In this document: piece by piece, positions 1-43,971 of the stretch
Layout of the letters: each line of letters begins with the position of its first letter
Numbering within the stretch: the stretch's first letter is position 1
Origin: a virus
Strand: one strand, 5' to 3'
DNA: 43,971 bases
Virus record (IMG/VR): IMGVR_UViG_3300010401_000016
Location: 1 to 43,971 of that record
The notes under the pieces: generated by a model
The model's database searches: none
What the model saw: the letters and a program-made list of their open reading frames with translations, nothing else
Told to the model about the DNA's origin: nothing
Made by a program: the position numbers and the translations under genes

Positions 1-123
1 AAACCAGAAAAATCCAGTGAGAGTACAATTTGTAAAGTTTGATGTAGGAGTGAATGCTCCTTTTACAACTGCTGCATCTGCACCAGAAGGAAATTGAGCT
101 ATTTGGAAAACTGAATTTGTACC
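1..123. repeat. Terminal direct repeat, copy 1. It is identical to 43849..43971, so it is either an assembly overlap or terminal redundancy closing a 43,848-bp circle.
   Basis: Bases 1-123 (aaaccagaaaaatccagtgag...ctgaatttgtacc) recur exactly at 43849-43971. The base before 43849 differs from the window end context. Confidence 0.95.
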
Positions 124-1578
124 GATTAATGAACTGAATACACCAGCTTCCAATGTTGCAGCTCTCAATTTTACTGTATGCGAACCTGGAGTAGCAATTG
201 TCAACCAAATACCAACTGTAGCATTTTGAAAATAACTTGCCGGAGAACTATGCTTCCAAACTAATTGATTAGAACCAGAGTCTACTCTAGCATATAACAA
301 TACTGTATGCGCACTTCCAGTGTTTTCAAAAATATCACTATTAAGTGAGAAGAACACGTCTTCATTTGCTCTCGTAGTTGTTATTGGAATTGATAAACCA
401 GTATCTGTAATTGTTTGACTGTTTACATCAAAAGGACTTCCTAAAGAAGCTGCTTTTGTTACTACAGGGAAACTTTCACCTGCGCCACCACCAGCTTTTA
501 AGATCACCATTTTTTGTGGTGAATTTGTGTCCCAATTAATTGTTGCTGATCCACCAGTTCTTTTTACTCTTGGTTTAAATGTGTGAGATCCTGCTGCTAA
601 AGTAACTTTAGCCATACCAGCAAATGCTTCTGTAGCAATCGATGCATTAGAAATTGTAGTTGGAGTTAAATCATAGTCTGTTGAATCAATTCGAACACCC
701 CAAGCCGCCGTTGTATCTGTTGCCGATGTGTTATACCAACCACCTGTATAAAGAATAAGGTAATCACCTGCGGGCATGTCAGTTACAGTTTGATTTGTGT
801 CAACATCAACATAAGAACTTGAAGTTGTGCTGCTAGCTCCTGCAAACGAAAGAAGACTCAAAAATCCTGTTGAACCACCACTTCCACCTGCATTATCATC
901 AACATATTTTTTTGTAGCAGCATCTTGATTCGATGTTGGGTCTGTAACATTAGTAATTTTATGTGATCCCATATCGATAACACCAGACATAGTGCCACCA
1001 GAGAGGGAAAGTTTTGCATCAAGTTGATCTTGAATTGAAGAAGCAGTCGAGATACCTGAAAGTTGTTGAGCTTCCAAAGCTGTTACAACCGAGTCAATAG
1101 GAAGTCCATCGCCATCAGAGATTAAAAGCATATCTGGATCGATTGCGACATTTTCAATAATTTCGTCGCCAGCAGAAACCATAACACGAAGGTTATTTAA
1201 AACTGCATTGGATCCTGTACCACCACGAATAACTTCGAGAACGGTGATCGTATCTTCTTTGCTGTCAAGTTGGGTTTGAACATCAGCATCAATATTTTCC
1301 AAAAAAGAAAGAATAGAATCTTGTAGTCCAGATTCGACAATGAATCCGTCTTCATCAGATACAAGAACTTTATGACCTGTACTTAAATTTCCAGGGGCAA
1401 GTTCGCCATCATCTGTAAGAATAGCTGGAGAACTTTTTAAAGTTTTTCCGTCTTCATTTGCAAAACGAGCAATCGCATTCGCAACTGATTCATTTGGGCC
1501 TACTACGTCACCATCTCCACCGTTACCAGTTTGATTGGTTGTATGCTCAAATTTATTTGGGTGTTTTCTAATAAGCAT
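1..1578 (-). CDS. Tail fibre protein, N-terminal 526 codons. The gene continues across the circular junction into 43486..43848.
   Basis: ATG at 1578-1576 (MLIRKHPNKFEHTTNQTGNGGDG...). The frame stays open to base 1 and is in phase with ORF 43486..43818. It contains the fibre motif LSLSGGTMSGVIDMGSHKITNVTDPTSNQDAATKKYVDD. It is absent from the ORF track only because it has no stop inside the window. Confidence 0.8.
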   Translation of the reverse strand, partial: MLIRKHPNKFEHTTNQTGNGGDGDVVGPNESVANAIARFANEDGKTLKSSPAILTDDGELAPGNLSTGHKVLVSDEDGFIVESGLQDSILSFLENIDADVQTQLDSKEDTITVLEVIRGGTGSNAVLNNLRVMVSAGDEIIENVAIDPDMLLISDGDGLPIDSVVTALEAQQLSGISTASSIQDQLDAKLSLSGGTMSGVIDMGSHKITNVTDPTSNQDAATKKYVDDNAGGSGGSTGFLSLLSFAGASSTTSSSYVDVDTNQTVTDMPAGDYLILYTGGWYNTSATDTTAAWGVRIDSTDYDLTPTTISNASIATEAFAGMAKVTLAAGSHTFKPRVKRTGGSATINWDTNSPQKMVILKAGGGAGESFPVVTKAASLGSPFDVNSQTITDTGLSIPITTTRANEDVFFSLNSDIFENTGSAHTVLLYARVDSGSNQLVWKHSSPASYFQNATVGIWLTIATPGSHTVKLRAATLEAGVFSSLIGTNSVFQIAQFPSGADAAVVKGAFTPTSNFTNCTLTGFFWF

Positions 1579-1579
1579 T

Positions 1580-1936
1580 TTATAAACTCAATTCGCTACC
1601 TAACACTATAAAATTAATTTTGTCTGCATTGCTAACTTTGCACATCAAAACGTCTTCAGCAATTCCTTGAATTGGAAGACCAGCACCTTCGAGAATTTCT
1701 GTTGAATTTGCTGCAATACTTACTTGGTAAAATAAAGCTTGATCAACTGATGGTGTATCACCAACAGTGCAAAGATAAATATCAACTGTGACTGCAACTG
1801 TGTGGGTGTTGCAAATCATAATCTTATTGATCTCTTTGATCTGATTTCCAATAGGTTGAAATAATGTAACTGGATCGGTTGAATCGGGACTTACACGAGC
1901 CAATACCTGATCGCTTTCTTTATAACTTCTAATCAT
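1580..1936 (-). CDS. Hypothetical virion-module protein (118 aa).
   Basis: Track ORF. Its stop lies 1 nt before the fibre ATG, and its start overlaps the upstream gene end (1929..1936), so it is tightly coupled in the structural operon. Confidence 0.6.
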   Translation of the reverse strand: MIRSYKESDQVLARVSPDSTDPVTLFQPIGNQIKEINKIMICNTHTVAVTVDIYLCTVGDTPSVDQALFYQVSIAANSTEILEGAGLPIQGIAEDVLMCKVSNADKINFIVLGSELSL

Positions 1937-2912
1937 ATTTTTTATTCCTCATAAATCTAAAACGCTCTGTTGTGATATTGAGATTTTGGAGGTTCACACG
2001 AGCAAACTTAGAATCAAATTTGTTTTTAAATTGGTTTCCCTCGGTTACAAGAGCATCGAACATTCTCTTTGCTGATTGTAAATATTTATCAGCTCGATCA
2101 TCATCAAGCTCTTTCATGAATCTGTAGCAGGTCAATTCTGCGATGACCAAACGTCTGTGTTTTGGAAGCAGAGGGTTTACTGCTGGGTCAATCGACAATG
2201 CAGTTGGTACTGGAATGCAATCAATAGAGATGGTGGATATTCCCTCTGGATATGAATCCAAACGAATTGTAAAATTGTATGCTTCGTCTTGAAGGATCGA
2301 TCCAGCTTTGCAAGGAATTTGTTTTCGAATGCAGTTGATTGGATAAGCAGCTTCAAATGCTTCTTTATCCAGAAGATCTAGTTGTTTATTGATTCTATTT
2401 GCTGTTCTAAACATTACTTTTGAAAGTGGAACAAGAACATTCGCAAATGTATAATCAAGTTTGAAAATTTCGACTGATTCAAGTGCAGTTGTGGCTTCAG
2501 TGAATTCTTCAACAAGAGTTAAAGTTGCAGAGCCACCAGTATGTGATGCGATTTTGTAAACGACATCATTGGTTAAAAATTTTATGTAATAGCCAGCGAG
2601 GGAAGGAGTATAGCTTGAGTTTAGCGTTACTGTTTTGCTTCCGTTTGTGCTTGAGGCTGTTTTGCTCGTAATTGGAGCTTCAACTTTAAGAGAAAGTTTG
2701 TTTATTTGTTTTGCCCAGGGAAATACTTGTGGGCGACGAATGGGTTGACCACCGTCATCAAGATTTAATTCGCCACCACCTGCGAGAATTGTTTTATGAG
2801 CATTGTCGAGTTCAGCGATGATGCTTTCTCGAAAGTCTGCCGGACTATTCGCATTTGTGCTGATTACACCTTCGCAATATTCTACAAGTTCTTCAGTCGT
2901 TTCAAATGCCAT
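1929..2912 (-). CDS. Hypothetical structural protein (327 aa), possibly an adaptor or tail component by position.
   Basis: Track ORF with an AGAGGA Shine-Dalgarno site upstream of the ATG at 2912. It lies between the capsid genes and the fibre. Confidence 0.6.
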   Translation of the reverse strand: MAFETTEELVEYCEGVISTNANSPADFRESIIAELDNAHKTILAGGGELNLDDGGQPIRRPQVFPWAKQINKLSLKVEAPITSKTASSTNGSKTVTLNSSYTPSLAGYYIKFLTNDVVYKIASHTGGSATLTLVEEFTEATTALESVEIFKLDYTFANVLVPLSKVMFRTANRINKQLDLLDKEAFEAAYPINCIRKQIPCKAGSILQDEAYNFTIRLDSYPEGISTISIDCIPVPTALSIDPAVNPLLPKHRRLVIAELTCYRFMKELDDDRADKYLQSAKRMFDALVTEGNQFKNKFDSKFARVNLQNLNITTERFRFMRNKKYD

Positions 2913-3001
2913 AATCCTCTATTTGGGGGAGACTGACTAATGACTTGGAATGGAAGTGGATGGGATCACCAGCCAGCCTTATTCCCCCGTTTAAATCTTT
3001 G

Positions 3002-3406
3002 TTAAGAATTTGCTTTTTGCAAACGTCGAAGAATCTTGTCTTCTTCTGACATGGTGCTTGCATCAAGTATTTGCTGAATGCGAGGAGGCGACTTCAATTC
3101 TTTCGATGCGTATTTTTTATACAGCATGTACATATTGACGTTTTTGCCTTCTTCGACAAGTTCAGCAGCTTCTGCCTTAACAGCAGCAGCAATTTCTGAT
3201 GGGAGTTTTAATCCCAATTCTTTAACAGTTTCATCACTTACGGGATCGCCATTATCATCATAATAAGCGTTTTCTTTGAAAACGTAAGAAATATCTAATC
3301 TTCCCAGTGCATGAAATCTGCGCTTTGGTTGATCCAGAACGATTCGCTTTACGCCTTCGCTATCCGTTTCAGACCTATGCGGCTTGAATTTTTTGTGTAT
3401 CGACAT
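3002..3406 (-). CDS. Hypothetical protein (134 aa).
   Basis: Track ORF on the strand of the structural operon, downstream of terminator 3473..3510. Confidence 0.55.
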   Translation of the reverse strand: MSIHKKFKPHRSETDSEGVKRIVLDQPKRRFHALGRLDISYVFKENAYYDDNGDPVSDETVKELGLKLPSEIAAAVKAEAAELVEEGKNVNMYMLYKKYASKELKSPPRIQQILDASTMSEEDKILRRLQKANS

Positions 3407-3472
3407 TATGTCTCCCTGTTATTTATTTAAGCATGTAACCACTTAGTTACATACACATATGTTACCATATGA

Positions 3473-3510
3473 TTTAAAAAAGCACAAGGGAACCTTTCGA
3501 TTCCCTTGCA
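3473..3510 (-). terminator. Rho-independent terminator after the capsid gene pair.
   Basis: On the minus strand: CAAGGGAA (3508-3501), an 8-nt loop, TTCCCTTG (3492-3485), then TGC and TTTTTT (plus-strand A6 at 3476-3481). Confidence 0.7.
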
Positions 3511-3522
3511 CTTGAATTACGA

Positions 3523-3912
3523 TTATTTTTCAATATTCGTAGGTTCGTTAATTGCGTTTTCGTAAAGATCACGAACAATCAACACAGCTTCGAAAAGCTT
3601 GTCATCGGTAGATGCAACAGTGATGTTGAATTCTACTTTGTCACCAGCTTTAAGGACTAAGCCACGCTTAGATTCGTCTTTCAGAACCTTAGCAGACAAG
3701 TCGCCTGTGCCAGATACGATACTACCACCAGCACCAGCAACACCGTTTACGTCAATTCTGACGGTCATGGTTGTAGCTTCTGTGCCTTTGATATAAAGAG
3801 CTGGGTATTGCAATTCACATCGTTTTGCGATGTAGATTGTCGAGGCTACTCCAGTTGCTTCTGTATCGGTTACTGCGGAACCCTGTAATCGGATAAAATC
3901 TCCTGCATTCAT
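3523..3912 (-). CDS. Hypothetical capsid-associated protein (129 aa), possibly a decoration protein by position.
   Basis: Track ORF immediately downstream of the major capsid gene and followed by a terminator. Confidence 0.55.
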   Translation of the reverse strand: MNAGDFIRLQGSAVTDTEATGVASTIYIAKRCELQYPALYIKGTEATTMTVRIDVNGVAGAGGSIVSGTGDLSAKVLKDESKRGLVLKAGDKVEFNITVASTDDKLFEAVLIVRDLYENAINEPTNIEK

Positions 3913-3924
3913 GTTGGCTCCCTT

Positions 3925-4866
3925 CTAGCTTGATGTTCCGTGAATTACTTTAGCTTCGCCTTGATTAGCCGTGTCCCAAATAAGGTCAGCGTTATAATCA
4001 GCGATCCAAGCAAATCCAAGGAATCGTTTGTAGTTACGATAGTCATATCGAATTTCAGGCTTCATAGCAACTGCCATAGCAACTGCATCAGCACCGAATA
4101 CGGCAAACTCACCCAAAACACCAGACGAACCTTTTGAGTTCGAGAATGCTTTGTCGTGGTTCGTTTCAACGAAACGAATGCCTTCGATTTCGCCAATTTC
4201 ACCATTGAAAAGGGCGCGTTCACGATTATCATATTGATTCCAGCTCACGAAGAGGGAATCATCTTTGATACCACGCAATGCTTTGGTTGTGCCGATAAGG
4301 ACATAACCGCCACCTGGAAGTTGCGGAACTTTGTAAGTACCGAACAACAGGTCACGAAGCTGTTTAGCGTGATAGAAGTTCAAATTCGCAAGTGCGAGAG
4401 TAGATGGCGTACCATCGTCGTCCAACACATACGAGCTTGCACCCGTGGGGATATATTTAAGCTTTGCATTTTTAAATGCAGAAGCGACTACAGCGTCCAT
4501 GTCGAGCGCAGCATCTTCAACGAGAGATTGTTCAATTTCAGGGGAAACTGAGAACATTCCGCGAGTTTGCAAGCGACCAGTCATGATCACCGAATTACCA
4601 CGTTCTTTAATGGTAATTTTCTTTTGTGTAATATCCAGATGTGATTCTGGAAGATTGTCTAATTCACTGACTTCACTTGAGTCGCGTTCAGCAATTTTAG
4701 AAATGCGTGGAATCGTGGTCGATTCACCCATTTGTTTGCCAAATCCATCAACAGGTTTTGCAAATTGTGTGAACACGGTATTTGCAAGAGCTTGTCGATA
4801 AAGGCGACTAACGTGATTGTCTGTCAACGCGCCTTCAGGCACATCGGCTTCATATGTTTCAATCAT
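3925..4866 (-). CDS. Major capsid protein, HK97 fold (N4-gp56-like family).
   Basis: 313 aa, downstream of portal and scaffold. Typical C-terminal region: GEIGEIEGIRFVETN...FGADAVAMAVAMKPEIRYD...GFAWIADY. Confidence 0.85.
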   Translation of the reverse strand: MIETYEADVPEGALTDNHVSRLYRQALANTVFTQFAKPVDGFGKQMGESTTIPRISKIAERDSSEVSELDNLPESHLDITQKKITIKERGNSVIMTGRLQTRGMFSVSPEIEQSLVEDAALDMDAVVASAFKNAKLKYIPTGASSYVLDDDGTPSTLALANLNFYHAKQLRDLLFGTYKVPQLPGGGYVLIGTTKALRGIKDDSLFVSWNQYDNRERALFNGEIGEIEGIRFVETNHDKAFSNSKGSSGVLGEFAVFGADAVAMAVAMKPEIRYDYRNYKRFLGFAWIADYNADLIWDTANQGEAKVIHGTSS

Positions 4867-4891
4867 GTAGTTCTCCTACTTGTGAAGCAAC

Positions 4892-5551
4892 TTATTTTTT
4901 TGTTCTATAAATGGAATTGTTGCGTAAGATCTCAATTGGATCAAACTTTTCGCCCTGGGTTTCGTCTTGCTTTTGCGACTTACCAACAGAGGATACCGAT
5001 CTTTTGCCGCCCGAATTCAAAGTCGTAGAGCCAGTAGTCTCTTCTTCTTCAGATTCTTGAGTGGGTAGACCAAACAATTTTCCGAGTGTTTCTAAAGCGT
5101 CATCAGATTTATTTAATGCATCTTTATACATCGTGTCTGACAAATACCGAATACGGTCTTTACCATGCACTTTAACAAGTGAAGGATTTTTAGTGAAAAA
5201 CTCATTAAAAATTTCTTCGTTGTTTTGTATGCGTTCTGCATCTTGTTTACTGACTTTTCCTTGTGTCACAACAGCGTTATGAAGTTGTTTCAAAGCTTCC
5301 TTCGGATCTTCCTCGTAAGTTTTGATAACGTCACTAAGTTCAGGAATTTTTTCCTGAGCCGTGTTCATAAATTTTCTGCGATGACCTAACTCGTTCCCTT
5401 GTTTACCAACAGTTGAGGATAACTTTTTTATAGTTTCCGCAGCTTGTTGTTTAGTATACTTTTTTCCATCAACTTCGATAATATCAGTTGCTTCTGATTT
5501 ATCTGCTTGATCAAGACCATCCTGACCAGCATTCTTTGCATCGTCGTTCAT
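4892..5551 (-). CDS. Scaffolding protein (putative).
   Basis: 219 aa, highly charged and helical (K/E/Q-rich), located between the portal and the major capsid gene. Confidence 0.6.
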   Translation of the reverse strand: MNDDAKNAGQDGLDQADKSEATDIIEVDGKKYTKQQAAETIKKLSSTVGKQGNELGHRRKFMNTAQEKIPELSDVIKTYEEDPKEALKQLHNAVVTQGKVSKQDAERIQNNEEIFNEFFTKNPSLVKVHGKDRIRYLSDTMYKDALNKSDDALETLGKLFGLPTQESEEEETTGSTTLNSGGKRSVSSVGKSQKQDETQGEKFDPIEILRNNSIYRTKK

Positions 5552-5601
5552 ATTTCCCCAGCTCTCCCCGTCGTTTACGGCTTCTGTAGATTGTTAAACA
5601 A

Positions 5602-5841
5602 TTACTCTTTCTTAGGCGTTCCCTGAGAAATGATTCGACTAGCGTCGTAATTGAATTCGCTAGCCATACTGAATATACTATGAAGTTTACCACACAAAAC
5701 CTGTAATGTAAAGTCAGGTATTGTAGTGCCATGTATGGCATTCGTGGTATTCTGCACAATTAATGTAACTGATTGTTCCAACTGCTTTTCAAGCTTCTCT
5801 CTCAAGTTCGCTGGAACCCCTTTAAACACTCTATCAAACAT
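5602..5841 (-). CDS. Hypothetical protein (79 aa). The start is refined from the track value of 5874.
   Basis: ATG at 5841 is preceded by AGGAGG and overlaps the portal stop (GGAGGAAGTAATGTTTGA). Confidence 0.5.
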   Translation of the reverse strand: MFDRVFKGVPANLREKLEKQLEQSVTLIVQNTTNAIHGTTIPDFTLQVLCGKLHSIFSMASEFNYDASRIISQGTPKKE

Positions 5842-7849
5842 TACTTCCTCCTTCGTTTCCCGAAACCATACCATCTGGTATTTGTGTTGCGTTTGCAGGA
5901 CTTACAGCAGCAGGGCCAGCTTCAGGCGAGGGAGCTGCTTGTGGGGCAGGTTGTCCTTGCTGAACTTGTGCTTTCATCATAATTTGTTCCTTGATCGTTT
6001 GTACCATCATTTCACGTTCCATCTCTTGAGGAGTCAAGGCTATTTCCTCAATATCCAATCCAGATGTTTTTACCAGCTCTTTGAAGAGTTTTGGTATCGA
6101 AACACCTTGTTGAATCTGTTCCATAAGGGCAGGATTTTGTCCGGCAATAGAAAGAAGCGACATATATTGCTGCATTTTCTGATTGCTGGCTGCGATTGAT
6201 CGGATCCCTTTTCCCTTGAATCTGAAAGCATCTGCACCATATTCGAATCTTTTATTTTTTGCGAGATCCTTAAATTCCTGGATTAGAACTGCTTGAAGTT
6301 TTCCTGGATCAACATCTTTACGATATTTTTCTGCGTATACGATCATTTCATGACCTTCAAAAGCAGCCATCAAAACATCATCATCAATCTTGTCAGCATT
6401 TTGTAAGATTTCGCACCAAGCTTGTTCTACAAGTGGGACAATAAATCCTGTTTCAAAATCTGCACAGAAATTGTCAAAAATTCCTTGAATAGATGCACCA
6501 GCAGCAGAAACTTCTGTTGCTTTTACAGCTTTGTCAGGAAGTTGACCTGAAAGAGAGATTTCATTTTGCATTACGTTTTCTGCAAAAGAAGATCCACAAA
6601 TTCCAAGAACATTAAAAACTTCTTGAGGAACTTGTCCTGTCTCAACAGTTGTCAATGCGTCCGCATTTGGTGGAGCGAGTTCATTTAAAAATAAAGTAGT
6701 ATCAGGTTCCATTCCATCTTCTGCTTGAGTCGGATCTGCAAGCCATGCCATGCGAACTTGTTTAATTCCATGTACAGATTTTCTTGCTCCATCAACAGAG
6801 AGGGAAATCAATTCGTCCATATAACGATTAAGATCAACACCTGCATCGATCATTGCTTTTGGTTGTTTAGCACCTTGAACACGAATAAGATTTTGTGTGA
6901 TGAAGGGTCTTCGTTTACTCCATCGAGGATTTGTTTCTGGTTCTCTAATTAATTCTTTTTCATTTGCGAATGTACAGAGAACATTTTCAAGAGGAATGAT
7001 AGTTCCATCTTTTTTCTTGTATTGCATGATCATACCTTGTCGATCAAGCAATGTTCCCCAAAATTCGTGGACAGTAATTGGTTTTCTTCGTCCTTGTTTC
7101 GGAGAAGATGATTCATCAGGTTTTTTTGGATCCTGAACATCGACAGGTCTTACTTCTGCTTTCAGACATTCCAATTTTTCCTTCATGTAAGGTTTCTTTT
7201 TATTTGGTTTGTCGTCTGACAATTGATAAAGAGAATAATAGTCTACATTTTCCTCGTGAATCTCATAGAGATCTTGAGATGGGTCTGTGTGGTAATTTTT
7301 ATATGGAAGAACATCAAGAAAAAGCATCCACTTCATTTCTTGTTTGCCATTGATGTTGTAATATTTTTGAACAGGGACTTCTCTGCCTGTTATTTTAACT
7401 GTGGATCGAGATTCGATAACACCATTCTTCATGGAGTCACCGACTTTAAGCATTACTTCCGCTTCGTCGAGATAACTCATCAAAATACGTTTTGCAACTG
7501 TGTCTGTGATCAATCCAGTAGGATCTGCATAGCCAGGACGATTTTCTACGACAAGCCACTTGTCGAAGTTCATAATTCCCTTTTTCATTTGAGCTGTGAT
7601 TTGATCAACAGCCAAACCTGCTTTGTTTAAATGGATACGAGCTTGTTCAGGAGCTTTCTTACCCCAATCAATATCGCCATTGTACATTCTCCAGTTATTA
7701 TCGTTTTTTACGATTCGTTCTATCTCAGACAATCGAGCTTCTTGAAGGCATTCTTTAAATGCCTCAACGATTTCCACATCCTGATTTTTATATTCGTCTT
7801 CTTTGGTGTCTTCTACTGTGGATCCGTATTTATTTTGTTCGTCTGACAT
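5834..7849 (-). CDS. Portal protein.
   Basis: 671 aa, immediately downstream of the terminase and upstream of scaffold and capsid. It has the acidic N-terminus and Pro/Ala/Gln-rich C-terminus common in podovirus portals. Confidence 0.8.
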   Translation of the reverse strand: MSDEQNKYGSTVEDTKEDEYKNQDVEIVEAFKECLQEARLSEIERIVKNDNNWRMYNGDIDWGKKAPEQARIHLNKAGLAVDQITAQMKKGIMNFDKWLVVENRPGYADPTGLITDTVAKRILMSYLDEAEVMLKVGDSMKNGVIESRSTVKITGREVPVQKYYNINGKQEMKWMLFLDVLPYKNYHTDPSQDLYEIHEENVDYYSLYQLSDDKPNKKKPYMKEKLECLKAEVRPVDVQDPKKPDESSSPKQGRRKPITVHEFWGTLLDRQGMIMQYKKKDGTIIPLENVLCTFANEKELIREPETNPRWSKRRPFITQNLIRVQGAKQPKAMIDAGVDLNRYMDELISLSVDGARKSVHGIKQVRMAWLADPTQAEDGMEPDTTLFLNELAPPNADALTTVETGQVPQEVFNVLGICGSSFAENVMQNEISLSGQLPDKAVKATEVSAAGASIQGIFDNFCADFETGFIVPLVEQAWCEILQNADKIDDDVLMAAFEGHEMIVYAEKYRKDVDPGKLQAVLIQEFKDLAKNKRFEYGADAFRFKGKGIRSIAASNQKMQQYMSLLSIAGQNPALMEQIQQGVSIPKLFKELVKTSGLDIEEIALTPQEMEREMMVQTIKEQIMMKAQVQQGQPAPQAAPSPEAGPAAVSPANATQIPDGMVSGNEGGSNV

Positions 7850-7859
7850 TATGTCTCCA

Positions 7860-8132
7860 TTAATTAATCAAGCTTAGTGTGCAAAAGTATGTGTTGAATT
7901 CATATGGCGTGTCTGTCCAGGCAATGAATATCGAACTTGTTCTGCAATTTTTACATTTATATGTTTCATACTGATGATATATTAAATCTTTTGTAATGAC
8001 ATGATGACTGCATCGTGGGCATCTAGGTGCATGTTCGGATTGACCGACATTTTTAGTGTCATGACCCAACTTTTTAACCTTAATCAACTTCCTAGAAGTT
8101 GTAATAAGAAATTTTTCTTTTTCGCCTCTCAC
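7860..8132 (-). CDS. Zinc-ribbon-like protein (90 aa, GTG start). It may be the downstream half of a frame-broken gene together with 8092..8253.
   Basis: Track ORF containing CPRC...CKNC. It overlaps ORF 8092..8253 by 41 nt in the +1 frame. Confidence 0.4.
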   Translation of the reverse strand: MRGEKEKFLITTSRKLIKVKKLGHDTKNVGQSEHAPRCPRCSHHVITKDLIYHQYETYKCKNCRTSSIFIAWTDTPYEFNTYFCTLSLIN

Positions 8133-8253
8133 GTCGTACTTTCGCTTCTTGTTCGTCTTTTATACAATTATGGCAGGTTCCGATTGTTTTCGCACTTGCC
8201 TTCAAACTCTTGGCGCATATCTTACATTCTGTATAAATATCTAATTTACTCAT
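8092..8253 (-). CDS. Small zinc-ribbon protein (53 aa), below the track length cutoff.
   Basis: Hand translation gives MSKLDIYTECKICAKSLKASAKTIGTCHNCIKDEQEAKVRRERRKRKISYYNF. The ATG overlaps the terL stop as ATGA. It contains two CxxC pairs. Confidence 0.45.
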   Translation of the reverse strand: MSKLDIYTECKICAKSLKASAKTIGTCHNCIKDEQEAKVRRERRKRKISYYNF

Positions 8254-9113
8254 AAATTATACTTCGCCGTTACGGGCTTTACGTTACCAAAGCCTCGATT
8301 CATCATTTTAACATAATTTGTTATTCTAGTACAGACGTACTGTAAAGCATCGTGAATGTGGGAATATTCATTCTTCATAGGCTTTTCACTAAAGTGACTG
8401 TCAGCACCGCGAACAACTTTTTTGTATTTATAACCTGAACTGAATCCTTCATTCAAAACTTTATTCGCCGGATCACTCTGAAGTGTCGGCTTACCGTTTG
8501 AAAGACCACAAAGCAGCGTCATTACAGCATTAATTCTGGATTCTGGATTCTGTTCTCCTGGAACTGGTTGCAAACCATTCTTAACCATTACCTTATAGCA
8601 ACTGTTATTGGTCGCCTGCTCTTGAAACATGCCTGCCGGATCAATTACGTCAATAACCTTTCCAACCGCACCAAAATCTCGATTGAATGCTCCTAGAATC
8701 GAGGGAACTGCGATTTCGCTTCCTGCTCCTTCTGTGATGTATTCTTTCAAGATCCAAAGTGTATTTTCGTAGAACTGTACGACAACACAGCACTGATTCA
8801 GGCCAAAATCCCATCCACGAAATATTGGAAGCCCAGGACGGACTTTTATGGACTTCGTGGTAATGTGAATATTTCTGTTGAAGTTCCTACCATAGACAGG
8901 TTTGTCTGCGGAGGTTTCCCAATTCATTTCATATTCTCGTTCCCATTGTTCTTGGGACTTACCTTTACGCTCTTCGTCGTACCAGTCTTTGTTATCTTTC
9001 TTCGGGTTCGCAGTATAGTGCAATTCTGCGCAAAAAAATCCATTCATTGGATTTACCCAACTCTTGAATCCCTTTTCCCTCTTTGCAGGTATTTTAAGTT
9101 TAAACTTTTTCAT
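8250..9113 (-). CDS. terL: Terminase large subunit, C-terminal (nuclease) segment.
   Basis: Contains WEREYEMNWE, GWDFGLN, IDVIDPAG and HIHDALQYV, which are RNase H-like terminase nuclease motifs. It is in the +1 frame relative to 9100..9789. Confidence 0.85.
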   Translation of the reverse strand: MKKFKLKIPAKREKGFKSWVNPMNGFFCAELHYTANPKKDNKDWYDEERKGKSQEQWEREYEMNWETSADKPVYGRNFNRNIHITTKSIKVRPGLPIFRGWDFGLNQCCVVVQFYENTLWILKEYITEGAGSEIAVPSILGAFNRDFGAVGKVIDVIDPAGMFQEQATNNSCYKVMVKNGLQPVPGEQNPESRINAVMTLLCGLSNGKPTLQSDPANKVLNEGFSSGYKYKKVVRGADSHFSEKPMKNEYSHIHDALQYVCTRITNYVKMMNRGFGNVKPVTAKYNL

Positions 9114-9789
9114 CGTCCATCATATCAAAGTGAATTTTTTTTGCGTAAGATCCTGGTTCGACTGTAGTAAGAAGAGTAACCTTACCGCCACCTTCAATAC
9201 AAGGCATGAAAGCTGCGTATGATTCTTCTGCGAGTTCCCAAAATGCAAACTCATCTGCCATAATTGCAGAAGCTGTTTCAGAACGTAATTTATTTTTACC
9301 CATTGGAATACCAGACATTCTGGATCCAAGTTCGTCGAAGACAATTCTGTCTGCGCGTTTATCATTCATCTTAGGACGATATGCCATAGGCCAAACATCT
9401 TCAGGAATGTGATTATAAATAAATTTACATTTCTCAATAAGTTTAATTGAGAAGTCTTCAGACATAGAAACAAGAAATATATTTCTGTCTGGCTGAGTCA
9501 TTGCCATATGTAAGTGCAATGCACACATTAACCATGTGAGCCACATACGACGAGATTTTACAATAGAAACTTTATTATGTGCTTCCCATCCGCGAGTAAG
9601 AGCATACAAATAATACAAATCAATTGGTGCAGGCTTAGTAGAGTCTGTCTTTGCTACTTCATCCTTCGTGAATACACACGTAGAGATGAATATCCAAGGA
9701 TCCATAAACAATTTGAGTCGTTCAGCAGGATCTTTAGGAAGACTTGTGATTATTTCATTTCGAAGATCCACTTGATTCCTCTTCTTCAA
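9100..9789 (-). CDS. terL: Terminase large subunit, N-terminal (ATPase) segment.
   Basis: Walker A-like VKSRRMWLTW and Walker B-like AIMADEFAFW. It ends at a stop straight after an A5 run and lacks the remainder of the ATPase and linker, which is found in 8250..9113. Confidence 0.85.
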   Translation of the reverse strand: MKKRNQVDLRNEIITSLPKDPAERLKLFMDPWIFISTCVFTKDEVAKTDSTKPAPIDLYYLYALTRGWEAHNKVSIVKSRRMWLTWLMCALHLHMAMTQPDRNIFLVSMSEDFSIKLIEKCKFIYNHIPEDVWPMAYRPKMNDKRADRIVFDELGSRMSGIPMGKNKLRSETASAIMADEFAFWELAEESYAAFMPCIEGGGKVTLLTTVEPGSYAKKIHFDMMDDEKV

Positions 9790-10345
9790 TATCTACTTTT
9801 GTTTTTTGTAGTTGTGAGAAAATATCTTTCATCGTGATTGGTTTATCAGCATCTCCATCAGGAGCATCTTCGCCTTCTTTAGATTTTTCAAGAACAGTCT
9901 GAGCTGCCTTGACACGAAGTTGGATTCCTAAAGAAGTATCATTCATTGTATCAACCAAAAGTTTTGCAGCAACAAATGCATTTTGTTTATAATACTCTTT
10001 AACATCTTTTTTACCAAGATGAAATTCAATTGCATTTATGAATGCCTGAACTTTTGCATCCTTCAACCATCGACCAACTGTACTGGGAATAACTTTTCCC
10101 TCTTTTGAAATTTTTGCGTTGATCCATCCCTTAACATGCGCGAATGCAACAAGTCTTTGCTTTGGCGACATCCCGTCGGAAATAAAGTTTACCATCTTCT
10201 CAGGGAACTCAGTTTTGATGTCTTCCTTGAGTTTTTCCCATTCAGTTTTCTCTTTTGATTTGGAACTGGTTGTTTCTAAATCAGAATTATCGTCTTCGTA
10301 AACCGAATACTTCTTACTTGGGATTGATTTGGGATCTTCTACCAT
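9755..10345 (-). CDS. terS: Terminase small subunit (putative).
   Basis: 196 aa directly upstream of and overlapping terL. It has an HTH-like segment (SPKQRLVAFAHVKGWINAKISKEGKVIPSTVGRWLKDAKVQAFI) and an acidic tail. Confidence 0.6.
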   Translation of the reverse strand: MVEDPKSIPSKKYSVYEDDNSDLETTSSKSKEKTEWEKLKEDIKTEFPEKMVNFISDGMSPKQRLVAFAHVKGWINAKISKEGKVIPSTVGRWLKDAKVQAFINAIEFHLGKKDVKEYYKQNAFVAAKLLVDTMNDTSLGIQLRVKAAQTVLEKSKEGEDAPDGDADKPITMKDIFSQLQKTKVDIEEEESSGSSK

Positions 10346-10351
10346 GACTGT

Positions 10352-10380
10352 ATTGTACCATACGTTACATCATGTTGCAA
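10352..10380 (-). promoter_or_regulatory. Sigma70-like promoter placing +1 at the terS ATG, implying a leaderless mRNA.
   Basis: On the minus strand: TTGCAA (10380-10375), N17, TACAAT (10357-10352), acagtc, ATG (10345). There is no Shine-Dalgarno sequence. Confidence 0.55.
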
Positions 10381-10390
10381 AGAGGGAAGT

Positions 10391-10470
10391 CAAAAGAAAA
10401 AGCCTCTTGCTCATACTCGCTTTCCACCAACCCACTGAAGGATTGGCTTTCGGTTTTCTGCCAAGAGGCT
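10391..10470 (-). terminator. Long structured hairpin followed by a T-tract downstream of the tRNA. It is a candidate terminator or processing element.
   Basis: On the minus strand: AGCCTCTTG (10470-10462), a 52-nt loop containing an inner CCAATCC/GGGTTGG stem, CAAGAGGCT (10409-10401), then TTTTCTTTT. Confidence 0.4.
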
Positions 10471-10565
10471 CATTCTTGCGCGTATCTCTACCACGCATCG
10501 TTTTAAACCCTGTAGAGAGAGCTTAGACGAACTTTTATTATCTCAGATTGTTTTGGAATTGTCAA

Positions 10566-10640
10566 TGGTAGCGGGTGCTGGATTCGAACCAGCCTAAAGA
10601 AGCTTATGAGACTTCTGAGCAACCCCTGCTCCAACCCGCC
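10566..10640 (-). tRNA. tRNA with anticodon CAT. It is an elongator Met or a lysidine-type Ile2, not initiator-like.
   Basis: Hand-folded 75-nt cloverleaf: acceptor GGCGGGT/ACCCGCT, D stem GAGC/GCTC, anticodon stem GAAGT/GCTTC with loop CTCATAA, T arm GCTGG-TTCGAAT-CCAGC, discriminator A, encoded CCA. Confidence 0.9.
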
Positions 10641-10646
10641 AGTTCG

Positions 10647-10675
10647 ATTATAACCTAAAATAGCAAAAGGGCCAA
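10647..10675 (-). promoter_or_regulatory. Sigma70-like promoter placing +1 at the tRNA 5' end.
   Basis: On the minus strand: TTGGCC (10675-10670), N17, TATAAT (10652-10647), cgaact, G1 of the tRNA (10640). Confidence 0.5.
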
Positions 10676-10696
10676 GTATTACTACTCAGCCCTTTT
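10657..10696 (-). terminator. Hairpin with flanking A and T tracts between the 330-aa gene and the tRNA. It is a candidate bidirectional terminator.
   Basis: AAAAGGGC (10665-10672) and GCCCTTTT (10689-10696) form an 8-bp stem with a 16-nt loop. On the minus strand it is followed by GCTATTTT. Confidence 0.4.
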
Positions 10697-10823
10697 GATT
10701 CGTCAGATTCCCATATTGCTATGGAATTCCGTTCCCTCGAAATTATAATATCTCATGATTGGAAGAAAAAGTCAAGTATTGCGCCCTAATATATAGGCGC
10801 AACTTAATAGCGTATGTGCGCTA

Positions 10824-11816
10824 TTAAACTATTGAATACTCTACGTTTATTTGAACCCCTGCTGCTGCATTTGCAGAAGTATTGAGAACTAGAGCTGTAT
10901 TGACAGGCAATTTCCAGGAAGTTTCCTCGTAAAAATTAAAAGCAGATGTTGTTAACCATTTTTTTCGAACTGTTCCGGCAATGCCTTCTGTCAGAGATGG
11001 ATTGACTACAGATGTCAATGTGCTGGACAATGTGATTCGTTTTACCCAAATTGAAAGTGATGCTCCAGGAGCTGCTATCACAGTTGTATTTCCAACAACA
11101 GCAGTGAACACACTCACAATTGAATTTGGCCCGATTATAGTTGCGAGTTGATTACTGATAGCTACTTGTGCAAGTCCAGTTGCTGCTCCTGTTGGAAGAG
11201 CTGAAGAATCCACAGTAACATGCTGCACATCAGCAGGTTTTGTTCGTGTACTTAGTTGCACATCGATATTATCAGTTTTTAATTTGATATTGTCTAAAAC
11301 ATTTTTAATAGTTGTGAGTGAAGAATCTGCGGCTGCTCCGGCGGGTAATGGTAGTGCTACTACACTGATTGGTTGAGTTGCTTGCCAAAAAGTTCCTGTC
11401 ACAGCGATTGCTGTTGAAATTGAAACTGGTTGTGTTGTTTGCCAGAATGTGCCAGATACAGGTTGTGTAGCAGGCCAGAAGGTTCCAGTGACTGATTGAC
11501 TCACAGGAAAATTTGAAACATTAAATGAACTGGGAAAATTTCCTACATTCACATTTCCTGACACTGCTGCTGATACAGATCCTGATACTGGTTGTACTGT
11601 GGGAAATGCTGGAAAATTATTTACATGAACTTCCTGAGAAGAGGGAAAGTTGGAAATATTGATTGAGGAAGGAAAAGTTATGTTTAAGTCTTGGATTGCA
11701 GTGAGAACTTCTTGGAGCGTAACTTCTTTGGCTGCTGTAGAATCGACAGTCAGTAATTTTTTGTCGTAGCTGAAGCGAAGCGCATTTAAAACTTCGGATA
11801 ATTTTTTATCCATCAT
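10824..11816 (-). CDS. Repeat-rich protein (330 aa), a candidate virion or receptor-binding protein.
   Basis: Track ORF. Internal repeats are NFPSS/NFPxxQ (x4-5), GTFW(P/Q)xTQP(V/I)S (x3) and LPxGAA (x2). It is bracketed by its own promoter and terminators. Confidence 0.6.
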   Translation of the reverse strand: MMDKKLSEVLNALRFSYDKKLLTVDSTAAKEVTLQEVLTAIQDLNITFPSSINISNFPSSQEVHVNNFPAFPTVQPVSGSVSAAVSGNVNVGNFPSSFNVSNFPVSQSVTGTFWPATQPVSGTFWQTTQPVSISTAIAVTGTFWQATQPISVVALPLPAGAAADSSLTTIKNVLDNIKLKTDNIDVQLSTRTKPADVQHVTVDSSALPTGAATGLAQVAISNQLATIIGPNSIVSVFTAVVGNTTVIAAPGASLSIWVKRITLSSTLTSVVNPSLTEGIAGTVRKKWLTTSAFNFYEETSWKLPVNTALVLNTSANAAAGVQINVEYSIV

Positions 11817-11825
11817 AGACCATCC

Positions 11826-11834
11826 ATTATATCA
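11826..11834 (-). promoter_or_regulatory. Extended -10 promoter (TGATATAAT) for the 330-aa gene.
   Basis: On the minus strand, TGaTATAAT lies 9 nt upstream of the ATGATG start (11816), immediately after terminator 11843..11885. Confidence 0.45.
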
Positions 11835-11842
11835 CAGAGCAG

Positions 11843-11885
11843 GTAAAAATAGGAAGGGGATCTCGAAACCCTACGAAATCCCCTT
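11843..11885 (-). terminator. Rho-independent terminator after the ClpP-like gene.
   Basis: On the minus strand: AAGGGGAT (11885-11878), a 16-nt loop, ATCCCCTT (11861-11854), then CCTATTTTT. Confidence 0.6.
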
Positions 11886-11896
11886 ATGAGTGGAGC

Positions 11897-12637
11897 TTAC
11901 CGATTACGGTTCGGCACAGTTGGATTGGAATTCTGTCCACCAAGAATCATTTTGAAGAGAGCTTCAAGAGGATTTTCGGGGGGCTTTGGTTTCGTGTAAA
12001 CTAAATAATCGAGAACACCGTCGATCATTCCAATCTTTGCAGCTTGTGTTGCAGTCATTTCCCAATCTCGACGTGTAACCTTTTCAAGATAATCTTTGGT
12101 TGTCATTCCGAGTTGTGCAGCAATATCTTCAGAAATTTCTGAATTAGAAGCAAGGGAAACATCGAGTGCATCTTTTACGTCGAGGATTGGCCCTTGAACT
12201 CCGATTTGAATTTGGTGAAATAGAATTGTTGCTTGTCGTTGTACATATGTTTCATAGCAGTATGCTGTAATGAATGCTGCCATAGAAGCTGCTTGATGTT
12301 TAACTCCACAAATCACTTTGAGATTTTTATCTTCCTTCAATGATTTGATTGTGTCGATTATATCAAAGCCTGCTTCAACTCTACCGCCTGGTGAATCAAT
12401 CATCAGATAAATAGGTTTGTTATTTTTTTTTGCAAGCTCATTCATTTCATCAATTACAGTGTCAGCATTAACTTTCTCAATTACACCTTCAAGAACAACT
12501 GTTCTTTCTGGATCTGCTTCCAATGTTTTTAATTTTTTTACTTTCTGTTCCTTGGTGAAATTAACTTTGGACTGATCGCTGGCAAATGCTGATAAGCTGG
12601 AGCTTATTAGAATCGCGCTCAACAATAATTTAAACAT
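11897..12637 (-). CDS. ClpP-family (S14) serine protease with an N-terminal Sec signal peptide. The start is refined from the track value.
   Basis: Signal peptide MFKLLLSAILISSSLSAFA/SD. ClpP motifs are IDSPGGRVEAG, HQAASMAAF (Ser), LFHQIQIGVQG (His) and RRDWEMTATQAAKIGMIDGV (Asp). The start overlaps the upstream stop as TAATG and follows GGAAGGAAAG. Confidence 0.8.
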   Translation of the reverse strand: MFKLLLSAILISSSLSAFASDQSKVNFTKEQKVKKLKTLEADPERTVVLEGVIEKVNADTVIDEMNELAKKNNKPIYLMIDSPGGRVEAGFDIIDTIKSLKEDKNLKVICGVKHQAASMAAFITAYCYETYVQRQATILFHQIQIGVQGPILDVKDALDVSLASNSEISEDIAAQLGMTTKDYLEKVTRRDWEMTATQAAKIGMIDGVLDYLVYTKPKPPENPLEALFKMILGGQNSNPTVPNRNR

Positions 12638-13380
12638 TATACTTTCCTTCCCTGGAAGTAGTGGCTGCAATCACGGCACTGTAGTGCTTGATACTTCCCT
12701 ACTTTTTTAATATTGTATCCTCTGATTACCACATGATCAGAAGCGCAGTGAGGACATGCGTCTCTATCTGCTTTCGCAATGACCCCTCTATGGGCTTTCA
12801 CTGGAAAGAACTTAGAAGCTTTTTTGAAAACTCTTTCGAGTAAACGAACATCGCGTTGACAATAGCGAACCATTTTGTCCATGTGTGTCTTGCTGCGATT
12901 TTCTACGATTTGAACCCAATCGTCAAAGTTCATCGGTGCTTTACCTGCACCCAATAAAATTTTTGAAATGTAATCCAAACGATGAGAGGGAAGATTGAAA
13001 ACTTTACGGAAGTTTTTCAATGTATCTTCTGATGTAGGCCAATTGATCGGATCTTGATTGTTCATCAAGCGTTGTGCATTAAGATGTTTGATGTCGAATG
13101 AATCACCATTGTGGGCGATAACGACATCTGCTGATTCAACAACTTTTGTAAATTCTTTTACAAGCTGCGAGCTGTCACGGGTTTTCATGTTCCAAGAAAG
13201 TTTGCTTACAGTACGATCACCGAGAAACTTCCAACACACGCAAAGGATTTCCGTCTTCTGTCCTTTTTTGATTTGATCGTGGCTGATGTTGATCTTGCTA
13301 CCTGTTCTCCAGATATAAGCAAGGATGGGTGAGGTTTCAATATCAAAAAATAAAACTTTGGGTTTTTTCATTACTTCCAT
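12637..13380 (-). CDS. DnaQ/RNase H-fold 3'-5' exonuclease-like protein with a C-terminal zinc ribbon.
   Basis: Exo I FFDIETS, Exo II AHNGDSFDIKHL and Exo III YCQRDVRLL, followed by CPHC...CRDC. Confidence 0.7.
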   Translation of the reverse strand: MEVMKKPKVLFFDIETSPILAYIWRTGSKINISHDQIKKGQKTEILCVCWKFLGDRTVSKLSWNMKTRDSSQLVKEFTKVVESADVVIAHNGDSFDIKHLNAQRLMNNQDPINWPTSEDTLKNFRKVFNLPSHRLDYISKILLGAGKAPMNFDDWVQIVENRSKTHMDKMVRYCQRDVRLLERVFKKASKFFPVKAHRGVIAKADRDACPHCASDHVVIRGYNIKKVGKYQALQCRDCSHYFQGRKV

Positions 13381-13413
13381 TCTCTCATTTTGAGCAGTTC
13401 AAGTCAATCAGAC

Positions 13414-13635
13414 TTATAGGTTCTCCATGAAGATTCCCTTGATCATTTCAAGTACACCCATAACTTCCCAGTTATTGAGTTTACAGGTTGACATCCTGAA
13501 GTGACCATCTTTGGTCGCAGTGATCACAATCGCTATATCGGCTGGGTTCTTCTTCATCTCTTCCAGGGTTGTGTTCAATAACTGTTCAGGTGTGGATCCA
13601 TTATCTTGATAATCTTTGATGTCAACGAGTTTCAT
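13414..13635 (-). CDS. Hypothetical protein (73 aa).
   Basis: Track ORF whose start overlaps the stop of 13632..13898. Confidence 0.5.
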   Translation of the reverse strand: MKLVDIKDYQDNGSTPEQLLNTTLEEMKKNPADIAIVITATKDGHFRMSTCKLNNWEVMGVLEMIKGIFMENL

Positions 13636-13898
13636 TTCAGTTTCCTCATTTTACGAACCAACGTCCGAGGTATGACAGTGTAAGTCGATTTGCCCGAACC
13701 GTCTATAAAGGTTTCTGAACAAATACTCACTGCCTTCTTCGTGATCTTCTGAAGGTAGCCCAGGGTTAAAACCAGAATCCCACCATCAGATTCGGAATCT
13801 TGAATTTCTTCATCACTAGGATCATCATGACAAACTGTATCCAGCCAGGTCACTTCAACAATATCACCAATTTTCAATTCGAGTTTCTTTTGGGCCAT
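13632..13898 (-). CDS. Hypothetical protein (88 aa), the first gene of the leftward arm.
   Basis: Track ORF. The ATG at 13898 lies 6 nt downstream of a -10-like hexamer and has no Shine-Dalgarno sequence. Confidence 0.55.
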   Translation of the reverse strand: MAQKKLELKIGDIVEVTWLDTVCHDDPSDEEIQDSESDGGILVLTLGYLQKITKKAVSICSETFIDGSGKSTYTVIPRTLVRKMRKLK

Positions 13899-13904
13899 TT
13901 AAAG

Positions 13905-13933
13905 ATTGTGCCATATTGTGCCATTCGGGTCAA
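13905..13933 (-). promoter_or_regulatory. Sigma70-like promoter placing +1 at the ATG of 13632..13898 (leaderless).
   Basis: On the minus strand: TTGACC (13933-13928), N17, CACAAT (13910-13905), ctttaa, ATG (13898). It overlaps the tandem repeat ATTGTGCCAT x2 (13905-13924). Confidence 0.5.
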
Positions 13934-14029
13934 TGAAACGGAATTGTCAAATATGCAAATTGGGACTCATAACGTCCCTTTCTGCATATTAAAGAATTTG
14001 CATGAAACTTTAATAAGGATTCATGCAAA

Positions 14030-14056
14030 AGATACAAAGTACCCCAGTTTGTATCT
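14030..14056. promoter_or_regulatory. 9-bp inverted repeat flanked by direct ATGCAAAA boxes.
   Basis: AGATACAAA (14030-14038), a 9-nt loop, TTTGTATCT (14048-14056). ATGCAAAA lies at 14023-14030 and at 14057-14064. Confidence 0.5.
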
Positions 14057-14144
14057 ATGCAAAATTTGCGGAGATTAGAGGCTTTATTCTCCGCAGAATG
14101 ACCATACACTACATTGCATGGCTTGTGGCCTTTTGTAGTGTAAA

Positions 14145-14159
14145 GTGGGAAATTCCCAC
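14145..14159. promoter_or_regulatory. Perfect 15-bp palindrome, a candidate operator.
   Basis: GTGGGAA-A-TTCCCAC, read directly from the sequence. Confidence 0.5.
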
Positions 14160-14395
14160 AACGAGAAAAACGTGAATCTTCGTCATATTGTCACACAATT
14201 CACGAAAAATGTGACATTGCGCAAATTGCAACATGCTGAGATCGTTCAGGCGCGGTTCAGGATGGTTTGAAGAAATGTAAACATTATCAGGTAGATAGCT
14301 GAATTTATTATATTTTTTTAAAATTTTTTCGAGATAGTCCTTTTTCTTCTGTGTGTGCGCGATGCATGGTGACCCGACGGCCTACCCTCTCAAGT

Positions 14396-14411
14396 TGGCA
14401 TGAACCTTGCA
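14396..14411 (+). promoter_or_regulatory. Sigma54 (RpoN)-type -24/-12 promoter candidate.
   Basis: TGGCATG-AACC-TTGCA against the consensus TGGCACG-N4-TTGCW. There is one mismatch, and the GG/GC spacing is correct. Confidence 0.4.
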
Positions 14412-14522
14412 AGTTCAAACTCTGTGCCAAATCTCTGCAAACAAGCCCAAGTCAATCAATAGTTTCATTAATAATATTAATAGCCTAGAATATGCTCAAC
14501 GCGCTCGCCTTCCCTCTTTGCA

Positions 14523-14541
14523 CTATGCACTATTTGCATAC
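14523..14541. promoter_or_regulatory. Candidate operator, copy 1: CTATGCACTATTTGCATAC (TATGC-N7-GCATA).
   Basis: Inverted half-sites TATGC (14524-28) and GCATA (14536-40). 17 of 19 positions are identical to copy 2. Confidence 0.5.
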
Positions 14542-14643
14542 CTGGCCCTGTGAAAGATAATAGATTGAACACTTTAAGCGTTTTTGTTCAGTGAACATGA
14601 AAGAGTGAAGGGTTGATAGTTCACTATTTACCATAAACCATCG

Positions 14644-14662
14644 CTATGCATTCTTTGCATAC
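14644..14662. promoter_or_regulatory. Candidate operator, copy 2: CTATGCATTCTTTGCATAC (TATGC-N7-GCATA).
   Basis: Inverted half-sites TATGC (14645-49) and GCATA (14657-61), 121 bp from copy 1. Confidence 0.5.
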
Positions 14663-14697
14663 TATGTAAGGTATTCACCCAAAACGTGTATAATTAT

Positions 14698-14742
14698 TTA
14701 TGCTTTTAAGCATAATTTCCAGGGCATTTTTTATGCCTTTTT
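14698..14742 (+). terminator. Two tandem hairpins ending in a T5 tract. This is a weak intrinsic-terminator candidate inside the control region.
   Basis: TTATGCT-TTTA-AGCATAA (14698-14715), then GGCAT-TTTTT-ATGCC (14723-14737), followed by TTTTT (14738-14742). Confidence 0.35.
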
Positions 14743-14808
14743 ACACAAATTTCATGCGCCCATTATGCATTATATACGATATGGCAAAACTAAGGAATCT
14801 GATACCAT

Positions 14809-14949
14809 ACTGAGAGGGGTTGAGTACGATTTTCTCATTGTCTCTTATATTCTCTATTATCTTAATTATATAATCAAATATATATCTATATAATATAATA
14901 CACTTATTTTAACAGCCTATACCCCTCAGAAAGAAGGCCCCTCAGTATC
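14809..14949. repeat. Imperfect inverted repeat bracketing an AT-rich block of about 115 bp. It is a candidate origin, unwinding element or promoter cluster.
   Basis: ATACTGAGAGGGG (14809-14821) against CCCCTCAGTAT (14939-14949). CCCCTCAG is also direct-repeated at 14923-30. The interior is almost pure A/T (tatataatcaaatatatatctatataatataata). Confidence 0.45.
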
Positions 14950-15009
14950 ATATCAAACTTCTTAGCACAGTTACCATATGTGACATTATAAGATTCTCAA
15001 AAATAACTA

Positions 15010-15038
15010 TTTACATGAATGTTTGCATTTGAGATGAT
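15010..15038 (+). promoter_or_regulatory. Sigma70-like promoter placing +1 at the ATG of the first rightward gene (leaderless).
   Basis: TTTACA (15010-15), N17, GATGAT (15033-38), acatat, ATG (15045). There is no Shine-Dalgarno sequence. Confidence 0.45.
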
Positions 15039-15044
15039 ACATAT

Positions 15045-15521
15045 ATGGAAGCAACACAAAATAAATCATCAATTGAATCAGTGCAAGAAAATCATGCAAT
15101 AAATTCGAAACTGATTGCAGCGCAGAATTACATCAATTCATCCATTTTGAAAGCCTCAAAGCATCTCAAATATACAGTTTCAACCAATGCCCCCAGCTCG
15201 TATGCTTCATTGATTCAATGCCCCTCACTCGTCATATGGAATGGTGAAAGTGATCAAACCATATTCAATGATTCAAGTGTCAACTATGCATTTCGTGCCA
15301 TCCATGATCAGGCCCACAAAACATATAGAATCAATTTCAATCCGATCAATGAAATAGAATTAGGACGCATTCAAGCCAGCCTTTTCAACTCTGATTTATT
15401 GCGTGAATTGGTCTATTGTGAGATCGCAGAGCAAGCAAAATACTATCTCAAAAACGGTGTATTTGTACCCGATCAAAAATCTTTCACATTGTCTTATTTA
15501 ACCAGTAAAGGAGTGCTTTAA
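15045..15521 (+). CDS. Hypothetical early protein (158 aa).
   Basis: Track ORF and the first gene of the rightward arm. Confidence 0.6.
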   Translation: MEATQNKSSIESVQENHAINSKLIAAQNYINSSILKASKHLKYTVSTNAPSSYASLIQCPSLVIWNGESDQTIFNDSSVNYAFRAIHDQAHKTYRINFNPINEIELGRIQASLFNSDLLRELVYCEIAEQAKYYLKNGVFVPDQKSFTLSYLTSKGVL

Positions 15522-15522
15522 T

Positions 15523-15933
15523 ATGAACTATAACCCATTTCAATCCATTATCATTTTCAGCGTTGACGAGGCGAACAAACCAGCAAGCGAAATTATCGCA
15601 GCTCGTGACATTGCCCGTCAATCATTCGAAAAACAAGGTATCAAAGCAAAGACAGCTATAGGGCAATATAAAGGCATTCAGGAAAATAGCTTTATAATCG
15701 AAAATACGCTCTCAAATTTCGTTTTAGCCCGTGAACTTGCAAAGCAATTCAACCAAGAATCTATATTGCTTAGGGATTCAAAAGGATACGCAACATTATA
15801 TTTCATCGATTATCAAAATCATAAGCCTGTTGAATTGGGTTACCTTGGCAAAGTATCAGAGCAATACGCAAAGACTCAGGACTCATGGACGTATGACCTT
15901 GAAACGGGTGAATATTACGCAATAACCAAATAA
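15523..15933 (+). CDS. Hypothetical early protein (136 aa).
   Basis: Track ORF with an AAGGAG Shine-Dalgarno site upstream. It starts 1 nt after the previous stop. Confidence 0.65.
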   Translation: MNYNPFQSIIIFSVDEANKPASEIIAARDIARQSFEKQGIKAKTAIGQYKGIQENSFIIENTLSNFVLARELAKQFNQESILLRDSKGYATLYFIDYQNHKPVELGYLGKVSEQYAKTQDSWTYDLETGEYYAITK

Positions 15934-15944
15934 CGAGGGAAGCA

Positions 15945-16592
15945 ATGCATTATCTAAAAATATATACAAAGTACGCCAAAAAAGAGAACTTGAAATATAA
16001 ACAATTCTTAAATGATGCTTGCTCAGGTGATACCGATCAAATGCGCGTTTATAACAGATTGCTTTTTGCTTTCTTGTCGGTCAATACATCATACGACAAA
16101 ACAGCAAAGGCATATGACGACATGAAAAATAAATATTGGTTAGATACCACTGAAACAATGAATAAACTTTTAGAGCATGGTATACATTATGCAGCGTCAA
16201 GGGCTGGCTATATAGCTCTGACATCGAATGACTTTATATCGAACTATGATAGTTTTTTAATTGGTGACTGCGAATCATGGAATGATTATCGAAATAGACT
16301 GGTTGAAAAAATCAAAGGTCTTGCCCTGGTTAAAGTTTCATTCTTTATAACCCTGGTTTACAAAGACGCTGATATATGCTGTCTTGATCGCTGGGTATTG
16401 CGTTTAATGGGTAAAAAAGACCCCGAAAAATTCATGAGATTGCTTGCACATCGTAACAGATACCAAAGATTAGAAGCAATTTTACGTAAACAAGCTCAGT
16501 CAATAAAAATTCCCTTGTTTCAATATCAATGGGCGGCATGGGACAAAATACAAAACAAACCTAATGCAATGGAAGTGCTACATGGAAGCTAA
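15945..16592 (+). CDS. Ogg2-like HhH-GPD DNA glycosylase (putative).
   Basis: LLFAFLSVNTSYDKTAKAY plus KGLALVKVSFFITLVYKDADICCLDRWVLRLMG resemble the Ogg2/AGOG-type HhH Lys and the ...LDRH... Asp region. The Shine-Dalgarno site is GAGGGAAG. Confidence 0.45.
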   Translation: MHYLKIYTKYAKKENLKYKQFLNDACSGDTDQMRVYNRLLFAFLSVNTSYDKTAKAYDDMKNKYWLDTTETMNKLLEHGIHYAASRAGYIALTSNDFISNYDSFLIGDCESWNDYRNRLVEKIKGLALVKVSFFITLVYKDADICCLDRWVLRLMGKKDPEKFMRLLAHRNRYQRLEAILRKQAQSIKIPLFQYQWAAWDKIQNKPNAMEVLHGS

Positions 16593-16749
16593 ACAACTAA
16601 AACGGGCTGTTAAACTTACGCAATTCATGGAAGAGAATGGAATCGCGCTAGCTATGCAAGTTTTGCATGGTGTGAAAATATCAAACCAAAAACTTACAGC
16701 TTTAAAAATTATCAAGGCATATGAAGCAAGAAAGAAAGTGACCAAATGA
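16582..16749 (+). CDS. Hypothetical small protein (55 aa). The start is refined from the track value.
   Basis: ATG at 16582 follows GGAAGTG. The stop overlaps the next start as ATGA. Confidence 0.45.
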   Translation: MEAKQLKRAVKLTQFMEENGIALAMQVLHGVKISNQKLTALKIIKAYEARKKVTK

Positions 16750-17150
16750 CACCAAAACAAGCGCAGCATATACTTGGAAAGATCAAATACAAACCAAACT
16801 TTTCAATAAGTTCCGAAATACAACCAGAACAAAAAATGCTTCGGGTACTCATGAAACTTGATAGTGTCATAGATGCATATGATCACAGAAAATTCACCCA
16901 ACTATATGGAAATTGGTTGTTACCATTTACAGAACTGAGAATGCACGATGTAAGATCATTCCTTTATGAAATACGCAAACAGATTCAGCGAATGGAATTA
17001 CACGAGGTTGACGAGTTCCTAGAAATCGAATCGAACAAAGTTTTTGACCCTCACAACCCCGACAGAACAAAATTTGAAATGTCAAGCAAAAAAATTGAGT
17101 TGGAATTGTATTATTTTGATTCCCTCTCACAACAAGAAAGGATAAAATAG
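16746..17150 (+). CDS. Hypothetical protein (134 aa).
   Basis: Track ORF, translationally coupled through an ATGA overlap. Confidence 0.55.
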   Translation: MTPKQAQHILGKIKYKPNFSISSEIQPEQKMLRVLMKLDSVIDAYDHRKFTQLYGNWLLPFTELRMHDVRSFLYEIRKQIQRMELHEVDEFLEIESNKVFDPHNPDRTKFEMSSKKIELELYYFDSLSQQERIK

Positions 17151-17154
17151 GCCC

Positions 17155-17475
17155 ATGAATACAAAAAAAATCATTGTTTTAGGTGTCCTCAGTGGTATAG
17201 CTTTAATCTTAGGGGTAAAAGTGATCAATCAACATAAGATTGACTCTTTCAATCCATCGAATTACCCAGCCGAAGAGATCCAAAAGGCAGAGCGTCAATG
17301 TGTATCTGAATTTTATACAAAAGAAACCATCGAAAAAGTAATGCCGGAACTTTGTAAACAATTCGGCAGATCATTGGAAAATTGCGATTTCACAGGGTTT
17401 GAAACTTTGTTAGGCCGTGATCAATGGCTGGTATCTTGTGAACGTGAAAAACTTTTAAAATTAGGGAGTATATAA
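17155..17475 (+). CDS. Hypothetical membrane-anchored protein (106 aa).
   Basis: Track ORF with the N-terminal hydrophobic segment IIVLGVLSGIALILGV. Confidence 0.55.
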   Translation: MNTKKIIVLGVLSGIALILGVKVINQHKIDSFNPSNYPAEEIQKAERQCVSEFYTKETIEKVMPELCKQFGRSLENCDFTGFETLLGRDQWLVSCEREKLLKLGSI

Positions 17476-17476
17476 T

Positions 17477-17650
17477 ATGAGCGAAAAAGAAATCAATTAT
17501 CAAAATTTAATGCGGCCTATAATTCCTGCTGGGGCAATAGCTGCGGGTGTGAGTTATGCATTTAACCACTCTATTTTATATTCAATCGGACATTTCTTTT
17601 TGGGTTATGCATATTTGGCTTACAAAATAACACAACATTACATTGGATAG
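17477..17650 (+). CDS. Small hydrophobic protein (57 aa), below the track length cutoff.
   Basis: Hand translation gives MSEKEINYQNLMRPIIPAGAIAAGVSYAFNHSILYSIGHFFLGYAYLAYKITQHYIG. It fills the gap between neighbouring genes and follows a GGGAG Shine-Dalgarno site. Confidence 0.4.
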   Translation: MSEKEINYQNLMRPIIPAGAIAAGVSYAFNHSILYSIGHFFLGYAYLAYKITQHYIG

Positions 17651-17651
17651 T

Positions 17652-17924
17652 ATGACTAAAACTTTTCAATATGAATTCGATATGGCAGACGAGGGGACAG
17701 AAACCTGGGATGTTCAGATTGAATACTCAACAGTTACAGATCGAAACTATGGGGCCGATGCAGATGGCAATCGTGGCATGGAAGTAACTTTTATTGAAGA
17801 CGTAAAATTCCAAATCTTTGACCCAAAAGGCAAAGACATAACCAACACCGTAATGGAAACTTGGAATGGCGACTATGTTGCAATCGAAAAAGAAGTTCAA
17901 GCGTATGTTGATGGGGGCATGTAA
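17652..17924 (+). CDS. Hypothetical protein (90 aa). The ATG start is refined from the track TTG.
   Basis: Track ORF with the first ATG at 17652 (MTKTFQYEF...). Confidence 0.5.
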   Translation: MTKTFQYEFDMADEGTETWDVQIEYSTVTDRNYGADADGNRGMEVTFIEDVKFQIFDPKGKDITNTVMETWNGDYVAIEKEVQAYVDGGM

Positions 17925-18142
17925 TGTCCATCGAAGCAAGAATAAATAAATATTTCGGCGGTATCAAAAAAGAAGAGGGAATGTTCGAAAAAGACATCTG
18001 CCGTAAAGATCTCAACACGAGACTTCATTCCCTCTTATCTTCTGTCAGGTATTTAACAAATAAGGGAAAGATCACACCTATGCACAGCTCAAATTATGAG
18101 CTTGCAATATTAGATGTTTTGAGTATCGTGGAGAAACTTTGA
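17924..18142 (+). CDS. Hypothetical protein (72 aa).
   Basis: Track ORF overlapping the previous stop as ATGTAATG. It contains the inverted AGAGGGAATG/CATTCCCTCT pair. Confidence 0.5.
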   Translation: MSIEARINKYFGGIKKEEGMFEKDICRKDLNTRLHSLLSSVRYLTNKGKITPMHSSNYELAILDVLSIVEKL

Positions 18143-18501
18143 AACGTGTAGTTTTAGATATTGAAGACAATCTACACACGATTATGAGTGTAAGAGCTGA
18201 ACAGAACGGCGAAAAGATCCCTCACATGCTCAAGCGTTTACTGTATGGAGTATTCAATTATATTCCCATGAAACCTATTAGAGTTAGACAAAACCTGGAT
18301 GAACGATTCAAATCTGAACCTTGGTATATCGAATACAAAATGCTTTCAACCATCAAAAAAACAAAATCTTTAAATACCGATCAAACCCTTCGCCATATGG
18401 AACTTCAAAAGAAGTTGGCACGAATAATGAATGCAGAATATCAAAAAACTTATACAAAGAAAAAGAAAAAAGTAATTGAATCGAACAAAGATATAGTATA
18501 A
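18139..18501 (+). CDS. Hypothetical basic protein (120 aa, TTG start).
   Basis: Track ORF whose start overlaps the previous stop. Confidence 0.45.
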   Translation: MKRVVLDIEDNLHTIMSVRAEQNGEKIPHMLKRLLYGVFNYIPMKPIRVRQNLDERFKSEPWYIEYKMLSTIKKTKSLNTDQTLRHMELQKKLARIMNAEYQKTYTKKKKKVIESNKDIV

Positions 18502-18525
18502 AATTATAGTATGAAGGGATGGAAA

Positions 18526-18687
18526 ATGGAAAACTTCGTAAAACCACTATTAGAAAAAGAAGAGCAAAAGCCAGTTCAGCTTGAATTGGAATTGCCTCAG
18601 CCTTATATCATTCCATCACCTGAAGACAAAGACAAACCTTTCGAGCGCATTCATGATCTATTATCAGAGGATGAATATGGATGCTAG
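18526..18687 (+). CDS. Small acidic protein (53 aa), below the track length cutoff.
   Basis: Hand translation gives MENFVKPLLEKEEQKPVQLELELPQPYIIPSPEDKDKPFERIHDLLSEDEYGC. It follows GAAGGGATGG. Confidence 0.35.
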   Translation: MENFVKPLLEKEEQKPVQLELELPQPYIIPSPEDKDKPFERIHDLLSEDEYGC

Positions 18688-18937
18688 AGCCGACATTCTG
18701 TCATACATTGTTGAGTCCATTGAAGTAACTGATATGTCAAACGGTACTGCAACATTTAAATTTAATTTCGATAAAAAGAGATTGATACCAGCTCATTGGG
18801 GCGTATCCAGTGAAGTCATGGCAGATATATTGAGCGAAGGTTCAATGAAACTTTTAGCAGAGGCAATGATCTGGCCTGTTGAGCTAGACATTTTTGCATA
18901 TAACGAAGAGAGACAAGAAGCGAAGGGAATTTATTAA
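18677..18937 (+). CDS. Hypothetical protein (about 86 aa). The start is refined from the track TTG at 18581.
   Basis: ATG at 18677 lies 7 nt after GAGG (MDARADILSYIVES...). An alternative ATG is at 18671. Confidence 0.45.
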   Translation: MDARADILSYIVESIEVTDMSNGTATFKFNFDKKRLIPAHWGVSSEVMADILSEGSMKLLAEAMIWPVELDIFAYNEERQEAKGIY

Positions 18938-19207
18938 ATGGATTTCCCTCCAGACTATTTTAAATTATTAATTGAGAGAGAAAAAATGTCGCAACGAAGT
19001 AACACAAATATTGTATGGCAAGACTGTGATGCACTATCAGTCCCTACAGATCGAAAGAATGAATTAATTTTAAAGCATCTCGAAAAAGTTGTTCTAGGTC
19101 TTACAAATCTGACTGGAATGAAATTTCAAATGGGAATCGAAACCTGGGTTGATACTGGCAGAGAGCTTTCAATCCGTCACTGGAGATTGGTATCAGAACA
19201 TGAGTAG
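18938..19207 (+). CDS. Hypothetical protein (89 aa).
   Basis: Track ORF starting directly after the previous stop. Confidence 0.5.
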   Translation: MDFPPDYFKLLIEREKMSQRSNTNIVWQDCDALSVPTDRKNELILKHLEKVVLGLTNLTGMKFQMGIETWVDTGRELSIRHWRLVSEHE

Positions 19208-19370
19208 AGATGTCACTATAGCCTTTCGAACCAAAGCTGAAATCAAACAAGCTTTGAAAGATCAAGCTGCAAAAATGAATATGAGTTTTGCAGAATATAT
19301 GAATTATATTTCATGTGCATCTACAAACACCAAATTTGATCTTAAAAATTTTTACAGGGTCAAGAAATGA
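19200..19370 (+). CDS. Ribbon-helix-helix (CopG/Arc-like) DNA-binding protein (putative).
   Basis: MSRDVTIAFRTKAEIKQALKDQAAKMNMSFAEYMNYI has a beta-strand then helix-helix pattern. The start is refined from the track value to the ATG at 19200. Confidence 0.45.
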   Translation: MSRDVTIAFRTKAEIKQALKDQAAKMNMSFAEYMNYISCASTNTKFDLKNFYRVKK

Positions 19371-19771
19371 ATAGAGCAACACTACTTTTTGTTTCCCTCT
19401 TTATGGGCTGTTCTATTGAGATCGACTCAAGACAAATCAAACCATTATCAACAGAATATTTAAATGATGAAAAATTATTGAACGCAGTGATCAAAGTTGA
19501 AAGTAATTATAATGAACATGCTTATAATGAATTCACTGGAGCTGTTGGCCTTATGCAATTGACACCTATTGTTTACAGTGGAGTCTGTGGACTTACGAAA
19601 GAACAGGCATTTGAAAGAGATCGCAACATTTCTTGTGGTGATTTATATTTACACTCGCTATTAAAAAAATATGGTGGAAATGTAGAAAAAGCATTGACCT
19701 ATTATAATAATGGTCATATAGTTAGAAATAAGAATTACGCAAAAAAAGTCATGAAAGGACAAAATGAGTAA
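19367..19771 (+). CDS. Lytic transglycosylase (SLT domain) lipoprotein.
   Basis: Lipobox LFMGC at the N-terminus. The SLT motif is VESNYNEHAYNEFTGAVGLMQLTP...YYNNG. Confidence 0.75.
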   Translation: MNRATLLFVSLFMGCSIEIDSRQIKPLSTEYLNDEKLLNAVIKVESNYNEHAYNEFTGAVGLMQLTPIVYSGVCGLTKEQAFERDRNISCGDLYLHSLLKKYGGNVEKALTYYNNGHIVRNKNYAKKVMKGQNE

Positions 19772-20018
19772 CAATACAATCCAACGTAAGATGAAAAAGA
19801 AATCCCAGGCTCAGAAAATTGCAGTTCTTGAAGCACGAGTCAATGATCATGCACGAGCCATCAATATGTCTGCACTGGCTCACGAAGGTGTCAACAATAT
19901 GCTCTCAGCTCTTCTTGAAAAATTAGATCTTGAAATTAAACAAGACGACAAAGGTGTACCACAAATTGTAAGTAAATCTGGAATTGTAACACTTGAAGAA
20001 GTAAAAAAAGGATTATAA
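19764..20018 (+). CDS. Hypothetical coiled-coil protein (84 aa).
   Basis: Track ORF with an AAAGGA Shine-Dalgarno site. Confidence 0.5.
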   Translation: MSNNTIQRKMKKKSQAQKIAVLEARVNDHARAINMSALAHEGVNNMLSALLEKLDLEIKQDDKGVPQIVSKSGIVTLEEVKKGL

Positions 20019-20019
20019 C

Positions 20020-20235
20020 ATGACACTTGATGTACGAGTAAGACAAATGTTCACTGCTTTTGAAGGTGCTACATCTCAGGAAACCATTACGCTTTATGGT
20101 GCATTAGTTGCATCTTTAATCGGTGGGTCCAAAGGAGAGGGAAGTTCTACAGCTACAACTTTGAAAGATACTGTTGATGCAGTTCTCACAGCTAAATCGA
20201 ATCTTGAAGAGGGATTGCCTGATGAAGAAGATTAA
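20020..20235 (+). CDS. Hypothetical protein (71 aa).
   Basis: Track ORF with an AAAGGA Shine-Dalgarno site. Confidence 0.5.
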   Translation: MTLDVRVRQMFTAFEGATSQETITLYGALVASLIGGSKGEGSSTATTLKDTVDAVLTAKSNLEEGLPDEED

Positions 20236-21073
20236 GAAAATGACCGTCAGCAATTCTACTTTGCAGAGTTATCGCAAATGTGGAATGCTCTTCCTTCAAG
20301 AAAACGTCATGCGTCTTGAGCCGAAAGAGCCTAAAATTGCCCTGTCATTCGGCTCATTAATTCATGCCGGATTAGAAGCTCACTATGATGGCAGAGAGAT
20401 TAGACTTGAAGATGTGGCAGCTCCTGAGTTGAGACTGGTTGAACACGGTGAACGCTACAGTATAAATCATGCCTGGAATCTTCTTGAACGATACAAAATG
20501 TTTTACAAGGATATTGACAAAGAATATGAAAATATTGCAACAGAACAAGAATTTACGATTCAAATTAATGAGTGGTTGTTCTACACGGGTTCCATTGATC
20601 AGTACGTCAGGAAAATTTCTAATGGTGGAATTAGACAACGTGACCACAAAACTACGTCGAGTTTCTATAATTTCATCCCAATGGCAAAACCCAACCATCA
20701 AGCCACAGGTTATATTTTCTTGTTGCAAGAAGTCGCGGGTATTGCAGTTGAAGATTTTGAATTCAATGGAATCAACTCAAAAGTCCTGGACTTCAAAGAC
20801 CCCAATAAATTGTTCATGCGTACAACCACGACTCGCAATCAATTGGAGATTGAAGAATGGAAGCAAGGCATGATCAAAGAGGCCACAAAGATGAAAGCAG
20901 ACATTGAGGCTGATGACTATAGTTTCAATGACACAGCTTGCAATCTGTATGGTCGCTGCCAATTTGCAGATGTTTGTTCCCTCTCACCTGAGAACCGAGC
21001 AGACTTTATTAAAAATTCATTTAAAGTAAAAGATGAGGCTCATGCATTTCGCGTTGAGTTTGAAGGAGAATAA
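20222..21073 (+). CDS. PD-(D/E)XK nuclease, Cas4/RecB-like, with a Cys cluster.
   Basis: GSIDQYV...RQRDHKTT (D...D/ExK) and four Cys (YRKC; CNLYGRCQFADVC) typical of Cas4-like Fe-S nucleases. The start is refined to the ATG at 20222. Confidence 0.7.
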   Translation: MKKIKKMTVSNSTLQSYRKCGMLFLQENVMRLEPKEPKIALSFGSLIHAGLEAHYDGREIRLEDVAAPELRLVEHGERYSINHAWNLLERYKMFYKDIDKEYENIATEQEFTIQINEWLFYTGSIDQYVRKISNGGIRQRDHKTTSSFYNFIPMAKPNHQATGYIFLLQEVAGIAVEDFEFNGINSKVLDFKDPNKLFMRTTTTRNQLEIEEWKQGMIKEATKMKADIEADDYSFNDTACNLYGRCQFADVCSLSPENRADFIKNSFKVKDEAHAFRVEFEGE

Positions 21074-21074
21074 T

Positions 21075-21353
21075 ATGTTTAAGGCAATAATTCAAAATGT
21101 ATTTAAGACACATAAAATTTTAGCTGTGATTGGAAAATTGATTGATGATAAATTTTTGAAACAGCAAAAAGAGATTGAAGATTTGAAAAAACGAGTATCA
21201 GCTACTAATGACTTTTTGTTTAGCCTGGTTGATGTTCTTGAAACATCACGCAAGAAAAACAAAGGTGCAGTTGCTGCGGAAGTTCTGTATGGAATTAAGA
21301 AATTAATTTCGGACTTTTCGAAAACTGCTGAGGAAACAAAAAGTGAAAGTTAA
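21075..21353 (+). CDS. Hypothetical protein (92 aa). The start is refined from the track value.
   Basis: ATG at 21075 follows GAAGGAGAA (MFKAIIQNVF...). Confidence 0.5.
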   Translation: MFKAIIQNVFKTHKILAVIGKLIDDKFLKQQKEIEDLKKRVSATNDFLFSLVDVLETSRKKNKGAVAAEVLYGIKKLISDFSKTAEETKSES

Positions 21354-21693
21354 ACAATTCATACCTGGAAAAGATTTCAAAGTTCCAGATTCTTTTGAGG
21401 TCACAGTCAAATATTTGAGTGGTCGAGTTGAGAAGATTGAAGCTGTTGAAAGAATCATGGTGATTTGTCAGACAGTTCCAGATCCAAATAATCCTGCATT
21501 TAAGATTGTTGTTCCTATGCATGGCAATTCTTACATTGAGTTTTTGACTGTTGATGATCTCTACAAGCAAGTGGTCATCTCAACTGTTGAATCGTTCTCA
21601 TATAACCTTGATTATACACGAATGATTGACAGAGCAAGGGAACGCGAAAAGGAAAGACTTCAACCAAAGAAAAAGGAAAAGAAAGCCGAATGA
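21343..21693 (+). CDS. Hypothetical protein (116 aa, GTG start).
   Basis: Track ORF overlapping its neighbours at both ends. Confidence 0.5.
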   Translation: MKVKQFIPGKDFKVPDSFEVTVKYLSGRVEKIEAVERIMVICQTVPDPNNPAFKIVVPMHGNSYIEFLTVDDLYKQVVISTVESFSYNLDYTRMIDRAREREKERLQPKKKEKKAE

Positions 21694-21893
21694 CGTTTGA
21701 TCAGATGACATTTTTTATAATTTTGAATGGCTACGATCCTAAAGGATTACACGAGATGAGCTATGCAAAACTTGAAAAATATTATTTGAAATGCAAGAAA
21801 CATCATGATGAGACTTTGAAAAAGAAAAAAGAAGCAAAGGAAAGACCAGTTAAGAAATTTTTTGATATGGATGAAGGATGGAGCAGAAAATGA
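21690..21893 (+). CDS. Hypothetical protein (67 aa).
   Basis: Track ORF with an ATGA overlap to the previous gene. Confidence 0.5.
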   Translation: MTFDQMTFFIILNGYDPKGLHEMSYAKLEKYYLKCKKHHDETLKKKKEAKERPVKKFFDMDEGWSRK

Positions 21894-22051
21894 GAACATT
21901 TTTATATTATTTTAATCGTACATTATTGAGTTTGAATGTTGCTTTGGCTGTAGTCAATGTCACTACAGGTCACTACGGACTCCTGGCTGTAAATGTAGGA
22001 GCTGCGCTGATAAACATTTTAGCAATCAAGACTGAAAACCTTGGAGGGTAA
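21890..22051 (+). CDS. Small hydrophobic protein (53 aa), below the track length cutoff.
   Basis: Hand translation gives MRTFLYYFNRTLLSLNVALAVVNVTTGHYGLLAVNVGAALINILAIKTENLGG. It has an ATGA overlap with the previous stop. Confidence 0.35.
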   Translation: MRTFLYYFNRTLLSLNVALAVVNVTTGHYGLLAVNVGAALINILAIKTENLGG

Positions 22052-22052
22052 C

Positions 22053-22364
22053 GTGACCAAAGCAGAAAAATTAATTAAAGCTCAGGAATTAAGAGACTCG
22101 TGGTATGAATTGTCATACTGGGAAGAAAGACTTGGATCCCCTGCTATTGAATTGATTGAGTCTCAGGATGAGTCTGCTTCATATGAAATGGATCGCGCTC
22201 ATATTTTCAAATTGATGAATGGCAAATTCGCATATATAACTGAGTCAGGATGTTCCTGCTATAGCAGTGATCAAGCTGATATTCAGATCTTTGATTCCAT
22301 TAAACCTGCTGCAAAACTGATGACTGAATGGAAGAAAGAAAATAAAGGACGTTATGGAAGATAA
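22053..22364 (+). CDS. Hypothetical protein (103 aa) coupled to rtcB.
   Basis: The track ORF is refined to the GTG at 22053, which follows GGAGGG. The stop overlaps the rtcB start by 11 nt. Confidence 0.5.
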   Translation: MTKAEKLIKAQELRDSWYELSYWEERLGSPAIELIESQDESASYEMDRAHIFKLMNGKFAYITESGCSCYSSDQADIQIFDSIKPAAKLMTEWKKENKGRYGR

Positions 22365-23625
22365 CAAAGATTTAAACGATGTGACGGTAGCTCAACTAGA
22401 AGAGCGTGTCCCTGTGAAGGATGAGGTTGTGAGTGCAAATCTCACCCGTCACCCCGAAAATAAAATCTTATCATGGTGTCCAGATATTGAAGCTGAAGCA
22501 AAGATCCAGGTTGAAAATGTATCAAAGCTTCCATTTATATTCAAGCATGTAGCTGTTATGCCCGATGCTCATGCAGGAAAAGGTTCAACAGTTGGAACCG
22601 TAATAGCCACAAAAGGAGCTATTATCCCAGCTTGCGTCGGCGTTGATATTGGTTGTGGAATGATGGCTGCAAAAATTCCTTTTAAAATCGATGCTTTCAC
22701 AGACTTAGCAAAACTTCGTGCAAGTATCGAGCGATCAGTTCCTGTTGGCTTTGCCGGAAAACAACATCTCACAGACAATATGGCAGAGGCATTCAAAAGA
22801 ATCTTTACTGAGGAAAATCATTCCCTCTCTGATGCAACAATAAATAGTATTGGTAATATGCATGATCATGCCTTGAAGATTGGTTCATTGGGCGGTGGAA
22901 ATCATTTTATTGAGTTGTGTTTTGACCAGAACAATGATACCTGGATCATGCTTCATAGTGGATCCAGAAATTTCGGAAACAAAATTGCAAATCTTCATAT
23001 CAATGTTGCTAAAGGTGTGATGAAAAGATATTTTATTGATGGCACACTTCCAGATGAAGACCTTTCTTATTTGGTTCGCAATACTCCAGAGTATGATGCA
23101 TATGTAAATGATTTGATGATTGCTCAACGATACGCGATGGAAAATCGTAATCTGATGATGCAAATGGTTTTGAAAGATGTTGGATTTCATCTTGGATTGG
23201 GAATGCCAGTGACACCTATTATGAGTGTAAATTGTCATCACAACTATAGCTCTCTTGAGAACCATATGGGTTCAAATGTTATTGTAACCCGAAAAGGTGC
23301 AGTATCAGCTAGAGAAGGTGAACTTGGAATCATTCCAGGATCTATGGGAGCAAAATCATTCATTGTAAAAGGCAAGGGAAATGTCGCTTCATTTTGTTCA
23401 TGTTCTCATGGAGCAGGACGTAAAATGAGTCGCAATAAAGCCAACAGAACATTTACAGTTGAGGATGTTGCCGAACAAACCAAAGGTGTTGAATGCAAAA
23501 AAGACTCTAGTGTAATTGACGAAATTCCTGGAGCATACAAAGATATTGATCAGGTTATGGCAAACCAATCTGATCTTGTAGAAGTTTTGTTCACACTTAA
23601 ACAAGTTCTTTGCGTGAAAGGATAA
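22354..23625 (+). CDS. rtcB: RtcB-family RNA 3'-phosphate/5'-OH ligase.
   Basis: Canonical motifs are present: MPDAHAGKGSTVG, GVDIGCGM, GGGNHFIEL, HSGSRNFG, NCHHNY, IPGSMG and SCSHGAGR. Confidence 0.95.
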   Translation: MEDNKDLNDVTVAQLEERVPVKDEVVSANLTRHPENKILSWCPDIEAEAKIQVENVSKLPFIFKHVAVMPDAHAGKGSTVGTVIATKGAIIPACVGVDIGCGMMAAKIPFKIDAFTDLAKLRASIERSVPVGFAGKQHLTDNMAEAFKRIFTEENHSLSDATINSIGNMHDHALKIGSLGGGNHFIELCFDQNNDTWIMLHSGSRNFGNKIANLHINVAKGVMKRYFIDGTLPDEDLSYLVRNTPEYDAYVNDLMIAQRYAMENRNLMMQMVLKDVGFHLGLGMPVTPIMSVNCHHNYSSLENHMGSNVIVTRKGAVSAREGELGIIPGSMGAKSFIVKGKGNVASFCSCSHGAGRKMSRNKANRTFTVEDVAEQTKGVECKKDSSVIDEIPGAYKDIDQVMANQSDLVEVLFTLKQVLCVKG

Positions 23626-23628
23626 TGA

Positions 23629-23699
23629 GATAGATAATACACATTAAAGTAGTTATTAACGCTTAATGTGATAGATAATACCCATTATAACAGTTATTA
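23629..23699 (+). repeat. Imperfect 30-bp direct repeat (period 41 bp) downstream of rtcB, a candidate regulatory element.
   Basis: GATAGATAATACaCATTAaagtAGTTATTA (23629-58) against GATAGATAATACcCATTAtaacAGTTATTA (23670-99), 26 of 30 identical. An inverted repeat CACATTAA/TTAATGTG (23640-47 and 23663-70) lies between the copies. Confidence 0.6.
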
Positions 23700-23908
23700 T
23701 GCCACGATACGATTACAAATGTCCAAAATGTGAAACCATCAGAGAGGTTGAACACTCTATCAAAGATGATCCTATTATCGTTTGCCAAGAAGACGGCGAA
23801 GAAATGAAACGAGTTCCATGTTCAACGAGTTTTAAATTACGTGGTGAGGGCTGGACTGGACACTCCAAAAAACATGCTCCACCGTGGAAACCAGGGATGA
23901 AAAGATGA
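23699..23908 (+). CDS. FmdB-family zinc-ribbon protein.
   Basis: MPRYDYKCPKCETIREVEHSIKDDPIIVCQEDGEEMKRV matches the FmdB/CxxC_CxxC_SSSS signature. Confidence 0.8.
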   Translation: MPRYDYKCPKCETIREVEHSIKDDPIIVCQEDGEEMKRVPCSTSFKLRGEGWTGHSKKHAPPWKPGMKR

Positions 23909-24249
23909 CAATCAAAAGAAACTTAAACAATGTTGTATCAGTAAAAGCTGAATTGGTTACGACTCGTGGAAAGCATCCATCATGGTATGCTTGCAGAGTT
24001 GGGTACAATGCAGAGGACTGCAAAAAACGTGCCGAACTGGTTTGTCGCAAAGGAACTAAGGGAACAATTTTTATTGGTAAATCAGAATTTGACAACATGC
24101 GAGTTTATGCCTTTGTTGTCGGGAACTTAACCAAGTTTAAGGAAAAAAATTCAAAATTTAAATGGACGAAAAAAGAATCCTATGAAGTTGTTACTGAGGC
24201 TCCGAAAGAGCTTCCACTGGTAATGGCTCGTGATACTGCAAAAACTTAA
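23905..24249 (+). CDS. Hypothetical protein (114 aa). The start is refined from the track value.
   Basis: ATG at 23905 overlaps the previous stop as ATGA (MTIKRNLNN...). Confidence 0.5.
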   Translation: MTIKRNLNNVVSVKAELVTTRGKHPSWYACRVGYNAEDCKKRAELVCRKGTKGTIFIGKSEFDNMRVYAFVVGNLTKFKEKNSKFKWTKKESYEVVTEAPKELPLVMARDTAKT

Positions 24250-24257
24250 AATAAGTG

Positions 24258-24286
24258 TTGACCCAGGAAACGCGATTTGATAGGAT
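24258..24286 (+). promoter_or_regulatory. Sigma70-like promoter with a conventional Shine-Dalgarno-containing leader.
   Basis: TTGACC (24258-63), N17, TAGGAT (24281-86), then AAAGGAAG and ATGATG (24303). Confidence 0.55.
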
Positions 24287-24302
24287 CTTTAAAAGGAAGT
24301 GA

Positions 24303-24608
24303 ATGATGAAAATAACCCGTCGAGAATTCATTCTGGAAGATCATATGGAACTTATCCCTGAGCAAGAAATTGCCCGAAAGAAAGTTCGTACAAAGAAACG
24401 CAAAGCCTTTCCAAAGGTTCGTCGTGTAGCAGGTTCAGCAGTATTCAAAGAAATTGCCAGTGAAAAGTATGTGGTTGAATCCTACACCTACAAAAAAGAG
24501 GGAATCAAAATCACCAGAGTCTACAAAAAAGATGTGGACATCTCAGACGAATTCTGCACCAGAACAATTAATAAGTTTATAAATCAAAAAATAGAGGTAA
24601 CGCGATGA
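24303..24608 (+). CDS. Hypothetical basic protein (101 aa).
   Basis: Track ORF with an AAGGAAG Shine-Dalgarno site. Confidence 0.55.
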   Translation: MMKITRREFILEDHMELIPEQEIARKKVRTKKRKAFPKVRRVAGSAVFKEIASEKYVVESYTYKKEGIKITRVYKKDVDISDEFCTRTINKFINQKIEVTR

Positions 24609-24943
24609 ATAGACATGATAGACTACAATTCTTTTTAAATAACTTAAAACCGAACAAGAAAAATGGTGTTTATGTTGTTGAGAGAAAACACGCTGTAAAA
24701 TTTGTTGAGGCCATGCTAAGTAAAATCAACGATGATATTTCTCATTATTGGGATAAAGCAGACCTGATTCGTAATACAGCTTTTATCCTGAACAAAGATG
24801 GAAAAAGACTTATAAAACTTTTCGATGCAAAAGTTGAAGAGCTGAGAACTCAGAGAAAAAATCTGCAAGATAAAGTTATCTACATGGTTATCTATAAATA
24901 TAAAAATGTGAAATTCGGTTCATATTTGATTAGGGGAATGTAA
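24605..24943 (+). CDS. Hypothetical protein (112 aa).
   Basis: Track ORF with an ATGA overlap. Confidence 0.55.
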   Translation: MNRHDRLQFFLNNLKPNKKNGVYVVERKHAVKFVEAMLSKINDDISHYWDKADLIRNTAFILNKDGKRLIKLFDAKVEELRTQRKNLQDKVIYMVIYKYKNVKFGSYLIRGM

Positions 24944-25683
24944 TGCCAAATTTAATATCAGCACAATTACCAAAGCGTTTCAAGCTACTTCAAAATTCAG
25001 AATCAGGAACAGGTAAAACAACTCGTTCCCTCTCTGCAACTCAATTTGGAAAAGTCTATGTATTCGATACAGATGAAAAACTGGTATTGACAGCAGAAGA
25101 ACTTGATCCTGAAGTCAAAAAATTAGTTGATTATGATGTTTATGTCGATGAGTTGAAAATGAACATGATCTCCAAGAAATTGGAAGTTTCATCTTATGGA
25201 TTCAATAAGGTGATGGCAAAGATCCAGGAATTGAAAAAAGACTGTCCATACAATACGATTGTATTAGATACGTGGTCAAGAATGTTCGACATGATGGACT
25301 CAAAATTCTGTGGTGGAAAAGTTAAAAAAGATTTTGATGACTGGGGACTACTGCTTCGTGAACAACTTGAGTTCTTGAATAATCTGTTCGCTATTAATGC
25401 GAATATTATTATTAATGCTCATATCGGATCCAAAGAGAACAAAGTGGGACGTGATGTTTTGACTGTTGGAACTCCTGGACAGTTCGGAACCAAGATGCCT
25501 GAGTTTTTTAATGAGACTCATTATTTGTTCTATGATACACTTTCAAAGAAGTACAAGGCTCAAGGGAAGTATCCTGCAAATGTAGTTTGCAATTCTGCTT
25601 TGCCCTTGGACTTGTTTGATGATAAAGGTTGTTTTTTAAAATCAGATCTGTCAATTTTTGAAAAGATCGCAAAGAAAGACTAA
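24943..25683 (+). CDS. AAA_24 / Sak4-like RecA-fold ATPase.
   Basis: Walker A NSESGTGKTT and Walker B IVLDTWS. The size and context (upstream of an SSB-like gene) are typical of phage Sak4-like proteins. Confidence 0.7.
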   Translation: MPNLISAQLPKRFKLLQNSESGTGKTTRSLSATQFGKVYVFDTDEKLVLTAEELDPEVKKLVDYDVYVDELKMNMISKKLEVSSYGFNKVMAKIQELKKDCPYNTIVLDTWSRMFDMMDSKFCGGKVKKDFDDWGLLLREQLEFLNNLFAINANIIINAHIGSKENKVGRDVLTVGTPGQFGTKMPEFFNETHYLFYDTLSKKYKAQGKYPANVVCNSALPLDLFDDKGCFLKSDLSIFEKIAKKD

Positions 25684-25684
25684 G

Positions 25685-26029
25685 ATGACATACGATGAAT
25701 CGTGGAAAAAAGACAAAACAATTCAGGTCGATTTACTATTACATCAAGTCAGCAGTGGTTTGGCTGATCTACACGATAACCTTGAAAGTCTGCAAGATGT
25801 TTACTATGTTGAATCCATAATCAGACAAGCAACAGAACTCAAACGAAGATTGAATGAAAAGTTTTTGTTGGATTCTGGAGACATTGTTCGATATGTTCAA
25901 GGTCGCATTAGAAAGCTTGAGACTGAGGCACACACCATGAGTGGTAAAAGAGTTGCATCAATTGGTCACACTCTTGATGAACTTGAAGACTTGGTGGATC
26001 GTATTAAGAAAAGACCAGAGGAGAATTAA
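25685..26029 (+). CDS. Hypothetical protein (114 aa). The start is refined from the track value.
   Basis: First ATG at 25685 (MTYDESWKKD...). Confidence 0.5.
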   Translation: MTYDESWKKDKTIQVDLLLHQVSSGLADLHDNLESLQDVYYVESIIRQATELKRRLNEKFLLDSGDIVRYVQGRIRKLETEAHTMSGKRVASIGHTLDELEDLVDRIKKRPEEN

Positions 26030-26233
26030 ATGGAAGTCACTCTTGAAAGAATTACTGGTATCCTGGCTGTCAAAGGTCACGATCCTATCAACTACGAGTA
26101 TTATATTAAGACCAGAACAATGATTTTCGGATTGGGATCTGAGAAACTTTCAAGCGATACCAAAGATAAAATTTATAGAACTATTCAAGTTGCTGTTGAA
26201 AACACTCCTGAAAAAGTTATAAGCTATGAGTGA
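26030..26233 (+). CDS. Hypothetical protein (67 aa).
   Basis: Track ORF with an AGAGGAGAA Shine-Dalgarno site. Confidence 0.5.
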   Translation: MEVTLERITGILAVKGHDPINYEYYIKTRTMIFGLGSEKLSSDTKDKIYRTIQVAVENTPEKVISYE

Positions 26234-26885
26234 TAAATTTTTAAAAGAGAGAGATCGAGTAATCGATAAGCGCACTGGGACTCAACACTATGTTGATGGT
26301 GTTTTTCCTCATGTTCTTATTCTAAGAAGTTACGATGGTAAAATCTGGCCTGTTGACTGGGAAGATGCAAAAAGAAATTATTTAATACCATATCCAAAAA
26401 ATTGGCCTGTATTTCCAGATTATACAAAGATAAATAGGTCAAACCCACTTCCTTCTTCAATGAACGGCAATTTTAAAATCAATGAGAACACGGATAAAAA
26501 ATGTAATCGTTGTGGCGGCGACACAGAGGTTATCATTGGTCAGTTTCGTAAATGTCCAAAATGTGAAACCACAGAAGAAAAGTTTGAACCCTTTGAACCA
26601 TTGAGAGATCTTTTCGATTTCGATAAGGACGATGAAGAAGCTGAGAATACGAATCCCAATGGATTCAAGATCATAGGCAAACAAGTCACAGCCACTGAAG
26701 TAATTAAAGCACAGAACGATTTTTTCGATTCCCTTGCTTCTATTCCATCTTCAGATATGTTTAAAGGCACTAAGATCGATTGGAATAAATTTGCAGATCT
26801 TTTGAGTGACTCGGATGAGAAACTCGGTAATAATGGTGATACAATTCCTAATATAGATCCAGATGGATCGGATGGGAACGACTGA
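26226..26885 (+). CDS. Zinc-ribbon protein with an acidic C-terminal tail (219 aa).
   Basis: CNRCGGD...CPKCE, followed by a D/E-rich tail (DFDKDDEEAEN..., DPDGSDGND). Confidence 0.55.
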   Translation: MSDKFLKERDRVIDKRTGTQHYVDGVFPHVLILRSYDGKIWPVDWEDAKRNYLIPYPKNWPVFPDYTKINRSNPLPSSMNGNFKINENTDKKCNRCGGDTEVIIGQFRKCPKCETTEEKFEPFEPLRDLFDFDKDDEEAENTNPNGFKIIGKQVTATEVIKAQNDFFDSLASIPSSDMFKGTKIDWNKFADLLSDSDEKLGNNGDTIPNIDPDGSDGND

Positions 26886-26916
26886 AAGTCGTAAAACAAA
26901 AAAGAGGAGAAAAAAC

Positions 26917-27369
26917 ATGAAAGAACGTATAGGTGGCAGAACAGTTTCCAAAGAACTAGCTGATTCACTTGAACCTGATTACACACCAGTGGAAAAGGGC
27001 AAGTATCCGATGGTTATTGTACGTGAATTGACTTATAAGAAGTCACCACGAACAGGAAATTTCTATGCTCAATTGACACTAAAACACGCAACACCAGAGT
27101 TGAAACAAAAAGGTATTGTCACAATGAACTTCACGCAAAATGAAGTTGGTGATAGTCTTTTCTACAACTTCTTGAAAGCAATTGGAGTTCCCAAGGAAAA
27201 CCTTGTGGGATCTTCTTGGGCTGGAACCCAAGTTGATAAAGCAGCTTCTATTGTAGCTGGTGGTGAAGAAGTTTCAATCAAAGGCCGTGAAATCGTTGTA
27301 GGCTTGAAAATCAAGGAATCTACAGACGGTTACCCAGCTAAGAATGAAGTTTCTTATTTCGAAAAATAA
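26917..27369 (+). CDS. DUF669-like putative ssDNA-binding protein. The start is refined from the track value.
   Basis: ATG at 26917 follows AAGAGGAGAA. The size and the position after a Sak4-like ATPase fit the assignment, but the family call is tentative. Confidence 0.4.
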   Translation: MKERIGGRTVSKELADSLEPDYTPVEKGKYPMVIVRELTYKKSPRTGNFYAQLTLKHATPELKQKGIVTMNFTQNEVGDSLFYNFLKAIGVPKENLVGSSWAGTQVDKAASIVAGGEEVSIKGREIVVGLKIKESTDGYPAKNEVSYFEK

Positions 27370-27386
27370 ATTCGATTAAGTTGACT

Positions 27387-27426
27387 GGGGGACAACTTAG
27401 AGAGGGTGAAAGTCCCTCACTCCCCC
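27387..27426 (+). promoter_or_regulatory. Nested intercistronic stem-loop.
   Basis: Outer stem GGGGGA (27387-92) / TCCCCC (27421-26). Inner stem GAGGG (27402-06) / CCCTC (27414-18). No T-tract follows. Confidence 0.45.
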
Positions 27427-27434
27427 GCAAACTT

Positions 27435-27629
27435 ATGACAAAACTTGAGAAAATAAATCTCAGGGCAGCAGCTAAAAAGTTGTACCCAACTCTCTACAGG
27501 GCAACTGTAGATATTGAAACAGGTGATGTATTCGCCCACTATACGGAAAATTGTGGACATTTACAACATCAACACAAAAGAAAAGTCAGGATAAGTAACT
27601 CAAGACTGACAGCAAAAGAGGGAAAATGA
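27435..27629 (+). CDS. Hypothetical protein (64 aa). The start is refined from the track TTG at 27381.
   Basis: First ATG at 27435 (MTKLEKINL...). The upstream TTG start would run through the stem-loop. Confidence 0.4.
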   Translation: MTKLEKINLRAAAKKLYPTLYRATVDIETGDVFAHYTENCGHLQHQHKRKVRISNSRLTAKEGK

Positions 27630-28003
27630 TTGCGATTTTAAAACTGTTCTTAATGTTCATTTCAACCCATGCCTGGAACTATTTCAAGCCTTTTGACCCA
27701 AAAAACACAGCAGCAGCAACAATTGAAGTCGCAGCTTTGAATATGGGCGATCTTTTTATTACTTTGATAGCAATCTATGGGGCCGGAGCAACAGAGGCCA
27801 ATCCTATGATGGCCTGGATCCTCGGTACAAGTTTACTCGCATTTTGTTTGCTCAAAATCCTTGCATCACTTATTTTATATAGAGCAAAGGATGAGAAGCT
27901 TGGAAAGTTTTCAACTTTTGGAATCAGTTTTGATTTGGTAGTTTATCGGACTGTAATTGTTTGGAACATTTTAACATTTATTCAGAAGGTGATTGGACTA
28001 TGA
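27626..28003 (+). CDS. Multi-pass membrane protein (DUF5658-like).
   Basis: Three to four hydrophobic segments and the motif GAGATEANPMMAW. The Shine-Dalgarno site is AGAGGGAAA. Confidence 0.5.
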   Translation: MIAILKLFLMFISTHAWNYFKPFDPKNTAAATIEVAALNMGDLFITLIAIYGAGATEANPMMAWILGTSLLAFCLLKILASLILYRAKDEKLGKFSTFGISFDLVVYRTVIVWNILTFIQKVIGL

Positions 28004-28572
28004 GTGGAACAAAACACGATAAAGGTAAACTAAGACTTGATCTCATTCCCGTCGCAATTCTTAATCAGATTGCAGAAGTCTTTACACATGGAGCTGAAAA
28101 GTATGGAGACAAAAATTGGCAAAAAGGTTTTAATTGGGAGCGTATTGCTGGTGCTGTTCAGCGACATTTTAATGCTTGGCGTATGGGTGAAAACCTTGAT
28201 CCCGAATCTGGTATCAGCCATCTTGCTCATGCCTCAGCAGGTCTTATATTTCTCCAATATTTTCAATTGAAACAAATAGGGGAAGATGACCGAGATATTA
28301 CCCCAATTGAGAAAGAAGTCACCATTACTGGAAATGTAACAGTGAATCAGACAATCGATCAAATTGATTGGACTAAAGATTTACTTCCAGACAGCGACGA
28401 TGACAACATGAAGGTCAGAACTGAAAAACAAACCCATAATGATCTTGTAATCTTAGATCTTATTAGATTAGGAAAAAAATTTACAGAGGCAGAAGTTGAA
28501 ATCATAGGTCATTGGCCTACAGTTTCAATCAAGGCTCATGCAACTATGTTGGCAAATAAAGTAGGAAAATAA
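28000..28572 (+). CDS. dATP/dGTP pyrophosphohydrolase-like protein (DUF5664-type N-terminal domain). The start is refined from the track value.
   Basis: HDKGKLRLDLIPVAILNQIAEVFTHGAEKYGDKNWQKG...SHLAHASAGLIFL is typical of this phage family. The start overlaps the previous stop as ATGA. Confidence 0.6.
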   Translation: MSGTKHDKGKLRLDLIPVAILNQIAEVFTHGAEKYGDKNWQKGFNWERIAGAVQRHFNAWRMGENLDPESGISHLAHASAGLIFLQYFQLKQIGEDDRDITPIEKEVTITGNVTVNQTIDQIDWTKDLLPDSDDDNMKVRTEKQTHNDLVILDLIRLGKKFTEAEVEIIGHWPTVSIKAHATMLANKVGK

Positions 28573-30959
28573 TGCGACCAATCTACATTTATGGTGTGAC
28601 AGCAACAGAACAAGAGAAACGACTCTTGAAGGCTGGTATGCGTGATGCTGGAATTGAAAATGCAGAGATTGCATACAAAAAAATTGAAGATCCAAATGCA
28701 GTTATTGTAACCCTGGGGGATCAAGCACTTCGCGTTTATACCTACAAGATCAACACAGCTCAGGGTCATGGATATGTTTTAAAAGAAGAGGGAAAACCGA
28801 CGATTATTCCTTGCATTCATCCCTCGATTGTATGCAAAACTTTAGAAGATTATATCTATTTTGTTTGGTCATTTCAAAAAGCGAAAATGGTCGCTGATGG
28901 TGAAGAGTCGCCACAAAGAACATTTATAATCAAACCTACATTTGAACAGACCCTTGAATACATTGATGGGGCAATGAACTCTGAAAAGATCTGCCTGGAT
29001 ATAGAAAAAGAAATTTATGGTGAGCAGCGAATGACCTGCTTGGGTATTGCGACATCACCAACTTCAGCTATTGCTATTCCATTTTGGGCAGGTACTTCAA
29101 ACTATTGGAATGAAGATCAGGAAAGAGTGATTCGTGAAAAATTGAAAGCTTTGCTTGGATCTCCAAAAATTGTGAAGATCATTCACAACTATATATTTGA
29201 TACGCTTTGCTTGGATTTTTTATACGATATTAAAGTTGAGTTTCCAATTTATGATACGATGCTGGCAGCACACATTCTGCACCCAAATTTGAAAAAGGGA
29301 TTGAAAGAACTTGCCAGACTCTACACATTTGTTGAGCCTTGGAAGGGTGGACAAGATTGGTCAGCAAAAAATAATATTCATGATCTCTGGTACTACAATG
29401 CTCAGGATACGGCGATCACATTTGAGATCTACGAAAAGATCACAAAGATAATGAAAGAAGATGGATTTGATGCTGTGTATGAAAAACGAGTAGCACAAGT
29501 TATGCCTCTTGTTTATGAAGCTTGCAGAACTGGTGTAACTGTTGATAAAGAAGAGATGGTAAGAGTTCGTGAGCGAATGAGCAATATTTTGAATCCCACT
29601 GATGCGAGACTCACAGAGCTTGCATCAAGTTTGATTCCAGCAAAGGAGAAATATGTCCAACGTAAGCTTAGGAAAGCTGGTGTCCAATATTATCAAGGAA
29701 TCGGAGAGCCGACATACACCCATACCGCGAAAGGTATTGTTAAAGATGTTGAATACAAGTCATACGAAAGTATTACAATCGATCCAAGCGTCAAATCATT
29801 CAAAGACTTTGACAGACCAGTATTTGAACTGGTTAAAACCACAATCACATACAACCCCAACTCCATCATGCAAATGCGAACTGTACTTGACGCTGCTGGA
29901 ATTGATTTGCCTACAAAAATCGACAAAAAAACATACGACAACAAAATAGACACTGGTCATATTGCGATGTTGAAAATCGCTCGTAAATATCCTGGAAACG
30001 AATTGATCAATCTTTATTTGAATCGAGGGAAAGCTTCCAAGATTAAAAACACGTATTCACAACTGGATCTTGATGAGGATGGTCGATTCAGATTTTCAAT
30101 CAATATTGCCGGAACAAAGTCTGCTCGGTTCTCAAGTTCCAAAACACCTTGGAAGACTGGTGGAAATATTCAGAATATGCCACGAGAAGGACATGAAAGC
30201 GAATACTCAGTTCGTCAGATGTTTGTTCCCTCTCCTGGGTACACAGATTTAGTTCAAGTGGACTTGAAAGCTGCTGAGGCACGAGTAGTTGCTTGGTTGT
30301 CAGGTGATGAACACGTTCAAGGAATTTTTGATCGGGATGAGGATATTCACGTAGATACTGCCAATGCAATATATGGTGAAGACATCACAGTTCATGATAA
30401 GGAATCTGAGATCTTCAATGAAAAAAGATACATGGGTAAAATGGCGAATCACGCTCTTGCTTATGGTATGGGACCATATTTGTTCTCCAATAAGATCCTG
30501 GAAGAAACTGGTAAAGCAATTTCGATTGCTGAAGCTAAAGAAATCATTGAAAGATATTTTGAAGCTCGATGGAAAATGCGGGAATGGCACAGATCCATAG
30601 AGAGGGAATTAAATGTTAATAAATGTTTGGTAAGTCCTCATGGTCGTAAGATTTCATTCTATGGCAGAGTCGATGACAAAGTTGTTCGGGAAGCTTTATC
30701 CTGGATTCCTCAATGTGTTGTAGCTGATTCACTGAATGAGGCTTGGGTAAACTTTGCCTGGATAACCAACACAGTAAAAAATAAACATCGAGTATTGATG
30801 CAAGGCCATGATTCACTTTTGATTGAAACCAATGATGTTGAAGAGTGTAAAGAATTTATCAACACAGCTTTTAAAGTTGTGAAGTTCAATTTGAACGGAG
30901 AGGAACGTCAGATCCCTTGGGATATTAAAGTGGGGCCAAATTGGAGAGATCTAAAATGA
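28572..30959 (+). CDS. Family A DNA polymerase with a 3'-5' exonuclease domain and a degenerate UDG-like N-terminal domain.
   Basis: Exo I LDIEKE, Exo II NYIFDTLCL, Exo III YYNAQDTAIT. Pol motif A is DLVQVDLKAAEARV, motif B is RYMGKMANHALAYGMG, and motif C is QGHDSLLIE. The N-terminus ends ...IPCIHPS, like family 4 UDG. Confidence 0.93.
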   Translation: MRPIYIYGVTATEQEKRLLKAGMRDAGIENAEIAYKKIEDPNAVIVTLGDQALRVYTYKINTAQGHGYVLKEEGKPTIIPCIHPSIVCKTLEDYIYFVWSFQKAKMVADGEESPQRTFIIKPTFEQTLEYIDGAMNSEKICLDIEKEIYGEQRMTCLGIATSPTSAIAIPFWAGTSNYWNEDQERVIREKLKALLGSPKIVKIIHNYIFDTLCLDFLYDIKVEFPIYDTMLAAHILHPNLKKGLKELARLYTFVEPWKGGQDWSAKNNIHDLWYYNAQDTAITFEIYEKITKIMKEDGFDAVYEKRVAQVMPLVYEACRTGVTVDKEEMVRVRERMSNILNPTDARLTELASSLIPAKEKYVQRKLRKAGVQYYQGIGEPTYTHTAKGIVKDVEYKSYESITIDPSVKSFKDFDRPVFELVKTTITYNPNSIMQMRTVLDAAGIDLPTKIDKKTYDNKIDTGHIAMLKIARKYPGNELINLYLNRGKASKIKNTYSQLDLDEDGRFRFSINIAGTKSARFSSSKTPWKTGGNIQNMPREGHESEYSVRQMFVPSPGYTDLVQVDLKAAEARVVAWLSGDEHVQGIFDRDEDIHVDTANAIYGEDITVHDKESEIFNEKRYMGKMANHALAYGMGPYLFSNKILEETGKAISIAEAKEIIERYFEARWKMREWHRSIERELNVNKCLVSPHGRKISFYGRVDDKVVREALSWIPQCVVADSLNEAWVNFAWITNTVKNKHRVLMQGHDSLLIETNDVEECKEFINTAFKVVKFNLNGEERQIPWDIKVGPNWRDLK

Positions 30960-31327
30960 AGACTAAGATCAAAAAGACTGACTGGATTTATTTCGATGTC
31001 GATGATACACTTGTCATGTGGCATCAGCCTGAAGGCTATTCCCTTGAGGATGCAGAGTACATTCAGGATCCTTATATTGAGGGTGAAAGAGGTATTCATA
31101 AACTGTTTCCACATAAGAAACATATTGAACTTCTAAAGATGTTTGCTGCTCGTGGAACCAATGTAGTTGTATGGAGTGCTGGTGGATATGAATGGGCAAA
31201 GGCAGTTGTGGATCATTTGAAGATCAATAAGTATGTTGTAGCTGTTCTTGAAAAACCTGCGACATACTATGATGATGACACACCAGATGTTTGGCTTGGA
31301 AAAACCCCTCGATGGAGTAAACCTTGA
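30956..31327 (+). CDS. HAD-superfamily hydrolase-like protein. The start is refined from the track value.
   Basis: Motif I is IYFDVDDTL. The ATG at 30956 overlaps the polymerase stop as ATGA. Confidence 0.6.
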   Translation: MKTKIKKTDWIYFDVDDTLVMWHQPEGYSLEDAEYIQDPYIEGERGIHKLFPHKKHIELLKMFAARGTNVVVWSAGGYEWAKAVVDHLKINKYVVAVLEKPATYYDDDTPDVWLGKTPRWSKP

Positions 31328-31608
31328 TTGAGGTCAAAACATTAACAGAATTTAATGGATACCTATTCTATATTGAAAATGTAGATTGGATCTGTTTTTA
31401 TCAATTCTGCATCAGCCACGCAATTGAAGTTTATGATTACATGGTTGTTGATCTGTATTTCTCACCTGAATCTCATATAAGAATTGATACCAGAAATTTG
31501 ACGTATGAACCTGATGCTTATGAAAGGCTTTGTAGACTGCTGCATAAAAACGGACTCTTAAAAAAAGATATGATAGAATGTTTGAAGTGGTTGAATGAAA
31601 AAAGATGA
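31324..31608 (+). CDS. Hypothetical protein (94 aa, TTG start).
   Basis: Track ORF overlapping its neighbours at both ends. Confidence 0.4.
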   Translation: MIEVKTLTEFNGYLFYIENVDWICFYQFCISHAIEVYDYMVVDLYFSPESHIRIDTRNLTYEPDAYERLCRLLHKNGLLKKDMIECLKWLNEKR

Positions 31609-32803
31609 TAATTTACTCGATCTATTCTGGACTTACATGGAGCCAGATGGGTTCTTAAAATCGATTTGTGATGCGGGTGTTCTTGCCTGTGTATCTGCAC
31701 TTCTTGAAAGAAAGTGTTGGATGGACGAGGGATTGCGTGGATATTTGTATCCAAACATTTTCATGACAGTTGTCGCAGATCCTGGTGAAAGTTTCAAATC
31801 ATACACAACCCGAACAATAGTCGATATGATGAAGTGTGTTCGTGATGGCGAACTCAAACCTTATTTAGTTCCTGATGAAATCACACCTGCTGCTTTATTG
31901 AAAGAATTCCAGGAGTGCCGAAGACAATTCAACACGAATAATCAATCTTATATTCAGAGTCCATTATTTGCTCACAGTTCAGAGTTTGCAGTTTTGACCC
32001 AGGATATTGGTGGTGGATCTATCATCAAACACCTTTTGAAACTGTATGATGCTGAAGATGCATTTACAAAGAGAACCATTCATGATGGCAAAATCGATAT
32101 TCCAAATCCCTCAATTGTGATCCTGGCTGATACAACCCCAAATCAATTTAGACAAATTCTATCTGCTGATGTAGCGGGTGCAGGTTTTACAAGTCGTATG
32201 ATATTTGTGCATGAAGCAAGACGCGCTCCTGGAAATTATTTGGGATCACCAGTTGATCCAGTTCTCAGACAAACCATTATTGAGAAGATGAATGCCATTT
32301 ATCAACTCAAAGGTAAATTCAAGCTGACTCAAAAAGCCAAAGATGCATTCAATAAATTTTATACTGATTTCAGAGGGAATGCTGTTGCATACCAAGGCAA
32401 TTATCAAATGAAGAATTACATGGCTCGTAAGGACACCCACGTAAAAAAACTCGCTATGATCAATGCTGTTGCACGAACTCAAACCCTGGAGATAGATGGT
32501 CAGGACGTTGAGAAAGCCGTTGCCTATTTAAATGATCTTGAGCCAAGTGTCATAAAAGGTTTCGGACTTGAAGCTGTTACCAAACACAATGAGATTGCAT
32601 CCAAATTGTTAGGTAATATTCCAGTTGAAGGTATTACCGAAAATGAACTTCTCAGCAACTTCATGCAAAGTGGTGTGATGATTATGACAGGTTCTGAATA
32701 TGAGACTGCTCTTCAATCATTAAGCAAGTCAAATACAATTGAGATTCACGATAATAAAGAAGAGGGAAGAAAATTCTTCCTAATACAGCAAAAGATAAGC
32801 TGA
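31595..32803 (+). CDS. Large replication-module protein (402 aa), possibly a degenerate P-loop or DUF3987-like protein.
   Basis: Track ORF with VVADPGESFKSYT (Walker A-like but degenerate) and IVILADTTP (Walker B-like). The function is uncertain. Confidence 0.4.
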   Translation: MKKDDNLLDLFWTYMEPDGFLKSICDAGVLACVSALLERKCWMDEGLRGYLYPNIFMTVVADPGESFKSYTTRTIVDMMKCVRDGELKPYLVPDEITPAALLKEFQECRRQFNTNNQSYIQSPLFAHSSEFAVLTQDIGGGSIIKHLLKLYDAEDAFTKRTIHDGKIDIPNPSIVILADTTPNQFRQILSADVAGAGFTSRMIFVHEARRAPGNYLGSPVDPVLRQTIIEKMNAIYQLKGKFKLTQKAKDAFNKFYTDFRGNAVAYQGNYQMKNYMARKDTHVKKLAMINAVARTQTLEIDGQDVEKAVAYLNDLEPSVIKGFGLEAVTKHNEIASKLLGNIPVEGITENELLSNFMQSGVMIMTGSEYETALQSLSKSNTIEIHDNKEEGRKFFLIQQKIS

Positions 32804-33085
32804 TAAAAATCCGATAATCCAAGCAAGACAATCGACGATAGTTTTATATCGAGGTTGTGAAACCATGTCCTCTTTGACTTCTTTGTAGATAATAATGGCA
32901 GCCAGAATGACTCCTATAATGCCTACTGCAATTATGCTGTGAAGAAGCACAGGTAAAAGCGCAATTAAAAATCCACCTGAGAAGTGGAGTAATTCGCGTA
33001 AAATAAAATATTGGGTGTAGGTTAGGCCACGGTCTTTTAAAAGCCAGGCCGCAACTAGATCGAGTTTATCAAATAACCACTGCAT
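32780..33085 (-). CDS. Multi-pass membrane protein (101 aa), the last gene of the leftward arm.
   Basis: Track ORF with three hydrophobic segments. Its 3' end overlaps the convergent gene 31595..32803 by 24 nt. Confidence 0.55.
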   Translation of the reverse strand: MQWLFDKLDLVAAWLLKDRGLTYTQYFILRELLHFSGGFLIALLPVLLHSIIAVGIIGVILAAIIIYKEVKEDMVSQPRYKTIVDCLAWIIGFLSAYLLLY

Positions 33086-33504
33086 TAGAAACGAATGCCA
33101 AGAGTTCCGTAGATTCCATTTCCCTCTTTGTTGTATTGGATACCAACATTAAGGGGGCCAGTAACATCGTAATTGAATCCTGCGATGTAATCGTTTGGTT
33201 TCAAGGGATTGATTCCGACGTAGATGTTTAGCTTTTTAGGATTCGTAATGATTTTCTTGTCTGTTTTTTCCTGAGATTCTTCATCAGTTTTTGAAACAGT
33301 TGTACTATCTTCTTTTTCAATGATAGTCCCGTTTGGCTTCGTGATTTTTGTTTTATGAGTGTCAGTTTTTTCATGTATTACCTTTTCAACAATTTTTTCT
33401 GTTTGTACAGTTTCAATTTTAGAAGGCATGATATAGTATCCAGCAACAGTGCCAGCAAGAAAAATCAATACAGCTACGATGTATTTATTCATTTGTATTT
33501 TCAT
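33085..33504 (-). CDS. Envelope-spanning protein candidate. It has an N-terminal TM or signal anchor, a K/E/T-rich linker and a beta-rich C-terminus ending in an OMP-like signature.
   Basis: MKIQMNKYIVAVLIFLAGTVAGYYIM... ends ...NVGIQYNKEGNGIYGTLGIRF, with a terminal Phe and alternating hydrophobic residues. Alternative starts are at 33537 and 33492. Confidence 0.5.
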   Translation of the reverse strand: MKIQMNKYIVAVLIFLAGTVAGYYIMPSKIETVQTEKIVEKVIHEKTDTHKTKITKPNGTIIEKEDSTTVSKTDEESQEKTDKKIITNPKKLNIYVGINPLKPNDYIAGFNYDVTGPLNVGIQYNKEGNGIYGTLGIRF

Positions 33505-33727
33505 CTTTCTTTTTCTTCTTATGATAAATCGTGACAATATCAGTCACAACTTTCACACCTGCTATTCCGATCACTATATGCTCAAAAGACTCTGAAGTCA
33601 GCTTTCCTTCCCACAGAGCAATGAACGTAGCGTTCAGAATTATAACTTTAACAGAAACCACTAAACTAAACAACTTTTTTAAGAATGATTGCCAGAATTC
33701 TGGACATGGTAAGTAATCTTTAATCAT
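33485..33727 (-). CDS. Holin (putative, two TMDs and a charged C-terminus).
   Basis: The TMDs are LFSLVVSVKVIILNATFIALW and IVIGIAGVKVVTDIVTIY, followed by the HKKKKKDENTNE tail. The start overlaps the endolysin stop as TAATG. Confidence 0.6.
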   Translation of the reverse strand: MIKDYLPCPEFWQSFLKKLFSLVVSVKVIILNATFIALWEGKLTSESFEHIVIGIAGVKVVTDIVTIYHKKKKKDENTNE

Positions 33728-34158
33728 TATTCATCCTTTACGAAGTGATCGGCTTTTGTGCCATATTTAGGCAGTGCAATATGTATATGGCCCTTTTTCT
33801 TGTAATAGATCAGTTCCCCAGGCCACCACAAGCTTATCTTCCAATACAGAGCCTGCATATCCTCTCCAATTATGATAAAATCGCAGGCAGATCCATCAAC
33901 GTGTTGGCTATCTGGAACTCCCCCTACCATTGCGTTGATAGCTGGAGATCTCACGCCAGAATCGATTATAAGAGGTTTTTTTACTTCGTCCCTAATGCGT
34001 TGTAATGCAAATAGGCATAAACATTGAAGATTTGTCACCATCTGCGGTGTAGGCTCGATTATAGCAGCCAACTGAGGGTAACAAGCAGAAACCAAAAACT
34101 CTTTCAAAGAAAAGTCTTTGGAAAGTCTAAGGTTCTTGTCTATCATTTTGAGATCCAT
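33727..34158 (-). CDS. Endolysin, peptidase M15 (VanY / L-Ala-D-Glu peptidase-like).
   Basis: IDSGVRSPAINAMVGGVPDSQHVDGSACDF plus GHIHIAL provide the H-x6-D ... H zinc ligands. Confidence 0.85.
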   Translation of the reverse strand: MDLKMIDKNLRLSKDFSLKEFLVSACYPQLAAIIEPTPQMVTNLQCLCLFALQRIRDEVKKPLIIDSGVRSPAINAMVGGVPDSQHVDGSACDFIIIGEDMQALYWKISLWWPGELIYYKKKGHIHIALPKYGTKADHFVKDE

Positions 34159-34472
34159 GCGCAGAAGAGGGAAATGCCGATGCTTACGATTGTTGCCATC
34201 ATAGCAGCAGATACTTTATATTTGGTTTTGATTTGTTCAACTTGAACAGAAAGATTCAGCATATCTGAGGATCTTTGTTCAGAAATTTTTTGGATCTCTT
34301 CTGTCAGTGAGTCAATTCTTTGATTTGACTCAGCTCGGATCTGATAAAGATCTTGTCTTAGGTCAGCTCTGAACTGACGAAGGTCTTCTCTTAAACTTGC
34401 GATTTCCATATACGAAAAACTATCTTTTGTGTTGTGTTTGAAGTCATTGTCGTTGCCCATTGGTTCCCTCAT
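34143..34472 (-). CDS. XhlA-like lysis-associated protein (coiled coil with a C-terminal TMD).
   Basis: The heptad-rich segment is LREDLRQFRADLRQDLYQIRAESNQRIDSLTEEIQKISEQ. The C-terminal TMD is AAMMATIVSIGISLFCAWI. It lies directly upstream of the endolysin. Confidence 0.5.
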   Translation of the reverse strand: MREPMGNDNDFKHNTKDSFSYMEIASLREDLRQFRADLRQDLYQIRAESNQRIDSLTEEIQKISEQRSSDMLNLSVQVEQIKTKYKVSAAMMATIVSIGISLFCAWISK

Positions 34473-37400
34473 TGCTCATGGCAGCATTGACAGCAGCAGG
34501 TACAGCCTGTTGAGACTTCAATGCCAATTGTGATAACTTATAATAGTTTTGTAAAAGTTTGATTTCAGATTCTTCCATCAAACCAGTCTTTGCAAGATAA
34601 ATAGCTTTTTGTGGGTTCTTAATTGCCTTGATCAATTGTTCAGCAACTAATGCCCAAGGATGAGTGAATCCAACATAACCACGAATGATTACGTTTTGTG
34701 CTTTGTCTTGAAGAGCTTCAGCAAGTTCGGGAGCTAAAAATTTCATAGTAGGATCGCCACCTATCATTTTTTCCATCTTGGCAAGAGCTTTCAATGCTTT
34801 TCCATTCTCAACATTTTTCATGAATGTTTCACCAGCGGGGCCAAATACCATATAAGCAATTTCTTGCTTTTCAGCCGGATCTTTTGTTGGGTCATCCATC
34901 ATCTTCATAATTTCTTGATAAGCTTTTTTGCCAGGTTTACCATCCAATGCAATAAATCGCTTTCTTTGAGTTTCAAGGGAATCACGATACACAGAGAAAT
35001 TCTCAGGTGTCATATTTGATTTTGCAAGTTTGATTGCTGCTTCAACAGTCTTTGCATCTTTAGGATTCTTCAATGCATCATTCAATACTTTGGGCATACC
35101 CTTCATATTAGAAGCTACACGATATTCATCCAGGATTTGACCTGTGTCTTGCATACCTTTTTTGAGAGCATCTAAAGTTTCTTGTTCTTTAGGATTCAAC
35201 AAAGCAAATTCATCCAAACCTTGAGAAAGATTCTGTTCCCTCTTTGCAGCAATGGACATCAATCGTTTTTCAAAAGATGCGCGATTGGTCACAAGTCTGT
35301 TGACAGCTTTTTGATCAGCGATCTTATTAAGAGCTTTCATGGATCGAGTGAGTTGTGAAATATCTGCATCATTGAAATCCATTTTAAGAATGGCTTCATC
35401 TGATGTAAGGTTATCAATTGCAGATCCAACTTTTTCAGCATTTACTTTTGTAGATTTACTGAATGGGGCATTTGCAAAGTCATCGCCGAGTCTGGTGATT
35501 TTTTTGGTTTCGCTTAAAAGACCCTTGACTTGAGAATAGTCAGATGACATCTTAACGAAGGAATCAGCAACATCACCCTTTTCAGCATTATTTAAACTGT
35601 CGATGATTCGGGTTTTAAGAGCGTGCCAAGTGTTTGTTCCAGAAGAACCATCTTGCCAATCTTTTATTGCGCCGCCGAGTTCACGTTTCAAATCATTTAA
35701 TTCGGTAACACTTAATTCTTTATTATTCTTGACCAGACTTTTAGCCAAAGCTGCACCAGCTTGTGTTTTTGGTGCTTCAGCAATATGGTTTTCAATATCT
35801 GAGAATCCAGAATCTTTCACAGCTTGAGTAAGTTTTGTAGCGATTCCTTGTCTGCGGAATTCAGGTTTTACATAAACAGAGTCAACACCTTTGATTCCAG
35901 TTTTTCCTGCTTCTGGTAAATTGTAAGTTCTGAATCCTTGAACTTGTCCATCTTCACCGCGCATAACAGCAGCTTTATAATCTGAACCTTCTCCAACACT
36001 CTCAATTGTAATTCCTGGTTTTCCAGGTTTATTTAACCATTCTGGAATTTCTTGAGTGACTTCATCATCAGCAAGATCAGCAGTCATTTTTTTTCCAGGT
36101 TCTTTTCTGATCTTGTCCATCTTTTGAAGGACATTGAATTCAGTTTGAGACATGGCATTTTCTGTAGGGGCTATTGCGAGATTTCCATTAATGTCTTTAA
36201 CAATCTTTTCTTCTCGAATCGCATTTGAAATATAGCTATCAACAATGTCATCAATCTTCCCTACTTTGGTTTCACCCATATGAGGAGCAAGTTCTTTCAT
36301 TGCCTTACCATATTCAGAAGAAGCTTTTTGTTCAACTGCATTATAAAATTTATTTAGAGTTGCTTGTCCACCAACAACAATATGAGCTGCATCTTTTGCA
36401 TTTTTCTCAGTTGCTTGTGCAATTGTTTGAAGTGTGCGACCAGTTTGTTGAGCAACATTTTGAATAACAGGATTATTTGCAGCAGTATCAGCGACTGCTT
36501 CTGCACCTTGTTGAGCTGACTTTTGAAATGTTTGTGAAAGCTTATCGCTCAAGCCTTTAAGATATTCCATAGAAGCCTGACCAACTTCTTTTGCTTTTGC
36601 GAATCCACCAGACTGCTTAATGAAATCAAGCACTGTGTTTACTTCAGAAGCAGCTTCAGGAGTCATTCCTCTCATAGAAGCAACAGCAGCCTTTCCCTCT
36701 CTGAGCAATTGAGGAGCATAAAATGCACCAGGAATTGCAGCAGATACCAAACCAACAATACCAGCTTCTTTGAATTGATCTTTCAAAGTTTTATCAGCAA
36801 CATCTGGACTAAGATCTTTCACGGCATTGATTGCAGCAACTTCAGCAGTTGCTTTCAATGCTCCAGAAGCAATCTTCGCAGACTTATACGCAGTTTCAGC
36901 AGGTTTAAATAATGGAGTAACTTTTGAAACAGCCGCAGCAAGAGAGGGAAGTCTGGAAGCCATAGCTGCACCCTTTACGACAGTTGACTCAATTGCAGAT
37001 CCAAGGTTTACGAAGTTTGCGACATCACCGATCATTGCACCAGCTTTATTTGCTGATTCAATTTCTTTTGCGGCAGTGTCGTATTCTTCTAAGTTTTTAT
37101 GAAAGTTTTCTGTGAATGTTTGTTCTTCTTTTTTAGATTGATCAGAACCGAAACCATATGTACTATCAGTTGAAGTTTGAAATGCAGCTTTAGCAGCAGC
37201 AATTGGAGTCCGAGCCATTTCACTGTATTTGGTCATTGCAGCCAAAACATTACCCATGATTGCTCGTGCATTCAATCCTTTGTTTGGATTGATGACACCA
37301 GTCTTTTCATTGGCTTTCTTTGGAGCTGTACCAAAGGGATCAGAAGAATCGAAAGTTGGGCTGTCTACTTCTTCAGCAGAAAGCATTTTAGGAAGTTTAT

Positions 37401-37584
37401 CGCGTTGAGCTTGGACTTCAGGACTGACACTTGATTTGATTCCAAGATGTTCAGACAATTGAGACAACATTTGCTGTTGCGTATCATGGTCGGCTTCATT
37501 CAGTTGACTTACGACTTCATCGTAATTATCTAACTGACTTTGAGCCTGTCCAAGAATATCATTGGCTTGTTGCTCTGAAATCAT
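34444..37584 (-). CDS. Large internal virion or ejection protein (1046 aa) with an embedded GNAT-like acetyltransferase motif.
   Basis: It is the last and largest gene of the virion block. It contains Ala-rich hydrophobic segments and, at about aa 560-600, GIKGVDSVYVKPEFRRQGIATKLTQAVKDSGF (GNAT motif A, R-x-x-G-x-A). Confidence 0.6.
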   Translation of the reverse strand: MISEQQANDILGQAQSQLDNYDEVVSQLNEADHDTQQQMLSQLSEHLGIKSSVSPEVQAQRDKLPKMLSAEEVDSPTFDSSDPFGTAPKKANEKTGVINPNKGLNARAIMGNVLAAMTKYSEMARTPIAAAKAAFQTSTDSTYGFGSDQSKKEEQTFTENFHKNLEEYDTAAKEIESANKAGAMIGDVANFVNLGSAIESTVVKGAAMASRLPSLAAAVSKVTPLFKPAETAYKSAKIASGALKATAEVAAINAVKDLSPDVADKTLKDQFKEAGIVGLVSAAIPGAFYAPQLLREGKAAVASMRGMTPEAASEVNTVLDFIKQSGGFAKAKEVGQASMEYLKGLSDKLSQTFQKSAQQGAEAVADTAANNPVIQNVAQQTGRTLQTIAQATEKNAKDAAHIVVGGQATLNKFYNAVEQKASSEYGKAMKELAPHMGETKVGKIDDIVDSYISNAIREEKIVKDINGNLAIAPTENAMSQTEFNVLQKMDKIRKEPGKKMTADLADDEVTQEIPEWLNKPGKPGITIESVGEGSDYKAAVMRGEDGQVQGFRTYNLPEAGKTGIKGVDSVYVKPEFRRQGIATKLTQAVKDSGFSDIENHIAEAPKTQAGAALAKSLVKNNKELSVTELNDLKRELGGAIKDWQDGSSGTNTWHALKTRIIDSLNNAEKGDVADSFVKMSSDYSQVKGLLSETKKITRLGDDFANAPFSKSTKVNAEKVGSAIDNLTSDEAILKMDFNDADISQLTRSMKALNKIADQKAVNRLVTNRASFEKRLMSIAAKREQNLSQGLDEFALLNPKEQETLDALKKGMQDTGQILDEYRVASNMKGMPKVLNDALKNPKDAKTVEAAIKLAKSNMTPENFSVYRDSLETQRKRFIALDGKPGKKAYQEIMKMMDDPTKDPAEKQEIAYMVFGPAGETFMKNVENGKALKALAKMEKMIGGDPTMKFLAPELAEALQDKAQNVIIRGYVGFTHPWALVAEQLIKAIKNPQKAIYLAKTGLMEESEIKLLQNYYKLSQLALKSQQAVPAAVNAAMSNEGTNGQRQ

Positions 37585-37587
37585 TTT

Positions 37588-38799
37588 TTACTTCGCTTTC
37601 GGCTTGAACACGAAAGTGGATTTACCACCAGCAGGTGCTTGTCCTTGTGGTTGTACTACACTCTTCAGACCGAGACGCTTGATAGCTTCTTCTTCTGAAA
37701 TATCGTGATTACCTACGATTTGATCTATATACTGTCTGTATCGTGGAACAATTTTTTGATCCATTACGAATTTCAACACATCAAGAGTATCTTTGATTTC
37801 TGATTGAGTCATGTCTGAAGGCGTACCTTTGAAGAACATATCAATTTTATCTTGAGTTTTTTGTGAGAATTTTTTAGATTGAATATAACGAACAACGTCA
37901 TTTTCAGTCATTACACCAACTTCACCCATTGCCTTGGCGATTTTAATACCTGCGGCAGCAGCAGCGTTTGTGTTACCTTTTTTAATTTCATCCAACAAGG
38001 CTTCAGATTGATCCATGCTGATATTTTGTTCAGTCAACTTATTAAGAATCGTATCACGCTTCATTTGATTTGCAGCAGTATCGATTGCTCTGGTTGTTTG
38101 TTGATCATTTGTATTTTGGGTCTTTTTATCTTGTCGATCTTCACTTGCAGAAATTGCATTTTGAGATCGAGCATCAGCAGCATCAATATTCTTTTGTTGA
38201 ATGTCTTGTTGTTGTTTGAAATTACGATCATCACGATATTGCTCTTTAAGAGTTTTCAAAGCTTCAGTTTTGTTCTTCAAAACTTCATCTGTGAAACCAG
38301 CACTATTGTCACTCAATTTTTGTTCGAGATCTGTCAATGCTTTGAATTTGGCAGCGTTATCAGTCGAGGGATCGTTGAGTACGCCTACGGTGTGAACATA
38401 AGAATCGTTATAAGCTTTACGTTGAGCAGTCATTCCCTCGCCGCCCATAATAAGATCTTGAGGTTGAAGGGGAGCAAGTCCAGAAGCCTGACGCATAGAA
38501 TTAATTGTGGGAAGCTTTTGCATAACATAAGCTTCTTGATCTTTCTTGTCTGCATATTTGGCAAGGTCTTGTTGTGCTTTTGTGACCAATGCATCAGAAG
38601 CAACTAAGTTGTCTGATTTTTGTTTAGTTGCTTGTTGTTTCAAAAGCTCAGTTTGTTGTTGAGCTTGTTCCATTTTAAGTTTGGATTCTTGAGCAGCTTG
38701 AATTGTAAGACCAGTGTCATGAACACCGTTCCCAAGATTTTGTAGCATTTGTCCAAATGAAGATAATTCAGCCATAACTTCCTTATGTGATTGTAGCAA
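37588..38799 (-). CDS. Internal virion protein (putative, 403 aa, Q/K-rich coiled coil).
   Basis: Track ORF whose position and composition match podovirus core proteins. Confidence 0.5.
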   Translation of the reverse strand: MLQSHKEVMAELSSFGQMLQNLGNGVHDTGLTIQAAQESKLKMEQAQQQTELLKQQATKQKSDNLVASDALVTKAQQDLAKYADKKDQEAYVMQKLPTINSMRQASGLAPLQPQDLIMGGEGMTAQRKAYNDSYVHTVGVLNDPSTDNAAKFKALTDLEQKLSDNSAGFTDEVLKNKTEALKTLKEQYRDDRNFKQQQDIQQKNIDAADARSQNAISASEDRQDKKTQNTNDQQTTRAIDTAANQMKRDTILNKLTEQNISMDQSEALLDEIKKGNTNAAAAAGIKIAKAMGEVGVMTENDVVRYIQSKKFSQKTQDKIDMFFKGTPSDMTQSEIKDTLDVLKFVMDQKIVPRYRQYIDQIVGNHDISEEEAIKRLGLKSVVQPQGQAPAGGKSTFVFKPKAK

Positions 38800-39943
38800 A
38801 ACGCTTTTGTTTTGCTGATTGATATTGTTTTCTAAAATTTAAAGAAGCTGGATCTTGTGCGGGATCTGTTGAATCCATACCAAGGAATCCATGACTGTAT
38901 TCTACTTTATCACCCAATGCTCCACGAGTACGAAGAGAAAGAGGAGTATTTGCAATATTGTTGTAAATGTTCCCTTGAGCAGCCATCAAATTGTTTTGAG
39001 CAGACAAATAATCATTTCCAACTGCGAAGTTGTTTTGATTCATGTTCGCATAACTATTGATTGCATTTTCACCACTATTGTATGCATTTTGTACAATGCC
39101 AGCACCAGTAACAGCTTGATTGAAGTTTTGGTTCTTACCAGATTCAAGAACATTGAATCCAGATTGCATACCTTGTGAGTATTGATTGAACTGTGTTCCA
39201 AGTTGATTAATTGTGCTTGTTCGCATTTCTTCAGTTCTTGAAGATCTACTTTGTGCAGCTTGTTGATCAAATTGAGCCAAACCTGAAGCTATGTCTTGTG
39301 GTGATGCGCCATTACGTGTAAGAGTCTGCATCAACTGACGACGTTTATTTGAAAGATCTTGTTCGAGTTTGGGATCGACATAATCAGCTTTCAATACGTC
39401 ATTAATTTTATCATACATTACACCAGCACGATCCTCGATCAAACCAGAAATTCTGGCTGTGTCCTTATCCAAAAATCCGGCTTTGATAGCATCAAGAGCT
39501 GATCCACCAAATGCTTTTGCAATATCAACATTTGTATTTTTTAATACAGCCATTTGTTGCGCAGAGGGAAGTCCGGCTTTAGCAACTGTTTGTAGAGTTT
39601 TGTACTGAGTCAGATATGCTTGATAGATTTGTTCTGATTGTTTTAAATTGTTTGTAACTCTCGCAAGATTATTTTGCGAATCCAAAATGAATTGTTTTTC
39701 GATTTCAAATGGAAGTTTACCATTCTGTTCTGGAGATCCTTTGAACAATCCACCGATTGTAGAGATTACAGAACCCGCAGCAGCAGTATATGCACCAACA
39801 GGTGTCATTTGTGCAGCAGGAGGTACAGAGTTAGTTATGTTTGCGCCTGTGTTCTGCGCCATGTTACCGCCCGTTGCCGGAGCTGGTGCTGTCGCAGATT
39901 GATATATAGGGCTAAGTGGATTTCCTGTTCCGTTGACTGGCAT
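38783..39943 (-). CDS. Internal virion protein (putative, 386 aa, Q/N/A-rich).
   Basis: Track ORF preceded by AAAGAGGGAAC directly before the ATG. Confidence 0.5.
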   Translation of the reverse strand: MPVNGTGNPLSPIYQSATAPAPATGGNMAQNTGANITNSVPPAAQMTPVGAYTAAAGSVISTIGGLFKGSPEQNGKLPFEIEKQFILDSQNNLARVTNNLKQSEQIYQAYLTQYKTLQTVAKAGLPSAQQMAVLKNTNVDIAKAFGGSALDAIKAGFLDKDTARISGLIEDRAGVMYDKINDVLKADYVDPKLEQDLSNKRRQLMQTLTRNGASPQDIASGLAQFDQQAAQSRSSRTEEMRTSTINQLGTQFNQYSQGMQSGFNVLESGKNQNFNQAVTGAGIVQNAYNSGENAINSYANMNQNNFAVGNDYLSAQNNLMAAQGNIYNNIANTPLSLRTRGALGDKVEYSHGFLGMDSTDPAQDPASLNFRKQYQSAKQKRFATIT

Positions 39944-39952
39944 GTTCCCTCT

Positions 39953-40828
39953 TTATCTCTTTCTCAACAGATAGTATACACGAATTGATCGTGGTTGAAT
40001 AGATTGAGTTGTACTCAAGTTGTTTCCTGTAGATCCAGGAGTTGTTGAACCTGTGGATCCAGGTGTCGTTGAATCTGTTGATCCAGTTCCAGATCCAGAA
40101 TCAGTGTACCAAGTTCCAGTAGACCATGATTTTGATGCGTTTGATATACCCCCCTGGTTAAATGTTATAACACCTTGACCCAATGCTGTAGTTGCAGTTC
40201 CACCAGATGTATAAAATTGAAATACAGTTGAAGTAGATTCAGCAACTTTAAATTTCAAAGTTCCTGCACCGTGACTGTGCGATGCAGAGCTATGACTGTG
40301 CGAAGCAGATGAGTGATTGTGTCGAATATCAATTTGATGTGCGGCATTACCAGCAGGTGTGACTGACCAAGGATCAGTTCCCATATTCTCATCGCCATCT
40401 GTTCCGAATCCAACCATGTAACGACCAGACATATCTGTTGCTACTTGAGTGTCGAAAGGAGAAAGAGCATCATCAATTGTTTCACCGTTCATCAACTGCC
40501 AATAATCTGCATTGTAAGATACAAGATTATTATAATTGTAGAATGGAATGATCGTACCAATTGGAACCAAATCATTTATCAAAGTTGTTACAGTGTCGAT
40601 CTGATTATCTAAATCAGTATTCGTGTCATCGATCTGACCTTGCAAATCTAAAATATCTGCATTAATGTCATTCACATCCGTTTGCAAAGTTGCAATGTCG
40701 GATGAATTTGTGTCGATTAAATCTTGAAGAGTATTTACATAGTCTACAATATTATCAAATTCTGTGTTGAGATCTGAGGCTGTAAGAATTTCCCCAGCGA
40801 TCCATATTTTTACTCGTTCAAGTGCCAT
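39953..40828 (-). CDS. Tail fibre or tail-collar domain protein.
   Basis: The N-terminus is WIAGEILTASDLNTEFDNIVDYV, followed by a D/N/T-rich coiled coil. The collar-like segment is VPIGTIIPFYN...WQLMNGETI. The His-rich repeat is HNHSSASHSHSSASHSHG and the C-terminus is QSIQPRSIRVYYLL. Confidence 0.7.
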   Translation of the reverse strand: MALERVKIWIAGEILTASDLNTEFDNIVDYVNTLQDLIDTNSSDIATLQTDVNDINADILDLQGQIDDTNTDLDNQIDTVTTLINDLVPIGTIIPFYNYNNLVSYNADYWQLMNGETIDDALSPFDTQVATDMSGRYMVGFGTDGDENMGTDPWSVTPAGNAAHQIDIRHNHSSASHSHSSASHSHGAGTLKFKVAESTSTVFQFYTSGGTATTALGQGVITFNQGGISNASKSWSTGTWYTDSGSGTGSTDSTTPGSTGSTTPGSTGNNLSTTQSIQPRSIRVYYLLRKR

Positions 40829-40869
40829 ACGTTACCTTATATGTTAACATATTGTTGTTACAATATCAA

Positions 40870-42786
40870 TTATACTAAACCCTTTATTCCTAATGGCTTA
40901 TAGTACAAAAAGAGGGAATTGAAAATGAAGTTTTGTCCCAAGCCTGAATTTCTGACTCGGATCCCTATTTTGTTACCTATTCCATTGATTTTGATCTTTC
41001 GTCTTTCGAGCGAAATCCCGCCAAGTGCGTCCTGATCCAGTACAAATAAGTCCAGTGGAACTGTATTTGCTGAGGATACGGATATTGGAATTGTTTTGGC
41101 TACAATACCGTCGATTGTGATGTCCACAATCAAAGTATAATCGCCTGTTGGTTGAACCCAAATTTCAAGCCAGTCAAATCTTTTTTCTCGGTGACCCAGA
41201 TCAGGAGTAATCCAATCCAAATTTGTTTGAGGAAATTCAAAACTTCCCTCGTATGGAATAGTCATGCCGATGGAGCGTGTTGCTTGATTTGCTTTATAGA
41301 TGATACCATCATCACCAGCGCATCGAACAGCCATATTAGAATCTTGTTCTTGTGAAGCCCACATTGCTTGAAAGTATGAACCACGAGTTTCAACTGCGAT
41401 TCTGAAATTTGCAGGATTAGTTACGTCAATCACAAGACCGATGGAATTGAATTGATGTCCTTTTCTTGGATACATGATCCAAGCTTCTTGTCTTTCTGTA
41501 TCGTAATGAATTCTTGCGAATCGAAGACGAGACATATTTACATTTTGTTTTAACCAGTCTTTCAAGTGAAGAAGAGAAGTAATATCTGAACTTGCAAGAT
41601 CTTCACTATTTTGAACTGATGTTAAGGAATACAAATGTGCATCTGCACCAACAAACCAAACATCATTTCCTACACGAGCGATTGCGTGTTCACCTGCCAT
41701 ACCAATATCTTCTCGAACTGTGATGATTGGAGGGACAGTAAATTCTGTTGCAATGTCCGTTGTGTCGATTCTATAAACTCCATAAGGGAATTTAAAAACA
41801 AATAATTGTTGAGGAAGAAAACTAAAGCAGCAAGCAACTCGTTCAGAAAAACCTGGCTTAACTTCCAACACTGGAGGATTATCTGTACTGAAATCAGAGT
41901 GATCATCGAGATTACTAAAATAAATTGCATGTGGAGTTTTAGGACATCCATATGCAGCCATACGATAATCATGCATCAAAGCTGAAGAAGGATAATTTGT
42001 TTCTTCAGTTCCATCATGATCTAAATTTGTTTGTACAAAAGCTTCTTGAAAAGCTGTACCACTTCCAACCAATTGCACAAATACCAGAGCTGATGCATCT
42101 TCATCATTTGTAACCAAATTCATGATGTCATATGCATTGGTTGTAATTGCTCCCATTGCACCTGTTGCAAGGCTGATCGAGATGTCATTCCCTACGACTG
42201 AGATTGTCAATGGTTGATTATTTGCACCTGGATCAACATATTCAATTGTGATTGCATCGCCACCAGTTCCAGATTGTACTGCGGTATACAAAATTTCTTG
42301 AACTTGAAGAAATGAGTGGAATAACCAATCGAGGGAACCTGTTGTCATAGGAACCATCACATTGGATGTGCTATTTAATATTTGAGGATTTACGCCCTGA
42401 GAATAGAGATAAAGTTTTTTCTGTTTACCAATAAATTGATCACCTGATACAAGTGTAACTGGCTGAGTGAAATTCAAATCGTCTGCAAGGAGAAAAGCAG
42501 ATGCGTTGCCAGCTTGTTCTTTATAAACAGTTCCATTATCCCAAGCAGTAATTTGGTGTTGAAGCGTGGTCACAGGATGCCAGTCAAATCCAGCGAGTGC
42601 GCTGGGTTCATCTGGAATAGGATCTGTATCCAAAGCCAGAAGTCCTGGAGCTTTAGTATACGTGTCTCCATCAAAACGAATATTATTCGCTAAGATAAGA
42701 TTAGTGTAGGGGATTCGATTTAAGTTTTGATTGCCGTCGAACCCGCCAACTCCAATCTGGAATTCTGCGGTACTTCCTCGGTACAT
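40870..42786 (-). CDS. Tail tubular or nozzle-like protein (putative, 638 aa).
   Basis: A large beta-rich ORF adjacent to the fibre genes. It carries an inserted module of about 90 aa that is shared with 42786..43460. Confidence 0.5.
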   Translation of the reverse strand: MYRGSTAEFQIGVGGFDGNQNLNRIPYTNLILANNIRFDGDTYTKAPGLLALDTDPIPDEPSALAGFDWHPVTTLQHQITAWDNGTVYKEQAGNASAFLLADDLNFTQPVTLVSGDQFIGKQKKLYLYSQGVNPQILNSTSNVMVPMTTGSLDWLFHSFLQVQEILYTAVQSGTGGDAITIEYVDPGANNQPLTISVVGNDISISLATGAMGAITTNAYDIMNLVTNDEDASALVFVQLVGSGTAFQEAFVQTNLDHDGTEETNYPSSALMHDYRMAAYGCPKTPHAIYFSNLDDHSDFSTDNPPVLEVKPGFSERVACCFSFLPQQLFVFKFPYGVYRIDTTDIATEFTVPPIITVREDIGMAGEHAIARVGNDVWFVGADAHLYSLTSVQNSEDLASSDITSLLHLKDWLKQNVNMSRLRFARIHYDTERQEAWIMYPRKGHQFNSIGLVIDVTNPANFRIAVETRGSYFQAMWASQEQDSNMAVRCAGDDGIIYKANQATRSIGMTIPYEGSFEFPQTNLDWITPDLGHREKRFDWLEIWVQPTGDYTLIVDITIDGIVAKTIPISVSSANTVPLDLFVLDQDALGGISLERRKIKINGIGNKIGIRVRNSGLGQNFIFNSLFLYYKPLGIKGLV

Positions 42787-43460
42787 TACTCTTTCGTTTG
42801 GTATCTACCAGAATGTTCTGATGCGGGGGAATCATTAGCAGAGACAAACACTAAACGCGCCCATCTATGTTTTGTGTCGAATTCATCTGCATAATTTACT
42901 GCAACTGAACCATCAAAATCTTCTAAAGGATCCGCATCCCTCGACCATTCATTTTCTGCGGGAAGTTCATTTTCACCTTCTGGTGAGAAAGCATCTGATA
43001 CTTCACGATACAATGAACCTGCAACTTCATCGGCTGTTAGGCCAGTTGCATTTTGATCGTCTTGTGCATCGCTTGCTGTTCCACTGATTACTGGTGTAAC
43101 GAGTGCTAATGCAGGTGCGCTTGCAAGTATCGCAGCACGAATTTGTGTCGCTGTACTTACAGCATCTTCCATATGAACTACAATCGATGAGTCTGTTACT
43201 GAAACAGTTTCTGCTCCTGCTGAACCATCATCAAGATATGTTATTTCAATATCTGGATCTGCATCAAATCCTGTAGCGACTGCTGTGTAAGTAATATCTT
43301 GTATTACGACACTCGCAGCCAGTCCTGAAGTAGCACGATATTGGAATCCAACACCTGCCATTCTTTCTAAAAACATTGCGCGAGATTTTGCTTCTGCGCC
43401 AGCATCTATTTCACCAGACTCTGCTGGAAATAATGCTTGATTATCTGAATTTCTTATCAT
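42786..43460 (-). CDS. Tail or adaptor protein (putative, 224 aa).
   Basis: Track ORF with an AGGAG Shine-Dalgarno site. The stop/start overlap with the next gene is ATGTAA-type. Confidence 0.5.
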   Translation of the reverse strand: MIRNSDNQALFPAESGEIDAGAEAKSRAMFLERMAGVGFQYRATSGLAASVVIQDITYTAVATGFDADPDIEITYLDDGSAGAETVSVTDSSIVVHMEDAVSTATQIRAAILASAPALALVTPVISGTASDAQDDQNATGLTADEVAGSLYREVSDAFSPEGENELPAENEWSRDADPLEDFDGSVAVNYADEFDTKHRWARLVFVSANDSPASEHSGRYQTKE

Positions 43461-43485
43461 TTTATTATTCTCCTAATTACTTATC

Positions 43486-43971
43486 TTATATTGGTTTCGC
43501 AGGGAAGGATACATCGACTAAAAAAGAATCATCTGTGTTCCATGTAAATGGAATCGTATTTGTTACTTGAGCAGTCAAAGCAATACCACCTGATGTACCA
43601 ACATATAAATTTAAACTTGTATCATTATTGTGCCAAGCTGCTGTATCAATGTAATTTGCAGTGTGATGGTCTAACATATAAATAACACCAGGCAAAGGAA
43701 CACCCGTATCATCATCTAAATCAGCCACAATCATACTCGTATCACGTTGGTATCCACACGCTGCATAATCTAAATGCAATGTTGCAGAAGCACTTGTACT
43801 CGTCATCTTCCCTCTCATTTGAACTCTGAGTAATCCACTTCTAGGATCAAACCAGAAAAATCCAGTGAGAGTACAATTTGTAAAGTTTGATGTAGGAGTG
43901 AATGCTCCTTTTACAACTGCTGCATCTGCACCAGAAGGAAATTGAGCTATTTGGAAAACTGAATTTGTACC
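43486..43971 (-). CDS. Tail fibre protein, C-terminal part. This is the same gene as 1..1578, for about 646 aa in total on the closed circle.
   Basis: The frame is open from 43971 down to the stop at 43486. 43848-43818 = 30 nt keeps phase with codons ending at base 1. The track ORF merely starts at the first internal Met. Confidence 0.75.
   Translation of the reverse strand, partial: GTNSVFQIAQFPSGADAAVVKGAFTPTSNFTNCTLTGFFWFDPRSGLLRVQMRGKMTSTSASATLHLDYAACGYQRDTSMIVADLDDDTGVPLPGVIYMLDHHTANYIDTAAWHNNDTSLNLYVGTSGGIALTAQVTNTIPFTWNTDDSFLVDVSFPAKPI
43849..43971. repeat. Terminal direct repeat, copy 2 (identical to 1..123).
   Basis: Exact 123-nt match to the window start. Confidence 0.95.

Follow-up and report, generated by a model that had tools for sequence, protein, structure and literature searches.

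Why a single short word, GAGGGAA, should recur so densely on both strands of a 44-kb freshwater phage genome is the question raised by this locus. An exact scan of both strands of the window (the whole stretch analysed, 43,971 nucleotides) identified AGAGGGAA as its commonest octamer, with 34 copies (18 plus, 16 minus) compared with about 1 expected. The initial annotation had reported 32 copies, missing 11640 (+) and 12985 (+), and the enrichment was stronger than it had claimed. The 7-mer core GAGGGAA occurred 45 times (23 plus, 22 minus), 11 copies lying beyond the AGAGGGAA set rather than the nine reported; 2036 (-) and 8701 (+) had been missed, and two starts were slightly off (30035 is 30025, and 38434 is 38433). 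Both counts bore out the strand balance described earlier. The window ends share a 123-bp identical overlap, indicating a circular assembly with a genome unit of 43,848 bp, and no core site was counted twice. The core sites, given with the base at -1, are as follows.

1002..1009, +, AGAGGGAA, antisense in tail-fibre gene spanning the window ends
2036..2043, -, CGAGGGAA, sense in ORF 1929-2912(-); missed initially
2240..2247, -, AGAGGGAA
2597..2604, +, CGAGGGAA
4251..4258, +, AGAGGGAA, antisense in major capsid gene
6799..6806, +, AGAGGGAA, position common to sister phage (portal, I/L-S-L)
8700..8707, +, CGAGGGAA, missed initially
9075..9082, -, AGAGGGAA (TGCAAAGAGGGAA)
10096..10103, -, AGAGGGAA
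10381..10388, +, AGAGGGAA (TGCAAAGAGGGAA), intergenic
10732..10739, -, CGAGGGAA, intergenic
11640..11647, +, AGAGGGAA, missed initially
12985..12992, +, AGAGGGAA, missed initially
14510..14517, -, AGAGGGAA (TGCAAAGAGGGAA), intergenic
15934..15941, +, CGAGGGAA, also ribosome-binding region of gene 15945
17120..17127, -, AGAGGGAA
17974..17981, +, AGAGGGAA, 53 nt from opposite-strand 18028 site
18028..18035, -, AGAGGGAA
18944..18951, -, GGAGGGAA, sole copy with G at -1
19393..19400, -, AGAGGGAA
20136..20143, +, AGAGGGAA
20977..20984, -, AGAGGGAA, antisense in PD-(D/E)XK exonuclease gene
22821..22828, -, AGAGGGAA, in RtcB
24497..24504, +, AGAGGGAA
25026..25033, -, AGAGGGAA, position common to sister phage (R-S-L)
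27617..27624, +, AGAGGGAA, also ribosome-binding region of gene 27626
28787..28794, +, AGAGGGAA, in PolA
30024..30031, +, CGAGGGAA, position common to sister phage (PolA R-G-K)
30226..30233, -, AGAGGGAA, position common to sister phage (PolA V-P-S)
30601..30608, +, AGAGGGAA
32372..32379, +, AGAGGGAA
32761..32768, +, AGAGGGAA
33120..33127, -, AGAGGGAA
34166..34173, +, AGAGGGAA
34464..34471, -, TGAGGGAA, sole copy with T at -1
35236..35243, -, AGAGGGAA (TGCAAAGAGGGAA)
36693..36700, -, AGAGGGAA
36943..36950, +, AGAGGGAA
38433..38440, -, CGAGGGAA
39563..39570, +, AGAGGGAA
39945..39952, -, AGAGGGAA, also ribosome-binding region of gene 38783-39943(-); arrangement matched in sister phage
40911..40918, +, AGAGGGAA
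41244..41251, -, CGAGGGAA
42330..42337, +, CGAGGGAA
43808..43815, -, AGAGGGAA

Dinucleotide shuffles (n = 100) averaged 1.1 copies of AGAGGGAA and never exceeded 4. Synonymous codons were then shuffled within genes (n = 500), preserving protein and codon usage, and counts again fell far below those observed, both for the 8-mer (mean 6.3, maximum 11, vs 34) and for the 7-mer (mean 12.0, maximum 19, vs 45). With the motif masked, an order-2 Markov model predicted 3.0 core copies, so that the 45 observed compare with 3-12 across all null models. All seven core positions were fixed: most one-mismatch variants stood at background level with no general excess in the window, and no extended flank common to the core sites was found. 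At -1 of GAGGGAA the window prefers A over C. Of the 34 copies of AGAGGGAA, 31 had a purine as their 5' neighbour (A18, G13, C3 overall), which upholds the reported bias and updates its figure of 29 of 32, and the four reported extensions to TGCAAAGAGGGAA were all present.

The core sites use all six frames, as the earlier description of all frames and intergenic DNA had held; by crude ORF calls, 19 are read in sense and 20 in antisense, and 6 lie between genes or at a gene edge. They are created by rare-codon choice. Glu-Gly followed by an A-initial codon was spelled GAG-GGA in 13/20 cases (1.7 expected), and Ser-Leu preceded by a T-ending codon was spelled TCC-CTC in 12/38 (0.4 expected). 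GAGGGAA is thus a DNA-level constraint and not a peptide repeat, in agreement with the initial annotation.

One close relative was found, a sister phage (L002 and L008) with 62.5% nucleotide identity across aligned genes. It carries 39 core sites in 34.8 kb (18 plus, 21 minus), and the core density is about 1 per 2 kb on each strand in both phages. In a codon alignment of orthologues covering 23.9 kb, which held 21 sites of the window and 23 of the sister, just 4 in each phage matched in position, indicating that density is kept while sites turn over; amino-acid differences between the two phages accompany many of the lineage-specific sites. Five RtcB orthologues (72-84% amino-acid identity) do not carry the site at 22821..22828 in the corresponding codons. 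The motif is missing from more distant relatives and from six other phages, with 0-2 copies in each of the six; five of these encode such an RtcB, and the hosts of the six may be different. Among bacteria, 0 of 80 sampled loci were motif-rich, and 1.2 Mb of bacterial DNA carried 0.05 sites/kb. The phage and bacterial counts both argue against a compositional origin.

Same-strand spacing was strikingly regular, at about 1.5-2.3 kb, in the window phage and its sister.

Window, + strand: CV 0.46, P = 1e-4
L008, + strand: CV 0.26, P = 3e-4
L008, - strand: CV 0.375, P = 8e-4
L002, + strand: CV 0.29, P = 0.002
L002, - strand: CV 0.33, P = 0.007

The window - strand core series alone showed no significant regularity (CV 0.77, P = 0.16), which counts against the explanation we prefer below. 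Even spacing, as first described, held statistically (CV 0.63, P = 3e-4), but it is a property of each strand separately. The largest gap had been placed at 10732 to 14510, wrongly, because core sites at 11641 and 12986 fall inside it; adjacent core sites are in fact at most 2592 bp apart (25026 to 27618). No cross-strand repulsion was detected: the median opposite-strand nearest-neighbour distance equalled the null, and some core sites on opposite strands are separated by as little as 18-118 nt, with 17974 (+) and 18028 (-) 53 nt apart. The orientation independence claimed earlier therefore applies to counts and not to spacing. Because spacing is regular within strands and the strands are mutually independent, the results speak for an orientation-specific process that tracks along the DNA rather than for DNA uptake or binding that ignores orientation, and suggest that GAGGGAA is a signal read by an enzyme travelling along one strand.

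The variant AAGGGAA occurred 19 times in the window compared with 6.7 expected. Its copies lay well away from core sites on their own strand (mean 1122 vs 679 nt, P = 0.0017), did not avoid opposite-strand core sites (P = 0.58), and fill same-strand core gaps, as listed here for these possible weaker sites.

3486..3492, +, AAGGGAA
12152..12158, +, AAGGGAA
18062..18068, +, AAGGGAA
18923..18929, +, AAGGGAA
21636..21642, +, AAGGGAA, inside largest + strand core gap (20137-24498)
23374..23380, +, AAGGGAA, inside same gap
24058..24064, +, AAGGGAA, inside same gap
25562..25568, +, AAGGGAA
34975..34981, +, AAGGGAA
41784..41790, +, AAGGGAA
3501..3507, -, AAGGGAA, inside largest - strand core gap (2240-9075)
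5394..5400, -, AAGGGAA, inside same gap
6211..6217, -, AAGGGAA, inside same gap
7576..7582, -, AAGGGAA, inside same gap
13434..13440, -, AAGGGAA, inside - strand core gap 10732-14510
16510..16516, -, AAGGGAA
26729..26735, -, AAGGGAA, inside - strand core gap 25026-30226
31039..31045, -, AAGGGAA
38970..38976, -, AAGGGAA

With core and variant combined (RAGGGAA), the CV was 0.53 on one strand and 0.51 on the other (P <= 1e-4), and the longest gap within a strand was 3.5 kb. AAGGGAA is probably a weaker form of the site, and resembles in this the partly active one-mismatch variant expected for E. coli Chi.

The literature yielded no account of GAGGGAA as a dispersed element, in keeping with the initial annotation, which knew of none. 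Its analogy with DNA uptake sequences (USS/DUS) is disfavoured by the strand-specific regular spacing, since this implies an orientation-specific reader, and is further weakened by the missing one-mismatch excess and common flank, by a carrier phage that shows no integrase and looks virulent, and by the failure to find a motif-rich cellular genome. The annotation's other proposal, that an activity which binds, modifies or nicks DNA recognizes these dispersed sites, is possible in a strand-specific form. Our best explanation, put forward tentatively and at somewhat less than even probability, is that GAGGGAA represents Chi-like sites of a host RecBCD/AddAB enzyme, accumulated by a probably circularly permuted phage. 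A priming, nicking or self-marking signal read by the phage itself rivals it. No RecBCD inhibitor, methyltransferase, nickase or primase was recognizable among the approximately 60 ORFs scanned, which we count in support of Chi.

Chi is defined by RecBCD/AddAB recognition and by over-representation in the host chromosome with a leading-strand skew. Known Chi sequences are G-rich and, to our knowledge, none is homopurine, so that GAGGGAA differs from them. The motif-poor bacterial loci and the six motif-poor phages were likewise counted against Chi. Under the Chi reading, the window phage would accumulate sites like the Chi-rich phages P1, LLS and MD8. The headful-packaging P1 carries Chi on both strands (15 plus, 12 minus in its first 50 kb), but its spacing is irregular (CV 1.27 and 0.99), and Chi in LLS and MD8 is clustered near one end, whereas GAGGGAA is evenly spaced. 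Chi abundance in Chi-rich phages has been read as selected for host RecBCD use, and in lambdoid phages high Chi density accompanies the absence of an own recombination module (PMC12315714). The window phage, in contrast, has such a module (a PD-(D/E)XK exonuclease, a Sak4-like protein and a weak RecU-like match), which also argues against Chi.

If GAGGGAA is nevertheless Chi-like, its arrangement could be accounted for as follows. The circular assembly suggests that the DNA in virions is probably terminally redundant and circularly permuted, in which case its linear ends could lie at any point of the genome. A host end-processing nuclease would enter at either end, move inward and read one strand; on meeting, in its first few kilobases, a site in the right orientation, it would switch from degradation to RecA loading, which would protect the genome and promote cyclisation and recombination-dependent replication. 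With ends anywhere and facing both ways, selection would call for a site per orientation in every ~2-3.5 kb, while an additional site beside an existing same-strand site would bring no gain. Such selection would produce even same-strand spacing, equal strand counts, strand independence and rapid turnover. Overall, GAGGGAA is best explained as a strand-specific signal that selection maintains in each orientation at about 1 per 2 kb, the strand-specific regularity of its spacing being new relative to the initial annotation, and the phage may benefit through a host enzyme reading its DNA from either end.

An exact scan of the window recovered 34 copies of the 8-mer AGAGGGAA (18 on the plus strand and 16 on the minus strand) and 45 copies of its 7-mer core GAGGGAA (reverse complement TTCCCTC; 23+/22−) in 43.8 kb. 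The 8-mer was the most frequent octamer of the window, far above expectation. Dinucleotide shuffles contained a mean of 1.1 copies of it (maximum 4), and shuffles preserving all proteins and per-gene codon usage contained 6.3 copies of the 8-mer (maximum 11) and 12.0 copies of the 7-mer (maximum 19). A Markov model with the motif masked predicted 3.0 copies of the 7-mer, against the 45 observed. The feature is real and strongly selected. The high abundance and the strand symmetry reported in the initial annotation were reproduced, and the enrichment withstood codon-preserving shuffles, which it had proposed as a check, and a Markov model; its 8-mer total was too low, as the copies at 11640 and 12985 had been missed. 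That annotation knew of no described element with this sequence, and we likewise found no prior description of the motif in the literature.

The seven nucleotides of the core are invariant and asymmetric, with purines only on one strand (homopurine/homopyrimidine). The base preceding the core (−1) was A in 34 copies, C in 9, G in 1 and T in 1, and purines occupied positions −2 and −3, upstream of the 8-mer, in 36/45 and 35/45 copies, giving the consensus RRAGAGGGAA. The extended form TGCAAAGAGGGAA occurred in four copies, as first counted. The 3′ boundary was sharp, with no constraint downstream. Together, the 21 one-mismatch variants of the core numbered 102 in the window compared to 81 expected, and the clearest excess among them was that of AAGGGAA (19 observed vs 6.7 expected). 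The pentamer GGAGG was depleted genome-wide on both strands (9 observed vs 25–28 expected), which may account for the near-absence of G before the motif. Several 6-bp palindromes (AACGTT, ACATGT, AGTACT and AGGCCT) were absent despite 4–7 expected copies, suggesting restriction-site avoidance.

The sites occupied all six frames, with 39/45 in coding DNA (19 sense and 20 antisense) and 6/45 intergenic or at a gene edge. Where the protein carried Glu-Gly followed by an A-initial codon, GAG-GGA was used in 13/20 cases; with GAG the less common of the Glu codons, the expectation was only 1.7. Similarly, Ser-Leu after a T-ending codon was written TCC-CTC in 12/38 cases compared to 0.4 expected. The site in the RtcB RNA ligase gene is such a TCC-CTC, and five orthologues of 72–84% identity carry other codons or residues there. 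The constraint acts at the DNA level, with unusual codon choice creating the sites, as the initial annotation had argued against a peptide repeat, and selection on the signal is strong enough to override codon preference. A peptide repeat, an RNA motif, a promoter and a terminator were all ruled out because the sites lie in all frames and both senses, independently of the transcription arms. The only Rfam families in the window were tRNAs.

A sister phage, represented by contigs L002 and L008 from one Israeli freshwater metagenome (SRR8088706; sample via PMC9606356), has proteins 55–71% identical to those of the window and carries 39 GAGGGAA in 34.8 kb (18+/21−). Its −1 base was A in 15 copies, T in 16, C in 8 and G in none, with no other flank preference. 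The sister phage thus accepts T at −1 and lacks the purine bias of the window at −2 and −3, so the preferred flanks differ slightly. In the aligned orthologues (23.9 kb codon-aligned, 62.5% nucleotide identity), the window had 21 sites and the sister phage 23. Only 4 site positions were common to both, all at conserved residues, and many private sites coincided with amino-acid differences between the two phages. Few common positions despite similar numbers indicate that density is kept while individual sites turn over.

Outside this pair, no such abundance of the motif was seen. More distant relatives (portal 27–34% and PolA 26% identical) had 0–3 sites and no other comparably enriched word; a frequent word of one of them (L007), AGCCTTGC, was explained by composition. 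Five phage contigs with a 72–84% identical RtcB, otherwise unrelated, carried 0–2 copies each, and the Methylophilales phage MEP301, which has the nearest TerL with a known host, carried 1 site. No near relative by DNA was found among 50,697 GenBank phages, in which PolA identity stayed below 27%, capsid and TerL reached ~30% to Vibrio, Pelagibacter and Methylophilales phages, and the portal had no match. Scans of IMG/VR, JGI metagenomes and GTDB genomes for relatives returned only one distant PolA relative, L007.

We then assessed the gaps between neighbouring sites. All sites of the window taken together gave a gap CV of 0.63 (P = 3e-4), and on single strands the gaps averaged 1.5–2.3 kb.

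Spacing of GAGGGAA on single strands (same-strand gap CV)
Window, plus strand: CV 0.46, P = 1e-4
Window, minus strand: CV 0.77, not significant
L008, plus strand: CV 0.26, P = 3e-4
L008, minus strand: CV 0.375, P = 8e-4
L002, plus strand: CV 0.29, P = 0.002
L002, minus strand: CV 0.33, P = 0.007

When the sites of one strand were rotated against those of the other, the median nearest-neighbour distance across strands equalled the null value, revealing no cross-strand repulsion. The closest opposite-strand pairs were 18, 75 and 82 nt apart in the sister phage (range 18–118 nt) and 53 nt apart in the window. Furthermore, the AAGGGAA copies of the window fell in large same-strand gaps between cores: they lay on average 1122 nt from the nearest same-strand core compared to 679 nt expected (P = 0.0017), and were placed without regard to sites on the opposite strand (P = 0.58). 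With core and variant pooled as RAGGGAA, the CV was 0.53 and 0.51 on the two strands (P ≤ 1e-4), and the longest stretch of the window without a site in a given orientation was at most 3.5 kb. In the sister phage AAGGGAA was not enriched, and the core series was regular alone.

If the reader were blind to orientation, plus and minus sites would be interchangeable and should space jointly, which was not observed. Strand independence combined with same-strand regularity suggests that the reader most likely tells the strands apart while travelling along DNA, which makes the spacing between correctly facing sites the relevant quantity. Even spacing, as originally described, was upheld, with the qualification that the regularity resides within strands; orientation independence held for the strand counts and failed for the spacing, where the two strands are each regular and mutually independent. 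This pattern speaks against DNA uptake sequences and against conventional binding sites on double-stranded DNA. The candidates left are end-tracking nucleases (Chi), priming by the replisome, and nicking or marking of a specific strand.

Positions 1–123 and 43849–43971 are identical over 123 bp and a public contig (43,989 bp) crosses the junction, indicating a genome unit of 43,848 bp that assembles as a circle; the window is a complete phage genome, with source waters represented by ERZ27256645 and SRR6184671. A tail-fibre gene (646 aa) crosses the window ends. Genes for structure and lysis encode the portal, capsid, ClpP-like protease, two-ORF terminase, tail proteins and M15 endolysin, and those for replication and recombination encode PolA, a D5-type helicase, a PD-(D/E)XK exonuclease, a Sak4-like protein and a MazG-like dATP/dGTP pyrophosphohydrolase.

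Features of the window phage
8250–9113 and 9100–9789, minus strand: large terminase, split into separate ATPase and nuclease ORFs
10566–10640, minus strand: tRNA-Met (CAT)
12637–13380, minus strand: DnaQ-like 3′-5′ exonuclease ("DNA polymerase exonuclease subunit", PHROG 403) with a C-terminal zinc ribbon
15523–15933, plus strand: SAM lyase (PF23780), at the start of the early arm
15945–16592, plus strand: Ogg/HhH-type N-glycosylase/DNA-lyase homologue (PF22175, NF002305), early arm
20174–21073: PD-(D/E)XK exonuclease with a RecB/AddB-family nuclease domain
22354–23625, plus strand: RtcB RNA ligase
22381–22455, plus strand: divergent tRNA-His, immediately upstream of RtcB and overlapping its annotated start
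24943–25683: Sak4-like protein
26226–26885, plus strand: 219-aa protein with a CxxC...CxxC zinc ribbon and a strongly acidic C-terminal tail
27961–28572, plus strand: MazG-like dATP/dGTP pyrophosphohydrolase (PF18909), directly upstream of PolA and kept in the sister phage

The terminase split recurs in L008 and in a more distant relative (L009), and is thus probably real rather than a sequencing error. The DnaQ-like gene lies within the structural arm, distant from PolA, which carries its own exonuclease domain. A PHROG match had labelled 15523–15933 a "SAM-dependent methyltransferase"; Pfam gives a SAM lyase instead, and enzymes of this type are known to counter SAM-dependent restriction and BREX. 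The tRNA-His/RtcB pair resembles a module that repairs or replaces tRNAs to withstand host anticodon nucleases. The 219-aa zinc-ribbon protein, whose sister counterpart is 36% identical, has the layout of T4 gp32-type phage single-strand-binding proteins; its acidic tail is SSB-like, and it was dropped as a primase candidate. No modified-base genes (PurZ, DpdA and the like) were seen. Across ~60 ORFs scanned, we found no integrase, DNA methyltransferase, HNH nuclease, primase or RecBCD inhibitor; for the primase domain, this covers Pfam, PHROGs, NCBIfam and PDB searches, in which the DUF3987 protein resembled only the helicase part of primase-helicases. The phage looks virulent.

We also searched for a host whose DNA is rich in the motif. 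A small, taxonomically biased sample of 80 bacterial loci (1.2 Mb) contained 0.05 sites/kb, with a maximum of 0.26/kb, and no motif-rich cellular DNA was present among the 80. The nearest cellular RtcBs, from cyanobacteria and then beta- and gammaproteobacteria (50–56% identity), were surrounded by DNA with only 0.05 sites/kb. The closer RtcB homologues (72–84% identity) were discarded as a lead to the host, as they belong to other phages without the motif, and both phage tRNAs were too divergent for use as host probes. The two-copy pattern AGAGGGAA N0-30 AGAGGGAA gave at least 120 matches, and among the matches listed were tandem repeats and the ribosome-binding-like GGAGGGAA. The window has Shine-Dalgarno-like ribosome-binding sites and a small M15 endolysin, two features that point, if only weakly, to a Gram-negative host outside Bacteroidota. 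TerL, which is closest to phages of aquatic Proteobacteria, and the cellular neighbours of RtcB given above are further weak pointers to the host.

By analogy with Chi-rich phages, the nearest case on record, we tentatively propose, as the best of the explanations weighed and quite possible though well short of established, that the motif is a Chi-like site and the phage enriched in a putative RecBCD/AddAB signal of its host. In Chi-rich phages, Chi is interpreted as selected because it lets the phage use host RecBCD, and in P1, LLS and Pseudomonas MD8 no octamer is more frequent than a short, asymmetric, G-rich word that exceeds expectation tens of times and reaches about 1 per 2 kb (PMC12315714). 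The window motif shares these traits: it belongs to the range of short (5–8 nt) asymmetric G-rich words with nearly every position specified, and it is likewise the top octamer, far over expectation, at ~1 per 2 kb in each orientation. Chi-rich phages with fixed ends carry nearly all sites in one orientation (PMC12315714). Headful-packaging P1 carries Chi in both orientations, as the window does (15+/12− in its first 50 kb by our count). In a circularly permuted genome, whose ends fall anywhere, a site would be needed in each orientation every few kb, a need that matches the pattern in the window. The word is unrelated to any known Chi, and the combined motif density is ~2-fold higher than in Chi-rich phages. 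Against the analogy, the word is purine-only, unlike known Chi sequences, and Chi sites of P1, LLS and MD8 are clustered, whereas those of the window and sister phage are regular within strands. Chi-rich lambdoids also lack a recombination module of their own, whereas this phage has an exonuclease/annealing module (the exonuclease and the Sak4-like protein); no RecBCD inhibitor was recognised. The missing module is a correlate in lambdoids and not part of the definition of Chi.

There is also a substantial, though clearly less than even, chance that the phage's own machinery reads the motif as a strand-specific "ruler" about every 2 kb per strand, either priming with a 7-nt purine primer or marking self DNA for a tracking nuclease. 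Taken singly, each of these two versions is unlikely, the second more so. For priming, TTCCCTC would template the purine primer 5′-GAGGGAA-3′ as a lagging-strand start signal of the phage replisome, and sites ~2 kb apart on each template strand would set Okazaki length for forks travelling either way. The strand-specific, regular spacing of 1.5–2.3 kb agrees with the sizes of bacterial and phage Okazaki fragments. A homopurine/homopyrimidine word with a sharp 3′ edge and nothing constrained downstream also suits a primer, as a purine is the usual first base of a primer and hybrids of purine RNA with pyrimidine DNA have exceptional stability. The phage further has its own PolA, D5-type helicase and SSB-like zinc-ribbon protein, and restriction of the motif to a two-member clade is expected of a phage-encoded reader. 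T7-type primase sites are comparable in being sharply bounded, strand-specific template signals that start Okazaki fragments and whose sequence is that of the primer. However, known primases recognise 3–5 nt, whereas this motif is 7–8 nt and fully specified, the searches recognised no primase domain in any ORF, and the DUF3987 protein supplies the helicase part only. Neither enrichment nor even spacing is known for T7-type sites; we know of no primase sites that selection has enriched and evenly spaced, and found no such precedent in the literature. For the self-marker version, unmarked host DNA would be degraded by a phage-encoded tracking nuclease, with the RecB-family PD-(D/E)XK exonuclease as one candidate, and GAGGGAA would halt or redirect this nuclease on phage DNA. 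This fits the strand-specific, gap-limited spacing as the Chi model does, the motif is clade-restricted and absent from the sampled bacteria and other phages, and the phage does encode a protein with a RecB/AddB-family nuclease domain. Against it, such exonucleases are common partners of phage annealing proteins, this one gives no sign of sequence control, and to our knowledge a phage-owned analogue of Chi has no precedent.

A phage-encoded enzyme that nicks or modifies bases in a strand-specific manner is an unlikely reader, although over-representation of a short word marking strand-specific nicks is a known phage feature: phage tf has 14 copies of the 9-mer TACTRTGMC, all nicked in virion DNA and 14/14 on the top strand (PMC3517423). 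Nick sites of T5, phiKMV and tf resemble the motif in being a short specific word, present many times per phage genome, with a strand-specific effect (PMC3517423). Cleavage and rejoining of nucleic acid would in principle be within reach of the Ogg/HhH glycosylase/lyase homologue and RtcB ligase. However, those known sites are fewer (4–14), one-stranded and unevenly spaced, whereas the window has ~22 per strand, on both strands; nothing in this reading explains the even ~2-kb spacing, and neither a nickase, HNH or otherwise, nor a DNA methyltransferase was detected. Opposite-strand pairs are not avoided at 18–118 nt in the sister phage or 53 nt in the window, and nicks so close would risk double-strand breaks. 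Orientation-blind recognition of double-stranded DNA, whether as an uptake sequence common with a competent host or as sites for a nucleoid, packaging or partition protein, is very improbable. The initial annotation had likened the motif to the uptake sequences USS and DUS, with which it shares ~1 copy per kb, equal strand counts and tolerance in coding DNA in several frames, and even spacing has been reported for the Haemophilus USS. The analogy is contradicted by plus and minus sites that do not repel each other and are regular only within strands, by an excess of mismatched copies limited to AAGGGAA, and by the lack of any extended flank consensus common to both phages; the 80 bacterial loci also held no motif-rich DNA. 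Moreover, uptake sequences reside in chromosomes of competent bacteria and their orientation is irrelevant, whereas this is a virulent-looking phage with no integrase, which leaves uptake-driven accumulation without a route. That the motif is a functionless by-product of composition, codon usage, biased repair or mutation is scarcely credible: GGAGG depletion shows some oligonucleotide bias, but the observed counts far exceed the maxima of codon-preserving shuffles, and the motif is missing from related and co-occurring phages. Under a repair drive, specific one-mismatch neighbours should be depleted, but these are at or above expectation, and a mutational process gives no even same-strand spacing; both are therefore unlikely. 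Mycobacteriophage stoperators and HIP1 also comprise many dispersed copies of one short word. Stoperators are 13-bp, repressor-bound, mostly intergenic and oriented with transcription, unlike the window sites, which are unrelated to transcription direction and mostly genic. HIP1 is a palindromic octamer of cellular genomes (PMC5861425), unlike this asymmetric, purine-only word.

Strand-specific, gap-limited spacing is a new quantitative signature that can be searched for in other genomes as a sign of tracking-enzyme signals. If the motif is the Chi of the host, the Chi sequence of an uncultured freshwater bacterium would have been revealed from phage sequence alone, providing a sequence tag for phage-host matching in metagenomes, and the Chi-rich strategy would extend beyond temperate phages of enterobacteria and Pseudomonas to an environmental phage that looks virulent. 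If instead the reader is encoded by the phage, the motif would represent a new class of genome-wide cis-acting element in a virus.
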